Origin: an uncultured Candidatus Woesearchaeota archaeon
Lineage (GTDB): Archaea > Nanobdellota > Nanobdellia > Woesearchaeales > DSVV01
Reading direction: 5' to 3'
Assembly: GCA_963717515.1 (NCBI GenBank)
Contig: OY970338.1
Coordinates: 1,172,861-1,236,860 of the forward strand
DNA: 64,000 bases
Part shown: positions 1 through 64,000 of the stretch, in pieces
Numbering within the stretch: position 1 is the first letter of the stretch
How the letters are laid out: the number at the start of each line of letters is the position of its first letter
Translations under genes and position numbers: made by a program
The notes under the pieces: model-generated
Databases searched by the model: none
The model's input: the letters and a program-made list of their open reading frames with translations, nothing else
Told to the model about the DNA's origin: nothing

Positions 1-1859
1 TTGCAGACAGATGCTCCCCTCCACGGACCAGGATGCCAGGGACCATATACACCCACGGCCTGGACCATTCTATCATAAGGAACAATGTGATATACAATTC
101 ATTCGGAGCATTCAGTTTCGGCGAGCAGTACAAGAGCCCGGAATACAACTGGATATACCACAATACAGTCTATAAATCCAATAAATTCGATGGTGAGAAC
201 TGGAACCATGGGATAATGTGGTATGATGAAAGCCACCCGGACCAGGCATTCCAGAACAACCATTTCATAAACAACATCATGTATGACACCGGGAATGATG
301 ACAATTATATCATAAAAGTTCGGAATGTCTATGGTCCCGGGCTGAACCCGAACAACAATGTGATAAGCAACAACCTGCTTGGTGATCCTGACCCTTTCAA
401 GATACAATGGGGAGACAGCACAGGGACATTGTCTCACATCGAGGATGTCGAATCTGATTGGGTGAAAGGGACCAATGTCGACGGCGACCCTATGTTTGTC
501 GATACTGACATAACTGACCCTGATCTTTCACTGAGACAAGAGTCTCCTGCAATCGACAAGGGGACGTGGCTTGCGACTGTCAAAGCCGTCTCTGGCAATG
601 TGATTACTGTCGATGATGCGACCCCGTTCTTCTCTGGGCCTGGCGCGCCATGGTTCATAATCCATCCAGACATCAAGGCAGACACGATATACAGCCAGGA
701 CCACGATTCCGCCCTCATACAATCGATAGATTATGGTGCAAACAAATTGACTGTCGACAGCGCTTCTGGTTTTTCAGCAGGTGATAAGCTGACTGTTGTC
801 GATTTTTCAGGCACTTTGCCAGATATAGGTGCATTTGAATATACAGGAAATGCTCCTCAACCGTATTGTGGTGATGAGACGTGCAACGGGGCAGAGACCT
901 GCACATCATGCCCTGGTGATTGTGGTGCCTGCCCACCTGCCTGTGGTGATGGGACATGCAATGGAGCAGAGACCTGTTCATCATGTCCAGAGGATTGCGA
1001 TGCATGCGCTTCTTGTGGTGATGGGAAATGTGATTCAGATGAGTCATGTTCGACATGTCCTTCTGACTGCAGTTCATGTCCTGAGGGTTATTACGAGACC
1101 CAGGAATCAGAGGACGACCTGATTGAGTCAGTATATCCTGATTACAATTACGGCGTCATGGATTCATTCTACATCGGCTCGAGGAATGATGGTTGGGGCT
1201 CAAGATTCTTGATAAAGTTCCCTGGACTCATATCATCAGGCGCAGTCCCGGAGGGTTCAAGCATCGATTCAGCCTCGCTCATACTTACTAATGTGGATCC
1301 ACAGAGAGTGAATTCACCGATCGACCTGAAGATAAGGCGGGTCATTGAATCATGGACAGAAGGCGACTCAAACCCTGCTACTGTTGCAGATCCTGGAGAG
1401 ACTACATGGGACTACAGAGCTTACAATACTGTCCAATGGGAAGATGAAGGATGCTCACCACCTGGTTCATCATCAACATCAGGAGAGGTTTCGAAGACCT
1501 ATTCAACAAACCCATCGGAAGGCACACAATCAGCATTTGATGTCACTTCTATTGTCCAGGAGTGGGCTGACAATGGAGAGAGCTCTAACAACGGCTTCAT
1601 CTTGCTTGCACCTGGGCAGGAGATGTCGACTATGAATTTCGTGAGGTTTGCTTCATCTGAATATCTAAATCCTGCATACAGGCCGAAACTTGTCGTGCAG
1701 TTCACAGCTGGCAGCCCATGCGGTCATGCAGACCTGCCTCCGCAGGACAATGCCATCGACATAGGTGAACTCATAAGCTTCATCAACAGATGGAAAAGCG
1801 GCGATGTCGGGATATCTGAACTCATGGATGCCATTGGAAAGTGGAAGAGCGGGTGTTAG
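1..1859 (+). CDS. Array member A, 5'-truncated by the window edge. Secreted modular protein: end of a right-handed beta-helix, 3 Cys-rich minimodules, a DNRLRE/CBM96-like domain and the C-terminal double-WKSG tail.
   Basis: The frame is open from nt 3 to the TAG at 1857-1859. The first ATG (33) is not followed by a signal peptide, so the N-terminus lies upstream of the window. Motifs: QESPAIDKG, DIGAFEY, CGDxxCNGAETCxSCPxDCxxC x3, YPDYNYG..RFLIKF..ESWTEG, and a tail C-x44-C ending GKWKSGC (nt 1719-1856). Confidence 0.8.
   Translation, partial: ADRCSPPRTRMPGTIYTHGLDHSIIRNNVIYNSFGAFSFGEQYKSPEYNWIYHNTVYKSNKFDGENWNHGIMWYDESHPDQAFQNNHFINNIMYDTGNDDNYIIKVRNVYGPGLNPNNNVISNNLLGDPDPFKIQWGDSTGTLSHIEDVESDWVKGTNVDGDPMFVDTDITDPDLSLRQESPAIDKGTWLATVKAVSGNVITVDDATPFFSGPGAPWFIIHPDIKADTIYSQDHDSALIQSIDYGANKLTVDSASGFSAGDKLTVVDFSGTLPDIGAFEYTGNAPQPYCGDETCNGAETCTSCPGDCGACPPACGDGTCNGAETCSSCPEDCDACASCGDGKCDSDESCSTCPSDCSSCPEGYYETQESEDDLIESVYPDYNYGVMDSFYIGSRNDGWGSRFLIKFPGLISSGAVPEGSSIDSASLILTNVDPQRVNSPIDLKIRRVIESWTEGDSNPATVADPGETTWDYRAYNTVQWEDEGCSPPGSSSTSGEVSKTYSTNPSEGTQSAFDVTSIVQEWADNGESSNNGFILLAPGQEMSTMNFVRFASSEYLNPAYRPKLVVQFTAGSPCGHADLPPQDNAIDIGELISFINRWKSGDVGISELMDAIGKWKSGC
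867..1082 (+). repeat. Three tandem in-frame Cys-rich coding repeats of ~23-25 aa each
   Basis: The translated units are CGDETCNGAETCTSCPGDCGACPPA, CGDGTCNGAETCSSCPEDCDACAS and CGDGKCDSDESCSTCPSDCSSCP. Confidence 0.85.
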
Positions 1860-1876
1860 ATATTTTTATTGGTAGA

Positions 1877-1892
1877 AAATTTTATATATATA
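1877..1892 (+). promoter_or_regulatory. Archaeal TATA-box-like element for array member B
   Basis: aaattttatatatata is centred ~26 nt upstream of the ATG at 1911. No Shine-Dalgarno sequence is present, which fits a leaderless or near-leaderless mRNA. Confidence 0.6.
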
Positions 1893-1910
1893 CCTTCTCA
1901 ATATAGAATT

Positions 1911-4406
1911 ATGAAAAGAGGTTTGATAATTTTTGTTTTGGGTTTGTTTTTAGTTAGTTTTGCTTCTGCGGAAAATCATTATGCAACACAGGACGGTGCG
2001 GGAAGCATGGATGGCTCGTCGTTGGGCAATGCGTGGAGCGTCGCCAATTTCAACAATATTGCAAACTGGAATTCTGTTTTGAATACCAACGATAAAAAAA
2101 TAGGTCCTGGAGATACTGTTTATTTTTCAGGGACTATTACTGGTCAGATTACTCCTCAGGGTCCAGGAAAATCTGGCAATCCAATTATACTTGATGGTTA
2201 TGAATTAGGGGATTGTAATCCTATTACTTCTGAATGCACAAGCTCTGCATATTTTAGTAATTCAGTGAAAATAAATAAAGACTACATAAAGATCCAGGAT
2301 ATTCGATTTAGCGATCTGAGCCGGGCAGTTATTATAGGTGAAGGAGGTCCATATGTAACAGGCGCGGAAGTTAGGAATTGCGCCTTTGGAAAAGGCACAT
2401 GGGCATCATTAATTGTTTATCGTGGAAATGACTGTATCATAGATGGTAATTACTTGAATAATCATGTAGGAAATTTTCCTGATGGAAGCAAACCAGGCCA
2501 AAATATACAAATTCTTGGCGGCAAAAGAAACATAATCACAAATAATGTAATCATTGGAGGAAAAACAGGCATCATATTAAAATATGCTAGAGATGGAAAT
2601 GGTGGTGGCTATGATTCTTTCTTTGAGGATAATATCATTATGTACAATGACGTCGGTTCTCATACCGAAGAAGGGATAAGTATCGACGCTAATTTTCATT
2701 CAGCTACGACGGCTACTATAGATTATGATTTAGTTTCATCAATTAATAGTGCAGAGATAACTCTTTCAGATTCTGAATTTGGTGGAGGAAATGACCCTAA
2801 TTTAATAGGATATTATATAGTTCCTGTAACTGGAAGTGCAATAGGTCAATATAAAAAAATTACAGGTCAATCCGGAGCCACATTTACAGTAGAAAGCGCA
2901 TTTACAGGGCTTTTAGCTGGTGATGGTGTTTCAATTATGGGTGTATTTAAGGATAATTTAATAGCATATAATACAGTAACTGGTGGTTACGATAAATCAC
3001 AGATTATACTCTATGGAAATGCATTTAATAATCGGATTGAACATAATCAACTTGAAGATGGCAGAGGAGGTATTTCTATTCGGTCCATTGACAGGGCTGA
3101 ACCTTCGGTCATAAGTGTGACAGGAAATGGAGAACGGGGACCATGCGGTTATAATCTTATTCAGGACAATACTGCTTATCAAATTTATATCCGATATCGA
3201 TGCCTCGACCAAGGTGGCTCCTATGGGCCTTACAATTCCTACGGTAATACTGTCATCGACAATACAATAACTGATGTATTGAACGTAAATTACCAGTACT
3301 ATTATTCATCAGGAAACACTGGCGGCTATTCCTTATCTGAAACAAACGGAAATGATTGCAGTGGAACCATATCTCCTTATGCTGTCGCATTGCAAAGTTC
3401 GCCGGTAGATTTATCTCTTGGTGTGTGCTCCGAAGGAAAGATAACAGATTGGTGTTCATGCGATGGAATGGATTATCCATCTGGTTATTGCTGTTCTGGA
3501 GTATGGCAGGCTTATCAATGTTCAACGGCAACTCCTTACTGCGGAGACACAACATGCAACAACGGAGAAACATGTGGAGCAACAAACAATGCCCCTGAAT
3601 GCAATTTAGACTGTGGAACTTGCCCTCTGCCGCAACAGCAAAACCCAATAATTCATTATACAATGGATTCAGGAGACATTTCAGGAGGAAAAGTTCTTGA
3701 CACTTCTGGCAATCATATTGATGCAACAGTTTATGGAATTCCTCAGCAGGTTACTGGAAAAATTTCAGGAGCTCTGCATTTCAATGGGGTTAATGATTAT
3801 CTTGATACAGGCTATACAAATCAGATTGTTAACTGGACAGTTTCAGTTTGGGTTAAGGGAGATTCAAACCCGGCTTCAAGCAAAGATGCCGGGCCTGTAA
3901 TGAAAGAAGAAAATTTTAATTTAGCATGGGACCATACGGCCAGCAGGTTTATAGGGTCAGTGGGTCTGAGGGTTGGGAACACATGGTATCCTGCATCTTT
4001 CGGAACACTTGTGAACTCAACATGGTACAATTTGGTTGGGACATATGACGGAGAGACTTTAAGAGCGTACAGAGATGGACAACTTATAACTTCAAATACT
4101 GACCCATCAGGAATCCCTTATACGGCAGCCGCATCAATGAAAATAGCGAGGCATGCAGTAAATAATTATTTCTTTGCTGGAGATGTGGATGATGTTAAAA
4201 TATGGAATAGGGTATTGTCAGCTTCGGAAATCCAGAACCTTTATCTGCAGGGAGATGGTTCATCCTGCAACTCTCTCGCAGACTCTAACAGCGACGGAGT
4301 TATCTCGATATCTGAATTAATCAATTATATCTCCCAATGGAAAACAGGAAGCGTTACAATCGAAAATCTGATTGACGCAATCGAGAAATGGAAATCAGGA
4401 TGCTAG
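1911..4406 (+). CDS. Array member B. Secreted right-handed beta-helix protein with a Cys-rich segment, a LamG/concanavalin-like domain and the double-WKSG tail.
   Basis: The ATG at 1911 gives the signal peptide MKRGLIIFVLGLFLVSFASA; the ORF-track start at 1869 is a TTG located inside the TATA region. The core is beta-helix-like and rich in N/G/I repeats. YCGDTTCNNGETC..CNLDCGTCP is present, as is a LamG_3-like region (ALHFNGVNDYLD...WTVSVWVK...WYNLVGTYDG..LRAYRDG...DDVKIWNRVLSASEIQNLY). Tail is at nt 4266-4403. Confidence 0.85.
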   Translation: MKRGLIIFVLGLFLVSFASAENHYATQDGAGSMDGSSLGNAWSVANFNNIANWNSVLNTNDKKIGPGDTVYFSGTITGQITPQGPGKSGNPIILDGYELGDCNPITSECTSSAYFSNSVKINKDYIKIQDIRFSDLSRAVIIGEGGPYVTGAEVRNCAFGKGTWASLIVYRGNDCIIDGNYLNNHVGNFPDGSKPGQNIQILGGKRNIITNNVIIGGKTGIILKYARDGNGGGYDSFFEDNIIMYNDVGSHTEEGISIDANFHSATTATIDYDLVSSINSAEITLSDSEFGGGNDPNLIGYYIVPVTGSAIGQYKKITGQSGATFTVESAFTGLLAGDGVSIMGVFKDNLIAYNTVTGGYDKSQIILYGNAFNNRIEHNQLEDGRGGISIRSIDRAEPSVISVTGNGERGPCGYNLIQDNTAYQIYIRYRCLDQGGSYGPYNSYGNTVIDNTITDVLNVNYQYYYSSGNTGGYSLSETNGNDCSGTISPYAVALQSSPVDLSLGVCSEGKITDWCSCDGMDYPSGYCCSGVWQAYQCSTATPYCGDTTCNNGETCGATNNAPECNLDCGTCPLPQQQNPIIHYTMDSGDISGGKVLDTSGNHIDATVYGIPQQVTGKISGALHFNGVNDYLDTGYTNQIVNWTVSVWVKGDSNPASSKDAGPVMKEENFNLAWDHTASRFIGSVGLRVGNTWYPASFGTLVNSTWYNLVGTYDGETLRAYRDGQLITSNTDPSGIPYTAAASMKIARHAVNNYFFAGDVDDVKIWNRVLSASEIQNLYLQGDGSSCNSLADSNSDGVISISELINYISQWKTGSVTIENLIDAIEKWKSGC

Positions 4407-4593
4407 ATAAATTTATATATGCAATTCCTATGTAATCCTAAGTAAAATGAAAAGGGGATTGATGGTGATGGTCTGTTTGGTTTTTTTTGTTAGCTTTGTC
4501 AGTGCCACTAATTATTATGTTTCACCTGCGGGTTCTGCATCGTGGGCTTCATGCACAAATATCAATACTCCTTGTTCATTATCAACTGCAAAT
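4272..4593 (+). repeat. Junction repeat R1, copy a: 322 bp, 100% identical to 17857-18178
   Basis: Base-by-base comparison at an offset of 13585 nt. The repeat covers the last 135 nt of gene B, the intergenic promoter and the first 147 nt of gene C (signal peptide plus conserved N-terminus). Confidence 0.95.
4406..4420 (+). promoter_or_regulatory. Conserved array promoter motif GATAAATTTATATAT (TATA box) for member C
   Basis: The motif starts at the last base of the preceding stop codon. The ATG at 4447 lies ~32 nt downstream of the TATA centre. Confidence 0.65.
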
Positions 4594-7017
4594 TCAAATG
4601 CTGTTGCAGATGATGTTGTTTATCTGCGAGGAGGGACTTACAGTACAAGCCTTAATCCGACTAATTCCGGTTCGGCGGGTCATGTCATCACTTTTAAATC
4701 TTATACCGGAGAACAGGCATATCTTGAAAATACAAACATTGCGATTGATTTAACATCAGGTCAATCCTATATAGTACTCGACACTTTATATTCAGGGAAT
4801 AATAACAAAGAAAGGCTTCTTGTTGCTACAAATGGGCTTTACAATGAAGTAAAAAATTGCCATTTTACGGAAAGAACAACTGTTACCACCTATAGTTTTT
4901 CAAATCTAGAATATTGTCAGTATTGGAATATACACGATAATATTTTTGATTATGCAGGGCCTTATCCAGGTGACGGATGGAGCGATTATACAGGAACAAT
5001 GTTAATGCTCTTTCGCAGTCACTATAATTACATCCATGACAATACTTTCATAAATGGGGCTGATCATGACTATTTTGATTTAGCTCAATCCAATTTCAAT
5101 ATCGTAAAAAATAATGTCTTTTATAATGATGGATCACATATTAGTTGGTATGACCAAAACCACGATGCCACTATAAATGGGCCAAATGAGATGTTTTGTG
5201 TGGAAGAAACCTCTTCTTACAATCTGCTTGAAGGGAATAAATTCCATGAAGAGGGGAATCAGATTGGCGATACTGGTGGCTGTGGATATCATTTAGAAAG
5301 TGCCAGTGCTAATATTTTAAGAAGGGGTGTCTTTTATGATGTAGATGGTTTTGCCATTGATATCTATGCCCCTGGTAAAAATGCATGGAATAACAGATTT
5401 TATTTCAATACTATATATAACCTTCAACACTATCCGAGATATGGAGATGGTTGGCATGGACCAATCGTTTTGCTCAAGTTCTCAACTGTTTATTCAATAC
5501 AATACAATATCTTTAAAAACAACATCCTTTCCGAATGCGGCAATGGTCTTTCTGAAGGTGATAGCGACAACTACAATACTATTCTTAATAATCTGTTTCA
5601 AGGAAATTGGCTCTATGACACAACCGGATCAGAAGTCCAAAGATATATAGATGGAACGGGGATGCAAACTAAAACATTGGCAGAGGCACATGATTTGTGG
5701 CCTGATGAATTTTCTGACAATACTGCCGGAACAGACCCAAAGTTCACTGATCCAACTGGAACACCCCGTGATTTTACTTTACAAGGAACTTCTCCATGCA
5801 TTAATACTGGATTATGGCTTACTTTTATTTCTTCTGCCAATGGCAACAGTCAAACTTTCACAGTAGATGATCCTTATTATTTTTCTGTCGGGATACCACA
5901 ACTTTCAATCTCGGGGGATACAATAGAAACCCAAAGTGGGCAAAAAGCAGTAATAACGAATATAGATTATGCAAACAAAAGGATAACGGTTGATCATTCA
6001 GTCTCATGGGCACATGGAGAAGGCCTGGCCCTCGATTATTCCGGCTCGGCTCCCGATTTAGGTGCTATAGAGTATACTGCAACAGGAACATGCACAGAAA
6101 ACTGGCAATGCACTTCCTGGAGCGCGTGGTCTTTATGTGTTAATAATCTGCAGACAAGAACAAGGACATGCACTGACATGAACAGCTGCGGAACAACAAC
6201 AAGCAAGCCAAGCGAATCTGAAACTCAGGCATGCTCATCTTCAACAAACACCTACACAATCCTGAAATCTTCATCACCTCCAACTATCGACGGAATTTTA
6301 AACGAATTCGCAAATGCAAATTCATTAACAATAACCAATTCAAATGGAAATTCTGCAACTTACAAAATGCTTTGGGACAGCAATAATTTGTATATTGCAG
6401 CCCAGGGAAGTGACAGTCAGCTTGCAGCAATAGCCTCAGAAAGAGACGGCGCATTATGGGATGATGATGCAATTGAGTTGTTCTTCGATACACTGAACAA
6501 CGGAGGAATATTTTTGAATTCAGATGATTACAAGTTTTTTGTGAATCTGCTTAATACTACAAGAGATAGTTATTTTGGTGGTGGAGGAAGTTCATGGAAC
6601 ACTATATTTAATTCGGCGGTCACAACTTCAGGAACTCTGAATGTTGCAGGCAATGTTGATGCTGGCTATACAATTGAGATTGCAATTCCCTGGAGTAATT
6701 GGGGTGTTTCGGTTCCAGTAGATAGTTCTGTTTGGGGTTTTGATGTATCAATGGACGACAGAAATGATGCAGGAGATGTAATCCAGAAAGCATGGTCCCA
6801 GACAAATGTGGGCAATATTCCTGATGAGTTCGGAGATGTAACTTTCTCGTCGCAGTTTGTTTCTTCTGGAAGCGTCTGCAAATCTCTCGCAGATTCTAAC
6901 AGCGACGGAGTTATCTCGATATCTGAATTGATTAATTATATCTCCCAATGGAAATCAGGAAGTGTTTCAATAACTCAGCTGATTGATGCTATTGGAAAGT
7001 GGAAGAGCGGGTGCTAG
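4447..7017 (+). CDS. Array member C. Secreted beta-helix protein with a TSP1-like module, a CBM9-like domain and the double-WKSG tail.
   Basis: Signal peptide MKRGLMVMVCLVFFVSFVSA, conserved N-terminus ATNYYVSPAGSASW..CSLSTANSNAVA, and DFTLQGTSPCINTG (beta-helix cap). The TSP1-like segment CTENWQCTSWSAWSLC..RTRTC..SCG..QAC is at nt 6091-6234. The CBM9-like part reads PPTIDG..MLWDSNNLYIAA..WDDDAIELFFDT..GYTIEIAIPW..VWGFDVSMDDRND. Tail is at 6877-7014. Confidence 0.9.
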   Translation: MKRGLMVMVCLVFFVSFVSATNYYVSPAGSASWASCTNINTPCSLSTANSNAVADDVVYLRGGTYSTSLNPTNSGSAGHVITFKSYTGEQAYLENTNIAIDLTSGQSYIVLDTLYSGNNNKERLLVATNGLYNEVKNCHFTERTTVTTYSFSNLEYCQYWNIHDNIFDYAGPYPGDGWSDYTGTMLMLFRSHYNYIHDNTFINGADHDYFDLAQSNFNIVKNNVFYNDGSHISWYDQNHDATINGPNEMFCVEETSSYNLLEGNKFHEEGNQIGDTGGCGYHLESASANILRRGVFYDVDGFAIDIYAPGKNAWNNRFYFNTIYNLQHYPRYGDGWHGPIVLLKFSTVYSIQYNIFKNNILSECGNGLSEGDSDNYNTILNNLFQGNWLYDTTGSEVQRYIDGTGMQTKTLAEAHDLWPDEFSDNTAGTDPKFTDPTGTPRDFTLQGTSPCINTGLWLTFISSANGNSQTFTVDDPYYFSVGIPQLSISGDTIETQSGQKAVITNIDYANKRITVDHSVSWAHGEGLALDYSGSAPDLGAIEYTATGTCTENWQCTSWSAWSLCVNNLQTRTRTCTDMNSCGTTTSKPSESETQACSSSTNTYTILKSSSPPTIDGILNEFANANSLTITNSNGNSATYKMLWDSNNLYIAAQGSDSQLAAIASERDGALWDDDAIELFFDTLNNGGIFLNSDDYKFFVNLLNTTRDSYFGGGGSSWNTIFNSAVTTSGTLNVAGNVDAGYTIEIAIPWSNWGVSVPVDSSVWGFDVSMDDRNDAGDVIQKAWSQTNVGNIPDEFGDVTFSSQFVSSGSVCKSLADSNSDGVISISELINYISQWKSGSVSITQLIDAIGKWKSGC

Positions 7018-7216
7018 GAAGATAAATTTATATACTATAATCTCAATGTAATCCTATGAAAAGAGGATTGATGGTGATGGTCTGCTTGGTTTTTCTGGTT
7101 AGTTTTGTTAGTGCGACGAATCATTATGTCTCTCCTTCTGGTTCTGCTTCGTGGTCCTTATGTACAAATATAAACACTCCTTGTTCATTATCAACTGCAA
7201 ATTCAAATGCTGTTGC
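6301..7216 (+). repeat. Junction repeat R2, copy a: 916 bp, 100% identical to 14789-15704
   Basis: Every 60-nt line was compared at an offset of 8488 nt. The repeat covers most of the CBM9-like domain and tail of gene C, the intergenic promoter and the first 161 nt of gene D. Confidence 0.95.
7021..7035 (+). promoter_or_regulatory. Conserved array promoter motif GATAAATTTATATAC for member D
   Basis: The motif lies 4 nt after the stop of gene C. The ATG at 7056 is ~28 nt downstream of the TATA centre. Confidence 0.65.
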
Positions 7217-9707
7217 GGGTGACACTGTTATCCTTAGAGATGGAGCTTATACAATAACAATTGCCCCTTCACATAATGGAACATCAGGAAGTCCAATAAC
7301 ATACAAAGCAGAGAACCAATATGATGCTGTGTCCAATACAAATTCTTATGGAGCTAAACTTACAGGTAATAACTATATTACTATTGATGGCATATATTTC
7401 TCTCATGCAGGAAGCTATTGGCTCCATTTTACAAACTCTGACTATAATACCGTCCAAAACTGTAAGTTCTATAATTCAGATTCATATGGGGGTACGATGA
7501 TAGGAACTGGAAGCAGTTACAATAGATTTCTAAACAATGTTTTCATGGATGCACCACTTAATTCAAACTATGTATACTGGGACCGGGAGTGCCAGGATGC
7601 TTGGGATGCCCAAGCGGCAATGCCCAGCGACTGCGACAGGGAGACTGCTCCGGGAAATCTTTTGTCGATATACTCTGGGTACGGAAACCTCATAGAAGGA
7701 AACACTTTCGGAAGATGCTCTCATGATGCCATTGAGCTTTTCACGCACTATTCTGTGGGGGGAGGGGATAGCAGTGATGGAGGAAAGACTGTTGTTCGAG
7801 ACAATGTTGTTGAACAAACCCTCCATTCTTCTATTACTGCATCTTTAGGGCATTGGGGTTTATTCGAGAATAATATAATAAAAAATGGCGGAACTGAAAA
7901 TGAGCAGGAGCCGGAAGTAAGAGACAGAGGCAAATCATCAAATCCTGCATTTTATATAATGACCTCCGACAACCCCCCCGCCTCAATAATCAGAAAAAAT
8001 ATAATTTATAATACTGGTATTATGTATTATTTTGGCGGAAAAATAACAGGAGACCCCTCTTCTGAACAGAAATTTTATTACAACACAGGATATAATAATA
8101 ACTGGGGAATAACCTTTTCAGATAATGGCCATTCAGATAAATGTTATTATAACAATATAATAAAAAATAATATCTTTTTTTACGACGGAAGTTTTACTGA
8201 TTTTGGATATCCCGGTTCATCAGAGTGGTGTTCTCTCCATAATAGGTTGGATGTAATAAATACAGGAGATGCTTGCATAAACACAAATTATTTTGACCAT
8301 AATATCTTTCCTTCTAATGCAGACCAATTCTTTTTTAAGGACGAATGCTCGACCGCAAAGACGCTTACCCAGGTTGAATCCCAATATCCAACAGAGTGGT
8401 TTGGCAATCTTGAAGGGAATCCACTATTCACCAACGCAGCAAACCACGACTTTACCCTCCAATCAAACTCTCCTGCAATAGACGCAGGAGACTGGCTCAG
8501 TACAATAACTTCCTCGACAAGCTCTGGAAAAACCTCATTCACAGTAGCTGATGCAAAGTACTTCTACGACGGTTGGGGAATTCCTGGAGAGACAGGAGAT
8601 GTAATAAAAACAGAGCATGGCCAGACAACGACAATCCAGTCAATAGACTACAACACAAATACTCTGACTGTTTCACCAGCAATCAGCATCGTCAATGGAG
8701 AAGGTTTGGCATTGGATTATTCAGGAACAAAACCAGATATTGGAGCAATCGAGTACACAGGAACAACTACAACCTATGAGTGTAGTGACAATATTGATAA
8801 CGATAATGATGGCCAGACTGATTATCCAAATGACTCTGGTTGTTCCTCTTCAACAGATAATGATGAAAGTGATTGTGGCGATGGAGTTTGTGAAAGTGCT
8901 GCAGGAGAAACTTCAGGTTCATGTCTGCAGGATTGCCCTGCTGAAACAGCAGACTACACAATCCTGAAAACTTCATCACCTCCAACTATCGACGGAAACC
9001 TGAATGAATTCACAAACGCAAACCCAATAACAATAATAAACTCAAATGGAAATTCACTAATTTACAAAATGCTTTGGGACAGCAATAATTTATATATTGC
9101 AGCTCAGGGAAGTGACAGCCAGCTTGCTGCATTAAATACGACAAGGGACGGAGCATTGTGGAATGATGATGCGATTGAATTGTTCTTTGACACATTGAAC
9201 AACGGAGGAGCAACTCTTCAGAGTGATGATTACAAGTTCTTTGTTAATTTACTAAATACTCAAAAAGATAGCAATGCATTTTCTTCATCGTGGAATACTG
9301 TTTTTAGTTCTTATGTAACAACAACAGGAACCCTTAATGTTGCAGGCAATGTTGATGCTGGCTACACAATCGAGGTTGCGATTCCATGGACAGACTGGGC
9401 AACTCCTTCTGACAACGATGTCTGGGGTTTTGATGTATCAATGGATGACAGGAATGATGCAGGAAATGTAATCCAGAAAGCATGGTCGCAGACAAATGTG
9501 GGCAATATTCCTGATGAATTTGGAGATGTTACCTTCTCATCCCAGTTTGTTTTACCAGGAAGCATCTGCAACTCTCTCGCAGATGCAAATAGCGACGGAG
9601 TTATCTCGATATCTGAATTGATTAATTACATTTCCCAGTGGAAAGCAGGAAGCGTTACAATCGGAAATTTAATTGACGCTATTGGAAAGTGGAAGAGCGG
9701 TTGTTGA
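7056..9707 (+). CDS. Array member D. Secreted beta-helix protein with a D/N-rich Cys module, a CBM9-like domain and the double-WKSG tail.
   Basis: Signal peptide MKRGLMVMVCLVFLVSFVSA, DFTLQSNSPAIDAG, ECSDNIDNDNDGQTDYPNDSGC..CGDGVCE..CLQDCP, a CBM9-like region, and the tail at 9567-9704. Confidence 0.9.
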   Translation: MKRGLMVMVCLVFLVSFVSATNHYVSPSGSASWSLCTNINTPCSLSTANSNAVAGDTVILRDGAYTITIAPSHNGTSGSPITYKAENQYDAVSNTNSYGAKLTGNNYITIDGIYFSHAGSYWLHFTNSDYNTVQNCKFYNSDSYGGTMIGTGSSYNRFLNNVFMDAPLNSNYVYWDRECQDAWDAQAAMPSDCDRETAPGNLLSIYSGYGNLIEGNTFGRCSHDAIELFTHYSVGGGDSSDGGKTVVRDNVVEQTLHSSITASLGHWGLFENNIIKNGGTENEQEPEVRDRGKSSNPAFYIMTSDNPPASIIRKNIIYNTGIMYYFGGKITGDPSSEQKFYYNTGYNNNWGITFSDNGHSDKCYYNNIIKNNIFFYDGSFTDFGYPGSSEWCSLHNRLDVINTGDACINTNYFDHNIFPSNADQFFFKDECSTAKTLTQVESQYPTEWFGNLEGNPLFTNAANHDFTLQSNSPAIDAGDWLSTITSSTSSGKTSFTVADAKYFYDGWGIPGETGDVIKTEHGQTTTIQSIDYNTNTLTVSPAISIVNGEGLALDYSGTKPDIGAIEYTGTTTTYECSDNIDNDNDGQTDYPNDSGCSSSTDNDESDCGDGVCESAAGETSGSCLQDCPAETADYTILKTSSPPTIDGNLNEFTNANPITIINSNGNSLIYKMLWDSNNLYIAAQGSDSQLAALNTTRDGALWNDDAIELFFDTLNNGGATLQSDDYKFFVNLLNTQKDSNAFSSSWNTVFSSYVTTTGTLNVAGNVDAGYTIEVAIPWTDWATPSDNDVWGFDVSMDDRNDAGNVIQKAWSQTNVGNIPDEFGDVTFSSQFVLPGSICNSLADANSDGVISISELINYISQWKAGSVTIGNLIDAIGKWKSGC

Positions 9708-9710
9708 GAA

Positions 9711-9730
9711 GATAAATTTATATATATATA
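9711..9730 (+). promoter_or_regulatory. Conserved array promoter motif GATAAATTTATATATATATA for member E
   Basis: The motif follows the stop of gene D. The ATG at 9747 is ~27 nt downstream of the TATA centre. Confidence 0.65.
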
Positions 9731-9746
9731 TTTTCTATGTAGTTAC

Positions 9747-12230
9747 ATGAAAAGAGGTTTAATATTTATAGTGTTGGTTTTGTTTTTGGTGGGTTTTGTT
9801 AGTGCTGCGACTTATTATGTTTCACCAACAGGAAGTGCATCATGGAGTTCATGCACGAACATTAACACTCCTTGCTCTCTTTCAACTGCAAATTCAAATG
9901 CTGTTGCAGGAGATGTGGTTATTCTTAAAACTGGTGATTACGGAGAACAGCAGATAATCCCAACCCACTCTGGAACTTCTGGTCATGTGATAACTTTTCA
10001 AAGAAACGCAGATGCGATTTGCACTTTTTCAAACCAATATCAGCCCTCTGTTTATTTAGACAGTAAAAGTTATATTGTAATTGATGGGCTTTATTTCGGA
10101 GTTGATGGCTCCCTCAATTATGCGGCAGGCGCCCATAGGCATGTCTATATATATAACGGATCAAATTATAATGAAATAAAGAATTGCAATTTTACCGGTA
10201 CAGCTCCACAAAACGGTTATCCTGATCTTACGATATGGACTTCAAATTATAATTACGTCCATAACAACGTTTTCGATCCCGGCGGCGAAGCAAACGGTAA
10301 CACAAACCCTCCAAATTATGAAAGTGATACTCTTCAGGTCTATGGCGGTTTATATAATAGAATAATTAACAACTCATTCAATGAAGGTCATGGACACTTT
10401 ATGATCACAATCGGTTGGGGGTCAACCTACAATGTTGTTCGCAGCAATACTTTAAGCGTGACAGATTATTGGAATGATGCCGCCAATCCTGCGGACGCTT
10501 CATCAAACGGATACATCGAAATATTAGTTAACTCCTACCATAATCTTGTTGAAAAGAATACCTTAACCAAAACTATGGATTCAGTCGCCGAGTCAGTGCC
10601 ACTTCAAGTGGACCCCAATTGCGCTTACAACATCTTTCGCAAGCAAACTATAACAGGAGCAGCAGGATCTACAGCAATATATCATGATTCGTCCTACAAT
10701 TCCATTTACAATTGCATATATTACCACGGTGTCTATAATGGTCGCTATTACCAATACGGGCTGATTACCATTGGGTCAGAGGGTAGTGAAGATGTTGGAA
10801 ATACTGCATATAATGAGATAGTAAATAATGTGTTCGATACTTATAATATTAGCGATGGAGTTGAGATAGATGGAATCAGCCACACCCATGATAATAGATA
10901 TAGAGGTAATATTTTGTATGGAACGCCGAGCAATGAGATCCGCCGTTTTGGAACACCCAAGACTTTATTTGAGGCAGAAAGCTCATGGGGTTCCGAATTT
11001 TTAGACAATGTTTTGCCGACTTCCACTCAACCAACCTACAGGGACGCCGCAAACGGAGACTTCACCCCTCAACCAAACTCTCCAGCAATAGACGCAGGAG
11101 CATGGCTCACAATAATAACTTCATCAACTGGCTCAGGAAAAACTTCATTTACAGTTGCTAACCCCTACTTCTTCTACGATGGCTGGGGAATCCCTGGAGA
11201 AACTGGAGATGTAATAAAAACCGAGCACGGCCAAACCACAACAATCCAGTCAATTAACTACAACACAAATACAATAACAGTTTCTCCTGCAATCAGCATT
11301 GTCAATGGAGAAGGCTTGGCATTAGACTATTCAGGGACAAAACCAGATATTGGAGCAATCGAGTATACTACAGCGCAAACTCTTTACTGCGGAGACGGAA
11401 TATGCAACAACGGAGAAACCTGCTCAACATGTCCTGGTGACTGCGGAGTTTGCCCCACTGCAAACACCTACACAATCCTGAAAACTTCAACACCTCCAAC
11501 TATCGACGGCAATCTAAATGAATTCGCAAATACAAACCCGATAACAATAACAAACTCAAACGGGAACTCATTGATATACAAAATGCTCTGGGACAGCAAT
11601 AATCTATACATTGCTGCGCAAGGAAGCGACAGCCAGCTTGCTGCATTAAATACGACAAGAGACGGAGCATTGTGGAATGATGATGCGATTGAGTTATTTT
11701 TTGATACTCTTAATGACGGGGGCACATCAATGAATTCAAATGACTACAAGTTTTTTGTTAATTTACTAAATACTCAAAGAGATAGTTATTTTGGGGGTGG
11801 AGGAGCTTCATGGAACACCGTATTCACTTCAGCTGTCACAAAAACAGGAACTCTGAATGTTGCAGGAGATACAGACACTGGATATACTATTGAAGCTGCA
11901 ATTCCGTGGGCTAACTGGGGTGTTTTAGTGCCAGCAGACAATTCTGTTTGGGGTTTTGATGTTTCAATGAATGACAGAAATGACGCAGGAAATGTAATAC
12001 AGAAAGCATGGTCTCAGACAAATGTAGGGAATATTCCTGATGAGTTTGGAGATATTATTTTCTCCTCGCAAACTGTTGGAGGCTCTTCAACTTGCGGAAA
12101 TGCAGACTCAAACAGCAACGGCATTGTTTCAATTACTGAATTGATTGATTATATCGGACGATGGAAAGCTGGAGAAGTGAATATTACTCAGCTGATTGAT
12201 GCAATTGGAAAGTGGAAGAGCGGTTGTTAA
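9747..12230 (+). CDS. Array member E. Secreted beta-helix protein with one Cys-rich minimodule, a CBM9-like domain and the double-WKSG tail.
   Basis: Signal peptide MKRGLIFIVLVLFLVGFVSA, DFTPQPNSPAIDAG, YCGDGICNNGETCSTCPGDCGVCP, a CBM9-like region, and the tail at 12093-12227. Confidence 0.9.
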   Translation: MKRGLIFIVLVLFLVGFVSAATYYVSPTGSASWSSCTNINTPCSLSTANSNAVAGDVVILKTGDYGEQQIIPTHSGTSGHVITFQRNADAICTFSNQYQPSVYLDSKSYIVIDGLYFGVDGSLNYAAGAHRHVYIYNGSNYNEIKNCNFTGTAPQNGYPDLTIWTSNYNYVHNNVFDPGGEANGNTNPPNYESDTLQVYGGLYNRIINNSFNEGHGHFMITIGWGSTYNVVRSNTLSVTDYWNDAANPADASSNGYIEILVNSYHNLVEKNTLTKTMDSVAESVPLQVDPNCAYNIFRKQTITGAAGSTAIYHDSSYNSIYNCIYYHGVYNGRYYQYGLITIGSEGSEDVGNTAYNEIVNNVFDTYNISDGVEIDGISHTHDNRYRGNILYGTPSNEIRRFGTPKTLFEAESSWGSEFLDNVLPTSTQPTYRDAANGDFTPQPNSPAIDAGAWLTIITSSTGSGKTSFTVANPYFFYDGWGIPGETGDVIKTEHGQTTTIQSINYNTNTITVSPAISIVNGEGLALDYSGTKPDIGAIEYTTAQTLYCGDGICNNGETCSTCPGDCGVCPTANTYTILKTSTPPTIDGNLNEFANTNPITITNSNGNSLIYKMLWDSNNLYIAAQGSDSQLAALNTTRDGALWNDDAIELFFDTLNDGGTSMNSNDYKFFVNLLNTQRDSYFGGGGASWNTVFTSAVTKTGTLNVAGDTDTGYTIEAAIPWANWGVLVPADNSVWGFDVSMNDRNDAGNVIQKAWSQTNVGNIPDEFGDIIFSSQTVGGSSTCGNADSNSNGIVSITELIDYIGRWKAGEVNITQLIDAIGKWKSGC

Positions 12231-12234
12231 GAAA

Positions 12235-12645
12235 TTATTTAAGAAATTTAATGAGAATATTTCTTAGTTTCTTTATCCTGTTCAAGATGTCTTCTGCTTC
12301 TTTGATTGATATGTCTTTTCCATAATAATTTATACTGTTTCTGATTCTTCTTAGCTCATCAAATTCATCTCCATTTAAGCTTTGTTTTAAAATTTCTTTT
12401 AGAAAATATGTGTAACATTCATGATTGTATACCTTATAACCTTCTTTTATTGAAAGTGCTTCCAGAATTTCTCTCAATGAATCATATGCAAGACTAATCT
12501 TAGAGGCAGATGTTACAATAGTCAATTTTAATTTCTCTTCAGATTCTGTTTTATTCTTACTTGTTTTTATCAGGGATTTAATAAGTTCGCTGTCTTTGCT
12601 AATTCTTTTGGCTATTCTTCTTTTCAAACATTCATCCCAATTCAT
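12235..12645 (-). CDS. HEPN-domain protein, the putative toxin partner of the adjacent nucleotidyltransferase
   Basis: A 136-aa all-helical protein whose start overlaps the upstream MNT gene by 4 nt. It carries ELRRIRNSINYYG where HEPN proteins carry R-x4-6-H; here Tyr replaces His. Confidence 0.6.
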   Translation of the reverse strand: MNWDECLKRRIAKRISKDSELIKSLIKTSKNKTESEEKLKLTIVTSASKISLAYDSLREILEALSIKEGYKVYNHECYTYFLKEILKQSLNGDEFDELRRIRNSINYYGKDISIKEAEDILNRIKKLRNILIKFLK

Positions 12646-13148
12646 TTTATTCTCCCACTTAAGATATACCCGTTTATTATATTATTCCTAAGTTCCAGAT
12701 TATTAATATCTTTTATTGATTTAAAGAAGAATAATTGTATTTTTCTTTTTAATTTTTTTTCGAATTTGTTCAGGTCAATTGTTTTTTTATTACCTAACAC
12801 GCACAGATCCATGTCGGAATTTTCTTTTGTTTCTGCTTTTGCCAACGAGCCAAATAAGATAATTGAAGGGCTTAACACTGATTTGTTTAGATAATCAATG
12901 AATTCTGATAATCTATCCCTCCAATAGATCCTTGATAAGTCAACAAAATCCTTACTGTCTTTATTTGCATAATAGGAAATATAATTTCGATCTTTTTCGA
13001 CCAACAACAATCCAGATTTATTATATTGAGATAGAATTTTAGAGGCTGTTGGGGGGGATATTTTATTTATTTTTGAGTATTTCCTAACGTGGATTCCTCT
13101 ATAACAATCTTCAAAAAAAGGTCTTAGATTGTTAATTATATTTAACAT
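12642..13148 (-). CDS. Minimal nucleotidyltransferase (MNT) with an N-terminal wHTH, the putative antitoxin of an MNT/HEPN pair
   Basis: NTase signature ILFGSLAKAETKENSDMDLCVLG (G-S...D-x-D) and an N-terminal wHTH-like ISPPTASKILSQYNKSGLL. A TATA-like aaatttataaac lies on the minus strand ~25-30 nt upstream. Confidence 0.7.
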   Translation of the reverse strand: MLNIINNLRPFFEDCYRGIHVRKYSKINKISPPTASKILSQYNKSGLLLVEKDRNYISYYANKDSKDFVDLSRIYWRDRLSEFIDYLNKSVLSPSIILFGSLAKAETKENSDMDLCVLGNKKTIDLNKFEKKLKRKIQLFFFKSIKDINNLELRNNIINGYILSGRIK

Positions 13149-13191
13149 ATGTAAAGAATAATTAACAACTGTTTATAAATTTTTCTGTTGT

Positions 13192-13398
13192 TTGAACTGT
13201 TCAGTTGTTATATCAGACCCTAATGGAGACGACATGAATGTTTCAGTGAGATGGTACAAGAATGATGCCTTGAATTTTACTCTTGATTATAACAATAGTT
13301 ATCCAAGCAGTTCTGTGTTCAGTGCAATTCTTGGTTCAGGAAACACAAGCAAGGGAAAGAACTGGACCTGCAGTATTAGATTGGATGATGGGATTTGA
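13192..13398 (+). pseudogene. Remnant (3' fragment) of a surface-protein gene, encoding a single Ig-like repeat fragment
   Basis: The ORF opens with TTG only and has neither an ATG nor a signal peptide. The translation ..CSVVISDPNGDDMNVSVRWYKND...GKNWTCSIRLDDGI matches the D-x-D-G-D...W-Y-x-N...W-x-C...DG pattern of repeat domains in surface proteins. It is followed by the array promoter motif, as the intact members are. Confidence 0.5.
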
Positions 13399-13406
13399 TT
13401 AAAAAA

Positions 13407-13424
13407 GATAAATTTATATATATA
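13407..13424 (+). promoter_or_regulatory. Conserved array promoter motif GATAAATTTATATATATA for member F
   Basis: The ATG at 13442 is ~27 nt downstream of the TATA centre. Confidence 0.65.
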
Positions 13425-13441
13425 ATTTCTTAATTAAGTTT

Positions 13442-15505
13442 ATGAAAAAGAGTGTGATAATTTTTGTTTGTTTGGTTTTTTTGGTTAGTTTTTCTAGTTA
13501 TTCAAATCTTGTTTCAGCAAATATAGATTTCCATCAGAGTTTTGATTCTGAAAGTGCCCCATATCCAGGAACTTCATGCACAGGTGTAGATGATCTTTAT
13601 TATAATTCATTAAACTATGGGCCTACTGGTTGGTATCCTAATTGTATGACAGAACTACGAACAGATGTAAATGATCGAAGCTCCCCTAGTACTGGAAAGA
13701 CCGTAACTTTCGTTTGTGATTGGGTTGATTGCTCTGAAAGAGCCTCATCTCAAAGAGCAAATATGAATATTTGTCAACCAACTGCATGGGGGGCAAGTTC
13801 GCCAGCTTGTGCTGATGGGGGGGATTATAATGACGGTACAGAATATTGGGTAGGTATGAGTTATTATATCCCAGTAAATAATGGATTTGAAGAAGGTGGT
13901 GGAGTAATGATGTTCCAGTTTCTTGGAGGAGGGAGTGATCACAATATTCGCCTTAGCTCTCCCTCTGTAGCATACGGATCTATGCCTAATTACCAAATAG
14001 GTTATCGCCAGGATAATAGCACAAGTGGTTGGGGTAAAGATTCTGGAATAAGCATGTCATCTACAGAAGGAACGTGGCTTGATGTTGTGGTTCAATGGGT
14101 TCCTTATACATATGATAATACAAATGCTACTATAAAAATGTGGATTAATGGTCAAAATGTTCTTGATAAAGTAGGCAAACAAACTTTTAAAACATCGTCA
14201 GGCGGACCATGGTTTCAGTTTATACTATACAATAAAGGTTGTTATCCACAATTTGATTGTCTTACTAACTGCAAGGATGCGGATGATGGGCCTGTTGAGG
14301 ATTGGAGAGTTTTAAGAATTGATGAAATAAGATTTACAGAAAATACAATGGGAACTAAAGAATATTGCTTAGTCGCCCCTCCAATCTGGGCAGCAAAACC
14401 ATCCATAAGTTATCCATCAAATGGAGCAATAAATATCCCAAGCTCATTCACAGCAACATACAGCGGGTATGTAGACCATCGCAATGACCCTCAAAATTGT
14501 TTCTCATATACAAAAACACAAATCCAGATTGATGAACAAGGAGGGGATTGGTCAACTCCTGTTTATGATTCAGGAGAGATAAATGCACAAACAAGCAACT
14601 CAATAAGCGGATTATCCTCGCAGCAATACCAAATGAGAGTGAGACACGAGTCAGTTAGGAGCGGAACATCAGACACTTACTGGGGGGAGTGGTCTGATAC
14701 TATCTTTTTCACAGTTGGGGCATCAACAACAAATAAAACCTACACAATCCTGAAAACTTCAACACCTCCAACTATCGACGGCAATATTAACGAATTCGCA
14801 AATGCAAATTCATTAACAATAACCAATTCAAATGGAAATTCTGCAACTTACAAAATGCTTTGGGACAGCAATAATTTGTATATTGCAGCCCAGGGAAGTG
14901 ACAGTCAGCTTGCAGCAATAGCCTCAGAAAGAGACGGCGCATTATGGGATGATGATGCAATTGAGTTGTTCTTCGATACACTGAACAACGGAGGAATATT
15001 TTTGAATTCAGATGATTACAAGTTTTTTGTGAATCTGCTTAATACTACAAGAGATAGTTATTTTGGTGGTGGAGGAAGTTCATGGAACACTATATTTAAT
15101 TCGGCGGTCACAACTTCAGGAACTCTGAATGTTGCAGGCAATGTTGATGCTGGCTATACAATTGAGATTGCAATTCCCTGGAGTAATTGGGGTGTTTCGG
15201 TTCCAGTAGATAGTTCTGTTTGGGGTTTTGATGTATCAATGGACGACAGAAATGATGCAGGAGATGTAATCCAGAAAGCATGGTCCCAGACAAATGTGGG
15301 CAATATTCCTGATGAGTTCGGAGATGTAACTTTCTCGTCGCAGTTTGTTTCTTCTGGAAGCGTCTGCAAATCTCTCGCAGATTCTAACAGCGACGGAGTT
15401 ATCTCGATATCTGAATTGATTAATTATATCTCCCAATGGAAATCAGGAAGTGTTTCAATAACTCAGCTGATTGATGCTATTGGAAAGTGGAAGAGCGGGT
15501 GCTAG
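13442..15505 (+). CDS. Array member F. Secreted protein in which a jelly-roll (polysaccharide-lyase/ConA-like, tentative) N-terminal domain and an FN3-like domain replace the beta-helix, followed by a CBM9-like domain and the double-WKSG tail.
   Basis: Signal peptide MKKSVIIFVCLVFLVSFSS..VSA. The N-terminal ~300 aa is unrelated to the other members (..EYWVGMSYYIP..MMFQFLGGGSDHNIRL..WLDVVVQWVPY..IKMWINGQNV..). An FN3-like segment ends in YWGEWSDTIFFTV. The last ~240 aa are identical to gene C (repeat R2). Tail is at 15365-15502. Confidence 0.85.
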   Translation: MKKSVIIFVCLVFLVSFSSYSNLVSANIDFHQSFDSESAPYPGTSCTGVDDLYYNSLNYGPTGWYPNCMTELRTDVNDRSSPSTGKTVTFVCDWVDCSERASSQRANMNICQPTAWGASSPACADGGDYNDGTEYWVGMSYYIPVNNGFEEGGGVMMFQFLGGGSDHNIRLSSPSVAYGSMPNYQIGYRQDNSTSGWGKDSGISMSSTEGTWLDVVVQWVPYTYDNTNATIKMWINGQNVLDKVGKQTFKTSSGGPWFQFILYNKGCYPQFDCLTNCKDADDGPVEDWRVLRIDEIRFTENTMGTKEYCLVAPPIWAAKPSISYPSNGAINIPSSFTATYSGYVDHRNDPQNCFSYTKTQIQIDEQGGDWSTPVYDSGEINAQTSNSISGLSSQQYQMRVRHESVRSGTSDTYWGEWSDTIFFTVGASTTNKTYTILKTSTPPTIDGNINEFANANSLTITNSNGNSATYKMLWDSNNLYIAAQGSDSQLAAIASERDGALWDDDAIELFFDTLNNGGIFLNSDDYKFFVNLLNTTRDSYFGGGGSSWNTIFNSAVTTSGTLNVAGNVDAGYTIEIAIPWSNWGVSVPVDSSVWGFDVSMDDRNDAGDVIQKAWSQTNVGNIPDEFGDVTFSSQFVSSGSVCKSLADSNSDGVISISELINYISQWKSGSVSITQLIDAIGKWKSGC

Positions 15506-15704
15506 GAAGATAAATTTATATACTATAATCTCAATGTAATCCTATGAAAAGAGGATTGATGGTGATGGTCTGCTTGGTTTTTCTGGTTAGTTTTGTTAGT
15601 GCGACGAATCATTATGTCTCTCCTTCTGGTTCTGCTTCGTGGTCCTTATGTACAAATATAAACACTCCTTGTTCATTATCAACTGCAAATTCAAATGCTG
15701 TTGC
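14789..15704 (+). repeat. Junction repeat R2, copy b: 916 bp, 100% identical to 6301-7216
   Basis: See copy a. This copy spans the 3' end of gene F, the promoter and the 5' end of gene G. Confidence 0.95.
15509..15523 (+). promoter_or_regulatory. Conserved array promoter motif for member G, identical to 7021-7035
   Basis: It lies inside repeat R2 copy b. Confidence 0.65.
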
Positions 15705-17991
15705 AGATGATGTTGTTTATCTTAGAGGGGATTCGTACACTGGAAGTGCTTTGCAACCAGCCCATTCCGGTTCATCTGGCCATCCGATTACTTATAAAAA
15801 TTATCCAGAAGAGACAGCAATATTCAGCGGTATGAATAATGGTATTAATCTTGCAAACAGAAGTTATATTACAATCGACGGCACAGACTCAAACTTTGGG
15901 ATACGGATACAGAATACTCATAATACTTGGATTGCCCTGTCAAGTTCGAGTCATATTATAATTCAACATTGTTATATGCGGAATAATAGAGGTTGGGCTG
16001 GTATTTCTGCAACAGGGTCTAATAGTTATATCCAAGTTCTAAATAATAATATGGCGAATGATGGTAAAAATGATTTCAATGATATAGTTTATTTCAGAGA
16101 TTCTGCTAATTACAATGTGTTTGAAGGAAATTATTTTGGTGATGCTGGACATACCGCATTGAATATTCATGGCTATGCAACAGCCCCCATCTTCAATGTT
16201 GTCAGGAATAATGTTTTTGAAAATACAAAACATGGTGGCCTTGGGATTTGGCCCAGTGGATCAGATCCATATTATGTTCTGTTTGAAGGGAATATCATTA
16301 AAAATGGAGGTACGGATAAGTTGAATGCCGCTCCTCCATCAAATACCAGCCAATCCCATGCTGTACAGGTTGGAGCAACTTATATAATTGGCAGAAAAAA
16401 TATATTGTATGGCAATAAGCCTGCTCCTGATGATAATTCTGGATATATGGTTATAGCTTTAACATTTGCTACATATGATGATGGTAAACCCAAGAATTGG
16501 TATAGCTCTTATTATCATAATACTTTTTATGATAATGAATATCCGATATTTGTTCGTGACAATCTATTACAAATGAAAGATAACGTCATTAAAAATAATA
16601 TTATCTATAAAAACGAGCATGATATATATTCTTGGCCGCGGTTAATTCCTGGCGTAGAATATATAAATAATTCAGGTAACAGCATAGATCCCCATTTCGT
16701 TAATATAGGGGGGGGTGATGATTTTACGCTTCAGTCAGATTCGGCCATGATAGACGCGGGCGGGTGGTTGACATTTATAACCTCAGCAACAGGTTCTGGT
16801 AAAACATCTTTTACAGTCGATCGTTCATTATACTTCTATGATGGGTGGGGTATACCTGGTGAAACCGGAGATGTAATAAAAACCCAGAACGGGCAGACAA
16901 CAACAATCCAGTCAATAAATTATGATACAAATATGATCACAGTATCCCCTGCAATAAACATTGTCAATGGTGAAGGTCTTTCATTAGATTATTCAGGCTC
17001 AGCACCAGACATTGGAGCATTTGAATATGCTTCAACTCCAACTTACTCCTGCACTGGCACAATACCTTCAAACGCAGCAGCATGGGATAGTGAAGAAAGT
17101 GAAAATCTGGGAGCGGACACTCCATGGACTTATTCAAGCTCAGATACTTCAATAAAATGTCAGTACCATTGCAATAGCGGATATACCTGGAGTGGAAGTT
17201 CTTGTGTTTTGCAGCAGCAAACATACTCCTACACAATCCTAAAGACTAATTTACCACCAACTATCGACGGAATTTTAAACGAATTCGCAAATGCAAATTC
17301 ATTAACAATAACCAATTCAAATGGAAATTCTGCAACTTACAAAATGCTTTGGGACAGCAATAGTTTGTATATTGCAGCCCAGGGAACCGATGACCAGCTT
17401 GCGGCTATTGTAAATATAAAAGACCAGACAGGAATCTGGGATGATGATTCAATTGAACTTTTCTTTGACACACTAAACAACGGAGGAAAATCATCAAATT
17501 CAGATGATTACAAGTTCTTTGTGAATCTTCTAAACACTTCTTATGATTTTTATAATGGTGGGGGAGGGGTTTCGTGGAATACTGCTTTAAGCTCTAAAAC
17601 TACAACTTCAGGAACATTAAATGTTGCAGGCAATGTTGATGCAGGCTACACAATTGAGGTTGCGATTCCATGGAAAGACTGGGTTGCACCTTCGGATAAT
17701 TCTGTGTGGGGCTTTGATGTTAACATGAATGACAGAAGAGACAACGGTACAAGAATCTGGGAAGCGTGGTCTGAGACAAGCGGGCTTAATATTCCTAATG
17801 AGTTTGGGGATGTCACTTTCTCGTCGCAGTTTGTTTCTTCTGGAAGCGTCTGCAAATCTCTCGCAGACTCTAACAGCGACGGAGTTATCTCGATATCTGA
17901 ATTAATCAATTATATCTCCCAATGGAAAACAGGAAGCGTTACAATCGAAAATCTGATTGACGCAATCGAGAAATGGAAATCAGGATGCTAG
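15544..17991 (+). CDS. Array member G. Secreted beta-helix protein with a Cys-containing linker, a CBM9-like domain and the double-WKSG tail; its ends are mosaic.
   Basis: The first 161 nt are identical to gene D. The next 18 nt (agatgatgttgtttatct) are identical to gene C. The core is unique. At the 3' end, 53 nt identical to C/F switch to 135 nt identical to gene B. DFTLQSDSAMIDAG and a CBM9-like region are present. Tail is at 17851-17988. Confidence 0.9.
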   Translation: MKRGLMVMVCLVFLVSFVSATNHYVSPSGSASWSLCTNINTPCSLSTANSNAVADDVVYLRGDSYTGSALQPAHSGSSGHPITYKNYPEETAIFSGMNNGINLANRSYITIDGTDSNFGIRIQNTHNTWIALSSSSHIIIQHCYMRNNRGWAGISATGSNSYIQVLNNNMANDGKNDFNDIVYFRDSANYNVFEGNYFGDAGHTALNIHGYATAPIFNVVRNNVFENTKHGGLGIWPSGSDPYYVLFEGNIIKNGGTDKLNAAPPSNTSQSHAVQVGATYIIGRKNILYGNKPAPDDNSGYMVIALTFATYDDGKPKNWYSSYYHNTFYDNEYPIFVRDNLLQMKDNVIKNNIIYKNEHDIYSWPRLIPGVEYINNSGNSIDPHFVNIGGGDDFTLQSDSAMIDAGGWLTFITSATGSGKTSFTVDRSLYFYDGWGIPGETGDVIKTQNGQTTTIQSINYDTNMITVSPAINIVNGEGLSLDYSGSAPDIGAFEYASTPTYSCTGTIPSNAAAWDSEESENLGADTPWTYSSSDTSIKCQYHCNSGYTWSGSSCVLQQQTYSYTILKTNLPPTIDGILNEFANANSLTITNSNGNSATYKMLWDSNSLYIAAQGTDDQLAAIVNIKDQTGIWDDDSIELFFDTLNNGGKSSNSDDYKFFVNLLNTSYDFYNGGGGVSWNTALSSKTTTSGTLNVAGNVDAGYTIEVAIPWKDWVAPSDNSVWGFDVNMNDRRDNGTRIWEAWSETSGLNIPNEFGDVTFSSQFVSSGSVCKSLADSNSDGVISISELINYISQWKTGSVTIENLIDAIEKWKSGC

Positions 17992-18178
17992 ATAAATTTA
18001 TATATGCAATTCCTATGTAATCCTAAGTAAAATGAAAAGGGGATTGATGGTGATGGTCTGTTTGGTTTTTTTTGTTAGCTTTGTCAGTGCCACTAATTAT
18101 TATGTTTCACCTGCGGGTTCTGCATCGTGGGCTTCATGCACAAATATCAATACTCCTTGTTCATTATCAACTGCAAAT
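17857..18178 (+). repeat. Junction repeat R1, copy b: 322 bp, 100% identical to 4272-4593
   Basis: See copy a. This copy spans the 3' end of gene G, the promoter and the 5' end of gene H. Confidence 0.95.
17991..18005 (+). promoter_or_regulatory. Conserved array promoter motif for member H, identical to 4406-4420
   Basis: It lies inside repeat R1 copy b. Confidence 0.65.
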
Positions 18179-20623
18179 ACAAATGCTGTTGCAGAGGATG
18201 TTGTTTATTTCAGGACGGGGACTTATACAACTTCACTCAATCCTGCACATTCAGGAGTTTCAGGAAATCCAATTACATTTGCAGCTTACAATGGAGAAAA
18301 TGCATACCTTGAAAACGGTAATTATGCCATAGACCTGAGGAATGGCCAGGATTATCTTATTATTGACGGGTTCAAATCAGATAATGCAAAACAATATGAA
18401 TTGTTTGCGCAAAACTCAACACACGTGGAACTTAAAAACTGCCATTTTAGTGTTAATATGCCAGGTGCAACAGCTTGGTTTTCTGTGGATATTGATGCAG
18501 GATGCAGTTACTGGAGTATTCATAATAATAAATTTGATGTTATACAAAGGCCAACTGGTCTTTTGAATGAAAGTGGAGGGTCACTCTTGGGAATTGGAGG
18601 CTCGGCAAATCCAGCACATCATAATTATATTTACAATAATATATTTATTGATGGCATGAACCATGACTTTTTTGCACTTTCTTACTCTGATTATAATGTA
18701 GTTGAAAATAATACTTTCTATAATACTGGAACATGGGTTTGCACTTCTGATCCTGGAACATGTGCTGTTGGCCCAGGAGAGACCATGCAGATAGAAAAAG
18801 GCGCGGACCATAATGTTATTGAAAATAATGTTTATCATGAGACATCAAGAAATTTTGGTGATAGTCATATGGTGGGGATTCATCAACTTAATTCAAAATA
18901 TAATATTTATAGAGGAAATATCGGATATGATTATGATGGGTGGGGAATTGATATTTATACAGGGCCTAATTATGGATATGCTGATACGGACTACAACCGC
19001 ATATATAGCAACACTTATTACAATATGATGTCGTCCACTTATTATTCAAATGATGGGCATGGGGTTATACGACTTTATGACTATCAATCTAATCAATATT
19101 TAAAACATACAAAGGTTGTTAATAATGTAGTCTCAACATCGGGCAAGAGAGCTTTTGAGGCAAATGAGATTTATTCTGGAATGCTTCTTCCGTATAGCAA
19201 TGAGTTCTTTGGAAACTGGCTTTATTATATAGCACAATCAACTGAAGTTAGAAGATATACGCCAAATGATTCAACACAATATTATACAATCTCACAAGCC
19301 CAGACAAATTTTCCATCGGAATTCCACGACAACAGCCCTAATGACCTCATAGACCCAAAACTAACAAACCCTGCAAGCGGCGACATGAGGCTGCAGTCAA
19401 GTTCTCCATGTATCGACGCTGGGCAGTGGCTAACAACAATAACCTCAGCAACAGGTTCAGGTACAAGCTTTGTTGTTGCAGACCCGTATTTCTTCTTTGA
19501 TGGTTATGGAATATCTGGGGTTTCAGGAGACACAATAAAAACTCAAAATGGACAGAAAACAACAATCCAGTCAATCAACTACAACACAAAAACAATTACA
19601 GTTTCTCCTGCAATAAACATTGTCAACGGAGAAGGATTGTCACTGGACTATTCAGGAAGCAAGCCAGATATCGGGGCAATCGAGTATACTGCAACAGGAA
19701 CCTGTAATGAAAACTGGCAGTGCACTTCCTGGAGCGCGTGGTCTTTATGTGTTAATAATCTGCAGACAAGAACAAGGACATGCACTGACCTGAAAAGCTG
19801 CGGGACAACAACTAACAAGCCTTCTGAATCAGAAACTCAATCATGCTCACCTTCTGCAAAATCCTACACAATCCTGAAAACTCAAAATCCAATAACTGTC
19901 GACGGCAATCTAAATGAATTCGCAAATACAAACCCGATAACAATAACAAACTCAAACGGGAACTCATTGATATACAAAATGCTCTGGGACAGCAATAATC
20001 TATACATTGCTGCGCAAGGAAGCGACAGCCAGCTTGCGGCAGTTTTAAACACAAGAGACGGAAGTGTGTGGAATGATGATGCAATTGAATTGTTCTTCGA
20101 CACATTAAATAACGGAGGAACAACGCTCCAGAGTGATGATTATAAGTTCTTTGTTAATCTTCTTAATGTTCAGAGAGATAACAGTGTTGGCGATGGAGGA
20201 GTTTCATGGAACACTGTATTCACTTCAGCTGTAACAACAACAGGAACATTGAATGTTGCGGGAGACACAGACACTGGCTATACGATTGAAGCTGCAATTC
20301 CATGGGCAGGCTGGGTTACACCTTCGGATAATAGTGTATGGGGTTTTGATGTATCAATGGATGACAGGAATGACGCAGGAAGCACAATTCAGAAAACAAG
20401 GTCGCAGACAAACGTTGGCAATATCCCTGATGAGTTTGGAGATGTTGTGTTTTCTTCGCAGTATGTCGTTTCAGGTTCAGAATGCAACTCTGATGCTGAT
20501 TCAGACGGAGATTCAAATATTTCAATAGGAGAACTGATCAATTACATCTCAAGATGGAAATCCAGAAATGTCTCAATCCTCAAGCTGGTCGAGGCAATTG
20601 ACAACTGGAAAAACGGCTGTTGA
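18032..20623 (+). CDS. Array member H. Secreted beta-helix protein with a TSP1-like module, a CBM9-like domain and a diverged double-WKSG tail.
   Basis: The signal peptide and N-terminus are identical to gene C. DMRLQSSSPCIDAG is present. The TSP1-like module CNENWQCTSWSAWSLC..RTRTC is at nt 19703-19846. A CBM9-like region follows. The tail at 20483-20620 ends NWKNGC. Confidence 0.9.
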   Translation: MKRGLMVMVCLVFFVSFVSATNYYVSPAGSASWASCTNINTPCSLSTANTNAVAEDVVYFRTGTYTTSLNPAHSGVSGNPITFAAYNGENAYLENGNYAIDLRNGQDYLIIDGFKSDNAKQYELFAQNSTHVELKNCHFSVNMPGATAWFSVDIDAGCSYWSIHNNKFDVIQRPTGLLNESGGSLLGIGGSANPAHHNYIYNNIFIDGMNHDFFALSYSDYNVVENNTFYNTGTWVCTSDPGTCAVGPGETMQIEKGADHNVIENNVYHETSRNFGDSHMVGIHQLNSKYNIYRGNIGYDYDGWGIDIYTGPNYGYADTDYNRIYSNTYYNMMSSTYYSNDGHGVIRLYDYQSNQYLKHTKVVNNVVSTSGKRAFEANEIYSGMLLPYSNEFFGNWLYYIAQSTEVRRYTPNDSTQYYTISQAQTNFPSEFHDNSPNDLIDPKLTNPASGDMRLQSSSPCIDAGQWLTTITSATGSGTSFVVADPYFFFDGYGISGVSGDTIKTQNGQKTTIQSINYNTKTITVSPAINIVNGEGLSLDYSGSKPDIGAIEYTATGTCNENWQCTSWSAWSLCVNNLQTRTRTCTDLKSCGTTTNKPSESETQSCSPSAKSYTILKTQNPITVDGNLNEFANTNPITITNSNGNSLIYKMLWDSNNLYIAAQGSDSQLAAVLNTRDGSVWNDDAIELFFDTLNNGGTTLQSDDYKFFVNLLNVQRDNSVGDGGVSWNTVFTSAVTTTGTLNVAGDTDTGYTIEAAIPWAGWVTPSDNSVWGFDVSMDDRNDAGSTIQKTRSQTNVGNIPDEFGDVVFSSQYVVSGSECNSDADSDGDSNISIGELINYISRWKSRNVSILKLVEAIDNWKNGC

Positions 20624-20670
20624 CAGCTGCAATAAAAAAATATTTAAATCACCATTGTATGAGACTCTCC

Positions 20671-21735
20671 ATGAAAAGTGACGGAATGAAAATAATCTCA
20701 TATCTCGCATTGATGATTGTTATCCTGCTTGTGCTCGGATGCGATGATGCAATGACAGACAGGCTCAGCAATGCCTCTGACTCGGTGAGCCAGGCTGCAA
20801 ACAGGGCACTCGGCAAGGAAAAGACAGGTTCACAATCTGCTCCGGCATGCCCTGTGAGCTGCGATGACAATGATTCCTGCACTGCAGATGCCTGCAGCCA
20901 GGAGACAGGATACGGGTGCATCCATGACCAGCTGACGCCATGCTGCGGGAATTTTGCTTGTGAGCCAGGTGAGACATACAGCACCTGTCCGGAGGATTGT
21001 CCGGAATGCATTGCAGGGAAATGCCAGAACGCGAGCTTCGATTTTGAGACCCAGGAGTGCGTCGTCACCAACATGACGCCATGCTGCGGAGACGGCGCTT
21101 GCGAGGAAGGCGAGACATACTCCGCATGCCCTGACGACTGCCCTGAGTGCTCGACAGACAGGGAATGCTTCAAATCTGTATATGATTATGATACAGCCAC
21201 ATGCAAGATAAAGCCCATCACACCATGCTGCGGAAACGACATCTGCGACTTCAAAGAGAGCTGCTCGTCATGCCCGGGAGATTGCGAATGCAGGGACAGG
21301 GTCGACCTTTCTGATTTCCCTGATTTCCTTGATGACGGAACGCTCATAGTCATCGGCGACAATGCGAAGTCACAGGATTCGCTCACAGGAGTCTACATAT
21401 CCACCACCCTGCTCACTGACGGAATCGATACAGAGCCTGATGTATACAGCATGTTCAGCAAAGACAAGCTCGCTTCCCGCGACCTCATCGTACTCGGGAA
21501 CCCCTGCGACAATGCGCTCTGGGAAGAGTACCAGGGTGTCGAATGCGACGAGAATTATTTCAGCCAGGGCAGGGCAGTGATAAAACTCATCGAGAAAAAT
21601 GGCCGGGAGATACTTTTCATCGCAGGAAGGACAGAGGATGACACCAAGAAATCCGCTGCATACCTCCTGGAAGAGCATCTTTCAGGCATGGAATCAGAAC
21701 TCGATACATCAGGAAACAGTGCAAAGGAAATCTGA
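20671..21735 (+). CDS. Cys-rich surface lipoprotein candidate: 3 ~50-aa Cys-rich repeats plus a C-terminal alpha/beta domain
   Basis: The ORF-track start at 20620 is a TTG overlapping the stop of gene H. The ATG at 20671 (alternatives 20659 and 20686) lies ~27 nt downstream of the TATA-like aaaaatatttaaat. A lipobox-like LLVLGC is present. The repeats end in TPCCG[ND]xxC[ED]xxE[ST]xSxCPxDC(P)EC. The C-terminal part (LIVIGDNAKSQDS...DLIVLGNPCDN...ILFIAGRTEDDTKKSAAYL) resembles S-layer-associated domains, but this is a low-confidence call. Confidence 0.65.
   Translation: MKSDGMKIISYLALMIVILLVLGCDDAMTDRLSNASDSVSQAANRALGKEKTGSQSAPACPVSCDDNDSCTADACSQETGYGCIHDQLTPCCGNFACEPGETYSTCPEDCPECIAGKCQNASFDFETQECVVTNMTPCCGDGACEEGETYSACPDDCPECSTDRECFKSVYDYDTATCKIKPITPCCGNDICDFKESCSSCPGDCECRDRVDLSDFPDFLDDGTLIVIGDNAKSQDSLTGVYISTTLLTDGIDTEPDVYSMFSKDKLASRDLIVLGNPCDNALWEEYQGVECDENYFSQGRAVIKLIEKNGREILFIAGRTEDDTKKSAAYLLEEHLSGMESELDTSGNSAKEI
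20848..21291 (+). repeat. Three tandem in-frame Cys-rich coding repeats of ~47-54 aa each
   Basis: Each unit ends in ..TPCCGNFACEPGETYSTCPEDCPEC, ..TPCCGDGACEEGETYSACPDDCPEC or ..TPCCGNDICDFKESCSSCPGDCEC. Confidence 0.8.
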
Positions 21736-21873
21736 AATATCCGGAAATAGGCCATGAAAAGGAAATCATTCCGGAACTGCGCAATCCAATGCCGGAATAT
21801 CCCGCATCTGCCTTTATCATTTTCCGGGTTTTCCTTCTAAAAACTTATTAAAGATTTTCTTCCCCTTCATTGC

Positions 21874-23769
21874 ATGAAAACGATATACATCATTGCATTG
21901 ATTCTCCTTGCCCAGTGCGCAATCGCAGCGCACATAAACGAGGTCATGTACAATCCAGAAGGCAATGACAATAACAGGGAGTTCGTCGAGATATATCTCG
22001 AGGGCAACCAGTCGCTTGAAGGCTGGACTGTCGGAGATTCTGCTTCGAATGACACATTGTCGACATTGTTTTATACAGACTCAAGCTATGCGCTCATTGT
22101 CGAAGACGGCTATGATTATGAGAATTCCGATGCATCATACTATTCAGCAGGCGCGACCATCGGCAACAACCTCAACAATGATCTTGATGAGATATTCCTG
22201 TATGACCCTTCAGGAAATCTTGTCGATACTATGAGCTACGACGGGACAATCGCCAACAACAACGGCCTCTCGATTGAATATTTCAACGGCTCATGGCAGG
22301 AATCTCTTGTGTCCGGAGGGACGCCAGGACATCAGAACAGCATTGCATATCATGCCGGCGATGATACAGGCCCGATAGTTAACCAGACCGGAGGCGAGAC
22401 AAATGCCTCTGCAAGCGCTGATATCAATGATACATCTGTCGTCGACAATTCATCAGACGTCATCGAGTACAACGGGACAGAACCCCAGACAGACCAGACA
22501 ACCCCTGCAGACGACAGCTCCGAGGAAAACATGACATATTTCAACGAGACTCAGGATGAGGATGACGTCGAAGGGTCCTGCGACATTAACATCTCGATCC
22601 ATTCAGGAAAGCTTGTATATGAAGACGGCGAAAAGGTGTCTTATAAGATAGACATAAATGACAAGTCGCATCCCTATGTGATAGAGTATTGGGCTGAGGA
22701 CATCATCGGGAACATTGTGAAGAGCCCATACAATACGACGAACACGAACCAGAGGACATGGACGCCGGACTGCGATGACGGCGATGTATTCTTCATCAGA
22801 GCAAGGATCGCTGATGCAGGATGCAATGACACTGAACATGATGATGATTCTGCTGAGATTCCCGTGGTCGTGAAGTGCCCCTTGTCTGAAGAAGATGCAG
22901 TTCAGCAGACAGAAGGCATTGAGATTGATGAGATATATCTCGGCTCTGACAATTCAGCTGAGTTCGGCGAGACAATCAGGGTTAAGCTTCACATAACCAG
23001 GGGAAGCACTTCAAAGACCGCGATAGAGATGTATGCAGAGGGAGACGACGGCAAGATCAGCGAGACGACCAGCATGAACATGGATTCAAAAGACAGCGAA
23101 ATCTCCCTGACTGCGCCTCTGTTCATCAAGCCGGACTGTGGTGATGTGCTTGATGATGGCGACTACATCCTGGTCGTCTCGGGCCTTGGTGTCGAGGACA
23201 GCAAAAAGTTCAGGATAGACGGGCATAAATCAGGCTTCTGCAAGACAGTCACAAAGACTGTTTACAAGGACAGCTCATGCCCTGACCTTAAGCCTGTCGT
23301 CCTACTGAAACCGAAACCGAAGATAAAGAGCTTCTATACGCTTGCGAAGAAGTACTCAGAGAGGCTAAGGCTGTTCGCCAATGTAGAATGCCCAGGCACA
23401 TGTGTGCTTGACCTCTCGAACGAGACCCAGGTGCTCGAGAAACGGACTCTTGAAAACTTCACAGGGAAGATCGATTTCAACGTGACTGCGAGCAGGGGAT
23501 ACGTGCTTGAGATAAGCGATATTGCAGACAGGCTGAACATGAGCCCTGGACTTGAATTCCCTGAGAAAGTTCAGGAGTTCGTCCTGTCAGTCAACAATCT
23601 CAGTGATGCTGTGGAATACACTCATAATGGGATCACAGGTGATGTTGCATACGTGCCTGAAACAGTCTATGAGAGCTCCAATGAGCAGACAAAGAAGAGG
23701 ATAAAGTATTTTCTGCTGGGCGTTGTGGGGATACTCGTTGTGATAGTCCTCTTCAGGAAATTTTCCTGA
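21874..23769 (+). CDS. Lamin-tail-domain (LTD) surface protein with an acidic linker and a C-terminal TM anchor
   Basis: Signal peptide MKTIYIIALILLAQCAIAA followed by the LTD signature HINEVMYNPEGNDNNREFVEIYLEG...GWTVGD. A D/E/T-rich linker follows. The C-terminal hydrophobic helix YFLLGVVGILVVIVLF is followed by RKFS. Confidence 0.75.
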   Translation: MKTIYIIALILLAQCAIAAHINEVMYNPEGNDNNREFVEIYLEGNQSLEGWTVGDSASNDTLSTLFYTDSSYALIVEDGYDYENSDASYYSAGATIGNNLNNDLDEIFLYDPSGNLVDTMSYDGTIANNNGLSIEYFNGSWQESLVSGGTPGHQNSIAYHAGDDTGPIVNQTGGETNASASADINDTSVVDNSSDVIEYNGTEPQTDQTTPADDSSEENMTYFNETQDEDDVEGSCDINISIHSGKLVYEDGEKVSYKIDINDKSHPYVIEYWAEDIIGNIVKSPYNTTNTNQRTWTPDCDDGDVFFIRARIADAGCNDTEHDDDSAEIPVVVKCPLSEEDAVQQTEGIEIDEIYLGSDNSAEFGETIRVKLHITRGSTSKTAIEMYAEGDDGKISETTSMNMDSKDSEISLTAPLFIKPDCGDVLDDGDYILVVSGLGVEDSKKFRIDGHKSGFCKTVTKTVYKDSSCPDLKPVVLLKPKPKIKSFYTLAKKYSERLRLFANVECPGTCVLDLSNETQVLEKRTLENFTGKIDFNVTASRGYVLEISDIADRLNMSPGLEFPEKVQEFVLSVNNLSDAVEYTHNGITGDVAYVPETVYESSNEQTKKRIKYFLLGVVGILVVIVLFRKFS

Positions 23770-23771
23770 GG

Positions 23772-24275
23772 CTATATTGATTCGATATATGTTATGCTCT
23801 TGTCGATGACAGATATGTCCTTCGGGGCTATTTCAAAAATATTGTCTTTGATCATTGCAATGTCATCAATATCCTCGATGATGAAATCCGAGAACACCGC
23901 GACAAACGAGTGAACCCAGTCACCTATCTCATGGCCATGGAATACGACATCCTGTCTCCTGTAATGGCACTCTTTCGGCAGCACAGTCACGACAGACTTC
24001 CTGAAATATTTCGCGATCACCATCTCCTGGGAAGTGCCTGCGCCGAGGCTCTCCTCTGCATTCACTATTATCAGAGATGAATCCCTGATATGCCTGCAGT
24101 CAGCACCGAAGACTGCCATTGGGTCGCTCTCGTCAAGCTCGCGGTCATTTGGGTCGATGAACTCTGCATCGAATACTTTTTCAAGGGCTTTTCTGTACTT
24201 CTCTCTCCAGTTGACGAATGCCTTTGCTTCAGTATCGTCCTTCGGCATGCTTCCTGCAAGATAGATCCTCATCAT
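23772..24275 (-). CDS. Nucleoside 2-deoxyribosyltransferase-like family protein
   Basis: RIYLAGSM at the N-terminus, then ..ADCRHIRDSSLIIVNAEESLGAGTSQEMVIAKYFRKSV, which is the typical YLAG...D...sD..v.......G...E.g.A pattern of this Rossmann-like family. Confidence 0.5.
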   Translation of the reverse strand: MMRIYLAGSMPKDDTEAKAFVNWREKYRKALEKVFDAEFIDPNDRELDESDPMAVFGADCRHIRDSSLIIVNAEESLGAGTSQEMVIAKYFRKSVVTVLPKECHYRRQDVVFHGHEIGDWVHSFVAVFSDFIIEDIDDIAMIKDNIFEIAPKDISVIDKSITYIESI

Positions 24276-24348
24276 GCTTTTGTACTGGGAGAATTATTTA
24301 AAGGTTTTGACAACAAACTTTAAATAACCAGCCAGACACCCGTTGTCC

Positions 24349-25206
24349 ATGAACAAAAAAGACGGTGAGCTGTTCACGTTCATGGGCATGGAGCATTCTT
24401 TTGACGAGGCCAATGCAGTCGTACTGATGGTGCCCTATGAAGGGTCTTCATCTTACGGCAGGGGGGCATTCGAGGGCCCTGAACTCATCATAAAGGCGTC
24501 GCACAACCTGGAATATTTCGATCCTGAATTCGGCGAGATAACAGATAAAGTCAGGATACACACAGTGCAGCAGCTGGTTACAGAAGGACTCAGCCCTGAT
24601 GTTGTGTCAGATAAGGTCTATCATGACGCAAGGATAATCATTGAGAAAGGCAAGTTCCCGGTCACGCTTGGCGGGGAGCATTCGATATCATTCGGGGCTG
24701 TGAAGGCGTGCCTTGAAAGATATCCTGACCTTACTGTGCTCCAGATCGATGCGCATGCAGACCTCAGGGACGAGTATGACGGGATGAAGTTCAGCCATGC
24801 ATGCATCATGCGAAGGATAAGGGAGCTCGGAGCAAACACAATAAGCATTGGGACACGAAGGCTCAACAAGGAAGAGGATGATTACATAAAGAGCAATAAC
24901 ATCAGCATATTCCCGCCGCCATTCAAAAAAGAATATGTTAAGGACATCATTGACGCGTGCTCAGAGAATGTATATGTCACTATAGATGCGGACGGGTTTG
25001 ACCCGAGCGTGATCCCTGCGACAGGGACGCCTGTTCCCGGCGGGCTGTTATGGCATGAGACACTCGATCTTTTCAGGGAGCTCTTTGAGTTCAAGAACAT
25101 CGTGGGGCTTGATTTTGTCGAAGTCAAGAGGGGAAGCTCAACAAGGTCAGAGGATACAGCAGCAGAGCTTGTGTTCAAGCTGCTGGGGTACAAGTTCTCA
25201 AGATGA
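24349..25206 (+). CDS. speB: Agmatinase / ureohydrolase (arginase family)
   Basis: GGEHSIS, QIDAHADLRD, SHACIMRR and TIDADGFDP..PATGTPVPGGL are Mn-binding arginase-family motifs. The ATG at 24349 is preferred over the TTG at 24343, and the TATA-like ctttaaata lies ~27 nt upstream. Confidence 0.8.
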   Translation: MNKKDGELFTFMGMEHSFDEANAVVLMVPYEGSSSYGRGAFEGPELIIKASHNLEYFDPEFGEITDKVRIHTVQQLVTEGLSPDVVSDKVYHDARIIIEKGKFPVTLGGEHSISFGAVKACLERYPDLTVLQIDAHADLRDEYDGMKFSHACIMRRIRELGANTISIGTRRLNKEEDDYIKSNNISIFPPPFKKEYVKDIIDACSENVYVTIDADGFDPSVIPATGTPVPGGLLWHETLDLFRELFEFKNIVGLDFVEVKRGSSTRSEDTAAELVFKLLGYKFSR

Positions 25207-26087
25207 AGCCGGTGATATTCTGTGCGATTATCATTATAGCCACCATATTATTTTCAGGCTGCACAGCAAACCAGCCTGTACAGAAAAAGATCAGGGTTGT
25301 CGTGACAATCGCGCCATTGAAGGATTTTGCAGAGACAATCGGCGGGGACAAAGTTGAAGTCCATCAGCTTCTTCCTGCAGGCGCTGACCCTCATTCATGG
25401 GAGCCGAGACCCACTGACATACAGGCCATATCCAACGCAGACATATTCATATATATCGGAGCCGGGCTGGAGCCCTGGGTGGGCAACCTGCCTGACATGG
25501 GCAACAAGTCGGTGATTGAGGCAGGAAATATCGCTGACCTGATAAATTCCCCTGGTGAAGATAATCCCAGCCATCTCGAGACTGATCCGCACCTCTGGCT
25601 CGATGTGGGCAACGACATGAAGATTATGGATGTGATGACAGAGGAGTTCACGGCCAAATCCCCTGAGAACAAGGCTTTTTTTGCAAAAAATTCAGACGAC
25701 TACAAGAAAAAGCTCACTGCAATGGATGACAAGTACAGGCTTGGGCTCAAAGACTGCAAGTTCCAAACATTCATTGTCGGCGGGCATTCTGCTTTCGGGT
25801 ATATTGCCCACAAGTACGGGCTGACCCAGATCGCTGTCGAAGGGCTCTCGCCTGATGCTGAGCCAGGAGCGCAGAAAATCGCCCAAGTAATAGATACCAT
25901 CAACAAGACAGGCATCAGGTACATCCTGTTCGAAGGTATAACGACCCGCAAGGTTGCTGACGTGCTCGCAGCTGATACCGGAGCAAAGGTGCTTGTGATG
26001 CAGACAGGGGTAGCAGATAACAGCACGTTCCTGCAGGTCATGGATGATGACCTTACCATGCTCAGGACAGCGCTTGAGTGCCAATAG
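25203..26087 (+). CDS. Metal (Zn/Mn-type) ABC transporter substrate-binding lipoprotein (TroA/ZnuA-like)
   Basis: Lipobox-like ILFSGC, then VVVTIAPLKDFAETIGGDKVEVHQLLPAGADPHSWEP...ADIFIYIGAGLEPW. The start overlaps the speB stop (ATGA). Confidence 0.8.
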   Translation: MKPVIFCAIIIIATILFSGCTANQPVQKKIRVVVTIAPLKDFAETIGGDKVEVHQLLPAGADPHSWEPRPTDIQAISNADIFIYIGAGLEPWVGNLPDMGNKSVIEAGNIADLINSPGEDNPSHLETDPHLWLDVGNDMKIMDVMTEEFTAKSPENKAFFAKNSDDYKKKLTAMDDKYRLGLKDCKFQTFIVGGHSAFGYIAHKYGLTQIAVEGLSPDAEPGAQKIAQVIDTINKTGIRYILFEGITTRKVADVLAADTGAKVLVMQTGVADNSTFLQVMDDDLTMLRTALECQ

Positions 26088-26120
26088 CTTTATAATGTAT
26101 TATGGATTATCTGCTTCAAC

Positions 26121-26882
26121 ATGAAAGAGAAAAGACGCAATATCCTAAGGGTCGAGAATGTCAGCTTTATATATGGGAAGGAAGTGCTAAGAGACGTGAG
26201 TTTCTCAATAGAGGAAGGAGACTACCTGGGGATAATCGGCGAGAACGGCGGAGGCAAGACCACCCTTGTCAAGCTCATTCTTGGCATACTCAAGCCTTCA
26301 AAAGGCAAAATATTTCTCTGCGGAAAAGATATCCGGAAGTTCCGAAGCTGGGACGAGATAGGGTACATACCGCAGAAAGCCACAGGCTTTGACCAGAATT
26401 TCCCGTCATCAGTAGAGGAAATAGTGTCGCTCGGCCTTCTCTCAAAAAAAAAAATTTTCAGGTTCATCACAAAGACCGACAGGAAACTGGTGGCTGAGCA
26501 GCTGGAAAAACTCGGGATGCAGCAGTACAGCAAGAAGAAGATAGGGGAGCTCTCCGGAGGCCAGCAGCAGAGGGTATTCATCGCAAAGGCGCTTGTGTCA
26601 AAGCCCAGGCTCCTGATACTTGACGAGCCCACTGCAGGCATCGATCCGAAGGCCCAGGGGGATTTCTACGAGATGCTGGGTAATCTCAACAATGAGGGCA
26701 TAACGATAATCATCGTGTCCCATGACGTGGGATACATCACGAGATACGTGAGCAAGGTCGCGTGCTTGAACACTGAGATGGTCTTCCACGGCACGCATGA
26801 TGAATTCTGCAGATCCCACGTTGTCGACGAGATACTCGGCCATGAAAAGCACATAGTCTGCCACGACCACCAAAATGCTTGA
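26121..26882 (+). CDS. Metal ABC transporter ATP-binding protein (ZnuC-like)
   Basis: Walker A GENGGGKTT, signature LSGGQQQRV and Walker B LLILDEPTAGID. Confidence 0.9.
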   Translation: MKEKRRNILRVENVSFIYGKEVLRDVSFSIEEGDYLGIIGENGGGKTTLVKLILGILKPSKGKIFLCGKDIRKFRSWDEIGYIPQKATGFDQNFPSSVEEIVSLGLLSKKKIFRFITKTDRKLVAEQLEKLGMQQYSKKKIGELSGGQQQRVFIAKALVSKPRLLILDEPTAGIDPKAQGDFYEMLGNLNNEGITIIIVSHDVGYITRYVSKVACLNTEMVFHGTHDEFCRSHVVDEILGHEKHIVCHDHQNA

Positions 26883-27681
26883 GATACTGACATATCAATT
26901 CATGCAGCGCGCGCTGATTGCCGGAGTGCTTGTAGCAGTGCCATGCTCTCTTCTGGGTGTCTTCCTTGTGCTCAGGCGGCGGGCGTTCATAGGCGAAGGG
27001 CTTGCGCATATATCATTCGGCGGCATCGCCCTCGGGCTGTTCCTGGGCCTCAACCCGCTCATTGTCGCGCTCATTATAACGCTTCTTGCATCAGTGGCGA
27101 TACAGCTCATAAAGGACAGGTCAAGGCTCCACAGCGACACAGCAATAGGGATATTCTCATACACAGGCTTTGCTTTCGGGGTCTTCATCATCAGCCTTAC
27201 CAAGGGCTTCAACACTGACCTCTTCAGCTATCTCTTTGGGAGCATCCTGACTGTCAGCTCATTCGACCTCATATTCTCAGTAATCCTTTCGGTGATATCA
27301 GTGCTGTTCATCATCCTTTTCTATAACAACCTCTTCTATATCACATTTGACGAGGAGACTGCGCGGACATCAGGGGTCAATGCAACCCTGTACAAGCACC
27401 TGATAGGATTCCTCGTCGCAACGACTGTCGTCATCTCCATGAGGATCGTGGGGATAATCCTTGTCGCATCGTTCATGATAATCCCGGCAGCAGCAGCGCT
27501 CCAGATATCAAAGAATTTCAGGCAGACTCTCGTGTATTCAATCATCATCTGTGTTGTGTCAGTGCTCATAGGGCTGGTGCTCTCCGCGACATTCGACTAT
27601 GCTGCCTCTGCATCCATCATCCTTGTCAATTTCATCATATTCATAATCATATTCCTTGCAAGGAAATCAATGGGAAGATGA
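26875..27681 (+). CDS. Metal ABC transporter permease (ABC-3/ZnuB-like)
   Basis: A 268-aa polytopic membrane protein that overlaps the ATPase gene by 8 nt. The N-terminus FMQRALIAGVLVA is typical of the ABC-3 family. Confidence 0.85.
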   Translation: MLEILTYQFMQRALIAGVLVAVPCSLLGVFLVLRRRAFIGEGLAHISFGGIALGLFLGLNPLIVALIITLLASVAIQLIKDRSRLHSDTAIGIFSYTGFAFGVFIISLTKGFNTDLFSYLFGSILTVSSFDLIFSVILSVISVLFIILFYNNLFYITFDEETARTSGVNATLYKHLIGFLVATTVVISMRIVGIILVASFMIIPAAAALQISKNFRQTLVYSIIICVVSVLIGLVLSATFDYAASASIILVNFIIFIIIFLARKSMGR

Positions 27682-28061
27682 TAACCGAGTTCAGCATCAG
27701 GACAGCCAGAAGGTCAGAGCTTATCGACATAACAGACAGGATAAGGCCACTGGTGAAGGATATTGATGATGGATTGGTGACTGTCTTTGTACAACATACA
27801 ACGGCAGGCATAACAATCAATGAGAATTCAGACCCGGATGTCCAGAGGGATATCCTGGCAAGCCTTTCCAGGCTTGTGCCAAAGGATGGTGATTTTCTCC
27901 ATGCAGAGGGCAACAGCGATGCGCACATAAAGGCATCGCTCATTGGCAGCTCTGTGATTGTGATGGTGAAGAAGGGAAGACTCATCCTCGGCACCTGGCA
28001 GTCAATATTCTTTGCCGAATTCGACGGGCCGAGAGCAAGGAAAGTGATAGTTAAGAACTGA
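27678..28061 (+). CDS. YjbQ/UPF0047 family protein (secondary thiamine-phosphate synthase-like)
   Basis: GLVTVFVQHTTAGITINENSDPDVQRD...EGNSDAHIKASLIGSS...GTWQSIFFAEFDGPR. Confidence 0.8.
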   Translation: MITEFSIRTARRSELIDITDRIRPLVKDIDDGLVTVFVQHTTAGITINENSDPDVQRDILASLSRLVPKDGDFLHAEGNSDAHIKASLIGSSVIVMVKKGRLILGTWQSIFFAEFDGPRARKVIVKN

Positions 28062-28080
28062 TCAAGGTCAAAATGCAAAT

Positions 28081-28090
28081 CTTTATATAC
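28081..28090 (+). promoter_or_regulatory. TATA-box-like element upstream of carA; candidate promoter of the pyrimidine operon
   Basis: ctttatatac lies ~30 nt upstream of the ATG at 28118, in a 56-nt intergenic gap. Confidence 0.5.
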
Positions 28091-28117
28091 ATTCTATTTC
28101 GCCATAAATAATCTAGT

Positions 28118-29182
28118 ATGGGCAAGACTGATGCTAGGCTGGTTCTTGAGGATGGCACTGTCTATCATGGCTATTCATTCGGGCATGAAGGCAACGCTGC
28201 GGGAGAGGTAGTGTTCAACACAGGCATGGTAGGCTATCCTGAGGCATTGACAGACCCGTCGTACAGGGGGCAGGTGCTTGCCCTGACTTACCCTCTCATC
28301 GGAAATTACGGCGTCCCGGGAGATTCCAGGACAGGCGGGCTCCTTGAAAATTTCGAGTCTGAGGAAATCCAGGTATCCGGACTGATAATCTCAGATTATT
28401 CAAAGGTGCATAACCACTGGAACTCGAAGCTCTCGCTTTCTGAATGGCTCATTAAACACAGGATACCTGCTTTGTGCGGCATAGACACGAGGGCGCTCAC
28501 AAAGAAGCTCAGGGAAAAGGGTGTTATGCTGGGAAAGATAGTGCACGGTGATGATATCAAGCTTTTTGACCCGAACAAAATCAACCTCGTATCGCAGGTA
28601 TCGATTGAAAAGCCTGCGGAATACGGCAATGGAAATAAAAGGGTCGTGCTGCTGGACTGCGGCGTCAAGAACAATATCATCAGGTGCCTGGTAAAGAGGG
28701 GGCTCCGGGTAATCCGTGTCCCATGGGACCATGATTTCCACAAACTCAGCTTCGACGGGCTGTTCATATCAAACGGCCCTGGCGACCCGAAGATGTGCAA
28801 AGAGACAATCGAGAACATCCGCATAACCATTGCGAAAAAGATTCCCATAATGGGCATATGCCTGGGGAACCAACTTCTCGGGCTTGCTGCCGGCGCAGAC
28901 ACATACAAGCTAAAGTACGGGCACAGGAGCCAGAACCAGCCATGCATAGATACGACGACTAAGAGATGCTATATCACAAGCCAGAACCATGGATATGCAA
29001 TAGACCCAAAGAAGCTTCCAAATGGCTGGAAGGAATGGTTCGTCAATGCAAACGACAGGACAAACGAGGGCATCATGCACAGCTCAGGCAGGTTCTGCTC
29101 TGTGCAGTTCCATCCAGAGGCTGCGTGCGGGCCGACAGACACCGAGTTCCTGTTCGACAGGTTTGTGGAGATGCTGAGATGA
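28118..29182 (+). CDS. carA: Carbamoyl-phosphate synthase small (glutaminase) subunit
   Basis: The N-terminus LVLEDGTVYHGYSFG..GEVVFNTGMVGYPEALTDPSY, the GATase triad context GICLGNQLL, and HGYAID..FHPEA. Confidence 0.95.
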   Translation: MGKTDARLVLEDGTVYHGYSFGHEGNAAGEVVFNTGMVGYPEALTDPSYRGQVLALTYPLIGNYGVPGDSRTGGLLENFESEEIQVSGLIISDYSKVHNHWNSKLSLSEWLIKHRIPALCGIDTRALTKKLREKGVMLGKIVHGDDIKLFDPNKINLVSQVSIEKPAEYGNGNKRVVLLDCGVKNNIIRCLVKRGLRVIRVPWDHDFHKLSFDGLFISNGPGDPKMCKETIENIRITIAKKIPIMGICLGNQLLGLAAGADTYKLKYGHRSQNQPCIDTTTKRCYITSQNHGYAIDPKKLPNGWKEWFVNANDRTNEGIMHSSGRFCSVQFHPEAACGPTDTEFLFDRFVEMLR

Positions 29183-29225
29183 AGAAGATCAGGATTTTCT
29201 GCAATTTTCCATACAAGGTGAAAAA

Positions 29226-29594
29226 ATGATGAATACTTTTGAAGAATTCGTGGAGCTCTGCAGGAAGAGCATGAAATACGACCCATGGGCAAGGAAGAGG
29301 GGCCTGAAAGGTTATTGTGATGAGATAAGCACAGAGGCGCAGGAAGTCGTAAATGCAGCGAAAAAAGGCGACATGAAAAATCTTGAGGAAGAGCTGGGAG
29401 ACGTTCTTATCGATGTTGTCCATGCATGCCTGCATGCGGAGAGGGAGGGGCTATTCAATGCAAAGGATGTGATGGGCGGGGCCATGCGAAAGCTCAACAG
29501 GAGAAAGCCTTTCCTGCAGGAAGGCAGGCAGGTGACCCTTGAAGAGGCAAGGGAGATATGGAAGAAGGCCAAAGAAGAGGAGAAGGATGGCTGA
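29226..29594 (+). CDS. MazG-like nucleotide pyrophosphohydrolase, inserted between carA and carB
   Basis: EEVVNAAKKGDMKNLEEELGDVLIDVVH carries the MazG E-x2-E...E-x2-D helix pair. The protein is a small, all-helical 122 aa. Confidence 0.65.
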   Translation: MMNTFEEFVELCRKSMKYDPWARKRGLKGYCDEISTEAQEVVNAAKKGDMKNLEEELGDVLIDVVHACLHAEREGLFNAKDVMGGAMRKLNRRKPFLQEGRQVTLEEAREIWKKAKEEEKDG

Positions 29595-29600
29595 TATCTC

Positions 29601-32600
29601 ATGGGGAAAACAGAAATGAAGAAGCCAAATAAAGTCCTGGTGCTGGGAAGCGGCGCGCTCAAGATCGGCGAGGCAGGCGAGTTCGACTATTCAGGAAGCC
29701 AATGCCTCAAAGCCGTCAGGGAAGAAGGCATCAAGACTGTCCTTATAAATCCCAACATAGCCACTATTCAGACATCGGAAGGGATGGCCGACAAGATATA
29801 TTTCCTTCCGGTCACCCCATATTTTGTCGAGAAGATTATAGAGAAAGAGAAGCCTGACGGCATCATGCTAGGGTTCGGGGGGCAGATTGCGCTCAACTGC
29901 GGTGTCGAGCTCGAGCGCAAAGGCATCCTGAAAAAACATAGTGTCAGGGTACTGGGCACATCAATCAAGGCCATAATGGATACAGAGGACCGCGACCTGT
30001 TCGTCAAAAAGCTGACTGGGATTGGTGCAAAAGTGCCGGTAAGCAAGGCTGTCAGCAACACAAAGCAAGCCCTGGAAGCAGCAGAGAATATTGGTTATCC
30101 TGTGATGGTCAGGATCGCATATGCTTTGGGAGGGCTCGGCTCAGGCCCGTCGTATACAAAAGAGGAGCTCGTCGACAGCTGCGAAAAGGCGTTCTCATAC
30201 ACAGAACAGGTTCTTGTCGAGGAATACCTGCACGGCTGGAAGGAGATAGAATACGAGGTCGTAAGGGACTGCGCAGACAACTGCATAACAGTCTGCAACA
30301 TGGAGAACTTCGACCCCATGGGAATCCACACCGGAGAGTCGATTGTCGTAGCGCCGAGCCAGACACTTTCGAACAGCGAATACCACAAGCTCAGAGAGAT
30401 AGCGATAAAGGTCATCAGGCACCTTGGGATCATAGGAGAGTGCAACATCCAATACGCGCTTGACCCCGAGTCAGAGGATTACAGGATAATCGAGGTCAAT
30501 GCGAGGCTCTCGCGGAGCAGTGCGCTGGCGTCAAAAGCCACTGGATACCCTCTTGCATTTGTCGCAGCAAAGCTCGGGCTCGGCTACACACTCCCGGAGC
30601 TTCGGAACTCCATAACAAAGGTGACGACTGCATGCTTTGAGCCTGCGCTGGATTACATAGTCGTGAAGATACCAAGATGGGACCTCAAGAAATTCGTCAA
30701 TGTATCGAAGAAGATAGGTTCAAGCATGATGAGTGTCGGCGAGGTCATGGCTATCGGCAGGAAGTTCGAAGAGGCGCTCCAGAAAGCTCTCCGGATGCTT
30801 GAGACAGGGGCAAAGGGACTTGTATGCAACAGCTGTTTCTCGTTCAAAGACCTTGACGAGGAGCTCCGGAATCCGACAGATGAGAGGGTGTTCGCGATAG
30901 CAGAGGCAATCAAGAAAGGGCATGACATAGACAGGATCCACAGGCTCTCGAAGATAGACAAATGGTTCCTGCACAAGATAAACAACATCGTAAGGACTGA
31001 GGACGAGCTGAAAAAATATGATATGGATACAGTGCCCCAGGATGTCCTGCTCAAGGCAAAGACCAGAGGATTCTCTGATTCGCAGATAGGGATCCTTCTC
31101 GGATGCAAGGCAAAGGATGTCAAGGTGCAAAGGATCAAACACAAAATTTATCCATGCATAAAGCAGATCGACACTCTTGGGGCAGAATACCCTGCAAAGA
31201 CAAACTACCTCTACCTGACCTACAACGGGGATGAGGATGATGTTGGTTTTGATAGAAAGAAAAAGATCATGGTGCTCGGCTCAGGCTCCTATAGGATAGG
31301 AAGCTCAGTCGAATTTGACTGGTGCTGTGTCAATTCTGTGATGACGCTCAGAAAGCTCGGCTATGAGACAATCATGCTCAACTACAACCCCGAGACCGTG
31401 AGCACTGACTATGACGAGTGCGACAGGCTGTATTTCGACGAGATTACAATAGAGACAGTCATGGACATATACGACAGGGAGAAGCCTGACGGGATAATCA
31501 TATCCATGGGCGGGCAGATACCGAACAACCTGGTGCTCAAGCTGGACAAGGCAGGGGCGAAGATTCTGGGAACCGCCCCGCAGATGATTGACAATGCAGA
31601 AGACAGGTACAAGTTCTCAAGGCTCCTTGATTCCCTTGGCATAGACCAACCAGAATGGAAGGAGCTGACAGGGATAACAGAGGCGAAACAGTTTGCCCAA
31701 AAAGCAGGCTACCCTGTGCTAGTCAGGCCGAGCTATGTCCTGAGCGGGGCTGCGATGAGCGTGGCATGGACAGATGATGAGCTAGAGAGTTTCCTTACAA
31801 AGGCGACAGATGTGAACAAGAAGCATCCGGTAGTCATCAGCAGGTTCATTGAGAATGCAAAAGAGGTGGAGATTGATGCTGTTGCAGAAGACGGGAAGGT
31901 CGTGCTCTACGCAATCTCAGAGCATGTCGAGAAGGCAGGTGTCCATAGCGGAGATGCGACAATGGTGCTTCCGTCCCAGAACCTCTACCTGGAGACCATC
32001 AGGAGGATAAAAGACACGACAGAGAAGATTGCAGGAGCGCTGAAGATAACAGGGCCGTTCAATATCCAGTTCATCGCTAAGGACAACCACATCAAGGTCA
32101 TAGAGTGCAACCTGAGGGCGTCAAGAAGCTTCCCGTTCGTCTCAAAGGTCACTAAAATCAATTTCATCGATGCGGCTGTCAGGCTGATGCTCGGTGAAAA
32201 AATTGATGTTCCAACTTCAACCATGGACCTCGGGTATGTCGGAGTCAAAGCGCCGCAGTTCTCCTTCACCCGCCTGAAAAAGGCAGACCCGGTACTGTCT
32301 GTGGAGATGGCTTCCACTGGCGAAGTTGCTTGCCTTGGCAACAGCCTCAATGAAGCATTCCTCAAGGCCATATTGTCGACAGGGATGAAAATGCCAAGGG
32401 AAAATGTCCTTGTGACCATCGGAGGAGACAGGAACAAGTACAGGCTGCTGGAATCAATAATTAAACTTGTCGGACTGGGGTTCAATATTTATGCGACAGA
32501 GCACACCTCTGATTTCTTAAAGGCAAATGGCATTGATAACAAGATGGTATACAAGGCGCACAATCTCCATAAGAGAAACAATGTGATAAGCATGATGGAG

Positions 32601-32804
32601 AGAAGAGAGCTTGATTTCGTGATAAATATCCCGAGCGTCATGAAAAAAGAGGAAGTCACTGACGGCTACCACATAAGGAGAAAGGCCGTGGACTACGCCA
32701 TCCCGCTCATAACTGATGTAAATATCGCCAGGCTGCTTGTCGATGCGATATCGAGGCTCAGCATTGCCGACCTGAAGATCAAATCATGGGAAGAGTATCG
32801 ATAA
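29601..32804 (+). CDS. carB: Carbamoyl-phosphate synthase large subunit
   Basis: 1067 aa with two ATP-grasp halves (KVLVLGSGALKIGEAGEFDYSGSQ and KIMVLGSGSYRIGSSVEFDWC) and a C-terminal MGS-like domain. Confidence 0.97.
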   Translation: MGKTEMKKPNKVLVLGSGALKIGEAGEFDYSGSQCLKAVREEGIKTVLINPNIATIQTSEGMADKIYFLPVTPYFVEKIIEKEKPDGIMLGFGGQIALNCGVELERKGILKKHSVRVLGTSIKAIMDTEDRDLFVKKLTGIGAKVPVSKAVSNTKQALEAAENIGYPVMVRIAYALGGLGSGPSYTKEELVDSCEKAFSYTEQVLVEEYLHGWKEIEYEVVRDCADNCITVCNMENFDPMGIHTGESIVVAPSQTLSNSEYHKLREIAIKVIRHLGIIGECNIQYALDPESEDYRIIEVNARLSRSSALASKATGYPLAFVAAKLGLGYTLPELRNSITKVTTACFEPALDYIVVKIPRWDLKKFVNVSKKIGSSMMSVGEVMAIGRKFEEALQKALRMLETGAKGLVCNSCFSFKDLDEELRNPTDERVFAIAEAIKKGHDIDRIHRLSKIDKWFLHKINNIVRTEDELKKYDMDTVPQDVLLKAKTRGFSDSQIGILLGCKAKDVKVQRIKHKIYPCIKQIDTLGAEYPAKTNYLYLTYNGDEDDVGFDRKKKIMVLGSGSYRIGSSVEFDWCCVNSVMTLRKLGYETIMLNYNPETVSTDYDECDRLYFDEITIETVMDIYDREKPDGIIISMGGQIPNNLVLKLDKAGAKILGTAPQMIDNAEDRYKFSRLLDSLGIDQPEWKELTGITEAKQFAQKAGYPVLVRPSYVLSGAAMSVAWTDDELESFLTKATDVNKKHPVVISRFIENAKEVEIDAVAEDGKVVLYAISEHVEKAGVHSGDATMVLPSQNLYLETIRRIKDTTEKIAGALKITGPFNIQFIAKDNHIKVIECNLRASRSFPFVSKVTKINFIDAAVRLMLGEKIDVPTSTMDLGYVGVKAPQFSFTRLKKADPVLSVEMASTGEVACLGNSLNEAFLKAILSTGMKMPRENVLVTIGGDRNKYRLLESIIKLVGLGFNIYATEHTSDFLKANGIDNKMVYKAHNLHKRNNVISMMERRELDFVINIPSVMKKEEVTDGYHIRRKAVDYAIPLITDVNIARLLVDAISRLSIADLKIKSWEEYR

Positions 32805-32825
32805 GGATAAATATATAAATATATT
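32805..32825 (+). promoter_or_regulatory. Possible internal TATA-box-like element before pyrB
   Basis: ggataaatatataaatatatt follows the carB stop directly. A G-rich SD-like tgggggg lies 5-10 nt upstream of the TTG start at 32851. Confidence 0.4.
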
Positions 32826-32850
32826 AGAAATCCTTTTTGTTGGGGGGAAA

Positions 32851-33759
32851 TTGAAAGACATAATATCAATCAGGGACCTGACAAGAGAGCAGATGCTTCA
32901 CATCCTCGGGCTTGCAAAAAAGACAGAAAGCCTGAAAAGCAGTGATAATCTGCTCGCTGGGAAGATCCTTGCAACGCTATTCTATGAGCCTTCTACAAGG
33001 ACCAGGCTCTCATTTGAGTCTGCGATGATGAGGCTGGGAGGCAGGGTGACCGGATTCTCAGACCCTGCTGGAAGCTCTGTCGCAAAAGGCGAGACACTAT
33101 ATGATACGATAAAGATGGTTGAGGGGTACTGCGACATAATAGTCATCAGGCATCCTGTCGACGGGGCTGCCCGCCTGGCAGCTGATACGGCGAAGGTGCC
33201 TGTTATCAATGCAGGCGACGGCGCTAACCAGCATCCGACACAGACGCTTCTTGACCTGTACACGATCCAGAAGAGCAAGGGCGGTCTTGAGAAGCTGAAA
33301 GTCGCGATGGTAGGCGACCTGAAATACGGAAGGACAGTGCATTCGCTTGCATATGCCCTGTCGCTTTTCAACTGCGAGATGATATTCGTATCGCCAAAGA
33401 GCCTGTGCATGCCCACCGACCTCACTGACGAGCTCAGGCAGAAGAAGATCAGGTTCTCAGAGCATGAGGACATGGGCATCGCATTGAAAAAGGCAGATAT
33501 ACTGTACATGACAAGGATCCAGAAGGAGAGGTTCCCGGATGACGTCGAATATGAGAAAGTGAAAGGAGTCTATGTGCTTACGGGAGAGATGCTGGAAGGT
33601 GCAAAGACAGGGCTGAAAATCATGCACCCTCTCCCAAGGGTCAATGAGATCAGCAAGTGTGTCGACGACACAGAGAATGCGATCTATTTCGACCAGGCAA
33701 AGAACGGAGTGATTATCAGGGAAGCAGTGCTTGCGATGCTTCTCGGAAAACTAAGATGA
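32851..33759 (+). CDS. pyrB: Aspartate carbamoyltransferase catalytic subunit
   Basis: FYEPSTRTRLSFE, HPTQ and HPLPR motifs. TTG start, with no in-frame ATG nearby. Confidence 0.95.
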   Translation: MKDIISIRDLTREQMLHILGLAKKTESLKSSDNLLAGKILATLFYEPSTRTRLSFESAMMRLGGRVTGFSDPAGSSVAKGETLYDTIKMVEGYCDIIVIRHPVDGAARLAADTAKVPVINAGDGANQHPTQTLLDLYTIQKSKGGLEKLKVAMVGDLKYGRTVHSLAYALSLFNCEMIFVSPKSLCMPTDLTDELRQKKIRFSEHEDMGIALKKADILYMTRIQKERFPDDVEYEKVKGVYVLTGEMLEGAKTGLKIMHPLPRVNEISKCVDDTENAIYFDQAKNGVIIREAVLAMLLGKLR

Positions 33760-34205
33760 AAAAGCTCGTTATAAGCGCAATCATGGAAGGGACTGTGATA
33801 GACCATATCCCGGCAGAGAACACATTCAAGGTGGCAGAGATCCTCGGCCTTGACAGGCAGGCCAATGTGATATCCATCGCCTCGAACCTGAAGAGCAAGA
33901 AGATAGGGAAGAAAGGAATAATCAAGCTTGAAGGTGTGTTCCTCAGAAGAGAGCACGTCGACAGGATTTCCATCATCGCTGCTGAGGCCACATTATGCGT
34001 AATAAAGGATTACAAGGTCATCGAGAAGAAGAAGCTCAAGAGGCCGGACAGGTATGAGAATATCATAAGGTGCTTCAATCCCAACTGCATCACGAATATG
34101 GAGAAGGCAGGCACAGTGTTCGATGTCGAGTCGCAGGATCCCCTGAGCGTAAGATGCTACCATTGCGAGCGAGCGATGGACAAGGATGACATAGAGTTGC
34201 TGTGA
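33756..34205 (+). CDS. pyrI: Aspartate carbamoyltransferase regulatory subunit
   Basis: MKKLVISAIMEGTVIDHIP at the N-terminus and the C-terminal Zn site CFNPNCIT...RCYHCE. ATGA overlap with pyrB. The ORF-track start at 33657 is an upstream extension inside pyrB. Confidence 0.9.
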   Translation: MKKLVISAIMEGTVIDHIPAENTFKVAEILGLDRQANVISIASNLKSKKIGKKGIIKLEGVFLRREHVDRISIIAAEATLCVIKDYKVIEKKKLKRPDRYENIIRCFNPNCITNMEKAGTVFDVESQDPLSVRCYHCERAMDKDDIELL

Positions 34206-34206
34206 A

Positions 34207-35118
34207 ATGGACATAACAGTGGAATTATGCAAAAAAAGGCTGAAAAACCCGACTATACTTGCATCTGGAATCCTCGGGATGAATGCTGACATCATTAAGG
34301 AGGTAGTCAGAGGCGGTGCAGGCGCAGTGACGCTCAAGTCGACAGGGACTGAGCCGCGAGAGGGCCATCCCAACCCCAAGGTTATTGTCTGGGAGCATGG
34401 GCTTGCGAACTGCTACGGACTTACCAATCAGGGAATCGGAGGCATGGACAGGGAGTGGAAAGAGCTGAAAGGTTTAGGTGTCCCTGTGATAGCGAGCGTG
34501 TTCGGCGCAGATGTATCTGAGTTCGTGAAGGTCGCGGAGTACATGGCTGAAAAGAAGGCAGATATGATAGAGGTCAATGTATCATGCCCGAACACCAGAG
34601 AGCATGGCATGGCATTCGGCCTGAAAAAAGAGTCATGCTCAGAGGTAGTAAGCGCTGTAAAAGATGCAGTGGGAAAGATCCCTGTCATTGCCAAGCTCAC
34701 CCCGCAGGCCCTTGACATATCAGAGATTGCGAAGGCAGCAGAAAAAGCAGGCGCAGATGCAATCTCGGCGATAAACACGGTCGGCCCCGGCATGTTCATC
34801 AACATCGACGTCGCAAAACCTATCCTTTCATACAAGACTGGAGGCCTCTCGGGTCCGGCAATAAGGCCCATAGCCGTGCGATGCATCTATGACATATACA
34901 AGTCTGTCGATATCCCCATCATCGGAATCGGCGGAGTAACCTATGGCAAGGATGCGATAGAGCTCATGATGGCAGGGGCCAGGGCAGTGGGAATCGGCAG
35001 TGCAGCATATTACCGGGGAATAGATGTCTTTTCAAGGGTCACAGAAGAGATGGAGGCATGGCTGGAAAACTCAGGCTACGGCTCGCTCAAGGATATAGTA
35101 GGTGCTGCTCATGGATGA
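34207..35118 (+). CDS. pyrD: Dihydroorotate dehydrogenase, class 1B catalytic subunit
   Basis: LKNPTILASG, NVSCPNT, GGLSGPAIRPIA and IIGIGGV. Confidence 0.93.
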   Translation: MDITVELCKKRLKNPTILASGILGMNADIIKEVVRGGAGAVTLKSTGTEPREGHPNPKVIVWEHGLANCYGLTNQGIGGMDREWKELKGLGVPVIASVFGADVSEFVKVAEYMAEKKADMIEVNVSCPNTREHGMAFGLKKESCSEVVSAVKDAVGKIPVIAKLTPQALDISEIAKAAEKAGADAISAINTVGPGMFINIDVAKPILSYKTGGLSGPAIRPIAVRCIYDIYKSVDIPIIGIGGVTYGKDAIELMMAGARAVGIGSAAYYRGIDVFSRVTEEMEAWLENSGYGSLKDIVGAAHG

Positions 35119-35923
35119 AATTGATGATATCGAGATGCCTGAGATAGTGACTATCGACCGGATTGTCGACGAGAATGAGAATGTCAAGACCTTCTTCTTC
35201 AGGTACAGGCTGGATTATCAGCCAGGCCAGTTCATCATGCTCTGGCTCCCGGGGATGGATGAGAAGCCATTTTCAGTAAGCCTATTCTCAGAAGAGGAAT
35301 TCGCTGTGACAATCGAGAAGAAAGGAAAGTATACAAGCGAAATACACAAGCTCGAAGCAGGCGACAAGCTCGGCATACGGGGCCCGTATGGTAAGGGGTT
35401 CAGGATAAGAAAAGGGAAGTCATGCATCATCGGAGGAGGCTGCGGAATCGCCCCTATCATGCCTCTGGTAGAAAAGCTCAACAATCCATCTGTCATTGTC
35501 GGCTGCCAGACAGAGAAGAAGTTGCTGTTCAGGGACAGGATAGAAAATTTTGACGTATGCACTGACGACAACAGCTTCGGCCATGGAGGATTTGTAACTG
35601 ACAGGTTCATGGAACTTTTGAAGAAGCAGAGGTTCGACATCGTCTACACATGCGGTCCTGAGCCCATGATGAAGGCAGTCTTTGACCTTTGCCGGGAGAG
35701 AGGCATCGAATGCCAGGCATCGCTTGAACGATTCATGATATGTGGTATAGGCATATGCGGTCAATGCATGTGCGATAACCTCAGGATCTGCACAGATGGG
35801 CCTGTCCTGGATTCAGGACAGCTTGAAAATCTCAGGGATTTCGGAAAAAGCGCGATGATTAAGACAGGAAATAAAGTTCCGCTGAAGGAATATTATGCAT
35901 ACAGGACCAAATACCCAAAATGA
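35111..35923 (+). CDS. pyrK: Dihydroorotate dehydrogenase electron-transfer (FAD/2Fe-2S) subunit
   Basis: An FNR-like fold (GQFIMLWLPG, IRGPYGKGF, IIGGGCGIAP) with the C-terminal cluster motif CGIGICGQCMC. The ATG at 35111 is preferred over the GTG at 35102. Confidence 0.88.
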   Translation: MDEIDDIEMPEIVTIDRIVDENENVKTFFFRYRLDYQPGQFIMLWLPGMDEKPFSVSLFSEEEFAVTIEKKGKYTSEIHKLEAGDKLGIRGPYGKGFRIRKGKSCIIGGGCGIAPIMPLVEKLNNPSVIVGCQTEKKLLFRDRIENFDVCTDDNSFGHGGFVTDRFMELLKKQRFDIVYTCGPEPMMKAVFDLCRERGIECQASLERFMICGIGICGQCMCDNLRICTDGPVLDSGQLENLRDFGKSAMIKTGNKVPLKEYYAYRTKYPK

Positions 35924-37104
35924 TGCTAGAAAACTGCAAGATCATACAGGATGGAAAAGAGACCATCTGCGACATCCTGATAGAGGGTGGAAAAATATCA
36001 AAAGTAGGTCACAATATCTTCCACACAGGAGAGAGGATAGATATAGGCGGCCTTCATGTTCTTCCGGGAATCATCGACCCCCATGTCCATTTCAGGGAAC
36101 CGGGGCTGACCCACAAGGAGGATTTTTTAAGTGGTTCTAAAGCAGCAGCTGCAGGAGGGATCACAACAATTCTTGACATGCCAAACACAGTACCCCCAAC
36201 AACTACTGTAGAGCTTCTGGAAAAGAAAAGAAAGCTGGCAGAAAAGAGTCTGGTGAATTTCGGGTTCCACTTTGGAGCTGCTGCTGATAATATTGACGAG
36301 ATAAAGAAGGCGAAGAACATCGCCTCGACCAAGGTCTTCATGAACCTGTCGACAGGCAGGCTGATGATAAAGGACGACGCTGCGCTCAAGGAAGTGTTCT
36401 CAGCCTCAAAGCTGGTGACAGTGCATGCCGAGGGAGATATGGTGGATAAAGCCATAAGGCTTTCGAAGGAGTGTGGGAACAGGCTATACCTCTGCCATAT
36501 ATCACTGAGGAGCGAGCTTGACAGCATAAGGGCTGCTAAGACAGCTGACATATATGCAGAGGCCACGCCACATCACCTGTTCCTGTCCGAGCAGGACGAC
36601 CGTGACAGCTTCACGAAGATGCTGCCCGGGCTCAAGTCTGTGATGGACAGGGAGGCGCTTTTTGCATCAATAAAGGACGGGCTTATCGACACCATCGGTA
36701 CCGACCACGCACCTCACACGACAGGAGAGAAGCTCGGAAAAGAGTACCCGCATGGTGTTCCCGGGTGCGAGACGATGCTGCCGCTCCTGCTCAATGCTGT
36801 CAATGACGGCGAGCTGAGCCTTGCAAGGGTGCTGGAATTATGCTGCCATAATCCTGCAAAGATATTCAGGATCAAGGACAAAGGTTTCCTGCTGCCAGGT
36901 TTTGATGCCGATCTGGTCGTTGTCGACATGGATCTCGTGAGAGAGGTCAGGGAGGATGAGCTCTTCACAAAATGCGGCTGGAGTCCGTTCGAAGGCTGGG
37001 CATTGAGGGGATGGCCGGTGATGACCATTGTAAATGGAAACATCGTCTTCAGCAACAGTGAGATTGACGAGAAACACAAAGGAAAGGAGGTTGAGTTCGG
37101 ATGA
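35920..37104 (+). CDS. pyrC: Dihydroorotase
   Basis: GIIDPHVHFREPG, VHAE and GTDHAPH, the amidohydrolase metal ligands. Confidence 0.92.
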   Translation: MMLENCKIIQDGKETICDILIEGGKISKVGHNIFHTGERIDIGGLHVLPGIIDPHVHFREPGLTHKEDFLSGSKAAAAGGITTILDMPNTVPPTTTVELLEKKRKLAEKSLVNFGFHFGAAADNIDEIKKAKNIASTKVFMNLSTGRLMIKDDAALKEVFSASKLVTVHAEGDMVDKAIRLSKECGNRLYLCHISLRSELDSIRAAKTADIYAEATPHHLFLSEQDDRDSFTKMLPGLKSVMDREALFASIKDGLIDTIGTDHAPHTTGEKLGKEYPHGVPGCETMLPLLLNAVNDGELSLARVLELCCHNPAKIFRIKDKGFLLPGFDADLVVVDMDLVREVREDELFTKCGWSPFEGWALRGWPVMTIVNGNIVFSNSEIDEKHKGKEVEFG

Positions 37105-37751
37105 AAGAAGAGATTGCAAGGATACTCCTTGAGAAGAATGCGATAACGCTCAATGTAAAGGAACCTTATACATTCGTATCAGGCACTAGGAGCCCTATCT
37201 ATACTGACAACAGGCTGCTTGCGGCGTTTCCAAAAGAGAGAAAGCTCGTCGTGGATTCGTTCATATCTGTTCTGAAGGACATGGATTTCGACATAGTCGC
37301 CGGCACTGCAACAGCAGGCATACAATGGTCTGCGTGGATCGCAGACAGGCTGGATAAGCCCATGTCATACATAAGGGGAGGAAAAAAAGGCCATGGCAAA
37401 GGAAACCGGATCGAGGGTGCGGATGTCAAGGGGAAAAAAGTCATTGTCATAGAGGATCTTGTGAGCACAGGCGGAAGCAGCCTGGCAGCTGTCGAGGCAT
37501 GCAGGGAGGCCGGAGCTGATGTGATTGCGATGGTCGCGATATTCACGTATGAATATGAGAGCGCCTGCAAAAGATTTAATGAGGAAGGGTGCAATGTGAC
37601 ATTTCTCACGGATTTCTCAACGCTTGTCAAGGTCGGGGCTGAAAAAGGCTATATCCAAAAAGACCAGCTGGAGCTTGTGCTTGAATGGAACAAGGACCCA
37701 CAGGGTTGGGGGCCGAAGAACGGTTTTGCCCTGGGCGATAAGAGGAAATAG
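37101..37751 (+). CDS. pyrE: Orotate phosphoribosyltransferase
   Basis: PRPP loop VIVIEDLVSTGGS and the N-terminal FVSGTRSPIYTDNR. Confidence 0.92.
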   Translation: MKEEIARILLEKNAITLNVKEPYTFVSGTRSPIYTDNRLLAAFPKERKLVVDSFISVLKDMDFDIVAGTATAGIQWSAWIADRLDKPMSYIRGGKKGHGKGNRIEGADVKGKKVIVIEDLVSTGGSSLAAVEACREAGADVIAMVAIFTYEYESACKRFNEEGCNVTFLTDFSTLVKVGAEKGYIQKDQLELVLEWNKDPQGWGPKNGFALGDKRK

Positions 37752-37752
37752 T

Positions 37753-38313
37753 ATGAAGATAGCGGTATTCGGCTCAGCCATGAGTGCAACAAGCGAAAAT
37801 GAGAAGCTGGCAGGAAAGATCGGCGAAGCGATTGCTAAAAATGATGGGATTGTCCTGACCGGAGGATGCGGCGGCCTGCCTCATGCAGCTGCAAAAGCAG
37901 CTCATCACATAGGAACAAAGACTGTCGGATATTCTCCTGCAAGGGATTTAAAAGAGCATGAAGAGTTCGGCATGCCCCTCGACGGATATTCTGAATTCAA
38001 ATTCATCCCGTCTGATTTCAAATTTGCCGGCAACAAGCTGGTCTCATTCAAATACAGGAACGTGCTCACATGCACAGAATGCGACGCCGGGATAATAATC
38101 GGCGGAAGGATAGGCACGCTCAATGAGTTCACTAACCTCTATGACATGGGGAAGGTGATAGGAGTGCTTGAGGGCACAGGAGGGACAGCGGACCTAATCA
38201 GGCAGATAGTCGGGAAAGTGAACAAGAGTTCAGAGTCAGTGCTGTTCTATGAATCAGATCCTGAAAAACTGGTAAAGAAAGTCATTGAACATCTTGAGGC
38301 TGGAATCCCATGA
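37753..38313 (+). CDS. LOG/TIGR00725-like Rossmann protein (putative nucleotide 5'-monophosphate nucleosidase), embedded in the pyr operon
   Basis: MKIAVFGSA, LTGGCGGLPHAAAKAA and IIIGGRIGTLNEF, which parallel the LOG motifs GGGxGxM and PGGxGTxxE. The start lies 2 nt after the pyrE stop and the stop overlaps the pyrF start (ATGA). Confidence 0.6.
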   Translation: MKIAVFGSAMSATSENEKLAGKIGEAIAKNDGIVLTGGCGGLPHAAAKAAHHIGTKTVGYSPARDLKEHEEFGMPLDGYSEFKFIPSDFKFAGNKLVSFKYRNVLTCTECDAGIIIGGRIGTLNEFTNLYDMGKVIGVLEGTGGTADLIRQIVGKVNKSSESVLFYESDPEKLVKKVIEHLEAGIP

Positions 38314-39056
38314 AATACAGATTGACAGAAAAAGAGAGAAGAGCAAAGGAATACGTCTGTCTGGCGCTCGACATCAGCGACAGGGACGAAGTCCTCAAGG
38401 CAGTCGACGAACTATGGGACCTGGTAGGTTATTTCAAGATACATTCTGCATTCACAAGCCATGGTCCGGAGCTTGTTAAGGAGATAATTAAAAAAGGTGG
38501 CAGGGTCTTCCTTGACCTGAAGTTCCATGACATACCAAACACTGTTGCAAACTATGCTGAAGCAGTCACCCGGCTTGGCGTAAGCTACTTCAACCTGCAC
38601 GTTGCAGGCGGCACAGAGATGCTTAAGGCTGCAAGGCAGCGGGCTGTTGAGACTGCAGAGAAGCTTGGTGTTCAGAGGCCGAAGCTCATTGGCATGACTG
38701 TCCTTACAAGCATCAACAAAGAGATAATGAACAATGAGATAGGCATCCCTGGCGAGGTCAAGGACCGGGTTCTCAAATGGGCGCTTCTTGCAAAGGATGC
38801 AGGGCTTGACGGAATCGTCTGTTCTGCAGCTGACCTGGATGTTGTCAAGGACAAGCTGCCAGGGGATTTCTTCTACATAACGCCTGGGATTCGGCCAGTG
38901 GGAGTAAGCCATGATGACCAGAAGAGGGTGTTCACGCCCTCGAATGCAGTCAGGGCGGGGTCTTCATTGCTTGTCATCGGAAGGGCAATATACAGGGCAG
39001 ACGACAGGAGGAAGGCAGCGTATGAGATTCTGAAAGACATAGCTTCTGTCCTGTGA
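38310..39056 (+). CDS. pyrF: Orotidine 5'-phosphate decarboxylase
   Basis: LDLKFHDIPNT, the LHVAGG context, and PGIR. Confidence 0.92.
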   Translation: MKYRLTEKERRAKEYVCLALDISDRDEVLKAVDELWDLVGYFKIHSAFTSHGPELVKEIIKKGGRVFLDLKFHDIPNTVANYAEAVTRLGVSYFNLHVAGGTEMLKAARQRAVETAEKLGVQRPKLIGMTVLTSINKEIMNNEIGIPGEVKDRVLKWALLAKDAGLDGIVCSAADLDVVKDKLPGDFFYITPGIRPVGVSHDDQKRVFTPSNAVRAGSSLLVIGRAIYRADDRRKAAYEILKDIASVL

Positions 39057-39080
39057 AAAACTGTCAAGAAATGGAAGTGC

Positions 39081-39635
39081 TTATTCAAATTTGATGTTTT
39101 CAAAAATCCTGATTATTTTCTCATCAAGATCTACATTTGGATGATACCCTGTTCCAAGTTCAAGAAACATACCATTATAATTCGGAACAATCGGAAGACA
39201 CCTTGAATGATACGAATTATTTACGAGACACGCAAGCTCAATAGATCCGTCCCTGCCAAAATCTTTCAGCATCTCCATTGCTGCCCTAGCAGTCCTGCCT
39301 GTAGTGAATACATCCTGGACAAGGAGAATCCTCTTTCCATCCACAGGCTCTGGTATGTAGGAAGTTCCGGGAACCTGTCTCCTCTGGTATCGTAATATGT
39401 CGCAGTGATACAAGGTTGGGTCCAATTGGCCTGTGGGTAACTGGCGTTCGATCTTTTTTTCAAGCTCTTTTGAGACAAAATCTGAAAGGTTCACAGACCC
39501 ATCATAGACTATTCCGAATATCATATATCCCTCAGAATTGTTTCTGATCATTTCTCCTGCAATGTCATCAATCCAGCCCGGAACAACTTCATTGAAATCA
39601 ATAATGTCTTTTTCACTATTTTTGACATTCATCAT
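39081..39635 (-). CDS. PyrR-like phosphoribosyltransferase (pyr regulatory protein / uracil PRTase family)
   Basis: It can be aligned by eye along the full length with Bacillus PyrR as I remember it: IAGEMIRNN.., CDILRYQRRQ (vs DITLYRDD), and ILLVQDVFTTGRTARAAMEMLKDFGRDGSIELACLVNN...LPIVPNY (vs [40 protein letters not shown]). Confidence 0.6.
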   Translation of the reverse strand: MMNVKNSEKDIIDFNEVVPGWIDDIAGEMIRNNSEGYMIFGIVYDGSVNLSDFVSKELEKKIERQLPTGQLDPTLYHCDILRYQRRQVPGTSYIPEPVDGKRILLVQDVFTTGRTARAAMEMLKDFGRDGSIELACLVNNSYHSRCLPIVPNYNGMFLELGTGYHPNVDLDEKIIRIFENIKFE

Positions 39636-39757
39636 ACTACTTCGCAGTAATCAACATCAATATATATGTTTTTCTTTTTATCCGTATGGATTTGTTGTAG
39701 CCTATCTCGGTGTTTCCATAAAATTTAAATATTAATCCTCCTGAAGTAGTATATCTG

Positions 39758-39940
39758 ATGGGAAAAAAGTGCATCATCTGCGATGAGGAGGCAAAATTCC
39801 ATATCAAGGACTCCAGCGAATACTACTGTGAGGACTGCGCCAAAGAGCATTTCAGTGACATTTCTGTCCTTGTGAGCGTCGAAGAGCAGGCAAGGAAGAT
39901 TAAGCAGATGATTGAGGAGAAGACTCAGGACGAGGAATGA
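39758..39940 (+). CDS. Small zinc-ribbon protein (60 aa)
   Basis: CIIC...17 aa...CEDC. TATA-like aaaatttaaatatt (39720-39733) lies ~31 nt upstream of the ATG. The C-terminus is acidic. Confidence 0.55.
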   Translation: MGKKCIICDEEAKFHIKDSSEYYCEDCAKEHFSDISVLVSVEEQARKIKQMIEEKTQDEE

Positions 39941-39980
39941 GAAACCTTTATATATTCCTTTTTTTCGCCAATATTCTACA

Positions 39981-41999
39981 ATGGACTTATTCATGACAAC
40001 GGGCGGGGACGTACTATTGTACTTTGTCTATGCGACAATATTGATTGCGATTGTGTTTATTTTTGTTTTCAACAGGAGGATGATGAAAGAGTCAGCCGGG
40101 ACCGATAAGATGAAGCATATTTCCGGCCTGATCCAGACGTGCGCGATGCAGTTTCTGCGCACCGAATACATATATATTGGTGTATATGTTGTGGTTGTTG
40201 CCATAGCCCTTACATTCCTATTGAGCTGGATAAGCTCTGTGTCGTTCCTTATCGGAAGCATAAGCTCAGCCCTTGCAGGATACTTCGGAATGAACCGGGC
40301 TGTCAGGGCGAACGCAAGGACAACGAATGCTGCACAGCGCGGGCTCAACCAGGCAATGAAAGTCAGTTTCTCGGGCGGTGCCGCAGTTGGCATCTTTCTT
40401 GTGACTATCGGACTGTTCGGCCTGCTCCTGATATCCACTGTGTTCCACAATAACCTCAGCGCTCTCATTGGGTATTCATTCGGAGTCGCATCCATCGCGC
40501 TCTTTGCCCGTGTCGGCGGAGGCATATTCACAAAAGCTGCTGATGTAGGAGCTGACCTTGTCGGCAAGCTCGAGGCAGGCATCCCTGAGGACGATCCGAG
40601 GAACCCGGCAGTGATTGCAGACAATGTCGGAGACAATGTGGGCGACACAGCAGGCATGGGTGCAGACCTATTCGACTCTCTGATTGTCAATACAGTTGCA
40701 GCAATGGCAATAGGGCTGTTTTTGACAGCAGCAGACAAGCTTAAGATAGCCGCGCTCTCTGAGAGTGTACCATATTATTTTCCGTTCTTTGTCATAAGTG
40801 CAGGGATCCTGGCAGCTGTTGTCGGATCTTTCTTCTGCAAGACAAGGTCTGACAACCCGGCAAATGCACTGACTAATGCGTTCCTTGTAACATGCGTGGT
40901 CATGATTGGGCTTGTTGCCCTTATCAACAGGCAGTTCTTCGGCAACTGGAACATATTCTGGACAGTGATAATAGGGATCGTAGCCGGGACCTTACTCGGA
41001 AAGATAACAGAGTATTACACGAGTTATGATTACAAGCACGTGAAGGGGATTGCAGAGAGCTCCAAAATAGGTGCTGCGACAAACATCATCCACGGCCTCT
41101 CTGTCGGGATGAGGTCAACCTTCGGAACGATTGCTGTGCTAATGTTAGCGATATATTCTTCATTCGTCCTTGCAGGAGTCTACGGCGTCGCCATGGCAGG
41201 AGTAGGTATGCTTTCGCTTGCAGCAATAATCATGGCAATCGACGTATATGGTCCGATTGTCGACAATGCAGGAGGCATCGCAGAGATGAGCGGCCTTGAC
41301 AAGAAAATAAGGGAAAGGACGGATAAGCTAGATGCTGCAGGGAACACGACTGCTGCGATAGGCAAGGGATTTGCAATCGGGAGTGCTGCGCTTGCAGCGC
41401 TTGCGCTGCTCAAGCTGTTTTCGCATGATGCCGGGCTGACTGACATGGGCATAAATATCCTTGACACAAAAGTGCTCATCGGACTATTCATCGGAGCTCT
41501 TGTGCCTTACGTTTTCTCGTCATATGTCCTGCTTGCTGTCGGCAATGCTGCAGTGAAGATTGCTGAAGAAGTAAGGAGGCAGTTCAAGACAATCAAGGGG
41601 ATAATGCAGGGAAAGACAGAGCCTGAGTATGACAAGTGCATCGTTATTGCGACGAAATCAGCATTGAAAGAGATGATAATTCCAGGCCTTCTTGTGATCT
41701 GCACGCCGATCATCGTCGGTGTCGTGCTCGGGGCGCAGGCCCTGGGCGGCGAGCTTGCAGGCACCCTTGTGTCAGGCATCCTAATGGGGATCCAGCAGTC
41801 CAACACAGGGGGGGCATGGGATAATGCAAAGAAGTATGTCGAGAAAGGCAACCTGGGCGGAAAAGGAAGCCCGACACATCATGCGACAGTGGTCGGTGAT
41901 ACAGTAGGCGACCCTTTCAAGGATTCATCCGGTCCGAGCCTGAACATACTTATCAAGCTCACGATACTTGTTGCGACTGTGTTTGTCGTCTTCTTTTGA
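39981..41999 (+). CDS. hppA: Membrane-bound cation-translocating pyrophosphatase, K+-dependent type
   Basis: [44 protein letters not shown] (Ala, not Lys, at the K+-dependence position) and DTVGDPFKD. The ATG at 39981 is ~30 nt downstream of the TATA-like cctttatatatt. Confidence 0.93.
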
Positions 42000-42618
42000 T
42001 TTTATTTTTCCCTTTTTTCAATAGTTGATTTATCTTCGATTCAAATCCATCAAAATCCCTGTACACATGGGCATCGATGCCTGCCTTTCTTGCTGAATCG
42101 ACATGTTCCTGCATGTCGTCAAAGAACATTATGTCTCCCGGCTCCAGGCCGTATTCTTCCTTGAGCATCTTCAGGACATGCTCGAAAAATTCCTTATCCG
42201 GCTTCTTGTGGCCGATCTCGGCAGAAGTGAACACATGGTCGAAAAGCTCTTCAAAACCCATGTCCTTCCTCATGTAGCCTGCCCTGTACTTCTCCTGGTT
42301 CGTGGCAAGGCAGCAAAGAAAACCTTTATTTCTCAATCTCCTGATTGCGCTCTTCATTCTGCTGTCAACATCATTGCAGGCTCTGAGCCAGAAATCCAGG
42401 AATTCCTCTGCAGTGCCTTTCCATTTCCACTTGGACAGCAAAGGCCTGACAAGTTCCTTGAGGTCGCCCTTCCCAACAAGGCAGTCCCTGAACTCCTTGT
42501 CGAAGAAAGGGAGCATGTCATCTTCTGATACCCCAAACTTATCTCTATATATGGTGCTGAATCTCTCGGAGTCCACCAAGACCCCGTCCGCATCGAACAA
42601 TACGCATTTCACTGCCAT
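41959..42618 (-). CDS. HAD-superfamily hydrolase
   Basis: Motif [13 protein letters not shown], motif II LATNQ, motif III K (HKKPD) and motif [11 protein letters not shown]. Its 3' end overlaps the convergent hppA by 41 nt. Confidence 0.8.
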
Positions 42619-42776
42619 ACAAGAAGGAATATCCGGATACTACATAAAACTTGCGGGAAATGGTTTAATCATTGCCTGAGATATCTCGTCCCGCACATGG
42701 ATTGTTATTTAAGGATAGTTTAGATTGTTTATAATATTATTCACTTTTTCCAAGATTGACACAAAATTTTCGCAAC

Positions 42777-43478
42777 TTAACCTTTTGCCATTCTCAAGAT
42801 TGAGATGTAGTCTCCATAATCTGAAACAGATTCAGGCCATACTTTCAGATTATCTATGTTCTTTGAGAATTTTTCAAAAATCAGTACCCTTTTTATGAAT
42901 GATGTCTTATATTCTTTCATTAACACATCATTGTAGAGTATGTCTCTTGTCTCTTTAATTACATCTTCAGACGCACCGTTCTTCTTGGTGGCTATAAGGT
43001 ATTCATAGCCCAACCTTGCTGCGGCGTTCTTCCTTTCAGCATCATTGGTGTATCTATCAATATAGCAGTCAGAGATAAGTACAAACCCATCTTTTTTCAC
43101 CATGGAAGCCATTTTCCTGACAACCTCTTCCTGTTTCTCATATTGGATATGATGAAGAGCGCCTGTGCATGTGACTACATCATAGAGCTTATCAGGCCGC
43201 CATATGAGAACATCTCCTTGTTCAAAAGGAATATGGGGATATCTTTCTCTAGAATGAATGATATACCTCTCATCATTATCTACACCTAGAAGCTCAAGGT
43301 CTTTTCTTTTTTCAGCAATCTTTCCGAGCAGGTATCCCGGCCCGCACATCAGGTCCAGAAGACTGCCGTTTCTTGGAGCACGCTGGGATATGTAATCCAG
43401 CATGACTCTAAGAGATTCCTTGTATGGCATATATTCTAATTCCTGCTCATATATATCTGCTTCTGGCAACCTTTCCAT
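42777..43478 (-). CDS. Class I SAM-dependent methyltransferase
   Basis: LLDLMCGPGYL (motif I), LLGVDND and VVTCTGALHHI. The start was moved to the Met at 43478 because a minus-strand TATA (rc gttaaatttataag) lies ~25-30 nt upstream, and the longer ORF would run through the divergent promoter region. Confidence 0.75.
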   Translation of the reverse strand: MERLPEADIYEQELEYMPYKESLRVMLDYISQRAPRNGSLLDLMCGPGYLLGKIAEKRKDLELLGVDNDERYIIHSRERYPHIPFEQGDVLIWRPDKLYDVVTCTGALHHIQYEKQEEVVRKMASMVKKDGFVLISDCYIDRYTNDAERKNAAARLGYEYLIATKKNGASEDVIKETRDILYNDVLMKEYKTSFIKRVLIFEKFSKNIDNLKVWPESVSDYGDYISILRMAKG

Positions 43479-43593
43479 ACCACTTTGTAGTGATGATATA
43501 CTTATAAATTTAACTGCTCGGGGTTGGAAAATCAGCTTGTTTATGGAATGCTTTAGGTGAATGTTTAAATATCCAATAAGCAGCCCTCCCTGA

Positions 43594-44109
43594 ATGGAGC
43601 TGGCAAACATAAATTTCAAGTATTCGATCAAGACCGGAGGGTTCAGGTATGTCAGATATCTTTTCAGAATACATAATGACCCTGCGCCTGTAAATAAGGT
43701 CATCGAAAATGCGTTGCCCTCGGTTGAGGCTCTGGATGGTCTGCTGGGCAGGGTGTATGAAGACAAACGTATCAAGAGAGGCGAAAGGGAAAAAATTTCC
43801 GGCGAGTATGTGAAATTTGTCGAATATTACACCAACATGATGAGCCTGCTAAAAGGTGAAAAAAAGGTCAATACGGTTCTCCGATTCCAGACAATGGCAG
43901 ACAGGGAAAGCATCGTGGATTATCTGGACATTGCCCTGACCAACATCGACAATGATTCAGGACGGGTCATCCGGCTCTTTGATTCTATCATCAGCCTTGA
44001 CAGGATTGTCATCATGCCCAAAGCGCAGAAACAGGCAGAACTGATAAGGAAATTCAGGGATTCTTACAAGAAAATAAACAGCATATTTGACAACCGCTAT
44101 GAAGTCTGA
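43594..44109 (+). CDS. Hypothetical protein (171 aa)
   Basis: An ORF with TATA-like gtttaaatatcc ~25 nt upstream of the ATG. No recognisable motif. Confidence 0.5.
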   Translation: MELANINFKYSIKTGGFRYVRYLFRIHNDPAPVNKVIENALPSVEALDGLLGRVYEDKRIKRGEREKISGEYVKFVEYYTNMMSLLKGEKKVNTVLRFQTMADRESIVDYLDIALTNIDNDSGRVIRLFDSIISLDRIVIMPKAQKQAELIRKFRDSYKKINSIFDNRYEV

Positions 44110-44225
44110 CCTAACAGGCACTGACAGCCATCATATTTCTATTAAAATTTAACCACTCACAAGTAACAAAAAACCGAAACATTTATATATGAGTACGCCT
44201 ATTTAGCTATTATAGGGGGGTCGGA

Positions 44226-45554
44226 ATGGATAAAACTCTAGATACTGAAGTATTCAAGGAAAGCAGGAGGAATTTCCTGAAAATCGCAGGGATATCTGCA
44301 CTCGGTCTAGCTATGCCCATCAAAGTTATGGCATCTTCCTCTGGTCCGGCTTACCCGAGAATCAACTCAGGCATGACAATCGACCAGTTTGTTGAAAAAT
44401 ATTCAGAAAAAAAGGAAATATCAGAAAAAACCGAGCTTCTCATCAAAAACCATGAAAGCATGCTTATCAAATATTCCAATGAATATCATGTCCCTGCAAA
44501 CCTCCTTTCTGCTGTCATCGCCAATGAGCACGAAAGAGGCGCTGTCGAAAACGTCGCTAACAAGATCCTTGACTTTGCAAACAGGTACACATCAGTAAAC
44601 TCTTCAGCAGGCATAGCACAGATAAGGGCAAGTACAGCTTTGACCCTCATCGACGGGCTTGTCAGGGACAAAGGCAGAGAATACCTTGAGAACATGCTCC
44701 ATAAGGATCTGGGCAGCTTCATCAATAAACTGCACGATTCATCTGACAAAAAAAATCTCTATGAATCTGTCAAGAAGCTCCTGGCAGAATCAGACAAGCT
44801 CTCGATTGAGCTTGCAGCCAGGTTTGTCAGCCATCTCAAAAAAGAGGCAGAGCATGTCCACAGGATAAAGGATGAGAATTTTCTCAGGGACCCCGTTGCA
44901 GTGTCCCTTATATTCAGGGGGTATATGGGTGGGGAAAGGATGATGGATGTGATAGATCCTGCTTCAAGAAAAGAGGATAAAATCCTTCTTGAAGTGAGCA
45001 ATAGGGCTAATGATGCCCTTTCATTGCTTAAGACCGGCTCGAAAATCAACAGGATATTCGGGGATGAGGTGTATGTTGTTAATCCGAAAACCATATTTCG
45101 CAAAGACAAATTGAGCCCAGAATACCAGAAGGTCTCAGAGTCCTTCAAAAGGGCTTACAACATGCCGGGGGGCAGGGCAGTGAACAGGTCAGAAGAGCTT
45201 CTAAATGCATATCATATCGCAAGACAGGCTTCCAGATCAGATGCCAATAAGAAGATAGAATACAGGAAATTGGCTGCATATGCGTTATATAGGGCATCAA
45301 TCGAGCTGATGGGCTCTGGCGCGAAGAATGTGGAGTTCAGAAACCCCGGGACAGTGGAACAGCTCGGCTGCAATATCAAAAATAAAAAAGGTCTCATGAA
45401 CATCAAGGGCCAGCTTCTCCCTTGCCTGCTTAAAGACTATGGGAACATAAGCAGGGGAATCGAAGGAAGAGCAGTTGACGTGCCTTATTTCGGCAGCAAT
45501 ATAGAGCTTCCGGATTATGGGAGATTCAGGGCAAAAGTCCTTAACTGGAAATGA
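44226..45554 (+). CDS. Tat-exported protein with a divergent lytic-transglycosylase (SLT)-like domain
   Basis: A near-consensus twin-arginine signal SRRNFLKIAGISALGLA. The SLT-like stretch is YHVPANLLSAVIANEHERG...SSAGIAQIRASTA (compare ..LL.AI...ES......S.AGA.GLMQ). A TATA at 44180-44190 and a G-rich SD are present. Confidence 0.6.
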   Translation: MDKTLDTEVFKESRRNFLKIAGISALGLAMPIKVMASSSGPAYPRINSGMTIDQFVEKYSEKKEISEKTELLIKNHESMLIKYSNEYHVPANLLSAVIANEHERGAVENVANKILDFANRYTSVNSSAGIAQIRASTALTLIDGLVRDKGREYLENMLHKDLGSFINKLHDSSDKKNLYESVKKLLAESDKLSIELAARFVSHLKKEAEHVHRIKDENFLRDPVAVSLIFRGYMGGERMMDVIDPASRKEDKILLEVSNRANDALSLLKTGSKINRIFGDEVYVVNPKTIFRKDKLSPEYQKVSESFKRAYNMPGGRAVNRSEELLNAYHIARQASRSDANKKIEYRKLAAYALYRASIELMGSGAKNVEFRNPGTVEQLGCNIKNKKGLMNIKGQLLPCLLKDYGNISRGIEGRAVDVPYFGSNIELPDYGRFRAKVLNWK

Positions 45555-45563
45555 AAGGTCAAA

Positions 45564-46643
45564 ATGGCAGAAACAACAAGGGAAATATCACGCTATGTGA
45601 AGTACGGAGTAATAATCCCGACTACCCTCTGGGCTGCTGTCCAGCTCGGCAGGTTCGGCCTGTGCGCTGATTTCAATCCTAACTTTGCGCTTTTCCATAA
45701 TGAACCGGAAATCCATTCAACGCTGGATATTCAACCTCCTGCTTCAGGCCTGATTGCTGCACTTGAACAGGGATATGAGCTGCCCAGGAATAACCTGCAT
45801 GAAAACCCGGAATCCATCAATGAGGCAGGGCTTAGGAAGAACCTGTTCTCAGGCCAGAAGAGCCTGCAGCACGATTCCCTGAATGAAGTGAAAGATATCC
45901 TGTCAACCCGGAATAACCTGTACAGCAAAGTCGTCGGAAATAAGGAAATCCCAGTAAGGAACAAGGTGATGGAGCTTGAAGATACAATATCGGACCTGAC
46001 TCAGTATGATGATTATATCACAGAAGCATGCAAGGAATTCAATGTCGACAAAATGATGGCTTATGCTGTAATCAGGAGGGAATCCCAGTCAGACCCCAGG
46101 GCGATATCTGATACTGGAGCAGCCGGGCTCCTGCAGCTTACGACAGCAACGGCAAGGGAGCTGGGCCTGAGAGTGGATTCTGTTATTGATGAGCGGCTTG
46201 ATCCTGAAAAAGCCATCGACGCAGGTATAAGGTACCTTAAAAAACTCCAGGACATGTTCGGGAAGCAGCACCTTGTGCATATCGCATGGAACTATGGCAT
46301 GGGAAACACTATGAAGCTGAAAAAATACTGGGGCAATGTCGCGCAGCTCTATATGCATATCCCTGACAAGAGAAAAAGGGAAGAGGTGAAGATCCATGTA
46401 AAAAAGATCCTTGCCACAGAATACCTGCTTGCGAAAAAGGATGAATACAGGCTGAACATCGACAAAAAGCCCCTCTATTCTGAAAGGATCAGGAACACAA
46501 GCACCCATATTGTAAAAAAAGGCAACACACTCTATAGCATAGCAAATAAATACGGAATGAAAACAGATGAGCTGAAGAAGATAAATCCGAGAATAAAGAA
46601 ATTCAGCATGATAATGCCAGGGATGCAGATAAGGGTATACTGA
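45564..46643 (+). CDS. Membrane-anchored lytic transglycosylase (SLT domain) with a C-terminal LysM domain
   Basis: N-terminal TM YGVIIPTTLWAAVQLGRFGL; SLT signature MMAYAVIRRESQSDPRAISDTGAAGLLQLTTATA; LysM HIVKKGNTLYSIANKYGMKTDELKKINP...PGMQIRV. Confidence 0.8.
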   Translation: MAETTREISRYVKYGVIIPTTLWAAVQLGRFGLCADFNPNFALFHNEPEIHSTLDIQPPASGLIAALEQGYELPRNNLHENPESINEAGLRKNLFSGQKSLQHDSLNEVKDILSTRNNLYSKVVGNKEIPVRNKVMELEDTISDLTQYDDYITEACKEFNVDKMMAYAVIRRESQSDPRAISDTGAAGLLQLTTATARELGLRVDSVIDERLDPEKAIDAGIRYLKKLQDMFGKQHLVHIAWNYGMGNTMKLKKYWGNVAQLYMHIPDKRKREEVKIHVKKILATEYLLAKKDEYRLNIDKKPLYSERIRNTSTHIVKKGNTLYSIANKYGMKTDELKKINPRIKKFSMIMPGMQIRVY

Positions 46644-46652
46644 GCGGTTCTC

Positions 46653-46660
46653 AAAAAAAA
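46653..46660 (-). terminator. Oligo-T tract (T8 on the minus strand) downstream of acdA
   Basis: A run of 8 A on the plus strand lies 43 nt beyond the acdA stop. Archaeal termination commonly uses oligo-T tracts. Confidence 0.35.
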
Positions 46661-46702
46661 TCCATAAGGTTTCGGTTGCTACCGATTGCCAAACATAAAA
46701 TT

Positions 46703-48100
46703 CTATCTCTTTCCCCTTTCTACAAGCGCCCACATGGCCTTTGCAGCCTTCCTAGGGTCATTGTAGTCAGGGATATTGTGCTCTTCAAGGTAATTTATCC
46801 CTGATTTTGAGAATTTACCGCCCATGTAGACACAGATTATGGGCTTTTTCGGCCATTTTTTCTGGGCCGCCACGACAACCTTCGCATCTTCTACAGGATC
46901 AGTCATCGTCTGCAGGGTCTGAAGCACTATCATGCCGTGGATGTAATCTTCGGACAGCAAAATGTTGACAGCAATCTTGTATCTCTCAGGAAGGGCATCG
47001 CCAACTATGTCAAGCGGGTTTCTGCCTGAATACGCCGGGTGCATCTTGCCTGATTTCTCGAGCTTCTTTATAGTGCTTTTTTTGAATTCAGCCAGGCGAA
47101 CACCGAAATCCTCACAATAGTCAGCTGCAAGAACACCACAGCCTCCGCCGTTAGTAACAATCGCTATGCTGTTTTTTTTGCAGGGGGGCTGTTCTGAGAC
47201 AGCCTTTGCCAGGTCAAATAGCTCTTCCACATTGTCTGCCTGGATAATCCCTGCCTGTTTGAAAGCTGCCTCGTAAACCTTATAAGAGCCTGCGAGACTT
47301 CCTGTATGCGAGCTAATGGCTTTCGTCCCGGCCATGCCCCTTCCTGCCTTGAGGGCGATGACAGGCTTTTTTCTGCAGACCTTTTTTGCAATATTCAAGA
47401 ACCTCCTGCCGTCCTTCACACCTTCAATGTATAATGTGATGACTTTTGTCTCATCATCTTCTGCAAGCCATTCCATGAAATCCTCTGCATCGAGGTCTGC
47501 CTTGTTGCCGTAACTGATTATGTTCGAGAAACCATATCTTTCGTCTATGGCCCAGTCTATCACACTGTCTGCAAGTGCTCCTGACTGGCTGACAAAGGCC
47601 ACACCTCCCTTCGGCGGCATCGTCGGGGCGAAGCTCGCATTCATGCTGTTCTCCATGCGAAGCACACCAAGGCAGTTAGGCCCAACAATACGGATTTTCC
47701 CCTTCCTGGCAATCCTGACAACCTCTTTCTGCAGCCTTTTTCCTTCTTCACCGAACTCGCCGAATCCTGCGGATATTATTATGGCCCCTTTCACGCCTTT
47801 AGAGATGCATTCTTTCATGACTCCCGGCACGACCCTTGCAGGCACAGCGATGATAGCCAGGTCAATATGTTCATCTATTTCAGAAAGCGAAGGATAGCAT
47901 TTCCTGCCGAGCAGACTGTCTGCTTTCGGGTTGACCAGGAATACCTTTCCCTTGAACGGCCTGCAATCCCGGCTTTTGAATACCCCTCCTTTCAAAAGGT
48001 TCACCAGTATGCCATGACCAACTGACTCTGTCTTTCGAGATGCTCCGATAAGTACGATAGATTTTGGCTTGAATATGCTGTCGAGCTGGCTCTTACTCAT
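46703..48100 (-). CDS. acdA: Acetyl-CoA synthetase (ADP-forming), alpha subunit
   Basis: N-terminal CoA-binding fold SIVLIGASRKTESVGHGIL, succinyl-CoA-synthetase-like domains, and the histidine-loop region AISSHTGSLAG. Confidence 0.85.
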   Translation of the reverse strand: MSKSQLDSIFKPKSIVLIGASRKTESVGHGILVNLLKGGVFKSRDCRPFKGKVFLVNPKADSLLGRKCYPSLSEIDEHIDLAIIAVPARVVPGVMKECISKGVKGAIIISAGFGEFGEEGKRLQKEVVRIARKGKIRIVGPNCLGVLRMENSMNASFAPTMPPKGGVAFVSQSGALADSVIDWAIDERYGFSNIISYGNKADLDAEDFMEWLAEDDETKVITLYIEGVKDGRRFLNIAKKVCRKKPVIALKAGRGMAGTKAISSHTGSLAGSYKVYEAAFKQAGIIQADNVEELFDLAKAVSEQPPCKKNSIAIVTNGGGCGVLAADYCEDFGVRLAEFKKSTIKKLEKSGKMHPAYSGRNPLDIVGDALPERYKIAVNILLSEDYIHGMIVLQTLQTMTDPVEDAKVVVAAQKKWPKKPIICVYMGGKFSKSGINYLEEHNIPDYNDPRKAAKAMWALVERGKR

Positions 48101-48761
48101 CTTTAAGCATCCTCACATCGACCACTCTTGCATGCCTTTCATTGACTATGACTGGGTTGAAGTCGATCTCTGCAATATCCTTCTCTTTGACAGACATCCC
48201 GGAGATCCTCGATAACATATCTGCAAGCGCATCTATGTTGACCGGTTTTTCGCCGCGAAACCCCCTCAGGATTTTTATGCCCTTAATCTCCTCCATCATT
48301 TCTTTTATGTCTTTTTTGCTGAGGGGGGCAATCCTCATCGAGACATCTTTGAACACCTCCACGAGCACCCCGCCCATGCCGAAAAGAATCACAGGTCCGA
48401 ACTGGGCATCGCGCTTCATGCCGATAATCACCTCTGTCCCTGAGAGCTGTTCCTGGAGCATGAAATCCAGCTTCTCGCTTGGATATCTCTTCCTGAAACG
48501 CTTTTCAGAGTCTGCCAGATGCCTGGCAAGCTCCTGTCTGCTCTGAATACCGGTGATCACCGCCTTTTCCTCGGTCTTGTGAACAATCTTTTCAGATACC
48601 AGCTTCAGGACAAGGGGAAAATTTATCAGGCTCTGCTGGGCTGACCTGATATCATGATAGATATGAGATTTCGCTGCGGGAATTCCGTATCCCTTCAGCA
48701 ATCCCAGTGCCTCTTTCTGCTCAGCAAGCCTCATCCTGAGCAGATGAGGAACAACCCTCAT
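48093..48761 (-). CDS. acdB: Acetyl-CoA synthetase (ADP-forming), beta (ATP-grasp) subunit
   Basis: EALGLLKGYGIP..., KLVS..IVHKTE and GPVILFGMGGV..E; overlaps acdA by 8 nt. Confidence 0.85.
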   Translation of the reverse strand: MRVVPHLLRMRLAEQKEALGLLKGYGIPAAKSHIYHDIRSAQQSLINFPLVLKLVSEKIVHKTEEKAVITGIQSRQELARHLADSEKRFRKRYPSEKLDFMLQEQLSGTEVIIGMKRDAQFGPVILFGMGGVLVEVFKDVSMRIAPLSKKDIKEMMEEIKGIKILRGFRGEKPVNIDALADMLSRISGMSVKEKDIAEIDFNPVIVNERHARVVDVRMLKDE

Positions 48762-49115
48762 ATAAATGTTTTTTCAATGCAGAAAAATTATGGCAAATCC
48801 CGGGAAGAGGGAATATTTCTGATACTACCGGTTGATACATAACATTATTCATTTTCAATATATGAATGGAATTTTGTCAGCAGGAAGTTGTGAATCATCC
48901 TGATGCCAAAAAAATGTAGGAAGATTTAAATATTAGTTATGTTTTTAATTACATGTTTGTTTTAACTTTTGAGTGAGAATAAAAAATCATCTTATCCTGA
49001 TGAATACTTGGGATAGGTAAAAAATCGTAACATTTTAATAGTAGTACTCGCTTTTTATCGCCAGTTGGGGTGGACAAAAGTTCTGCCGATAGACGGTAAA
49101 AAGGAGGGGTGAACA

Positions 49116-49928
49116 ATGATTGTGAAAGAAGAATTTTTGAGCAAGCTGAGGCGCTATTTTTCATTGAACCTGTATGAAGTAAAGATCTGGGCTGCTCTGC
49201 TGTCAAGAGGGGTTTCGACAGCAGGTGAGCTTTCTGATATCGCGAATGTCCCAAGGTCAAGGAGTTATGACGTCCTTGAAAGCCTGGAGAAGAAGGGTTT
49301 TGTTGTCATGAAACTGGGAAAGCCTATAAAATACCTGGCAGTCCCACCCCAGGAAGTCCTTGAGCGTGTCAAGAAGAACATGAAGCAGGAAGCCAAGGAG
49401 AAAGTCGCAAGGCTTGATGACCTCAAGAACACGGAGATACTCAATGAGCTCAATGCTCTTCATACACAGGGAGTGGAGCTGGTTGAGCCCACAGACCTTT
49501 CAGGATCGCTCAGGGGAAGGCACAACCTGTACAACCATCTCGAGCTTACGATAAGGAACGCTGAGGAATCAGTCACCATCATGACCACGACCCAGGGCTT
49601 CATGAGAAAGATCGAGGGGCTCAAGCCTGTCTTCGAGAAGATTAAGAAGAGGGGCGTGAAGATAAGGATTGCCGCTCCTATAACAAAAGAGGCCATGGCT
49701 GCAGTCAAGGACATCCAGGAAGTCGCCGAGGTCAGGAGCACTGAATCAAGGGCAAGGTTCACAGTCGTCGACGGAAAAGAGATAATATTCATGGTGATCG
49801 ACGATTCAGAGGTCCACCCGACATATGATATCGGGATATGGGTCAACACGCCGTTCTTTGCAAATGCCATGCAGGAGCTATTCGATCTTGCGTGGAAAGA
49901 GATGAAACCCATAGCAAAGAGCAAATAG
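49116..49928 (+). CDS. trmB: TrmB-family transcriptional regulator
   Basis: LNLYEVKIWAALLSRGVSTAGELSDIANVPRSRSYDVLESLEKKGFV (TrmB wHTH). A strong SD, aaaggagggg, lies 6 nt upstream. Confidence 0.85.
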   Translation: MIVKEEFLSKLRRYFSLNLYEVKIWAALLSRGVSTAGELSDIANVPRSRSYDVLESLEKKGFVVMKLGKPIKYLAVPPQEVLERVKKNMKQEAKEKVARLDDLKNTEILNELNALHTQGVELVEPTDLSGSLRGRHNLYNHLELTIRNAEESVTIMTTTQGFMRKIEGLKPVFEKIKKRGVKIRIAAPITKEAMAAVKDIQEVAEVRSTESRARFTVVDGKEIIFMVIDDSEVHPTYDIGIWVNTPFFANAMQELFDLAWKEMKPIAKSK

Positions 49929-50030
49929 ATATTTTTTTCTTATTCTTTATATCTGGTTTTGTCATGAGCTGGAAGGCTCTTGACCTGTATTGATTCTCAA
50001 CTGAAAAGATTTCATGAAAATCAAATCCAT

Positions 50031-50044
50031 AAAATTTATATATT
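50031..50044 (+). promoter_or_regulatory. TATA box of the DUF134/NifX-like cluster
   Basis: aaaatttatatatt lies ~30 nt upstream of the ATG at 50068. Confidence 0.6.
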
Positions 50045-50046
50045 AG

Positions 50047-50066
50047 TTATGCATTATAATGCATAA
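50047..50066. promoter_or_regulatory. Perfect 20-bp palindrome TTATGCATTATAATGCATAA (operator candidate)
   Basis: Self-complementarity was verified base by base. It lies between the TATA box and the start codon and overlaps the expected transcription start. Confidence 0.6.
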
Positions 50067-50067
50067 T

Positions 50068-50574
50068 ATGGTCAGACCGAGAAAGTTGAGGATGGTGAAT
50101 TTCGAGCCAGGCGTGACGTATTTCAAGCCAAGGGCAGTGCCTCTGAGGAAGCTAGCTGAAATAGAATTGGCAATAGATGAGCTGGAGGCGATGAGGCTCT
50201 CAGACATGGAAAGGCTAAGCCAGGCCGAGGCAGCTGAAAAGATGGAGATACACCAGTCCACTTTCCAGAGGACGCTTGCGAGAGCGAGGGAGAAGGTGGC
50301 TGATGCTCTCGTGAACGGCAAGGCCATAAAGATCAGAGGAGGTGAGTACAAGATGCCAGGAGGAGACGGAACAGGGCCGATGGGAGCAGGGCCCGGCAGA
50401 GGTTTTGGCAGAGGAGCAGGAGCCGGAAGAGGCAGGATGGGCGGACCTCTCTCAGCAGGGCCCGGAGGGGATTGCGTATGCCCTAAATGTGGCCATCACA
50501 TGGTGCATGCAAGAGGGCAGCCGTGCAACCAGACAAGGTGTCCTAAATGCAGCACCATGATGACCAGAGGATAA
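50068..50574 (+). CDS. DUF134 (predicted DNA-binding) protein fused to a DUF5320-like G-rich segment and a zinc ribbon
   Basis: RPRKLRMVNFEPGVTYFKPRAVPLR...LSQAEAAEKMEIHQSTFQRTLARAREKVADALVNGKAIKI is the DUF134 pattern. It is followed by GGDGTGPMGAGPGRGFGRGAG and CVCPKCGH...CPKC. An alternative ATG lies at 50059. Confidence 0.8.
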   Translation: MVRPRKLRMVNFEPGVTYFKPRAVPLRKLAEIELAIDELEAMRLSDMERLSQAEAAEKMEIHQSTFQRTLARAREKVADALVNGKAIKIRGGEYKMPGGDGTGPMGAGPGRGFGRGAGAGRGRMGGPLSAGPGGDCVCPKCGHHMVHARGQPCNQTRCPKCSTMMTRG

Positions 50575-50585
50575 GGAGGAACAGG

Positions 50586-51383
50586 ATGAAGATAGCAATA
50601 ACAGCAGAAGATGTCACATTGGAGAGCAGAGTCGATCCGAAATTCGGCAGATGCAGGTATTTCCTGATAGCAGATATAGAAAACGAAGGGCTTACCCACG
50701 AAGGGCTATCCCAAGCAGTGAAAAATGAAGGGGCTATCCAGGGGCATGGCGCTGGGATTAAGGCAGCGAAACAATTAGGCGAGCTTGGTGTCAAGGCTGT
50801 ATTGACAGGGGAAGTCGGGCCGAATGCAGCAGATGTACTTGAACAGCTTGGAATCAAGGCGTACCATGCCTCAGGGACTGCTAAAGAATCTGTCGAGAAA
50901 TTCAGGAACAATGAGCTCAAAGCCATAGCTGGGCAAATTGAGCCAAGGACAGACGATGTATCAAGGCAAATAAAAGAGGACAGGAGCGAGATGCCAGGGC
51001 ATGCAAATGAAGAGAGGATATTTTTCCCTTTGCTTGATGACAATGGCATGGATTCGAGGATATCGCCGCATTTCGGGCATGCACCATTTTTCGGCCTGTT
51101 CGACACAAAGACAGGAGGGTTTACGATAACAGGCAACACATTGAGCCATGATGACCCGGACAAGTCGCCGGTTGACCAGATTGTCGAGTCAGTGAACCCT
51201 ACAACTGTCTTTGCACAAGGTATAGGTGCAAGGGCGAAGATGCTTTTCAGCGAGAAGGGCATATCAATAAAGACAGGCCTGTTTGAGAATGTAAGGGATG
51301 CTGTTGACAACCTGGACAAGCTGGCTGAGCAGAAATCGGACTGCGGCCACGCGCATCATCACGGACACAGGAACAGGAGGTAG
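50586..51383 (+). CDS. Tandem NifB/NifX-like (Nitro_FeMo-Co family) domain protein with a His-rich C-terminus
   Basis: Two copies of the family signature are present (MKIAITAED..SRVDPKFGRCRYFLIAD and ..DSRISPHFGHAPFFGLFD). The tail reads CGHAHHHGHRNRR. SD aaggagg lies upstream of the ATG at 50586. Confidence 0.8.
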   Translation: MKIAITAEDVTLESRVDPKFGRCRYFLIADIENEGLTHEGLSQAVKNEGAIQGHGAGIKAAKQLGELGVKAVLTGEVGPNAADVLEQLGIKAYHASGTAKESVEKFRNNELKAIAGQIEPRTDDVSRQIKEDRSEMPGHANEERIFFPLLDDNGMDSRISPHFGHAPFFGLFDTKTGGFTITGNTLSHDDPDKSPVDQIVESVNPTTVFAQGIGARAKMLFSEKGISIKTGLFENVRDAVDNLDKLAEQKSDCGHAHHHGHRNRR

Positions 51384-51396
51384 AAAAGTGGAAGAC

Positions 51397-51726
51397 ATGA
51401 AAGATGTATTAGGAGAGGTACAGCACAGCCTGGAGAATCTGGGAAAAGAGTATCCCGGATTCATGAATGCATTCGGAGGCTTCATGGGCGAGGTCGAGAA
51501 GGAAGGGGCTCTTGACAGGAAGACAAAGGAGCTCATATCCGTGGCGCTGAGCATCGTCGCACACTGCAGATGGTGCATCGCATACCATGTAAAAGGAGCC
51601 CTCGATGCAGGTGCGACAAAAGACCAGGTGATGGAATCGTGCTTCGTCGCATCACTCATGGGAGGCGGGCCTGCACTGATGTATACGCAGCTTGCTGTCA
51701 AGGCTCTTGAGGACCTTTCATCCTGA
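51397..51726 (+). CDS. AhpD-like / carboxymuconolactone decarboxylase family protein (CxxC)
   Basis: LDRKTKELISVALSIVAHCRWCIAYHVKGALDAGATKDQVMES. An alternative GTG start at 51388 lies 7 nt after a GGAGG. Confidence 0.8.
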   Translation: MKDVLGEVQHSLENLGKEYPGFMNAFGGFMGEVEKEGALDRKTKELISVALSIVAHCRWCIAYHVKGALDAGATKDQVMESCFVASLMGGGPALMYTQLAVKALEDLSS

Positions 51727-51792
51727 ACATATTTTTTGTTATTTTATTTCTGAAACTTTTGAATTGTTTTGATCATTTCTGGGTTGCTGAAA

Positions 51793-52635
51793 ATGAGGAT
51801 AATCGGAATAACAGGGGGCAAGGGAGGAACAGGAAAATCGACAGTAGCTACTGCGCTTGCAATTGAGCTTGGAAAAAAACATAAGGTGCTTCTGGTCGAT
51901 GCTGATGTCGATTGCCCGAACGACCATCTGCTGTTAAGCATTATAAGGCAACCCTTTAACACGGTCGAACAGAGGATACCTGAGTGGGACCTGAAAAAAT
52001 GTACGAGGTGTGGGCTCTGTGGAACTGTCTGTATGACAAATGCGATTGTATCCATCAAGGGCAGGACTCCGATATTTTTGAAAGCCCAGTGCAATGGCTG
52101 CGGTGCATGTGCCATAAAATGCCCTGTCAAGGCCATAAGCTGGGGCAAGAAGGAGATTGGAAGAATATTCTCAGGCAATGGCCACGGAGTAGATCTCATT
52201 TCAGGCGAGCTTAAATCAAATGAGCCTGTATCAGAGTTTGTGGTGAATTCATTGAACAGGACAATCAAGAAAAAAAGAGCAGGATATGATTACATCATCA
52301 TCGACACCGCAGCTGGGACGCACTGCCCGGTGATTGCAGCACTCGAGATGTGCGATGTTGTCTACCCAGTGACCGAGCCTACGCCGCTTGGCGCCCATGA
52401 CCTGGGGTTGATATTGAGGCTCCTCAATAGGCTGGACGTCAAGTCAAATGTGATATTGAACAGGTCTGATATAGGAGATAAAATATCAATAGCATCCCTT
52501 GTCCGGGAACATGGCCTGGACATCATTGCAGAGATCCCTTATTCAAGAGAGATAATGGAACATTATTCTTCAGGCCAGCCAATCGAGATTCCCGGCATCT
52601 CAAGGATAATAGAGGATATAAATAATGAAAGATAG
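51793..52635 (+). CDS. MinD/ParA-type P-loop ATPase with an inserted 2x[4Fe-4S] ferredoxin domain
   Basis: GGKGGTGKST deviant Walker A, CTRCGLCGTVC, and CNGCGACAIKCP. Confidence 0.85.
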   Translation: MRIIGITGGKGGTGKSTVATALAIELGKKHKVLLVDADVDCPNDHLLLSIIRQPFNTVEQRIPEWDLKKCTRCGLCGTVCMTNAIVSIKGRTPIFLKAQCNGCGACAIKCPVKAISWGKKEIGRIFSGNGHGVDLISGELKSNEPVSEFVVNSLNRTIKKKRAGYDYIIIDTAAGTHCPVIAALEMCDVVYPVTEPTPLGAHDLGLILRLLNRLDVKSNVILNRSDIGDKISIASLVREHGLDIIAEIPYSREIMEHYSSGQPIEIPGISRIIEDINNER

Positions 52636-53866
52636 GCTGAAAAAGGGGCAGAGGACAGCAGGGTTTGCGACAATTGCGACAATAATCCTGTCATTGGCAA
52701 AAGGGATTGCAGGCCTTCTCTCAGGAAGCATACTGCTAATAGCAGATGCAGTCCACAGCGGTGTAGACATCATAGCGATATTTGCATCATGGTTCGGGCT
52801 CAGGATTTCGCAGAGGCAGCCAAACAAGAAATTCCCATATGGGTATTACAAGGCAGAGAACCTGGCAACTTTAGTTGTTGTGGGCTTCATATTTCTTGCA
52901 GCCTATGAGATATTTATAGGGAGCTATAGAAAGCTCTTTACAGTGACTGAGCTCAGGCATCCGGCAATCGCCCTGGCAGTCCCGATATTCTCCAGTGCAG
53001 TGTCATATGCAATCGCACACTATGAGCACAAGGTCGGCCAGGAGATAGGGTCGCAGAGCCTCATTGCAAATGCCCAGGAGTCAAAGGCTGATGTCCTGTC
53101 ATCTCTTGTCGTATTTGCCGGTGTCCTGCTCTCATATTTCCATATCAGATATGTCGAGGGGATAATCGGGGTGCTTTTGTCTTTGCTGATAGTGAAGATA
53201 GGCTTTCAGAACGCCATATCAGCTGTACTTTCGCTCATGGATGCAAGCCCAGACCAGGAGCTTGAGAAAAAGATCGAGAAACTGGTCCTGAAGACTCCGG
53301 GAGCAAGAGAGGTGAGCCATATCAGGCTCAGGCAATCAGGACTGTTCGTGTTCGGCGAGGCCAATATCCTTGTCAGCAGGAGCCTGGACGTGAACAGGGC
53401 GCATGAGATATCTGAGAAGATTGAGGCGGAGATAAAGAAGAATTTTCCAAAGATTGAGTCATTCCTGATACACATAGAGCCTCATATGGGGCAAATTCAG
53501 AAAGTACTGGTCCCGATAAAGAACAAAGACGGCCTGGATTCGATTATCGTGGGCCATTTCGGCAGGGCGGATTATTTCATGTATGTCGTGATGAGGGATG
53601 GGAAGATCGAGTCCTGGAGCATCAAGGAGAACCCGCATGTAAAAAAGGATGTTAGGGCAGGGCTTTCTGCTGCAAAAGAGGTGTTGTCTGAAAACATTGA
53701 TGCGATTGTGCTCCAGAGGATTGGAGAGATAGCATTCCATGCGTTGAGAGACGGCTATGTCGACATATACAGGACTGATGGAAAAACAGCGAAACAGGTT
53801 ATTGACAACCTTATGAACAAGAAACTTGACAGGCTGGACAAGCCTACGCATTCAAGCGAAAAATGA
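52625..53866 (+). CDS. Cation diffusion facilitator (CDF) transporter fused to a C-terminal NifX-like domain
   Basis: The CDF TM core (LLIADAVHSGVDII, ..AHYEHK.., SKADVLSS) and cytoplasmic domain are followed, from about nt 53501, by KVLVPIKNKDGLDSIIVGHFGRADYFMYVV, the NifX-family signature. Confidence 0.8.
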   Translation: MKDRLKKGQRTAGFATIATIILSLAKGIAGLLSGSILLIADAVHSGVDIIAIFASWFGLRISQRQPNKKFPYGYYKAENLATLVVVGFIFLAAYEIFIGSYRKLFTVTELRHPAIALAVPIFSSAVSYAIAHYEHKVGQEIGSQSLIANAQESKADVLSSLVVFAGVLLSYFHIRYVEGIIGVLLSLLIVKIGFQNAISAVLSLMDASPDQELEKKIEKLVLKTPGAREVSHIRLRQSGLFVFGEANILVSRSLDVNRAHEISEKIEAEIKKNFPKIESFLIHIEPHMGQIQKVLVPIKNKDGLDSIIVGHFGRADYFMYVVMRDGKIESWSIKENPHVKKDVRAGLSAAKEVLSENIDAIVLQRIGEIAFHALRDGYVDIYRTDGKTAKQVIDNLMNKKLDRLDKPTHSSEK

Positions 53867-53916
53867 TCCAGATAGAAGGTTGCAGGAAAGATAATTGAAG
53901 ACAAGGGGATTTGAAG

Positions 53917-54792
53917 ATGAGGACAATAACGATACTTTCAGGCAAAGGAGGGGTAGGAAAGAGCAGCATCACTGCGTCACTGGCAGTGGTTTTGTCAAGA
54001 AAACAAAAGATAATCTGCGCAGACTGCGATGTCGACGCCTCGAACCTTGCATTGGTCTTTGGAATAAGGGAAAAGGACTACGTGGAATGGGAATCATTAT
54101 CAACAAACAAAAAAGCAGAATTTGACCTTGAAAAATGCAATTCATGTGGAAAATGCCATGAAAACTGCTATTTTGATGCTATAGAGTTTGAAGATGATAA
54201 GCCGAGGCTGAAAGAGTTCAGCTGTGAAGGGTGCGGTGTCTGCGAACTGGTATGTCCGGCAGATGCAGTAAGCATGGTTGACATAGACAATGCAAAAATC
54301 GGCTATGCCGACACCAGATATGGTTTTAGTGTAGTTTCAGCGCAGCTTGATATAGGGGGCTCCGGCTCAGGAAAGGTCGTAAGCGAGGTCAAGAAAAAAG
54401 CAAGGGCCCTTGCAGGCGATACAGAAATCATGCTGGTCGACTCTGCAGCAGGAATAGGGTGCCCTGTCATCGCATCTGTTGCAGGAAGCGACCATGCCAT
54501 TGTAGTTGCAGAGCCCACCCCGTCAGGGTTCTCTGACATGAAGAGGGCCATAGAGGTCGTCTCGCAATTCAGGATACCTTATAGCATAATCATCAATAAA
54601 TTCGACCTCAGCACGGAGTTCACTAGGGAAATCGATGATTTTGCCATGGATAAATCAGCAGAAGTCATTTTGAAGATACCTTATGACATTGCGTTTGCAC
54701 AGGCCCTGGTAAAAATGGTGCCGATAGTCGAGCATGATACGCGTTTTGAAATATTTTTTAATGCATTAGCTGATGGATTGGCATTACAATAA
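53917..54792 (+). CDS. MinD/ParA-type P-loop ATPase with an inserted 2x[4Fe-4S] ferredoxin domain (second paralog)
   Basis: SGKGGVGKSS, CNSCGKCHENC and CEGCGVCELVCP. The ATG at 53917 is preferred over the TTG at 53911. Confidence 0.85.
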   Translation: MRTITILSGKGGVGKSSITASLAVVLSRKQKIICADCDVDASNLALVFGIREKDYVEWESLSTNKKAEFDLEKCNSCGKCHENCYFDAIEFEDDKPRLKEFSCEGCGVCELVCPADAVSMVDIDNAKIGYADTRYGFSVVSAQLDIGGSGSGKVVSEVKKKARALAGDTEIMLVDSAAGIGCPVIASVAGSDHAIVVAEPTPSGFSDMKRAIEVVSQFRIPYSIIINKFDLSTEFTREIDDFAMDKSAEVILKIPYDIAFAQALVKMVPIVEHDTRFEIFFNALADGLALQ

Positions 54793-54793
54793 T

Positions 54794-54804
54794 CTTTATA
54801 TATA
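54794..54804 (+). promoter_or_regulatory. TATA box upstream of pheS
   Basis: ctttatatata is centred ~27 nt upstream of the ATG at 54826. No SD is present, consistent with a leaderless mRNA. Confidence 0.55.
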
Positions 54805-54825
54805 CCTTCTCTAATCTCTCTCCTG

Positions 54826-56355
54826 ATGGATATAAATTCGCTCATCGACAAGCTGCATCCTCTTGAGAGGAAGGTGCTTCCTGCTCTTGAGAAGACCTCG
54901 TCATTCTCTGAGATTGCACAGCTGTCCGAACTCAAGAAAGTAGAGGTCATGAGGGCCCTTCAATGGCTTGAGAACAAGAAGCTCGTGATAATCAATGATG
55001 AATCTGCTGAGATGGTAAGCCTCGGCGCAAACGGGAAAAAGTACCTCAAGAAAGGGCTTCCAGAAAGGAGGCTTCTCGATTGCATCGATGACGAGATGCT
55101 CCTCAGCAGCCTGTCTGAAAAAGCAGGCGTATCAAAGGATGAGATAAATATCACGATAGGGGTCCTCAGGAAAAGGGCAGCCATTGAGATAGAGAAGCTT
55201 GAGAACGACCTCAAGATAAGGCTTACTGCCCAAGGCAGGCAGCTTAAGTCAAAGGAATCTCTGGAGGAGAAATTCCTGAAGAAAGGATTTCCTATCCGGC
55301 TTGACGAGCTGAGGGACGAGGACAGGTTCGCATTCACAGAGCTCAGGAAAAGGAAGGACATCCTCAAGATTGAGATTGTCAAGACCAAGACACCGGAGCT
55401 CACTGATTCCGGAAGGGAGGTGCTCAGGCATAACCTTGATGTGGATTACATAGAGCGCCTGACACCAGCGATACTCAAGGCCGGGCTCTGGAAAAACAGG
55501 AAATTCAGGAAGTACGATGTTGAGATAAATGTCCCGAAGATACATGGGGGCAAGAGGCATTTTGTCGACCAGGCGACAAGCTACATAAAGAAGGTCTGGC
55601 TTGAGCTTGGGTTCGTCGAGATGGAAGGAGCCCTTGTCCAGACATCGTTCTGGGACCTGGATGCGCTGTTCGTCCCGCAGGATCATCCGGCCAGGGATGA
55701 GCAGGACACGTTCTTCATAAAGGACCCGAAATATGGAAAGCTTCCTGCAAAATTCAAAGACAGGGTCAGGCAAGCGCATGAGAACGGTGCAAAGACAGGG
55801 AGCAGGGGCTGGCAATACAAATGGTCGCCAGACATCGCCAGAGAAAACCTGCTGCGGACACATACGACAGTGCTCTCAGCTCAGACAATATCAAAACTCA
55901 AAGAGAGCGACCTCCCTGCGAAATTCTTCTCTGTAAAGAAGGTGTTCAGGAACGAGACACTTGACTGGACACATCTCTTCGAGCTCACACAGGTCGAGGG
56001 CATTGTCATCGATCCGGATGCGAATTTCAACCACCTGATAGGATATCTCAAGAACTTCTTTGAGAAATTAGGTTATCCTGATGTGAGGGTCCGTCCCGGT
56101 CATTTCCCATATACAGAGCCCTCGGCTGAGGTCGATGTCTGGCATCCCGTGAAGAAGAAATGGGTCGAGCTTGGTGGCTCGGGGATGTTTCGCCCTGAAG
56201 TTGTACAGCCGCTCATCGGAAAGCCTGTGCCCGTGCTTGCATGGGGGCTCGGGCTTGAGAGGTCGATAATGGAGAATTTCAGCATAACTGACATCAGGAT
56301 GCTCTACAAGAACGACCTGAAGCAGCTCAGGGAGATAAAAACATGGATGAGGTAG
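54826..56355 (+). CDS. pheS: Phenylalanine--tRNA ligase alpha subunit (archaeal type)
   Basis: Class II core motifs (FVPQDHPARDEQDTFF, LLRTHTT, FRNETLD..H..EF.Q.EG, GSGMFRPEV) with a long archaeal N-terminal wHTH region. Confidence 0.93.
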   Translation: MDINSLIDKLHPLERKVLPALEKTSSFSEIAQLSELKKVEVMRALQWLENKKLVIINDESAEMVSLGANGKKYLKKGLPERRLLDCIDDEMLLSSLSEKAGVSKDEINITIGVLRKRAAIEIEKLENDLKIRLTAQGRQLKSKESLEEKFLKKGFPIRLDELRDEDRFAFTELRKRKDILKIEIVKTKTPELTDSGREVLRHNLDVDYIERLTPAILKAGLWKNRKFRKYDVEINVPKIHGGKRHFVDQATSYIKKVWLELGFVEMEGALVQTSFWDLDALFVPQDHPARDEQDTFFIKDPKYGKLPAKFKDRVRQAHENGAKTGSRGWQYKWSPDIARENLLRTHTTVLSAQTISKLKESDLPAKFFSVKKVFRNETLDWTHLFELTQVEGIVIDPDANFNHLIGYLKNFFEKLGYPDVRVRPGHFPYTEPSAEVDVWHPVKKKWVELGGSGMFRPEVVQPLIGKPVPVLAWGLGLERSIMENFSITDIRMLYKNDLKQLREIKTWMR

Positions 56356-56362
56356 GACAAAA

Positions 56363-57022
56363 ATGGAAACAATCGACATGATTACATCGTTTTTCAAGTC
56401 ACCGACAAAATTTTTCAGCACCGTGAAGGGAGACAAGGGATACAAGAAACCGTGGATGTATTATCTTGCGATTACAGCAGTCTATTATGCGGTGACTTAC
56501 ATATTCCAGATCCCTTCGATATTTATCGGCGGAGCTATCTCCGGAGGGACATCCAGCCTGATTTCACCATCCCTGAATCTAGTGCTGATGCTTGTAATAT
56601 ACATATTCATATTTGCATTATCTCTTGGCCTGGTATTTGTGTCTGCAGCCATAATGCACCTGTTCCTGATGATTGTGGGCACCAAGAAGAGATATCAAGA
56701 GACATTCAAGCTCGTATGCTATGCTTCAACACCATTGCTCATCATTGCGCCCTTCAATCTGCTCAGCATTATACCAATAATAGGGCCTTTGATTTTGCTG
56801 ATGGTCATATTTGCTGTGGCAGTTTATGTGATGGTGATAGAGGTAATCGGCGCGAAAGTCCTCCATGATATCTCCACTGCAAGGGCTGTCGTGGGCGTTG
56901 TAGTCATTCCGCTGGTGCTGGCCCTGATAATATTTTTAATCGTTGCGGCGATGCTGATAGGATTGATAATGGCAGTCTCTAAATCAGGAGGTCTTACAGG
57001 GCTTGTGACAGGCTCGCTTTGA
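56363..57022 (+). CDS. Multi-pass membrane protein, Yip1-domain-like (tentative)
   Basis: About five predicted TM helices follow a short soluble N-terminus. The arrangement is typical of prokaryotic YIP1/DUF1282 proteins. Confidence 0.5.
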   Translation: METIDMITSFFKSPTKFFSTVKGDKGYKKPWMYYLAITAVYYAVTYIFQIPSIFIGGAISGGTSSLISPSLNLVLMLVIYIFIFALSLGLVFVSAAIMHLFLMIVGTKKRYQETFKLVCYASTPLLIIAPFNLLSIIPIIGPLILLMVIFAVAVYVMVIEVIGAKVLHDISTARAVVGVVVIPLVLALIIFLIVAAMLIGLIMAVSKSGGLTGLVTGSL

Positions 57023-57645
57023 GGATCAATATGGACAGCACAGTAAAAAAGGCGATGGAGAACCTTGAGAAAGGGAATATCAAGTGCCATTTTGCCAAAG
57101 ACAGGCAGGAAGCTAGAAATATTGTGATGTCCATGATAAATAAGGGTGATGTGATTGGTTATGGCGGCTCATCGACTCTTGATGAATGCGGGATCCGGGA
57201 TGAGCTGAGAAAAAAAGGCTACAATCTCCTTGACTGGCAGAAAGATGGGACAACGCCTGAGGACAAGAAGAAGATTCTTGAACAGACAATGACATGCGAC
57301 GTGTTCCTGTCAGGGTCGAATGCTGTCACGATGGATGGCAAGCTCTATAATGTGGATGGCAGGGGAAACAGGGTATCAGCATTGACATTCGGTCCGAAGA
57401 AGGTGATTGTGGTTGCAGGAAAGAACAAGCTGGTCAGGAACCTGCTTGAGGCAAGGGAGAGAGTGGATACGATTGCAGGACCTTTGAATGCAAGGCGCCT
57501 TGACAGGAAGACCGGATGCATCGCAGCAGGATTCTGTGTGGACTGCGACTCTCCTGAAAGGATTTGCAGGCATTACATGGTGACTGACAGGCAGTATCCT
57601 GGAAGGATGAGCGTAATCATTGTCAATGAGAATCTGGGATTTTAA
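57019..57645 (+). CDS. LUD-domain (lactate-utilisation LutB/C-like, DUF162) protein
   Basis: GYGGSSTL, VFLSGSNAVTMDGKLYNVDGRGNRVSAL.FGP.KVIVVAGKNK and ..C..CDSPERIC. Confidence 0.65.
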   Translation: MRINMDSTVKKAMENLEKGNIKCHFAKDRQEARNIVMSMINKGDVIGYGGSSTLDECGIRDELRKKGYNLLDWQKDGTTPEDKKKILEQTMTCDVFLSGSNAVTMDGKLYNVDGRGNRVSALTFGPKKVIVVAGKNKLVRNLLEARERVDTIAGPLNARRLDRKTGCIAAGFCVDCDSPERICRHYMVTDRQYPGRMSVIIVNENLGF

Positions 57646-57647
57646 AC

Positions 57648-59300
57648 ATGCCGACAATAACTGTAAGCAGGAAAGAATTCGAGAAGCTTTCAAAAAGCAA
57701 GCTTCCGGAGAAGGAGCTGAGGGACAGGATAGGATACCTCGGGACAGACCTTGATGATATCACCAAGGACGAGATAACAGTAGAGATATTTCCGAACAGG
57801 CCTGACATGCTCTCGGTGCAGGGCTTTGCCAGGGCATTCTCATCATTCACCGGAAAAGAGACAGGGCTTCGCGAGTACAAGGTGCTTGATTCCAAAGAGG
57901 AAGTGATTATCGACAGGTCAGTCAAAGATGTCAGGCCATTCACGGCATGCGCGATTGTCAAGGGCATCAGTTATGATGATGACAAGATAAGGGAGGTCAT
58001 CCAGCTCCAGGAGAAGCTCCATGTGACTTACGGCAGGAACAGGAGGAAGGTAGCGATTGGCATCTATCCTTTTGAGAAGATAAGGCCTCCGATAAAATTC
58101 CTTGCCAGGAAGCCCAATGACATCAAATTCCAGCCTCTGGAATTTTCGAGGCCGATATCTGCAAGCCAGATACTCAAAACTCATCCAGCTGGCAGGGATT
58201 ATGCACATCTCCTTGAAGGACTGAAGACCTATCCACTTTTCATAGACGCTGATGACAAAATACTTTCGATGCCGCCGATAGTCAACTCCCACAGCACAGG
58301 AAAGATCACAGAGAAGACAAGGGATGTCTTCATAGAATGTTCCGGCTTCGACTTTGCAGTGATTGAAAAATGCCTAAATATCATAGTCTGCGCACTGGCT
58401 GAGATGGGTGGCAGGATATATTCCATGAAGCTGAGATACCCTGACAGGACATATACCACCCCTAACCTTAAGCCGTCAGCCATGAAGCTGGACCTGGGAT
58501 TCATCAACAAATGGCTCGGTCTGGAGCTCAAGGAGAAAGAAGCCAAAAAATACCTTGAGAAGATGGGATATGGTTACAAGGCAGGCAAGGCGATGATCCC
58601 TGCATACAGGGCAGATATACTTCACCAGGTAGACCTGGCTGAGGATATGGCAATCGCATATGGTTATGACCAGTTTGTGCCGGCAATCCCTAATGTCGCT
58701 ACAATAGGAAGGGAGAGCCCTTTCGAGGCTTTCAAGAGCAAGGTCGCTGATATCCTGGCAGGCCTGGGGCTCCTGGAAGTGAACACCTATAACCTTACGA
58801 ACCGAGAATTCCAGTGCAAGAAGATGGAGGTGGAAATGCCCCTCATCGAGCTTGCGAACTCATTGTCTTCAGAATATGATGTCCTGAGGGCGTGGGTCAC
58901 GCCGTCGATGCTTGAGATATTCAGGAACAACAAGCACCATGATTACCCGCAGAAGATATTCGGCATCGGCACAGTGTTTCGGAAAAACACCAAATTCGAG
59001 ACGAATATAGAGGAGAATGACAGGCTCTGTGTTGCATTATGCAGTGACAGGACTGATTTCACTGAAATCCGCCAGGTGCTCGATTACCTCTTCAGGCAGA
59101 TAGACATAAGCTATGATGTTGTCGAGACAGTCCATAATTCATTCATCAATGGCAGAGTCGGAAGGGTGGTCGCAAACAGCAAGAAAGTTGCATATGTGGG
59201 AGAGATATCTCCCGTCGTGCTAGGCAATTTCAATCTAGAGATGCCTGTCACATTACTGGAGCTGAACCTTACAGAGCTCTTCAGCACTCTTAAGTATTAA
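57648..59300 (+). CDS. pheT: Phenylalanine--tRNA ligase beta subunit (archaeal type)
   Basis: MPTITVSRKEFEKL...EIFPNRPDMLS (B3_4/B5 architecture), 550 aa, typical of archaeal PheT. Confidence 0.92.
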   Translation: MPTITVSRKEFEKLSKSKLPEKELRDRIGYLGTDLDDITKDEITVEIFPNRPDMLSVQGFARAFSSFTGKETGLREYKVLDSKEEVIIDRSVKDVRPFTACAIVKGISYDDDKIREVIQLQEKLHVTYGRNRRKVAIGIYPFEKIRPPIKFLARKPNDIKFQPLEFSRPISASQILKTHPAGRDYAHLLEGLKTYPLFIDADDKILSMPPIVNSHSTGKITEKTRDVFIECSGFDFAVIEKCLNIIVCALAEMGGRIYSMKLRYPDRTYTTPNLKPSAMKLDLGFINKWLGLELKEKEAKKYLEKMGYGYKAGKAMIPAYRADILHQVDLAEDMAIAYGYDQFVPAIPNVATIGRESPFEAFKSKVADILAGLGLLEVNTYNLTNREFQCKKMEVEMPLIELANSLSSEYDVLRAWVTPSMLEIFRNNKHHDYPQKIFGIGTVFRKNTKFETNIEENDRLCVALCSDRTDFTEIRQVLDYLFRQIDISYDVVETVHNSFINGRVGRVVANSKKVAYVGEISPVVLGNFNLEMPVTLLELNLTELFSTLKY

Positions 59301-59341
59301 ATGATCATCTCAAATATCAATCCATAAGAACAAGCGGTTCC

Positions 59342-59902
59342 TTAATCCTTCTTCACAGCCTTTTTCTTGGAAACAGTCTTTTTCTTTGCAGGCTGCTTGT
59401 CTTCTGCGATTTGCTTCTTCACTTCTTTCTTGGCTGATTCTTTTTTCAACGCAGGTTTTGTCTTCTCTTCTCCTGCTATCTTTTCTTCTATCTTGTCTTC
59501 AGTCTTTTCCTTTTTCACTTCTGGCTTTGCTTCCTTCTTCTCTTCCTTATCCTTTTTCTTCAATTCAATTTTCGTCTTTTTCTTCTCTTTCTTGCTGACG
59601 GGCCTATCTTTCTTTGTCTTTGATTTCCTCGGCCTCTCTATCTTTTCTTTCATCTCCTTCTGGGCCTTTTCAGAACATTCAATGCCTTCTTTGTTCAGTG
59701 CTGAGACAACTTCCTTGTTGGAGGCATCCTTCTTGAGTTTTATGACTTTATCAAGAGGCAGGAGATGGGATATGTTGCATTTCCTCCTCCTGGTCTGGCC
59801 GTCAATCATGACATATACTTCGTCTAGAACATCGATTATGACACACTTCTTGCCTGCATCCCTGCCGGCAATCTTGACACAAACCCTTCCTATTTCAAAC
59901 AT
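59342..59902 (-). CDS. rpl14e: Ribosomal protein eL14 (L14e) with a ~100-aa Lys/Glu-rich C-terminal extension
   Basis: KOW-like MFEIGRVCVKIAGRDAGKKCVIIDV. The ATG at 59902 is preferred; a GTG at 59911 would overlap the rpl34e stop. The tail is KKEKKKTKIELKKKDKEEKKEAKPEVKKEK... Confidence 0.85.
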   Translation of the reverse strand: MFEIGRVCVKIAGRDAGKKCVIIDVLDEVYVMIDGQTRRRKCNISHLLPLDKVIKLKKDASNKEVVSALNKEGIECSEKAQKEMKEKIERPRKSKTKKDRPVSKKEKKKTKIELKKKDKEEKKEAKPEVKKEKTEDKIEEKIAGEEKTKPALKKESAKKEVKKQIAEDKQPAKKKTVSKKKAVKKD

Positions 59903-59907
59903 CAGCT

Positions 59908-60174
59908 TCACTCTCTTGATCTATCAACTATTTTCTTTCTCATGCAGGCTGAGCAGAGGACACCGCCGTATGGCCTCTCAGGTCTCTTCTTGCTCTTTGG
60001 CATGTTCTGCATCTTGACCGGCCTTTCTCTGGCGACACCTTTCAGGACAGCACCGCAGCTGCTGCATTTGCCCATCGCGGGCTTCCTTTTCTTGTACATA
60101 AGCTTGGTTTCTCCGCCCGGGGTCTTTACAAATACCCTCCTGAGCGTCCGTGATCTGTGTCCTGGTTTTGGCAT
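59908..60174 (-). CDS. rpl34e: Ribosomal protein eL34 (L34e)
   Basis: HRSRTLRRVFVKTPGG and the zinc-knuckle pairs CSSCG...CSAC. Confidence 0.9.
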   Translation of the reverse strand: MPKPGHRSRTLRRVFVKTPGGETKLMYKKRKPAMGKCSSCGAVLKGVARERPVKMQNMPKSKKRPERPYGGVLCSACMRKKIVDRSRE

Positions 60175-60253
60175 TCTTAAACCTCTTGACCCTTGGAAAA
60201 AGAAGTCATTTAAAAAGCTTGCGGTGATTGTTATCTTTCAGAGGTAAATCCAA

Positions 60254-61054
60254 TCAATATACCTTCAATACCTTCCTCATAAGGATGCTGAATATTATGG
60301 AGAAGACTATGTAAGTCCCCAGCCAGCCGAACCCCCCTACCCATGGTATGCTTCCAAGCAAGGGAATCTCCTTGAATGGCTGGATCTTCTTGTTGCTGAT
60401 GGTCAGGCTCTGCAGACCTGAATCTTTTGAAAGGCCAAGGTCGCCTGGGTTCAGCACAGGTTTTGCATACTGCCTGTCACCCATGCTGCTGGTTATGATA
60501 AGGCTGTGGCTGAATTCTGTCCCGTCCAGCTTGTAATCCAATGTGTAAGTGCCGGCATCACCTTCCAGGGCCCAGTCCACGCTGTTGCTCTGGATTGTCT
60601 GGGTCGCTTCATCGAGGAGCGTAATCCCCTGAGGGGCTGTCATCGTGACCGAGCCTGTAGTCCCGTCAGCGAAATTGATGACTACTGAAAATTGATTGCC
60701 TGCCACAAGCGGGTAATATGCCATGTGGGCATTAAGCCAGCCGAAGATGAGGATGATCGGTATGAATGTGAAAAGGGTAGGCTTGAACGAGTGCATCATG
60801 TACTTGGTGTTGGTCTCCATAGCCTGCTTCTGTATCTTCATCATCTGCTCAGGCTTGTCCTTGAGCTCTTTCATCTGCTTCTGGAGGTCCTTTATCTCAG
60901 TCTTGAGATCCTTCATCAGGTTCTGGTCTGTGACCTTCTTGTATATCAGCACTATCATCAGAGAGATAAGGAATGAGATGAGGACTATAGCAATGAATGG
61001 ATCCATCTTTAGAAGAGGGGAAAACACCGGGTTCAACAGGTCGCTGAATGCCAT
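60254..61054 (-). CDS. DUF106/EMC3-TMCO1-like membrane insertase homologue (archaeal YidC/Oxa1-like) with an enlarged TM2-TM3 loop
   Basis: TM1, a Lys/Glu coiled coil (KDLKTEIKDLQKQMKELKDKPEQMMKIQKQAMETN), TM2, a ~125-aa beta-rich insert and TM3. Its position next to secY is typical for this family. Confidence 0.75.
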   Translation of the reverse strand: MAFSDLLNPVFSPLLKMDPFIAIVLISFLISLMIVLIYKKVTDQNLMKDLKTEIKDLQKQMKELKDKPEQMMKIQKQAMETNTKYMMHSFKPTLFTFIPIILIFGWLNAHMAYYPLVAGNQFSVVINFADGTTGSVTMTAPQGITLLDEATQTIQSNSVDWALEGDAGTYTLDYKLDGTEFSHSLIITSSMGDRQYAKPVLNPGDLGLSKDSGLQSLTISNKKIQPFKEIPLLGSIPWVGGFGWLGTYIVFSIIFSILMRKVLKVY

Positions 61055-61122
61055 TTTTTTTTACGCTCTTTTTTATGAATTGGATAATCCTATATATATG
61101 TTGTCAATTAAAAAATATTTGC

Positions 61123-61156
61123 TTACTCCATCATCTTTCTCAATATTGGGTGCATA
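61123..61156 (-). repeat. Degenerate duplicate of the secY 3' end (33/34 nt match to 61257-61290)
   Basis: ttactccatcatctttctcaatattgggtgcata vs ctactccatcatctttctcaatatggggtgcata. Read on the minus strand, the duplicate still encodes ..HPILRKMME-stop. Confidence 0.85.
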
Positions 61157-61200
61157 CCGCATCCATCTTTTGGATAAAAGCTGGACCAAATCCCCTTAAA

Positions 61201-61225
61201 TACAATTTGTCTGGGACAAATTGTA
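61201..61225. other. Perfect hairpin/inverted repeat (11-bp arms, 3-nt loop) just downstream of secY
   Basis: tacaatttgtc-tgg-gacaaattgta lies 32 nt beyond the secY stop codon. Confidence 0.6.
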
Positions 61226-61256
61226 TGAACCTTGCTGCAGTATTGTCCCCCTTTAC

Positions 61257-62645
61257 CTACTCCATCATCTTTCTCAATATGGGGTGCATATCCATCATGT
61301 GCTGCTGTGCAATCTCCTCATACAGGTTGTAGACTATCATGACAGTGAGCAGTATACCTGTTCCGCGCGATAGCGCGCCGGAAAGGTCTGCCATGGCAGC
61401 AAGAATGCCAATGACTATTGCGCCCATGAATGTCAATGGGTTTATGTACCTGTCAAGCAGGCGCTCAAGCACACGCTGGTCCTTGCGAAAGCCTGGTATC
61501 TGGAGACCGGATGCCATTATCTGCTTTGCCTGGCTCTTTGCATCCATGCCAGCTGTCTGTACCCAAAAATATGAGAATATGACACATCCTATGATCATGG
61601 CTATGACATATATGAATGCCCTGAGATATGTGTTCCAGCCAATCAGTATCCCACCCTGCCTAATGATATCACCGACAATGTCAGGAGGCTGTATCCATGC
61701 CACAATGCCATTGTTGCCAACAAGCCAGGACTGCACACCCCACTGCTGGAGAAGCCTAACCCATAGCTGGATATTTGCAAATAGCGCTGATACAAGGATT
61801 ACCGGGATATTGCTTGTGTAGACAAAGCTAAGCGGCCATCTGATACCATGCCCCCTTACCCTGCCGAATGAGAGCGGTATCTCCACTTTCATCGACTGCG
61901 CATAGACTGCAACGACAAAAACGACTACTGTCGACACTATGGCAGCCACTGCAAGACCTGCATTGATAGGATCTGAGGCTGCAAGCGCCTGGAAGAACTG
62001 CCAAACCTTACCTACACTATATGTATATCCGCTGCCGACAGTCGTGCTCTGCGCCCATGAAAATGCCCTGACGAAAATCTCCTGCGACACGCCTGCAGCG
62101 ATGAACAAGCTGATTCCTGAGCCGAAGCCCCATTTAGAGACTATCTCATCCATGAAAAGGATGAGTATGCCCCCGAGGAACAGCTGGAATATCAGGACAA
62201 GCTGTAACTGGAACTTGAGAGCGCCTGTTATGCCTACAGCCGGTGCAAGACCTCCCATGAACACATAAATGGAAGCCTCGAAGAGTATGAAGAATATGGA
62301 CAATGCTTTCTGGATGCCCTGGAAAGTCTGCTTGCCTTCATCTGTGGTCAGGTCGAACTTGAATATGCCTGAGCCGTTAAGCAGCTGAAGGACTATGGAA
62401 GCTGTGACGATAGGCCCAATGCCCAAGGATATTATCGAGCCGAAGCTGGCGCCAAGGATGATCGAGAGATATTCGAACTGCTGTAATGAGTTCTGGCCGA
62501 GCCCGAACAGAGGGATCAGCCCGAGCACATAGAAGAGTACAAGGATGATGCCTGTCCATTTGAGCTTCTCCTTGAATGAAAGCCTCTTTTGGGTCGGAGG
62601 CGTAACCTCCGGGAGGTTGTTCAGGATGTTTTTAAAAAAAGACAT
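61257..62645 (-). CDS. secY: Preprotein translocase subunit SecY
   Basis: 462 aa, 10-TM pattern, N-terminus LPEV..P......SFKEKLKWT, in the conserved position after uL15. Confidence 0.95.
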   Translation of the reverse strand: MSFFKNILNNLPEVTPPTQKRLSFKEKLKWTGIILVLFYVLGLIPLFGLGQNSLQQFEYLSIILGASFGSIISLGIGPIVTASIVLQLLNGSGIFKFDLTTDEGKQTFQGIQKALSIFFILFEASIYVFMGGLAPAVGITGALKFQLQLVLIFQLFLGGILILFMDEIVSKWGFGSGISLFIAAGVSQEIFVRAFSWAQSTTVGSGYTYSVGKVWQFFQALAASDPINAGLAVAAIVSTVVVFVVAVYAQSMKVEIPLSFGRVRGHGIRWPLSFVYTSNIPVILVSALFANIQLWVRLLQQWGVQSWLVGNNGIVAWIQPPDIVGDIIRQGGILIGWNTYLRAFIYVIAMIIGCVIFSYFWVQTAGMDAKSQAKQIMASGLQIPGFRKDQRVLERLLDRYINPLTFMGAIVIGILAAMADLSGALSRGTGILLTVMIVYNLYEEIAQQHMMDMHPILRKMME

Positions 62646-62646
62646 T

Positions 62647-63102
62647 TTATTCTTCTTTTTTAATCTTCACAATCACTTCGCCACCTAGGCTCTTGATCTT
62701 CTCTATGGCTTTTTCTGTAGCGAAATCGCATGTTATCCTGTATTTTCTAGTGATGGCCCCTTTGCTCAGCAGCTTATGATACCCCAGGTCATGCAGGCTG
62801 ATTGTGTAAAATCCGCCTTCTGTCCTCATCAACCCTTTTTTGATGAGACTCTCAGCCCTGGATTCGATATAAAACATATTGACAGGCTTTGCTATGCCTC
62901 TGGGCACATGGGATGAGAAGCCATGCCTGCCGAAGTATTTCTTGTTTTTCCATATTGAAGGCTTCTTGCAGTCACCTCTCTTGCCTGAGCCAGCTGCCCC
63001 TCTTCCGCCCCTATTGCCTGCGCCCCTTCTCTTCTTCATGGAACCGCAGCCATGCGTCTTGGATCCCCTCTGCCTGACATTCTTCTTCTGTTTATAGCGC
63101 AT
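62647..63102 (-). CDS. rpl15: Ribosomal protein uL15
   Basis: The G/R-rich N-terminus RGSKTHGCGSMKKRRGAGNRGGRGAAGSGKR and its position between uL30 and SecY. Confidence 0.9.
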   Translation of the reverse strand: MRYKQKKNVRQRGSKTHGCGSMKKRRGAGNRGGRGAAGSGKRGDCKKPSIWKNKKYFGRHGFSSHVPRGIAKPVNMFYIESRAESLIKKGLMRTEGGFYTISLHDLGYHKLLSKGAITRKYRITCDFATEKAIEKIKSLGGEVIVKIKKEE

Positions 63103-63103
63103 A

Positions 63104-63481
63104 TTAAATCATCCTCAGTATAAGGTCTTTGATCTTTGCTCCCCTATAGCCAAGCGCCCCACCTTCTTTGTATGCTTTCTTGATGCCTTTCTTCTCAAAA
63201 CCACCCTTTGGTGGGCTTAGCCTGAAGAAGGACTTGACTTTCTTCTTATCATCCGGATGGGGCTCTCCTCTCTTCTCAAGAAGCATCTTCACTGTATCAT
63301 CATCAATCTCTCCCCAGGCAACGTAATCCTTGACTTTCCTCAGCATCCCTGTTACAGAGGGGGTCTTTTCATACACAACGCAGTAGTTCTGCCTGTAAAG
63401 CCTGAGCATGTCAAGTGTATCATTTATCTTATCAGATACCCTGATTCCGCCCCTGATCCTCACTATCGCTATCTTTGTCAT
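63104..63481 (-). CDS. rpl30: Ribosomal protein uL30
   Basis: IAIVRIRGGIRVSDKINDTLDMLRL. Confidence 0.88.
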   Translation of the reverse strand: MTKIAIVRIRGGIRVSDKINDTLDMLRLYRQNYCVVYEKTPSVTGMLRKVKDYVAWGEIDDDTVKMLLEKRGEPHPDDKKKVKSFFRLSPPKGGFEKKGIKKAYKEGGALGYRGAKIKDLILRMI

Positions 63482-63482
63482 T

Positions 63483-64000
63483 CTAGTTTTCCGCTCTCCC
63501 TTCTTTTATGCTTAGTGCCTTGATATGCACTGGCAGGACCTTTGTCGCTGAAAGGTTCTCGAGAGCCTTTATGCATGCCTTTATGAGGTTGAGCTTGGTC
63601 TTTGTGTGACCGAGGCTCTTTGACCATACATCTTTTATGCCTGCAAGCTTGAGTATCTTCTGGCATTCAGGCTCGACGCATAGCCCAGTCCCTTTAGGTG
63701 CAGGTATCAGGGTCAGCTCGACCGAGCTTACCTTGCCCTTGACCTTGAACGGGATGCTATGATGCTGGCCACAGCTACATTCCCATGAACCGCAACCCCG
63801 CCTGATTTTCATCATATTTATTTTTGCTTTCCTGAATGCCTTTTCCCTGGCAGGCACTGTCTCTTTAGCCTTTCCATAACCATAACCAAAATACCCGTCC
63901 ATGTTCCCATGCACGGCGAATGTCGCAAATTTCGGCTTGTTGCCCTCTTTTGTCTTCTTCTGGGTCTGCTTGAATATCCTTCTCTGGCCACCGCCGAATT
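63483..64000 (-). CDS. rps5: Ribosomal protein uS5, with its 5' end beyond the window
   Basis: The reading frame stays open to nt 64000 (..FGGGQRRIFKQTQKKTKEGNKPKFATFAVHGNMDGYFGYGYGKAKE..), so the ORF-track GTG at 63914 is internal. The C-terminal S5 domain is present. Confidence 0.88.
   Translation of the reverse strand, partial: FGGGQRRIFKQTQKKTKEGNKPKFATFAVHGNMDGYFGYGYGKAKETVPAREKAFRKAKINMMKIRRGCGSWECSCGQHHSIPFKVKGKVSSVELTLIPAPKGTGLCVEPECQKILKLAGIKDVWSKSLGHTKTKLNLIKACIKALENLSATKVLPVHIKALSIKEGRAEN

Follow-up and report, generated by a model that had tools for sequence, protein, structure and literature searches.

What does a single short C-terminal tail do on a row of otherwise dissimilar secreted proteins? 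The question is raised by a 64,000-nucleotide stretch of DNA (the window) from an uncultured Candidatus Woesearchaeota archaeon, a tiny DPANN organism of symbiotic type, where ORF listing and translation place eight consecutive plus-strand open reading frames, A to H, at 3-20623, all with a common C-terminal tail of 45–46 amino acids (Table 1). The N-terminal bodies are just 18–50% identical, as against a mean column identity of 82% for the aligned tails (17 of 46 columns invariant). The initial annotation had described eight same-strand genes with the same tail, and each tail indeed lies exactly where Table 1 places it, followed by a stop codon. No hydrophobic stretch lies C-terminal to any of them, in agreement with the earlier remark that there is no recognizable TM anchor. 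The tails of C and F are identical at the DNA level, and that of H, ending ...NWKNGC, is the most divergent. In gene A no signal peptide is found and the reading frame stays open up to position 3; the window edge therefore truncates the gene at its 5' end, and further members of the array probably lie upstream. The ORF of gene B is open from 1869, its start is probably the ATG at 1911, and the product from this codon (P0005) has 831 residues.

Table 1. Tail genes, promoter-like elements and exact repeats (window positions).
Feature	Position	Strand	WK tail	Description
Gene A	3..1859	+	1719-1856	Frame open from 3 (33 alternative); DNRLRE/CBM96-like body; tail loop degenerate, 13 residues (DLPPQDNAIDIGE)
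Gene B	1911..4406	+	4266-4403	Signal peptide MKRGLIIFVLGLFLVSFASA; Laminin_G_3
Gene C	4447..7017	+	6877-7014	Signal peptide; right-handed beta-helix (Beta_helix; lyase/hydrolase fold); CBM9
Gene D	7056..9707	+	9567-9704	Signal peptide; beta-helix (Beta_helix); CBM9
Gene E	9747..12230	+	12093-12227	Signal peptide; beta-helix-like body; CBM9; 45-aa tail
Gene F	13442..15505	+	15365-15502	Signal peptide; Polysacc_lyase (PF14099) body; CBM9
Gene G	15544..17991	+	17851-17988	Signal peptide; beta-helix-like body; CBM9
Gene H	18032..20623	+	20483-20620	Signal peptide; beta-helix-like body; CBM9
AA(A/T)TTTATATA, seven copies	1878, 4409, 7024, 9714, 13410, 15512, 17994	+		Archaeal TATA-box-like
916-nt exact repeat	6301..7216 = 14789-15704	+		Spans CBM9, tail, spacer and 5' end of next gene
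322-nt exact repeat	4272-4593 = 17857-18178			

Domain matches in A–H agree with the body assignments first made (beta-helix, CBM9, DNRLRE/CBM96 and LamG); the CBM9_1 matches in C–H (E 1e-20 to 1e-24) correspond to PDB 1I82. In the AlphaFold model of C, residues 21-530 form a beta-helix predicted with confidence; its top-ranking PDB neighbours are LnbX, Pel9A, PL6 alginate/chondroitin lyases, RbmB and phage tailspike depolymerases. Judged by such domains, the cargo proteins are glycan-active or lectin-like, that is, sugar-degrading or sugar-binding.

An exhaustive profile search over 1.84 billion representative proteins yielded 964 representative clusters with the tail at E <= 1e-3 and 161 at <= 1e-10. 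All confirmed genomic matches lie in DPANN archaeal MAGs; the family is large and confined to DPANN archaea. The module sits at the extreme C-terminus in 136 of the best 150 matches, 107 with the exact ending ...WKxGC and 29 with 1–5 further residues beyond the Cys; in 91 genome-locus and 76 metagenome-locus ORFs it invariably lies 0–4 residues from the end. A search for further tail genes in the source genome was successful, with at least 21 carriers, all on the same 1,838,930-bp contig; another MAG has no fewer than 31 distinct tails, and on one of its contigs (41 kb) at least 14 follow one another in tandem. Every full-length carrier inspected starts with a Sec signal peptide, and the cargo of 70 carriers is highly varied (Laminin_G_3 in 21, Beta_helix in 17, CBM9 in 16; also F5/8C, PF14099 lyase, GH5, apiosidase-like and disaggregatase repeats). 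Databases name the carriers 'hypothetical' or 'parallel beta-helix repeat protein'. In other organisms, homologous beta-helix bodies end instead in a T9SS Por_Secre_tail (P0163, P0167, P0181), a Dockerin_1 at the tail position (P0215) or a TM anchor (P0201), and these alternative endings speak for a role of the tail in targeting or anchoring.

The tail starts with a Cys, followed by a canonical 12-residue EF-hand loop (D-x-N/D-x-D/N-G/S-x-I/V-x-x-x-E), a first helix, a truncated second loop and a second helix; both helices have the pattern 'xxELIxxIxxWKxG', and the closing Cys comes directly after the second. Each A–H tail scores E 1e-20 to 1e-25 with a profile made from tails of other organisms, so their similarity is far above chance. 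In an alignment of 54 tails, D occupies loop position 1 in 85%, N/D position 3 in 78% and D/N position 5 in 98%, while positions 8 (I/V) and 12 (E) are constant (100%). This motif, with PDB profile matches to calmodulin-type EF-hand loops and to no dockerin, bears out the EF-hand-type loop first proposed, although its form D-S-N-S-D-G, attributed to B, C, D, F and G, does not apply to D (D-A-N-S-D-G). The suggested dockerin-like two-segment build is seen in the duplicated helix but not in the Ca ligands, which occur in the first repeat only, the second unit having no loop positions 1–7. Since some family members have no Ca loop altogether, the core of the module is, on this sequence evidence, the Cys-bracketed helical hairpin, as had been guessed from member A. 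Exactly two Cys are present in 135 of 184 unique tails. The terminal one is constant while its partner moves between lineages, lying either at -16/-15 relative to the Glu of the loop or, in the 'DGC[VI]' type, at position 7 of that loop, and the pair is retained; the terminal Cys very probably forms an intramolecular disulfide with the Cys beside or within the Ca loop.

AlphaFold predicts a folded two-helix module both for the isolated tail (pLDDT 78) and within full-length C (pLDDT 86–94; the neighbouring CBM9 region is modelled poorly). In this model a loop with its exiting helix, an 'F-hand', occurs twice, and the two units fold into an antiparallel helical hairpin. The module is found directly after the signal peptide at the N-terminus of P0082, internally in P0116, and twice in the 119-residue secreted protein P0120. 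The N-terminal placement, the mobile partner Cys and the losses of the Ca loop mark it as an autonomous domain, probably stapled by a disulfide, and not as a sorting signal that is cleaved off. We consider it very unlikely that the C-terminal Cys carries a lipid or a disulfide bond to an envelope protein, or that the tail is cut in an archaeosortase-like manner. The terminal Cys of 107 of the 136 C-terminal tails and the strictly C-terminal placement in nearly all members fit such anchoring or processing, but the residues beyond the Cys in the other 29, the N-terminal and internal modules in which both Cys are kept, and the relocating partner typical of an intramolecular disulfide speak against it, as do the missing TM helix and basic cluster of PGF-/PEF-CTERM signals and the lack of matches to any NCBIfam sorting-signal model.

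Neither Pfam nor NCBIfam holds a curated model for the tail, the only matches being sub-threshold ones to EF-hands and a 'GC-type dockerin'. The best Pfam and PDB sequence matches are EF-hands (PF00036/PF13405/PF13202; best 20.3 bits against a gathering threshold of 25.4, with all scores below threshold). The loop D-x-N/D-x-D/N-G-x-I/V-x-x-x-E and the exiting helix are shared, but the tail has no entering helix, is extracellular, terminal and, as predicted, disulfide-bracketed, and its loop is truncated in the second unit and gone in some members. With type I dockerins (PF00404) it has in common that both are small C-terminal modules on Sec-secreted carbohydrate-active enzymes, are built as a duplicated F-hand with antiparallel helices, and occur as many paralogues per genome with lineage-specific signatures. 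However, the tail is 46 residues long without an inter-repeat linker (dockerins, about 60–70), has Ca ligands in one repeat, carries the Cys bracket and W-K-x-G helix ends as features of its own, and is found in DPANN archaea, with no cohesin partner; loop position 12, Asp in dockerins, is an invariant Glu. None of 36 diverse tails matched Dockerin_1 even at E <= 1, and membership of the dockerin family, to which the initial annotation likened the tail, is not supported. The NCBIfam model NF041540 ('GC-type dockerin domain-anchored protein') is the sole curated anchor-type model touched. It gave weak matches in 21 of the 36 tails (best E 0.0024), all far below its 29-bit cut-off and covering the first loop and helix only (tail residues 7-29 on model positions 12-34 of 67). 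The comparison is by model match and name; the name points to a C-terminal anchor of dockerin type with Gly-Cys at its end, like the tail, and a search for literature on NF041540 found none. A divergent true dockerin, binding canonical cohesins of a scaffoldin elsewhere in the genome as an archaeal cellulosome, might be read from these weak matches, from the F-hand architecture at the C-terminus of CAZyme-like cargo and from a protein of the same genome (L129, 3465-5444) that is TM-anchored and bears a classical double dockerin-like repeat. The Dockerin_1 result, the single Ca loop, the Glu, the size and the neighbourhoods described below make it highly improbable. We conclude that this mini-domain of DPANN archaea, ∼ 46 residues long, is new to the literature and the domain databases.

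Tail identity is 76–91% inside most genomes and 27–70% across genomes, with genome-specific signatures (LIDAIGKWKSGC versus LIAAIAEWKNGC, LMTGIGEWKNGC and LIEAIGLWKRGC) such as would be expected from a co-evolving partner. Gene conversion alone can also explain the similarity within a genome, as the exact 322- and 916-nt repeats illustrate. These cross gene boundaries and are, by their sequence, traces left by recent gene conversion or by the shuffling of segments. The TATA-like element has eight matches in the window (0.07 expected), seven of which lie 22–28 nt upstream of the ATGs of B–H; this spacing indicates a putative promoter for each gene and near-leaderless mRNAs. For every conserved residue a structural role can be suggested (core Ile/Leu/Trp, capping Gly, Ca ligands, Cys pair), and the tail could accordingly be a Ca2+- and disulfide-stabilized C-terminal plug against exoproteolysis with no part in targeting. 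Its attachment to unrelated folds, sometimes at the N-terminus, its expansion beyond 20 copies per genome, with signatures particular to each genome, and a position interchangeable with known anchors leave this as the least probable explanation.

No partner gene is encoded near the tail genes: neither 148 neighbouring proteins nor neighbour clustering contained a cohesin or other recurrent family. The only recurrent membrane-anchored neighbour, a ∼ 380-residue Ig-like protein with a C-terminal TM helix, adjoins tail genes in five independent loci. Its architecture is that of the WxL-interacting protein (DUF916-DUF3324) of Gram-positive bacteria, a nearby-encoded Ig-like protein with signal peptide and C-terminal TM that retains WxL proteins at the surface; WxL, like the tail, is a C-terminal module with two Trp-containing motifs on secreted proteins, but WxL domains are far larger and beta-rich. 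WxLIP_HBD matches were faint and sub-threshold (E 9e-4; two of five). The gene is absent from the window, and two loci picked in reverse through the Ig-like protein had no tail gene, so that the association did not stand up in this direction.

If there is no receptor, two tails might pair into a four-helix bundle and multimerize the enzymes and lectins for higher glycan avidity. Each helix has a single hydrophobic stripe (I-xx-LI-xx-I-xx-W), partly exposed in a two-helix hairpin, EF-hands normally work in pairs, and P0120 carries two tandem modules. However, the small residues A38 and G40 of helix 2 face Y21 and I19, which fits an intramolecular hairpin with the stripe perhaps already buried, and the T9SS, dockerin and TM endings on same-fold bodies would be left unexplained; we regard self-association as unlikely. 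Bacteria retain proteins through SLH, LysM, choline-binding or WxL modules, and the tail could likewise bind a glycan or lipid of the envelope or of the host surface, for example a glycan of the S-layer or a polymer of the host cell wall. The conserved Trp and Lys pairs and the neighbourhoods devoid of a protein partner agree with this, as does the SLT+LysM murein hydrolase encoded in the source genome, from which it is probable that this DPANN archaeon touches other cells. It is nevertheless a decidedly unlikely reading, for the module is very small and unlike known glycan-binding folds, its Trp belongs to the hydrophobic stripe and is likely buried, its net charge of ∼ 0 is not typical of a membrane-binding amphipathic peptide, and genome-specific signatures suit a protein partner better.

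A shared folded tag, varied glycan cargo, known anchors on homologues and no nearby partner together fit an anchoring or assembly tag. We tentatively favour, at somewhat under an even chance, a dockerin-like tag that tethers the secreted glycan proteins to a common protein partner. Of the shared anchoring module with its receptor elsewhere, as initially put forward, the common folded tag, the varied cargo and the anchors on homologues are supported, whereas membership of the dockerin family is not. Against docking count the partnerless neighbourhoods, the sufficiency of gene conversion, a W-K-x-G motif that may serve structure alone (Trp in the core, Gly as helix C-cap), a hairpin that could equally self-pair, and a Foldseek search with the isolated tail that returned no significant structural neighbour.

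We propose that the proteins are exported by Sec through the classical N-terminal signal peptides evident in their sequences. Outside the cell the module would fold, bind Ca2+ and close its disulfide, as the motif and Cys covariation suggest, and may then dock, without a covalent bond, to a partner on the archaeal surface that is shared by the carriers and specific to the genome. Divergent catalytic bodies would be swapped by recombination onto a homogenized CBM9-plus-tail cassette, each gene with its own TATA promoter, as the exact repeats and promoter motifs observed in the window suggest. The organism would in this way retain a changeable set of lyases or hydrolases and lectins or CBMs at the cell or host interface.

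The first 20.6 kb of the window consist of eight consecutive plus-strand ORFs (genes A–H), each closed by the 45–46 aa tail; ORF listing and translation showed the tail coordinates of the initial annotation to be exact for all eight. In an alignment of these tails the mean column identity is 82% and 17 of 46 columns are invariant (C1, I15, E17, L18, I19, I22, W25, K26, V30, I32, L35, A38, I39, W42, K43, G45 and C46). Pairwise identity within the array is 18–50% for the N-terminal bodies, 63–92% for the CBM9 parts and 50–100% for the tails. In gene A a signal peptide is missing and the reading frame runs open up to the edge of the window; we therefore regard the gene as truncated. Gene B probably starts at ATG 1911. 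The glycan-active bodies proposed earlier were borne out by Pfam, NCBIfam and PDB matches (see the table). In an AlphaFold model of gene C, built on a 47-sequence alignment, residues 21–530 form a confident right-handed beta-helix, with LnbX, pectate lyase Pel9A, PL6 alginate/chondroitin lyases, RbmB and phage tailspike depolymerases as its PDB neighbours.

Features of the tail-gene array, its surroundings and one related locus (window coordinates unless stated)
Feature	Position or gene	Strand	Description
DNRLRE/CBM96	gene A		Pfam/NCBIfam/PDB searches
Laminin_G_3	gene B		Pfam/NCBIfam/PDB searches
Beta_helix	genes C and D		Pfam/NCBIfam/PDB searches
CBM9_1	genes C–H		also matches PDB 1I82
Polysacc_lyase PF14099	gene F		Pfam/NCBIfam/PDB searches
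AA(A/T)TTTATATA, TATA-box-like, 11 nt	1878, 4409, 7024, 9714, 13410, 15512, 17994	+	22–28 nt upstream of ATG, genes B–H
Exact DNA repeat, 322 nt	4272–4593 = 17857–18178		crosses gene boundary
Exact DNA repeat, 916 nt	6301–7216 = 14789–15704		crosses gene boundary
Two-gene cassette	12235–13148	-	sole array gap; Polbeta/NTP_transf_2 nucleotidyltransferase (12642–13148) overlapping 136-aa gene (12235–12645)
Surface-protein gene remnant, 68 aa	13192–13398	+	beside the two-gene cassette
Gene I	20686–21735	+	directly after array; lipoprotein-like signal (LLVLGC)
Gene J	21874–23769	+	631 aa; signal peptide, Lamin Tail Domain/LTD (PF00932), C-terminal TM + basic tail
442-aa protein followed by SLT-LysM fusion	44226–45554 and 45564–46643	+	lytic transglycosylase fusion, peptidoglycan-directed
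659-aa protein with dockerin-like repeat	3465–5444 of L129 (Logan ERR11571143 contig)	-	signal peptide; C-terminal TM

The tail extends far beyond this array. An exhaustive tail-profile search of 1.84 billion representative proteins returned 964 matches at E ≤ 1e-3, 161 of them at ≤ 1e-10; the family required such a search, as a word-indexed profile search recovered just one 36-aa fragment. Among the top 150 matches the module lies at the extreme C-terminus in 136, and the exact W-K-x-G-C end is found in 107; the remaining 14 are for the most part long repeat proteins of multi-EF-hand/TSP3-like type in which only the loop is matched. Loci were also collected with a degenerate DNA pattern encoding L-[IM]-x-[AG]-I-x-x-W-K-x-G-C-stop. 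This gave 42 loci among species-representative genomes, where all HMM-confirmed cases fall in Woese-, Pace-, Aenigmat- or Nanoarchaeota-type MAGs, and 73 metagenome loci with 76 tail ORFs (76/76 C-terminal); viral contigs gave zero matches. Three bacterial loci (L094, L101 and L116) were chance matches, none having an HMM-confirmed tail. Further tail-ending ORFs in the genome, envisaged in the initial annotation, do exist: the single NCBI/ENA contig to which the window's proteins belong (1,838,930 bp) has at least 13 beyond the array's eight, a genome total of at least 21. For MAG CAZPXC01 we counted 31 or more distinct tails, at least 14 of them in tandem on one 41-kb contig. Tails are 76–91% identical within a genome versus 27–70% between genomes, and their signatures, including LIDAIGKWKSGC and LIAAIAEWKNGC, are genome-specific. 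Carriers are named 'hypothetical protein' or 'parallel beta-helix repeat protein' in their source records, and full-text literature searches on DPANN/Woesearchaeota dockerins, 'GC-type dockerin' and concanavalin plus cell surface did not find a description of the module. The tail represents a sizeable domain family that lacks annotation and a curated model.

The module has an EF-hand-type loop followed by two helix units. The canonical 12-residue loop recognized in the initial annotation held up across 54 tails, with conserved ligands at positions 1 (D 85%), 3 (N/D 78%), 5 (D/N 98%) and 12 (E 100%), I/V at position 8 (100%), and G (52%) or S (30%) at position 6. Gene D had been listed among the members with one shared loop; its loop in fact reads DANSDG. 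Unit 1, [IV]-S-I-x-E-L-I-x-Y-I-x-x-W-K-x-G, and unit 2, V-T-I-x-x-L-I-x-A-I-x-x-W-K-x-G, from which loop positions 1–7 are missing, are clearly duplicates of each other. AlphaFold predicts the loop and helices at 15–27 and 32–45 (pLDDT 78 for the tail alone, 86–94 in the full-length protein). The tail alignment suggests that the small residues A38 and G40 of helix 2 face Y21 and I19, as in an antiparallel hairpin. Foldseek with the isolated tail model gave zero PDB matches at E < 1; the modelled 46-aa hairpin would seem too nondescript. The Ca loop is degenerate in gene A and absent from L005_3863, L111 and L117_2227, which keep the Cys-bracketed hairpin, so the loop is likely to be accessory to a hairpin core. 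Each helix carries one hydrophobic stripe (I, L-I, I, W), and the tails might associate with one another into four-helix bundles, an arrangement that we consider unlikely.

Of 184 unique tails, 135 contain exactly two Cys. The one at the terminus is constant; the other, its partner, occupies one of two places, directly ahead of the loop (-16/-15 from the loop Glu) or at loop position 7, the latter exemplified by the Aenigmatarchaeota-type 'DGC[VI]...WKRGC'. One tail subtype, H-[KR]-[SA]-D-x-x-x-[CD]-[ND]-G-C-[VI]...W-[KY]-x-[DN]-S-x-x-x-T-L-K-E-L-I-E-A-I-G-L-W-K-R-G-C, has this partner Cys inside the Ca loop and an inter-helix turn longer by two residues; it is found in proteins of the L100, L103, L106, L114, L123, L127 and L166 type, mostly from Aenigmatarchaeota-labelled or unclassified archaeal MAGs. 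Since the partner relocates but the pair is retained, the pattern would be the signature of an intramolecular disulfide. A constant Cys at the very end of the protein could also mark a site of covalent anchoring or processing. We consider this very unlikely, because the Cys occur paired, 29 of 136 tails have extra residues beyond the Cys, and the module is also found N-terminally after a signal peptide (P0082) and internally (P0116). These placements, together with a 119-aa secreted protein that has the module twice (P0120), point to an autonomous domain, not strictly a C-terminal processing signal. In archaeosortase-type signals (PGF-CTERM, PEF-CTERM) a signature motif precedes a hydrophobic TM helix and a C-terminal basic cluster; the tails, by contrast, are amphipathic throughout, lack any hydrophobic stretch and finish in W-K-x-G-C. 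NCBIfam sorting-signal models gave zero matches to the tails, and the Pfam WxL/WxLIP domains did not match them.

The initial annotation had likened the tail to dockerins, a membership that profile searches did not sustain. None of 36 diverse tails matched Dockerin_1 (PF00404) even at E ≤ 1, none of four window tails did so at E ≤ 10, and no dockerin is among the best 60 PDB profile matches of the tail. Type I dockerins are defined by two Ca2+-binding loops, one per ∼22-residue repeat, whereas the tail has D/N ligands in the first repeat only and its second unit starts at about loop position 8 (G-S-V-x-I-x-x-L). Cohesin was seen neither in the window nor among the recurrent Pfam families of 148 proteins flanking tail genes. 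A true dockerin paired with a canonical cohesin is a reading to which we give hardly any credence. EF-hand models (PF00036 and relatives) also remain below threshold: the best tail score is 20.3 bits against a 25.4-bit gathering cut-off, with sub-threshold EF-hand_1 matches in 21 of 36 tails, and PDB profile matches are to calmodulin-type loops (E about 0.002). EF-hands are helix-loop-helix units with an entering helix, usually paired, whereas the AlphaFold model has no helix before the loop, which is preceded by a Cys and linker. NF041540, 'GC-type dockerin domain-anchored protein', is matched by 21 of 36 tails below its 29-bit cut-off (best E 0.0024), a window tail scoring 13.4 bits over residues 7–29 only. 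The loop is nearest in sequence to canonical EF-hands and bears a faint similarity to NF041540, but the tail falls outside Dockerin_1, EF-hand and NF041540 (the last compared by profile score). In function we liken it, by analogy, to dockerins or other non-covalent anchoring tags. The module can best be seen as a DPANN-specific variation on docking modules derived from EF-hands, with a putative docking role.

As cargo of 70 full-length carriers we found Laminin_G_3 (21), Beta_helix (17), CBM9 (16), NosD-like (5) and F5/8 type C (4) domains, as well as PF14099 lyase, GH5, apiosidase-like, pectate-lyase-like and disaggregatase repeat domains; every inspected carrier starts with a Sec-type signal peptide. 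The homologous beta-helix bodies of other organisms terminate differently, in a T9SS Por_Secre_tail (P0163, P0167, P0181), a Dockerin_1 domain (P0215) or a TM anchor (P0201). The tail therefore fills the slot of known anchor and sorting ends; that it is purely a structural cap is the reading we find least credible.

The best explanation, which we advance tentatively and with confidence a little short of even, is non-covalent docking. The carriers would be exported by Sec, the module would fold outside the cell with Ca2+ and a disulfide staple, and the tail would dock to a shared, genome-specific surface partner, so that a variable complement of glycan-degrading enzymes and lectins would stay at the cell or host interface. 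Two surface-anchored proteins adjoin the array. The product of gene I contains the Cys-rich repeat 'TPCCG..C..GETYS.CP.DCPEC' three times, and its C-terminal domain matches S_layer_C at a borderline score (PF05124, 23.1 bits versus a 23.9-bit cut-off); as its lipoprotein-like signal predicts membrane tethering, it is a conceivable receptor. Gene J, the second putative surface-anchored protein, has ∼480 aa without a family match. Homologues of genes I and J were not found beside tail genes elsewhere. A Pfam scan of the 148 neighbours showed no recurrent surface family; the commonest family of any kind was NTP_transf_2 (5/148). Neighbour clustering, which covered at least 110 loci, placed type IV pilus genes near tail genes in four MAGs and a ∼380–410-aa protein with signal peptide, Ig/CARDB-like domains and C-terminal TM near tail genes in five independent loci. 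In L003, from the closest relative of the window organism, the gene for the latter lies 2 nt after a tail gene, and a 235-aa homologue (P0242) is encoded on the window's contig; two of the five members match WxLIP_HBD weakly (E 9e-4, 19.6 bits versus 28.9). Two loci chosen in reverse, via this Ig-like protein, had zero tail genes, which makes it only a weak lead. It is also conceivable that the tail binds an envelope or host glycan or lipid directly, although we judge this decidedly unlikely.

Proteins of this Ig-like type also belong to a conserved, apparently uncharacterised DPANN surface-gene module (L003, L109/L168, L124, L195, L196, L203 and L204), with one or two copies beside small N-terminally anchored proteins and a giant protein ending '...VPP.E..G.K.S.I.FEA.YSG'; in L203, MoxR/DUF58/VWA genes follow. 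At L129, a second locus of the same genome, the 659-aa protein has an N-terminal classical double dockerin-like repeat (DPDTNGDGCIDTADLNSV...DVNNDRIVNENDAEII) and a long Cys-rich body; two further tail genes lie ∼2 kb away.

The array itself carries traces of recent rearrangement. Both exact repeats take in a gene's 3′ end (the tail, alone or together with CBM9), the spacer and the 5′ end of the gene that follows, and indicate recent gene conversion or segmental shuffling. The CBM9-tail cassette is thus identical in gene F, a PF14099 lyase, and gene C, a beta-helix; such a common cassette on unrelated bodies points to recombination that shuffles bodies onto a homogenized tail. The TATA-like element has eight matches in the window versus 0.07 expected by chance, seven of them in array spacers. 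Its presence in every spacer suggests that the genes are transcribed one by one, each from an archaeal promoter of its own into a near-leaderless mRNA, and that the array is a series of individual promoters rather than a single operon. GC content is 38–41% in the array (1869–20623), 33% in the E–F gap and 47–50% in the flanking housekeeping DNA; the low array value could reflect an Asn/Ser/Ile-rich composition or foreign origin. The gap cassette resembles a toxin-antitoxin pair of the MNT/HEPN type, and its NTP_transf_2 family is also the one met most often beside tail genes of other genomes. The region is not syntenic in the closest relative MAG (97% SecY identity), where a tail gene directly abuts pyrB (L095).

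Outside the array, the window has genes for archaeal SecY and archaeal-type PheRS, along with a pyrimidine operon and an H+-PPase gene. The SecY protein shares 97% identity with its counterpart in MAG CAYXZQ01 and 65–78% with those of dozens of Woesearchaeota/Nanoarchaeota MAGs. Numerous TPA MAGs deposited as 'uncultured Methanosarcinales archaeon' (L001–L006, L008 and many others) have SecY 65–97% identical to the window's; given the grouping with Woesearchaeota/Nanoarchaeota, this label looks wrong. The 442-aa protein preceding the SLT-LysM gene has a twin-arginine (SRRNFLK) signal. Murein hydrolases of the SLT-LysM kind have been noted in Woesearchaeota genomes, and the predicted presence of one in an archaeon suggests that the organism interacts with the walls of bacterial cells.

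It is a central open question by what means DPANN archaea adhere to other cells and exploit them; the majority of their large surface proteins are 'hypothetical'. A whole subset of the exoproteome bears the 46-aa tag, with at least 21 members in this genome and roughly a thousand clusters across public data, and the tag is a simple sequence handle with which to catalogue DPANN surface enzymes. We speculate further, as a possible but doubtful extension, that DPANN (Woese-, Pace-, Aenigmat- and Nanoarchaeota) own a cellulosome-like, Ca2+-dependent and disulfide-stapled 'mini-dockerin' display, holding dozens of exchangeable polysaccharide lyases, hydrolases and lectins per genome on a non-cohesin receptor at the symbiont surface, with module and receptor co-evolving genome by genome. 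If this were true, the machine would attach to, or digest, the envelope or glycans of hosts and environment. It would represent an independent evolutionary route from EF-hand to dockerin-like anchoring tag, and a very small Ca2+/disulfide-dependent docking module, among the smallest of its kind, could serve protein display. The tail is a concrete bait for its putative receptor, be it S-layer, pilus, host surface or another tail copy, and may thereby reveal how DPANN symbionts organize their surface.

Follow-up and report, generated by a model that had tools for sequence, protein, structure and literature searches.

A conserved archaeal gene cluster joining a CDF::NifX transporter to MinD-ferredoxin ATPases, most likely for iron and sulfide management in anaerobic cells

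Introduction

A cluster of six genes (g1–g6) in a 64-kb window of DNA from an uncultured archaeon, the window being the whole stretch that was analyzed, is a widely conserved, barely studied kit, most likely for managing iron and sulfide in the absence of oxygen. More specifically, we see about an even chance that it represents, in an archaeal form, the ORP/IssA-type machinery specific to anaerobes that handles iron sulfide or Fe-S, driven by ATP and electrons and tied to Fe(II) efflux.

Two known systems resemble parts of the cluster. The ORP complex of Desulfovibrio (Orp3/4/5/8/9) contains two MinD-ferredoxin ATPases together with NifX-like proteins (PMC6345978); expression of the orp genes is restricted to low redox potential, and the function of ORP is described as “still unclear”. 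IssA/SipA is the thioferrate iron-sulfur storage protein of Thermococcales; MTH1175 has been assigned to the IssA clade, and the cationic, Gly/Arg-rich tail chemistry of IssA type has been proposed to bind anionic thioferrate (PMC5524996). IssA/SipA and paired “CobQ with Fe-S domain” genes are induced by S0 or sulfide, IssA homologues are up-regulated in M. voltae on FeS2, and the role of IssA is disputed between storage and detoxification. In the cluster, the parts are joined to a FieF/MamB-like cation exporter.

Results

Organization and conservation of the cluster

All six open reading frames (ORFs) are present on the + strand of the window (Table 1), with likely start codons at internal positions in several of the listed ORFs. 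Pfam and NCBIfam searches back each domain named in an earlier sequence-only reading, which was correct in describing six co-directional genes with this parts list and in finding no nitrogenase genes nearby; none occur within the 64-kb window. The tight packing that it described is not uniform: the spacings from g1 to g6 are 11, 13, 66, −11 and 50 nt, the negative value being an 11-nt overlap of g5 with g4. The AT-rich g3–g4 spacer is possibly an archaeal terminator or an internal promoter. It is 92% identical in locus L001, which is too close for this to be informative, and no copy of the candidate operator described below was found in it.

Table 1. Features of the cluster and its promoter region
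Feature	Position	Strand	Remarks
TATA-like box TTTATATA of the cluster promoter	50035..50042	+	read from sequence
Candidate DUF134 operator, perfect 20-bp palindrome TTATGCATTATAATGCATAA	50047..50066	.	overlaps expected transcription start
16-bp palindrome core ATGCATTATAATGCAT	50049-50064	.	between TATA box and g1 start codon
g1, DUF134 HTH regulator, then Gly/Arg-rich DUF5320-like segment (MPGGDGTGPMG...GRGFGRG...), then Cys6-His ribbon	50068..50574	+	alternative start 50059
g2, two fused NifX-like domains, NifXa and NifXb	50586..51383	+	PF02579 x2
g3, AhpD/CMD-family CxxC protein (HCRWC)	51397..51726	+	alternative GTG start 51388
AT-rich spacer, 66 nt, oligo-T runs	51727..51792	+	g3–g4 gap, between g1–g3 and g4–g6; read from sequence
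g4, class-4 MinD-type ATPase, inserted 2x[4Fe-4S] ferredoxin domain	51793..52635	+	Pfam/NCBIfam
g5, CDF transporter, 6 TM, cytoplasmic dimerization domain, C-terminal NifX/IssA-like domain	52625..53866	+	PF01545 (Cation_efflux), PF16916 (ZT_dimer), PF02579
g6, class-6 MinD-type ATPase, inserted 2x[4Fe-4S] ferredoxin domain	53917..54792	+	Pfam/NCBIfam

Relatives of g5 are encoded in 229 species genomes, from which 80 loci carrying the CDF::NifX fusion were sampled, comprising DPANN, other anaerobic archaea, and bacteria with sigma70-type promoters. Most of these loci share a core of five of the six genes around the fusion, an arrangement far beyond chance, and the gene order of one locus (L081) is that of the window. 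Where flanking DNA was sufficient (41 loci), at least two MinD-Fer4 genes are found in 32, a stand-alone NifX gene in 31, DUF134 in 27, and the Gly-rich Cys6 module in 33. The gene neighborhoods therefore bear out, for five of the six genes, the co-conservation on which the sequence-only reading depended. Its view that the combination recurs in anaerobic archaea and bacteria likewise stands, although partly characterized relatives (the ORP complex and IssA/SipA) qualify its statement that no function has been assigned. In 15 of the 80 loci, CDF::NifX has no ATPase, NifX or DUF134 genes nearby, which implies that the transporter can function alone or that its partners are encoded elsewhere.

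The sixth gene, g3, matches PF02627 (77 bits) and the AhpD core domain model TIGR00778. It had been read as a conserved member of the cluster, but L001, the closest relative of the window, is the one locus of the 80 that carries it; thioredoxin or Trx-fold membrane proteins hold comparable positions in other loci. It is a lineage-specific accessory thiol-redox gene outside the conserved core.

The DUF134 regulator and its candidate operator

The g1 protein scores 95.3 bits against PF02001 (DUF134; cut-off 27), and its residues 37–79 form a Sigma70_r4_2-like HTH. Of the two further parts attributed to it, the zinc ribbon is a Cys-rich ribbon with six Cys and one His (C-x-C-x2/4-C-x5-H-x5-C-x4-C-x2-C), kept in 51 sequences, whereas the match of the tail to DUF5320 falls below threshold (19.6 versus 27 bits). 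Bona fide DUF5320 genes are present in clusters of the same type in other genomes, and 49 of the 80 loci have either a fusion of DUF134 with the tail or a separate tail gene (“t”). The Gly/Arg-rich tail of IssA type that occurs in the window is located on this regulator.

The palindrome ahead of g1 occurs once in the 64-kb window with three mismatches allowed, versus 0 expected. L001, L002 and L010 retain it, and also the TATA-like box, while their remaining intergenic DNA diverges; the layout of box followed by palindrome recurs in many related loci. Perfect ATG-N10-CAT palindromes number 15 in 971 kb of related loci, versus 0.23 in shuffles (~60-fold enrichment); they lie upstream of DUF134, “t” or DUF5320 genes, and palindromes of related loci are positioned 3' of a TATA box or −10 element. 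Half-site and DUF134 recognition helix vary together (HQ/CAT, SR/AAC, SQ/AAT), perfectly so in 26 loci. DUF134 is thus very likely the cluster’s own repressor, predicted to act at this palindrome, which gives the “dedicated regulator” of the sequence-only reading a concrete candidate operator. The window has a single operator copy, ahead of g1, from which g4–g6 may or may not be controlled.

NifX-like domains

The two domains of g2 are of different types. NifXa (KFGR) is of the MTH1175/ORP/IssA type, with PDB matches to MTH1175 (5.6e-17) and to D. gigas ORP (2WFB, 1.2e-12), whereas NifXb (HFGHA) is of the TM1816/MrpORP Di-Nase type, with PDB matches to TM1816/TM1290/PH0822. Residues 152–248 match the NCBIfam MrpORP Di-Nase model, HFGH and a terminal C-x-H being common to both. 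A C-terminal CGH precedes the His-rich tail (the protein ends in CGHAHHHGH), and an SCGH terminus is kept in NifXb proteins at other loci. MTH1175 is the top solved relative not only of NifXa but also of the NifX domain of g5 (2.7e-11).

The likeness to IssA extends to Gly/Arg-rich tails, which are carried by NifX homologues, roughly one in four transporters, and g1. Such tails are present in 48 of 61 NifXa homologues (median 34.5% Gly and 20% Arg/Lys, no acidic residues, pI 12), and R/G/W-rich C-terminal tails in ~30 of the top 120 CDF::NifX homologues. The window’s own NifX domains have no cationic tails, which counts against the iron-sulfide reading.

Since ORP was isolated with a Mo-Cu cluster, [S2MoS2CuS2MoS2], the homology of NifXa to D. 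gigas ORP could also suggest the handling of Mo/W-Cu thiometallates. We regard this as the least likely of the readings considered, because the NifX domains are nearer to MTH1175/IssA than to ORP, no recurring Mo/W transport or cofactor genes were found in the 80 neighborhoods, and the ATPase fusion partner described below is an Fe-S scaffold. CDFs, moreover, carry divalent cations, not thiometallate anions.

The MinD-ferredoxin ATPases

Both g4 and g6 are CbiA/MinD proteins with a deviant Walker A motif and eight ferredoxin cysteines apiece. They share 30% identity. Each has additional conserved cysteines, C41 (DxDxDCPN) and C178 (DxAAGxxCPV) in g4, with conservation measured over 118 homologues, and C37 and C182 in g6. 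Paired MinD-ferredoxin paralogues occur in 56 of the 80 loci, and the pair fits the published description of Orp3/Orp4 as two paralogous 2x[4Fe-4S] ATPases. Among close homologues of g4, four (62–65% identity) have an N-terminal NifU_N/IscU scaffold domain, scoring 80–84 bits in two of the three scanned and 34 in the third. One of these fusions belongs to a syntenic cluster, in which a thioredoxin takes the place of AhpD.

Membership of the MinD/ParA superfamily could instead point to positioning or cell division, with the metalloproteins as redox-sensitive regulators. The initial proposal for the ORP complex was of this kind; orpR mutants of D. vulgaris are morphologically defective, MrpORP is polar, and the C-terminal segments of the ATPases are amphipathic, albeit as judged by hydrophobic moment without a control. 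Such a role appears very unlikely, as the ATPases score 57–75 bits against a MinD equivalog cut-off of >200, division genes do not recur in the 80 neighborhoods, and a role of this sort would leave unexplained why the ATPases are tightly linked to a metal transporter, NifX carriers and a NifU scaffold.

The CDF::NifX transporter

Homologues of g5 fall into 624 clusters, with the fusion present in 119 of the best 120 listed. Its closest solved relative is FieF/YiiP, a ferrous-iron efflux pump, to which the transport site aligns (H44, D48, E149, D153) with ligating residues at 4/4 positions. Because the Glu at the TM5 position is unusual (H-D/E-D), metal specificity is not readable from sequence. 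NCBIfam models rank MamB > MamM > MntE > FieF > Zn-CDFs. By these likenesses, g5 is most likely a FieF/MamB-like cation exporter with Fe(II) as its presumed cargo. The sequence-only reading left the choice open between Fe, Zn, Mo, W and Ni; the CDF ranking, the resemblance to FieF, the cationic tails and the NifU_N fusion favor iron or iron sulfide.

Alternatively, the CDF could rid the cell of a toxic thiophilic cation (Zn, Co, Ni or Cd), the NifX-like and Cys/His-rich modules being metallochaperones or sensors and the Fe-S ATPases maturation or regulatory partners. The His-rich end of g2 with its conserved CGH, the likeness of the Cys6-His ribbon to zinc ribbons, and the presence of ZIP transporters in 7 of the 80 loci and of a metal-type ABC ATPase in 8 are consistent with this, as is the ability of ORP to hold S2MoS2-M-S2MoS2 in vitro (M = Fe, Co, Ni, Cu or Cd, according to a cited reference). 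Detoxification of this kind is nevertheless unlikely, given that Fe/Mn-type models give g5 far higher scores than ZitB or DmeF do and that IssA-type tails and the NifU_N fusion indicate iron sulfide. Zn-CDFs are typified by a His-rich cytoplasmic loop, and none was seen on reading the g5 sequence.

Transport could also run inward, with CDF::NifX importing Fe(II) or aqueous FeS, or receiving it at the membrane, and passing it via the IssA-like domain and the NifX carriers to the (NifU-fused) ATPases, which would use it to assemble Fe-S clusters. Methanogens have been postulated to possess an “unknown transporter” of FeS(aq) (PMC8516115). The cluster consists mostly of Fe-S assembly and carrier-type parts, the NifU_N fusion included, and it puts a cluster-binding domain, which in some homologues has a tail of IssA type, right where the transporter opens to the cytoplasm. 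We nonetheless consider uptake quite unlikely, somewhat behind Zn/Co/Ni/Cd export, as the CDFs matched by g5 work as efflux pumps or in magnetosomes (FieF/YiiP, MamB/M, MntE, ZnT8) and its transport-site and cytoplasmic-domain residues resemble those of ordinary exporters. To our knowledge, cation movement by every characterized CDF is directed out of the cytoplasm, which also counts against uptake.

Discussion

The general idea of ATP-driven metal or metallocluster handling, already put forward from the sequence, fits both the parts list and the conserved cluster. For the iron-sulfide reading that we prefer, we propose the following model. NifXa, NifXb and the C-terminal domain of g5, which have no classical cysteine motifs for the purpose, would bind Fe-S clusters or iron-sulfide material in the manner of IssA, ORP and the MrpORP Di-Nase domain. 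Secondly, g4 and g6 would act as an Orp3/Orp4-like heterodimeric ATPase. Electrons would come from its ferredoxin domains and possibly from an inter-subunit cluster bound by the extra cysteines, while ATP-driven conformational work would load, mobilize or pass on the iron-sulfide material. Thirdly, the NifX/IssA-like domain of g5 may serve as a docking or sensing site, with iron outside the Fe-S form being exported. The g3 protein would contribute thiol/persulfide redox chemistry, a task that thioredoxins would perform in relatives. Finally, g1 would bind the palindrome over the transcription start and so repress the promoter; the Gly/Arg-rich, Cys6-His tail of g1 probably senses the same iron-sulfide species. 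Of this picture, the domains, the cluster’s conservation, the candidate operator and its co-variation with g1, the homologies and the domain fusions are computational findings, while the ligand’s chemical nature, Fe(II) as cargo, the transport direction, the heterodimer and the sensed signal are inferred.

New in this work are the predicted link between DUF134 and its operator, the Gly/Arg-rich tails of IssA type, and, in a syntenic relative, the fusion of NifU/IscU to the first ATPase with thioredoxin replacing AhpD. For cells living in Fe(II)- and sulfide-rich anoxic habitats, g5 would provide a safety valve.

Gene layout and genomic surroundings

The cluster comprises six genes, g1–g6, separated in that order by 11, 13, 66, −11 and 50 nt (coordinates and domains are listed in the table below). 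All of the domains named in the sequence-only reading were recovered with Pfam and NCBIfam. The 66-nt g3–g4 spacer, which is AT-rich and contains oligo-T runs, could divide the cluster into two transcription units. Antisense ORFs were taken to be shadow ORFs of the coding strand and were discarded.

The cluster is flanked by ordinary archaeal housekeeping genes, which encode ADP-forming acetyl-CoA synthetase, PheRS alpha and beta, SecY, L15, H+-PPase, carbamoyl-phosphate synthase and a TrmB-like regulator. A TATA box of its own precedes pheS and, together with the PheRS alpha equivalog score of 519 bits, the TATA-type promoters identify the source as archaeal. No nif genes were found among the scanned ORFs of the window, in agreement with the earlier remark that nitrogenase genes are not nearby, and Rfam and tRNA scans of the whole window gave zero matches. 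The TrmB-like regulator gene lies directly 5' of the cluster only in the window and in L001, the closest related locus, and is outside the conserved core. Elsewhere in the window, pheS and pheT stand apart, with genes for a membrane protein with a Yip1 domain and for a LUD-domain protein between them, and a protein with SLT lytic-transglycosylase and LysM domains, that is, with peptidoglycan-directed activity, is encoded amid otherwise archaeal genes. Eight tandem ORFs of 687–883 aa occupy a region whose GC content (0.33–0.41) is below that of the remainder of the window; the two that were compared are paralogous (48% identity), and two that were scanned each have a CBM9-like domain at the C-terminus, one of them together with a polysaccharide-lyase-like region.

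Features of the window and of related loci (L, loci in other genomes, with positions within the locus)
Feature	Position	Strand	Basis and content
g1	50068 (alternative start 50059)-50574	+	ORF and DNA reading; DUF134, sigma-70 region 4-like HTH
g2	50586-51383	+	ORF and DNA reading; PF02579 twice
g3	51397 (alternative GTG 51388)-51726	+	ORF and DNA reading; CMD/AhpD, HCRWC
g4	51793-52635	+	ORF and DNA reading; CbiA/MinD and two 4Fe-4S motifs
g5	52625-53866	+	ORF and DNA reading; Cation_efflux, ZT_dimer and PF02579
g6	53917-54792	+	ORF and DNA reading; CbiA/MinD and two 4Fe-4S motifs
TATA-like box	50035-50042
Perfect palindrome	50047-50066		20 bp
TGAACATAT	51724-51740		contains g3 stop codon
Antisense ORF (example)	50543-51319	-	discarded
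TrmB-like regulator gene	49116-49928
Yip1-domain and LUD-domain genes	56363-57645		between pheS and pheT
SLT and LysM protein gene	45564-46643
Eight tandem ORFs	1869-20623	+
Paralogous tandem ORFs	4447-7017; 15544-17991	+	48% identity
Bona fide DUF5320, L042	478-845
Bona fide DUF5320, L050	3154-3676
Bona fide DUF5320, L059	1638-2067
Bona fide DUF5320, L040	8064-8381
Bona fide DUF5320, L081	2214-2465
Minimal module and transporter pair, L032	7678-9245
Trx-fold membrane protein, L052	6637-7758

Conservation of the cluster

The transporter gene g5, which encodes a cation-diffusion-facilitator (CDF) protein fused to a NifX-like domain (CDF::NifX), served as the anchor for comparison. Its relatives form 624 protein clusters at E <= 1e-10, and all three domains (Cation_efflux, ZT_dimer and PF02579) are present in 119 of the 120 best listed of these. 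Named records stem mostly from Aenigmat-, Woese-, Micr- and Iainarchaeota, Bathyarchaeia, Thermoplasmata/Methanomassiliicoccales and Patescibacteria, with many automatic titles that look unreliable. A pattern scan with one genome per species placed CDF::NifX relatives in 229 genomes. Neighbours were counted in 80 loci retrieved from these, by searching the window proteins against six-frame ORFs.

Neighbours of CDF::NifX genes in the retrieved loci
Neighbour	Loci with enough flank	All loci
Two or more MinD-ferredoxin (MinD-Fer4) ATPase genes	32/41	56/80
Stand-alone NifX gene	31/41	60/80
DUF134 gene	27/41	40/80
Gly-rich Cys6 module ('t')	33/41	49/80

L081, a contig found via a g4 homologue, carries genes for DUF5320, DUF134, a small ferredoxin, a thioredoxin, a double NifX protein, an ATPase, CDF::NifX and a second ATPase, in the exact order of the window. 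Because of the neighbour counts and this gene order, a lack of co-conservation, which the sequence-only reading had offered as grounds for rejecting the cluster, can be dismissed for five of the genes. The exception is g3. It is a genuine AhpD/CMD protein (PF02627, 77.4 bits vs 23; TIGR00778, 52.5 bits vs 27.8; HCRWC in the sequence), yet an AhpD-like gene recurs in just one of the 80 loci, the closest relative L001, and its assignment to the conserved core has to be given up. What varies is the thiol-redox partner, which is AhpD-like in the window and L001, a thioredoxin in L081 and eight other loci, and a Trx-fold membrane protein in 24 loci. The last of these is a protein of ~375 aa with an N-terminal thioredoxin-like fold, a polytopic membrane domain and conserved cysteines; by eye it is CcdA/DsbD-like, which Pfam does not confirm. 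Other recurrent neighbours in the 80 loci are an MBL-fold protein (14), a UDG-like protein (12) and a ZIP-like transporter named by eye (7). The cluster is, in sum, a real entity that had been well described.

At 15 of the 80 loci, the transporter gene has no ATPase, NifX or DUF134 gene near it, and about half of these, including six of the Thermoplasmata/Methanomassiliicoccales type, keep the 't' module immediately 5'. In the Methanomassiliicoccales-type L032, and likewise in L037, L053 and L077, this minimal pair lies directly 3' of a tRNA-Pro(TGG) gene; neither a DUF134 gene nor a palindrome was found near the minimal pairs of such loci.

NifX-like domains and their tails

The two domains of g2 belong to different subtypes, so that the protein is a NifXa::NifXb fusion. 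For domain 1 (residues 2–116), matches were obtained to MTH1175 (5.6e-17) and to the orange protein of D. gigas (2WFB, 1.2e-12); those of domain 2 are TM1816, TM1290 and PH0822 and, within the NCBIfam model for MrpORP, its Di-Nase region. MTH1175 is also the best match of the g5 NifX domain (approximately residues 295–413; 2.7e-11), and is the best solved relative of both. Handling of Mo/W–Cu thiometallates is highly improbable as the role of the cluster.

NifXa-type proteins carry Gly/Arg-rich tails in 48 of 61 cases (median 34.5% Gly, 20% Arg/Lys, no acidic residues, pI 12), and NifXb-type proteins have a conserved C-terminal SCGH. Of the 120 best CDF::NifX homologues, about 30 extend at the C-terminus into an extra tail rich in Arg, Gly and Trp, such as RRRGPWWGRW, whose chemistry is that of the IssA tail. 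The cationic Gly/Arg/aromatic tail is absent from both g2 and g5 of the window, where the Gly/Arg-rich segment has moved onto g1.

As for nitrogenase maturation, NifX, NafY and the C-terminal domain of NifB share the Pfam domain with the cluster, and also the idea of a small carrier that moves a metallocluster from an ATPase-dependent assembly site to its destination. The NifX equivalog model TIGR02663, however, scores 21.5 bits against a cut-off of 112, and the cluster is without nitrogenase, nifEN and nifB genes.

The paired ATPases

g4 and g6, which are 30% identical, each combine a CbiA/MinD P-loop domain bearing a deviant Walker A motif with eight ferredoxin cysteines. Two further cysteines are conserved across 118 sequences in two classes, namely C41 in DxDxDCPN and C178 in DxAAGxxCPV for the g4 class, and C37 and C182 for the g6 class. 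The second lies seven residues past the Walker B aspartate and, because the switch II cluster ligand of NifH presumably occupies the equivalent position, the extra cysteines suggest a possible cluster between the subunits of the ATPase pair. Four close g4 homologues (62–65% identity) carry an N-terminal NifU_N/IscU domain, scoring 80–84 bits in two of the three scanned and 34 bits in the third, and one of the four lies within the syntenic cluster of L081.

These properties resemble those of the SIMIBI metallocluster NTPases (Nbp35/Cfd1/ApbC/MrpORP, NifH and CooC), which likewise have a deviant Walker A motif with its signature lysine, cysteines conserved beside switches I and II, where they could hold a bridging cluster in the dimer, and a link to an Fe-S scaffold, here through the NifU_N fusion. 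They differ in that g4 and g6 have an inserted 2x[4Fe-4S] ferredoxin domain and no Mrp-type CxxC. A search of solved structures for a MinD-ferredoxin ATPase returned only MinD/FleN/ParA and separate ferredoxin domains. A positioning role like that of MinD itself is very unlikely. The MinD models TIGR01968 and TIGR01969 score 52–75 bits against cut-offs above 200, which amounts to superfamily membership only. Candidate C-terminal amphipathic helices of both proteins have hydrophobic moments compatible with membrane anchoring, as computed without a control.

The transporter

g5 is a CDF protein (PF01545, 156 bits; PF16916, 69 bits; TIGR01297, 231.8 bits vs a cut-off of 82). Its best NCBIfam matches are MamB (157.5 bits vs 350), MamM, MntE and FieF, ahead of the Zn, Co and Ni CDFs, with every model for FieF, MamB/M, MntE and ZitB under its cut-off, and its best solved relative is E. 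coli FieF/YiiP. With FieF/YiiP and MamB/MamM it shares the transmembrane domain and the cytoplasmic dimerisation domain, in which the histidines of FieF/YiiP are retained. The four residues of transport site A (TM2 and TM5) align as H44, D48, E149 and D153 of g5 with D45, D49, H153 and D157 of YiiP, giving an H-D/E-D site in place of D-D/H-D. Among 18 aligned homologues, D48 is invariant, the other three positions vary in some, and TM5 reads E-x3-D/H. Unlike these CDFs, g5 has the extra C-terminal NifX-like domain and a family-specific GEI[SA]FHxLRD motif. We found no paper that links a CDF transporter to a NifX domain.

Because of the model ranking and the alignment with FieF/YiiP, the matches favour Fe(II), or Mn, over Zn as the transported ion, though they are no proof. 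Detoxification of Zn, Co, Ni or Cd is unlikely. A transporter that takes up metal and hands it on, in place of efflux, is quite unlikely.

The regulator and its candidate operator

Membership of g1 in DUF134 is clear (PF02001, 95.3 bits vs a gathering threshold of 27, residues 1–99). The second half of the earlier description, a DUF5320-like tail, did not hold up to the same degree, as PF17253 scores 19.6 bits, under its cut-off of 27, with a match confined to the N-terminal 39 positions of the model. Genuine DUF5320 genes (61–107 bits) do occur in related clusters, often as the first gene 3' of the operator; their products begin with MPGGDGTGP, are rich in Gly, Arg and aromatic residues, end in a coiled coil, and look like free-standing IssA-type tails. 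The g1 tail itself is the 't' module, with the fixed spacing C-x-C-x2/4-C-x5-H-x5-C-x4-C-x2-C in 51 sequences, which is found free, joined to DUF134 as in the window, or joined to NifXa.

A perfect 20-bp palindrome lies between the TATA-like box and the g1 start. These two elements are all that the upstream DNA of the window shares with that of L001, L010 and L002, whose CDFs are 60–87% identical to g5. Perfect 16-bp ATG-N10-CAT palindromes occur 15 times in the 80 loci, compared with a dinucleotide-shuffle mean of 0.23 and maximum of 2, and lie 5' of genes for DUF134, 't' or bona fide DUF5320. In archaeal loci they are placed a few bases 3' of a TATA-like box; in L015, L016, L044, L059, L067 and L071 the palindrome, 5' of DUF134 or DUF5320, immediately follows the -10 element of a bacterial-type TTGACA-N17-TATAAT promoter, and the DUF134/operator pair therefore seems to function in both archaea and bacteria.

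Operator and recognition helix co-vary over 26 loci, whose sequences are non-independent: ATGCAT half-sites accompany helices starting I-H-Q-S-T, ATGAAC/GAACAT accompany S-R-x-T, and ATGAAT accompanies S-Q-x-T. Across these non-independent loci, Arg of the helix thus pairs with C:G and Gln with T:A, as direct base readout would predict. Owing to the position, conservation and enrichment of the palindrome and its co-variation with the recognition helix, DUF134 very likely represses its own operon by binding the palindrome; the signal that it senses we infer from the g1 tail. Desulfovibrio orp7 may encode a DUF134 protein as well. Almost no literature was found on DUF134 or DUF5320.

No second operator copy was detected in the window, in particular in the g3–g4 spacer, even with mismatches allowed. 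The g3 stop codon sits inside TGAACATAT, a half-site of the ATGAACATATGTTCAT operator type of other lineages. This is probably due to chance, since it does not fit the regulator of the window, which is of the ATGCAT/HQ type.

Relation to the ORP complex and IssA

The D. vulgaris ORP complex contains Orp3 and Orp4, with two [4Fe-4S] motifs each, the NifX-like Orp5 and Orp8, and Orp9/MrpORP, a Mrp/NBP35::Di-Nase fusion whose Di-Nase part binds [3Fe-4S] and has HFGH and terminal C-D-H motifs (PMC6345978). What it does is "still unclear", and its expression is restricted to low redox potential (PMC8359166). By that description of Orp3 and Orp4 (PMC6345978), g4 and g6 are an equivalent pair of paralogous P-loop ATPases with two ferredoxin motifs each. 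Both systems further have NifX-like domains, single-domain proteins in the ORP complex, of which one is homologous to the orange protein (g2 domain 1 here), as well as a domain of Di-Nase type that bears both HFGH and a terminal Cys-x-His; both systems are confined to anaerobes and clustered with a dedicated regulator. The differences are equally distinct. The cluster has no Mrp/NBP35-type gene (MrpORP model, 60.7 bits vs 450, in the Di-Nase region only), joins both NifX types in one protein, places a third NifX-like domain on a CDF membrane transporter, and adds an AhpD-like protein. Moreover, its genes are co-directional, with a DUF134 gene and a palindromic candidate operator predicted to act at an archaeal TATA-like promoter, whereas the ORP operons are divergent and depend on sigma54, OrpR and IHF.

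The second point of reference is IssA, the thioferrate iron-sulfur storage protein of P. furiosus, which has an IPR003731 domain and a cationic Gly/Arg/aromatic tail; MTH1175 is assigned to the IssA clade, and an uncharacterised "IssX" clade has Gly-rich tails (PMC5524996). Following this clade assignment, g2 domain 1 and the g5 C-terminus share the MTH1175-type IPR003731/PF02579 domain with IssA/SipA and IssX. Relatives of the window proteins also carry the disordered cationic tail, of a type proposed to wrap anionic thioferrate, in contrast to the tail-less NifX domains of the window with the Gly/Arg-rich segment on the regulator. SipA/IssA is induced by S0 and, in Thermococcales, co-induced with paired Fe-S ATPase genes; in Palaeococcus, S0 additionally induces another NifX-like gene along with a pair of genes for "CobQ with Fe-S domain". 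M. voltae growing on FeS2 up-regulates two IssA homologues, and A. fulgidus AF2378–AF2380 (NifX and CbiA) are highly expressed. Unlike IssA, CDF::NifX would be a membrane-anchored form, tailed in about a quarter of homologues and previously undescribed.

Discussion

Domain content, synteny, fusions, motif enrichment and co-variation are established computationally. The most economical reading, to which we give a roughly even chance, is that the cluster is an ORP/IssA-type module for handling iron sulfide or Fe-S clusters, equipped with a CDF exporter. The NifX domains would act as carriers served by an Orp3/4-like engine, driven by ATP and electrons, which domain fusion ties to an IscU-type scaffold; a thiol-redox helper and a dedicated repressor would be further parts, and the CDF exporter would dock onto the module via its own IssA-like domain. 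Within this scheme we infer the ligand, the ion, the direction of transport, the heterodimer and the signal. The earlier idea of an ATP-driven system for handling, delivering or detoxifying a metal or metallocluster was right in spirit, but the literature on ORP and IssA had escaped it, and it was mistaken in counting AhpD among the conserved parts. The kind of system is known but poorly understood; its new elements are the operator code of DUF134, the CDF::NifX arrangement and the IssA-type tails common to several parts.

More tentatively, CDF::NifX may be a membrane-anchored IssA, in which the transporter would trade iron directly with an iron-sulfide store bound to protein. Joined by the NifX carriers and by MinD-ferredoxin ATPases, sometimes fused to NifU, it could then form a self-contained Fe-S supply and buffering pathway common to DPANN, other anaerobic archaea and small-genome bacteria of the candidate-phyla type, and this may include a long-sought route for entry or hand-off of Fe(II)/FeS(aq). 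DUF134 would be an iron-sulfide-sensing repressor in both domains of life, with an operator code (HQ-CAT, SR-AAC, SQ-AAT) that is readable from sequence.

The function of the ORP complex has been "unclear" since 2011, IssA has been without known partners, and DUF134 and DUF5320 have essentially no literature. All of these meet in one conserved operon, alongside a metal transporter and, among relatives, a scaffold of the IscU type, so that several orphan families become a single testable iron-sulfide pathway. The predicted operator and recognition code offer a means of mapping regulons in thousands of uncultured genomes. The cluster is among the few multi-gene modules common to DPANN archaea and small-genome bacteria, organisms in which iron acquisition and buffering and the building of Fe-S clusters are poorly known.
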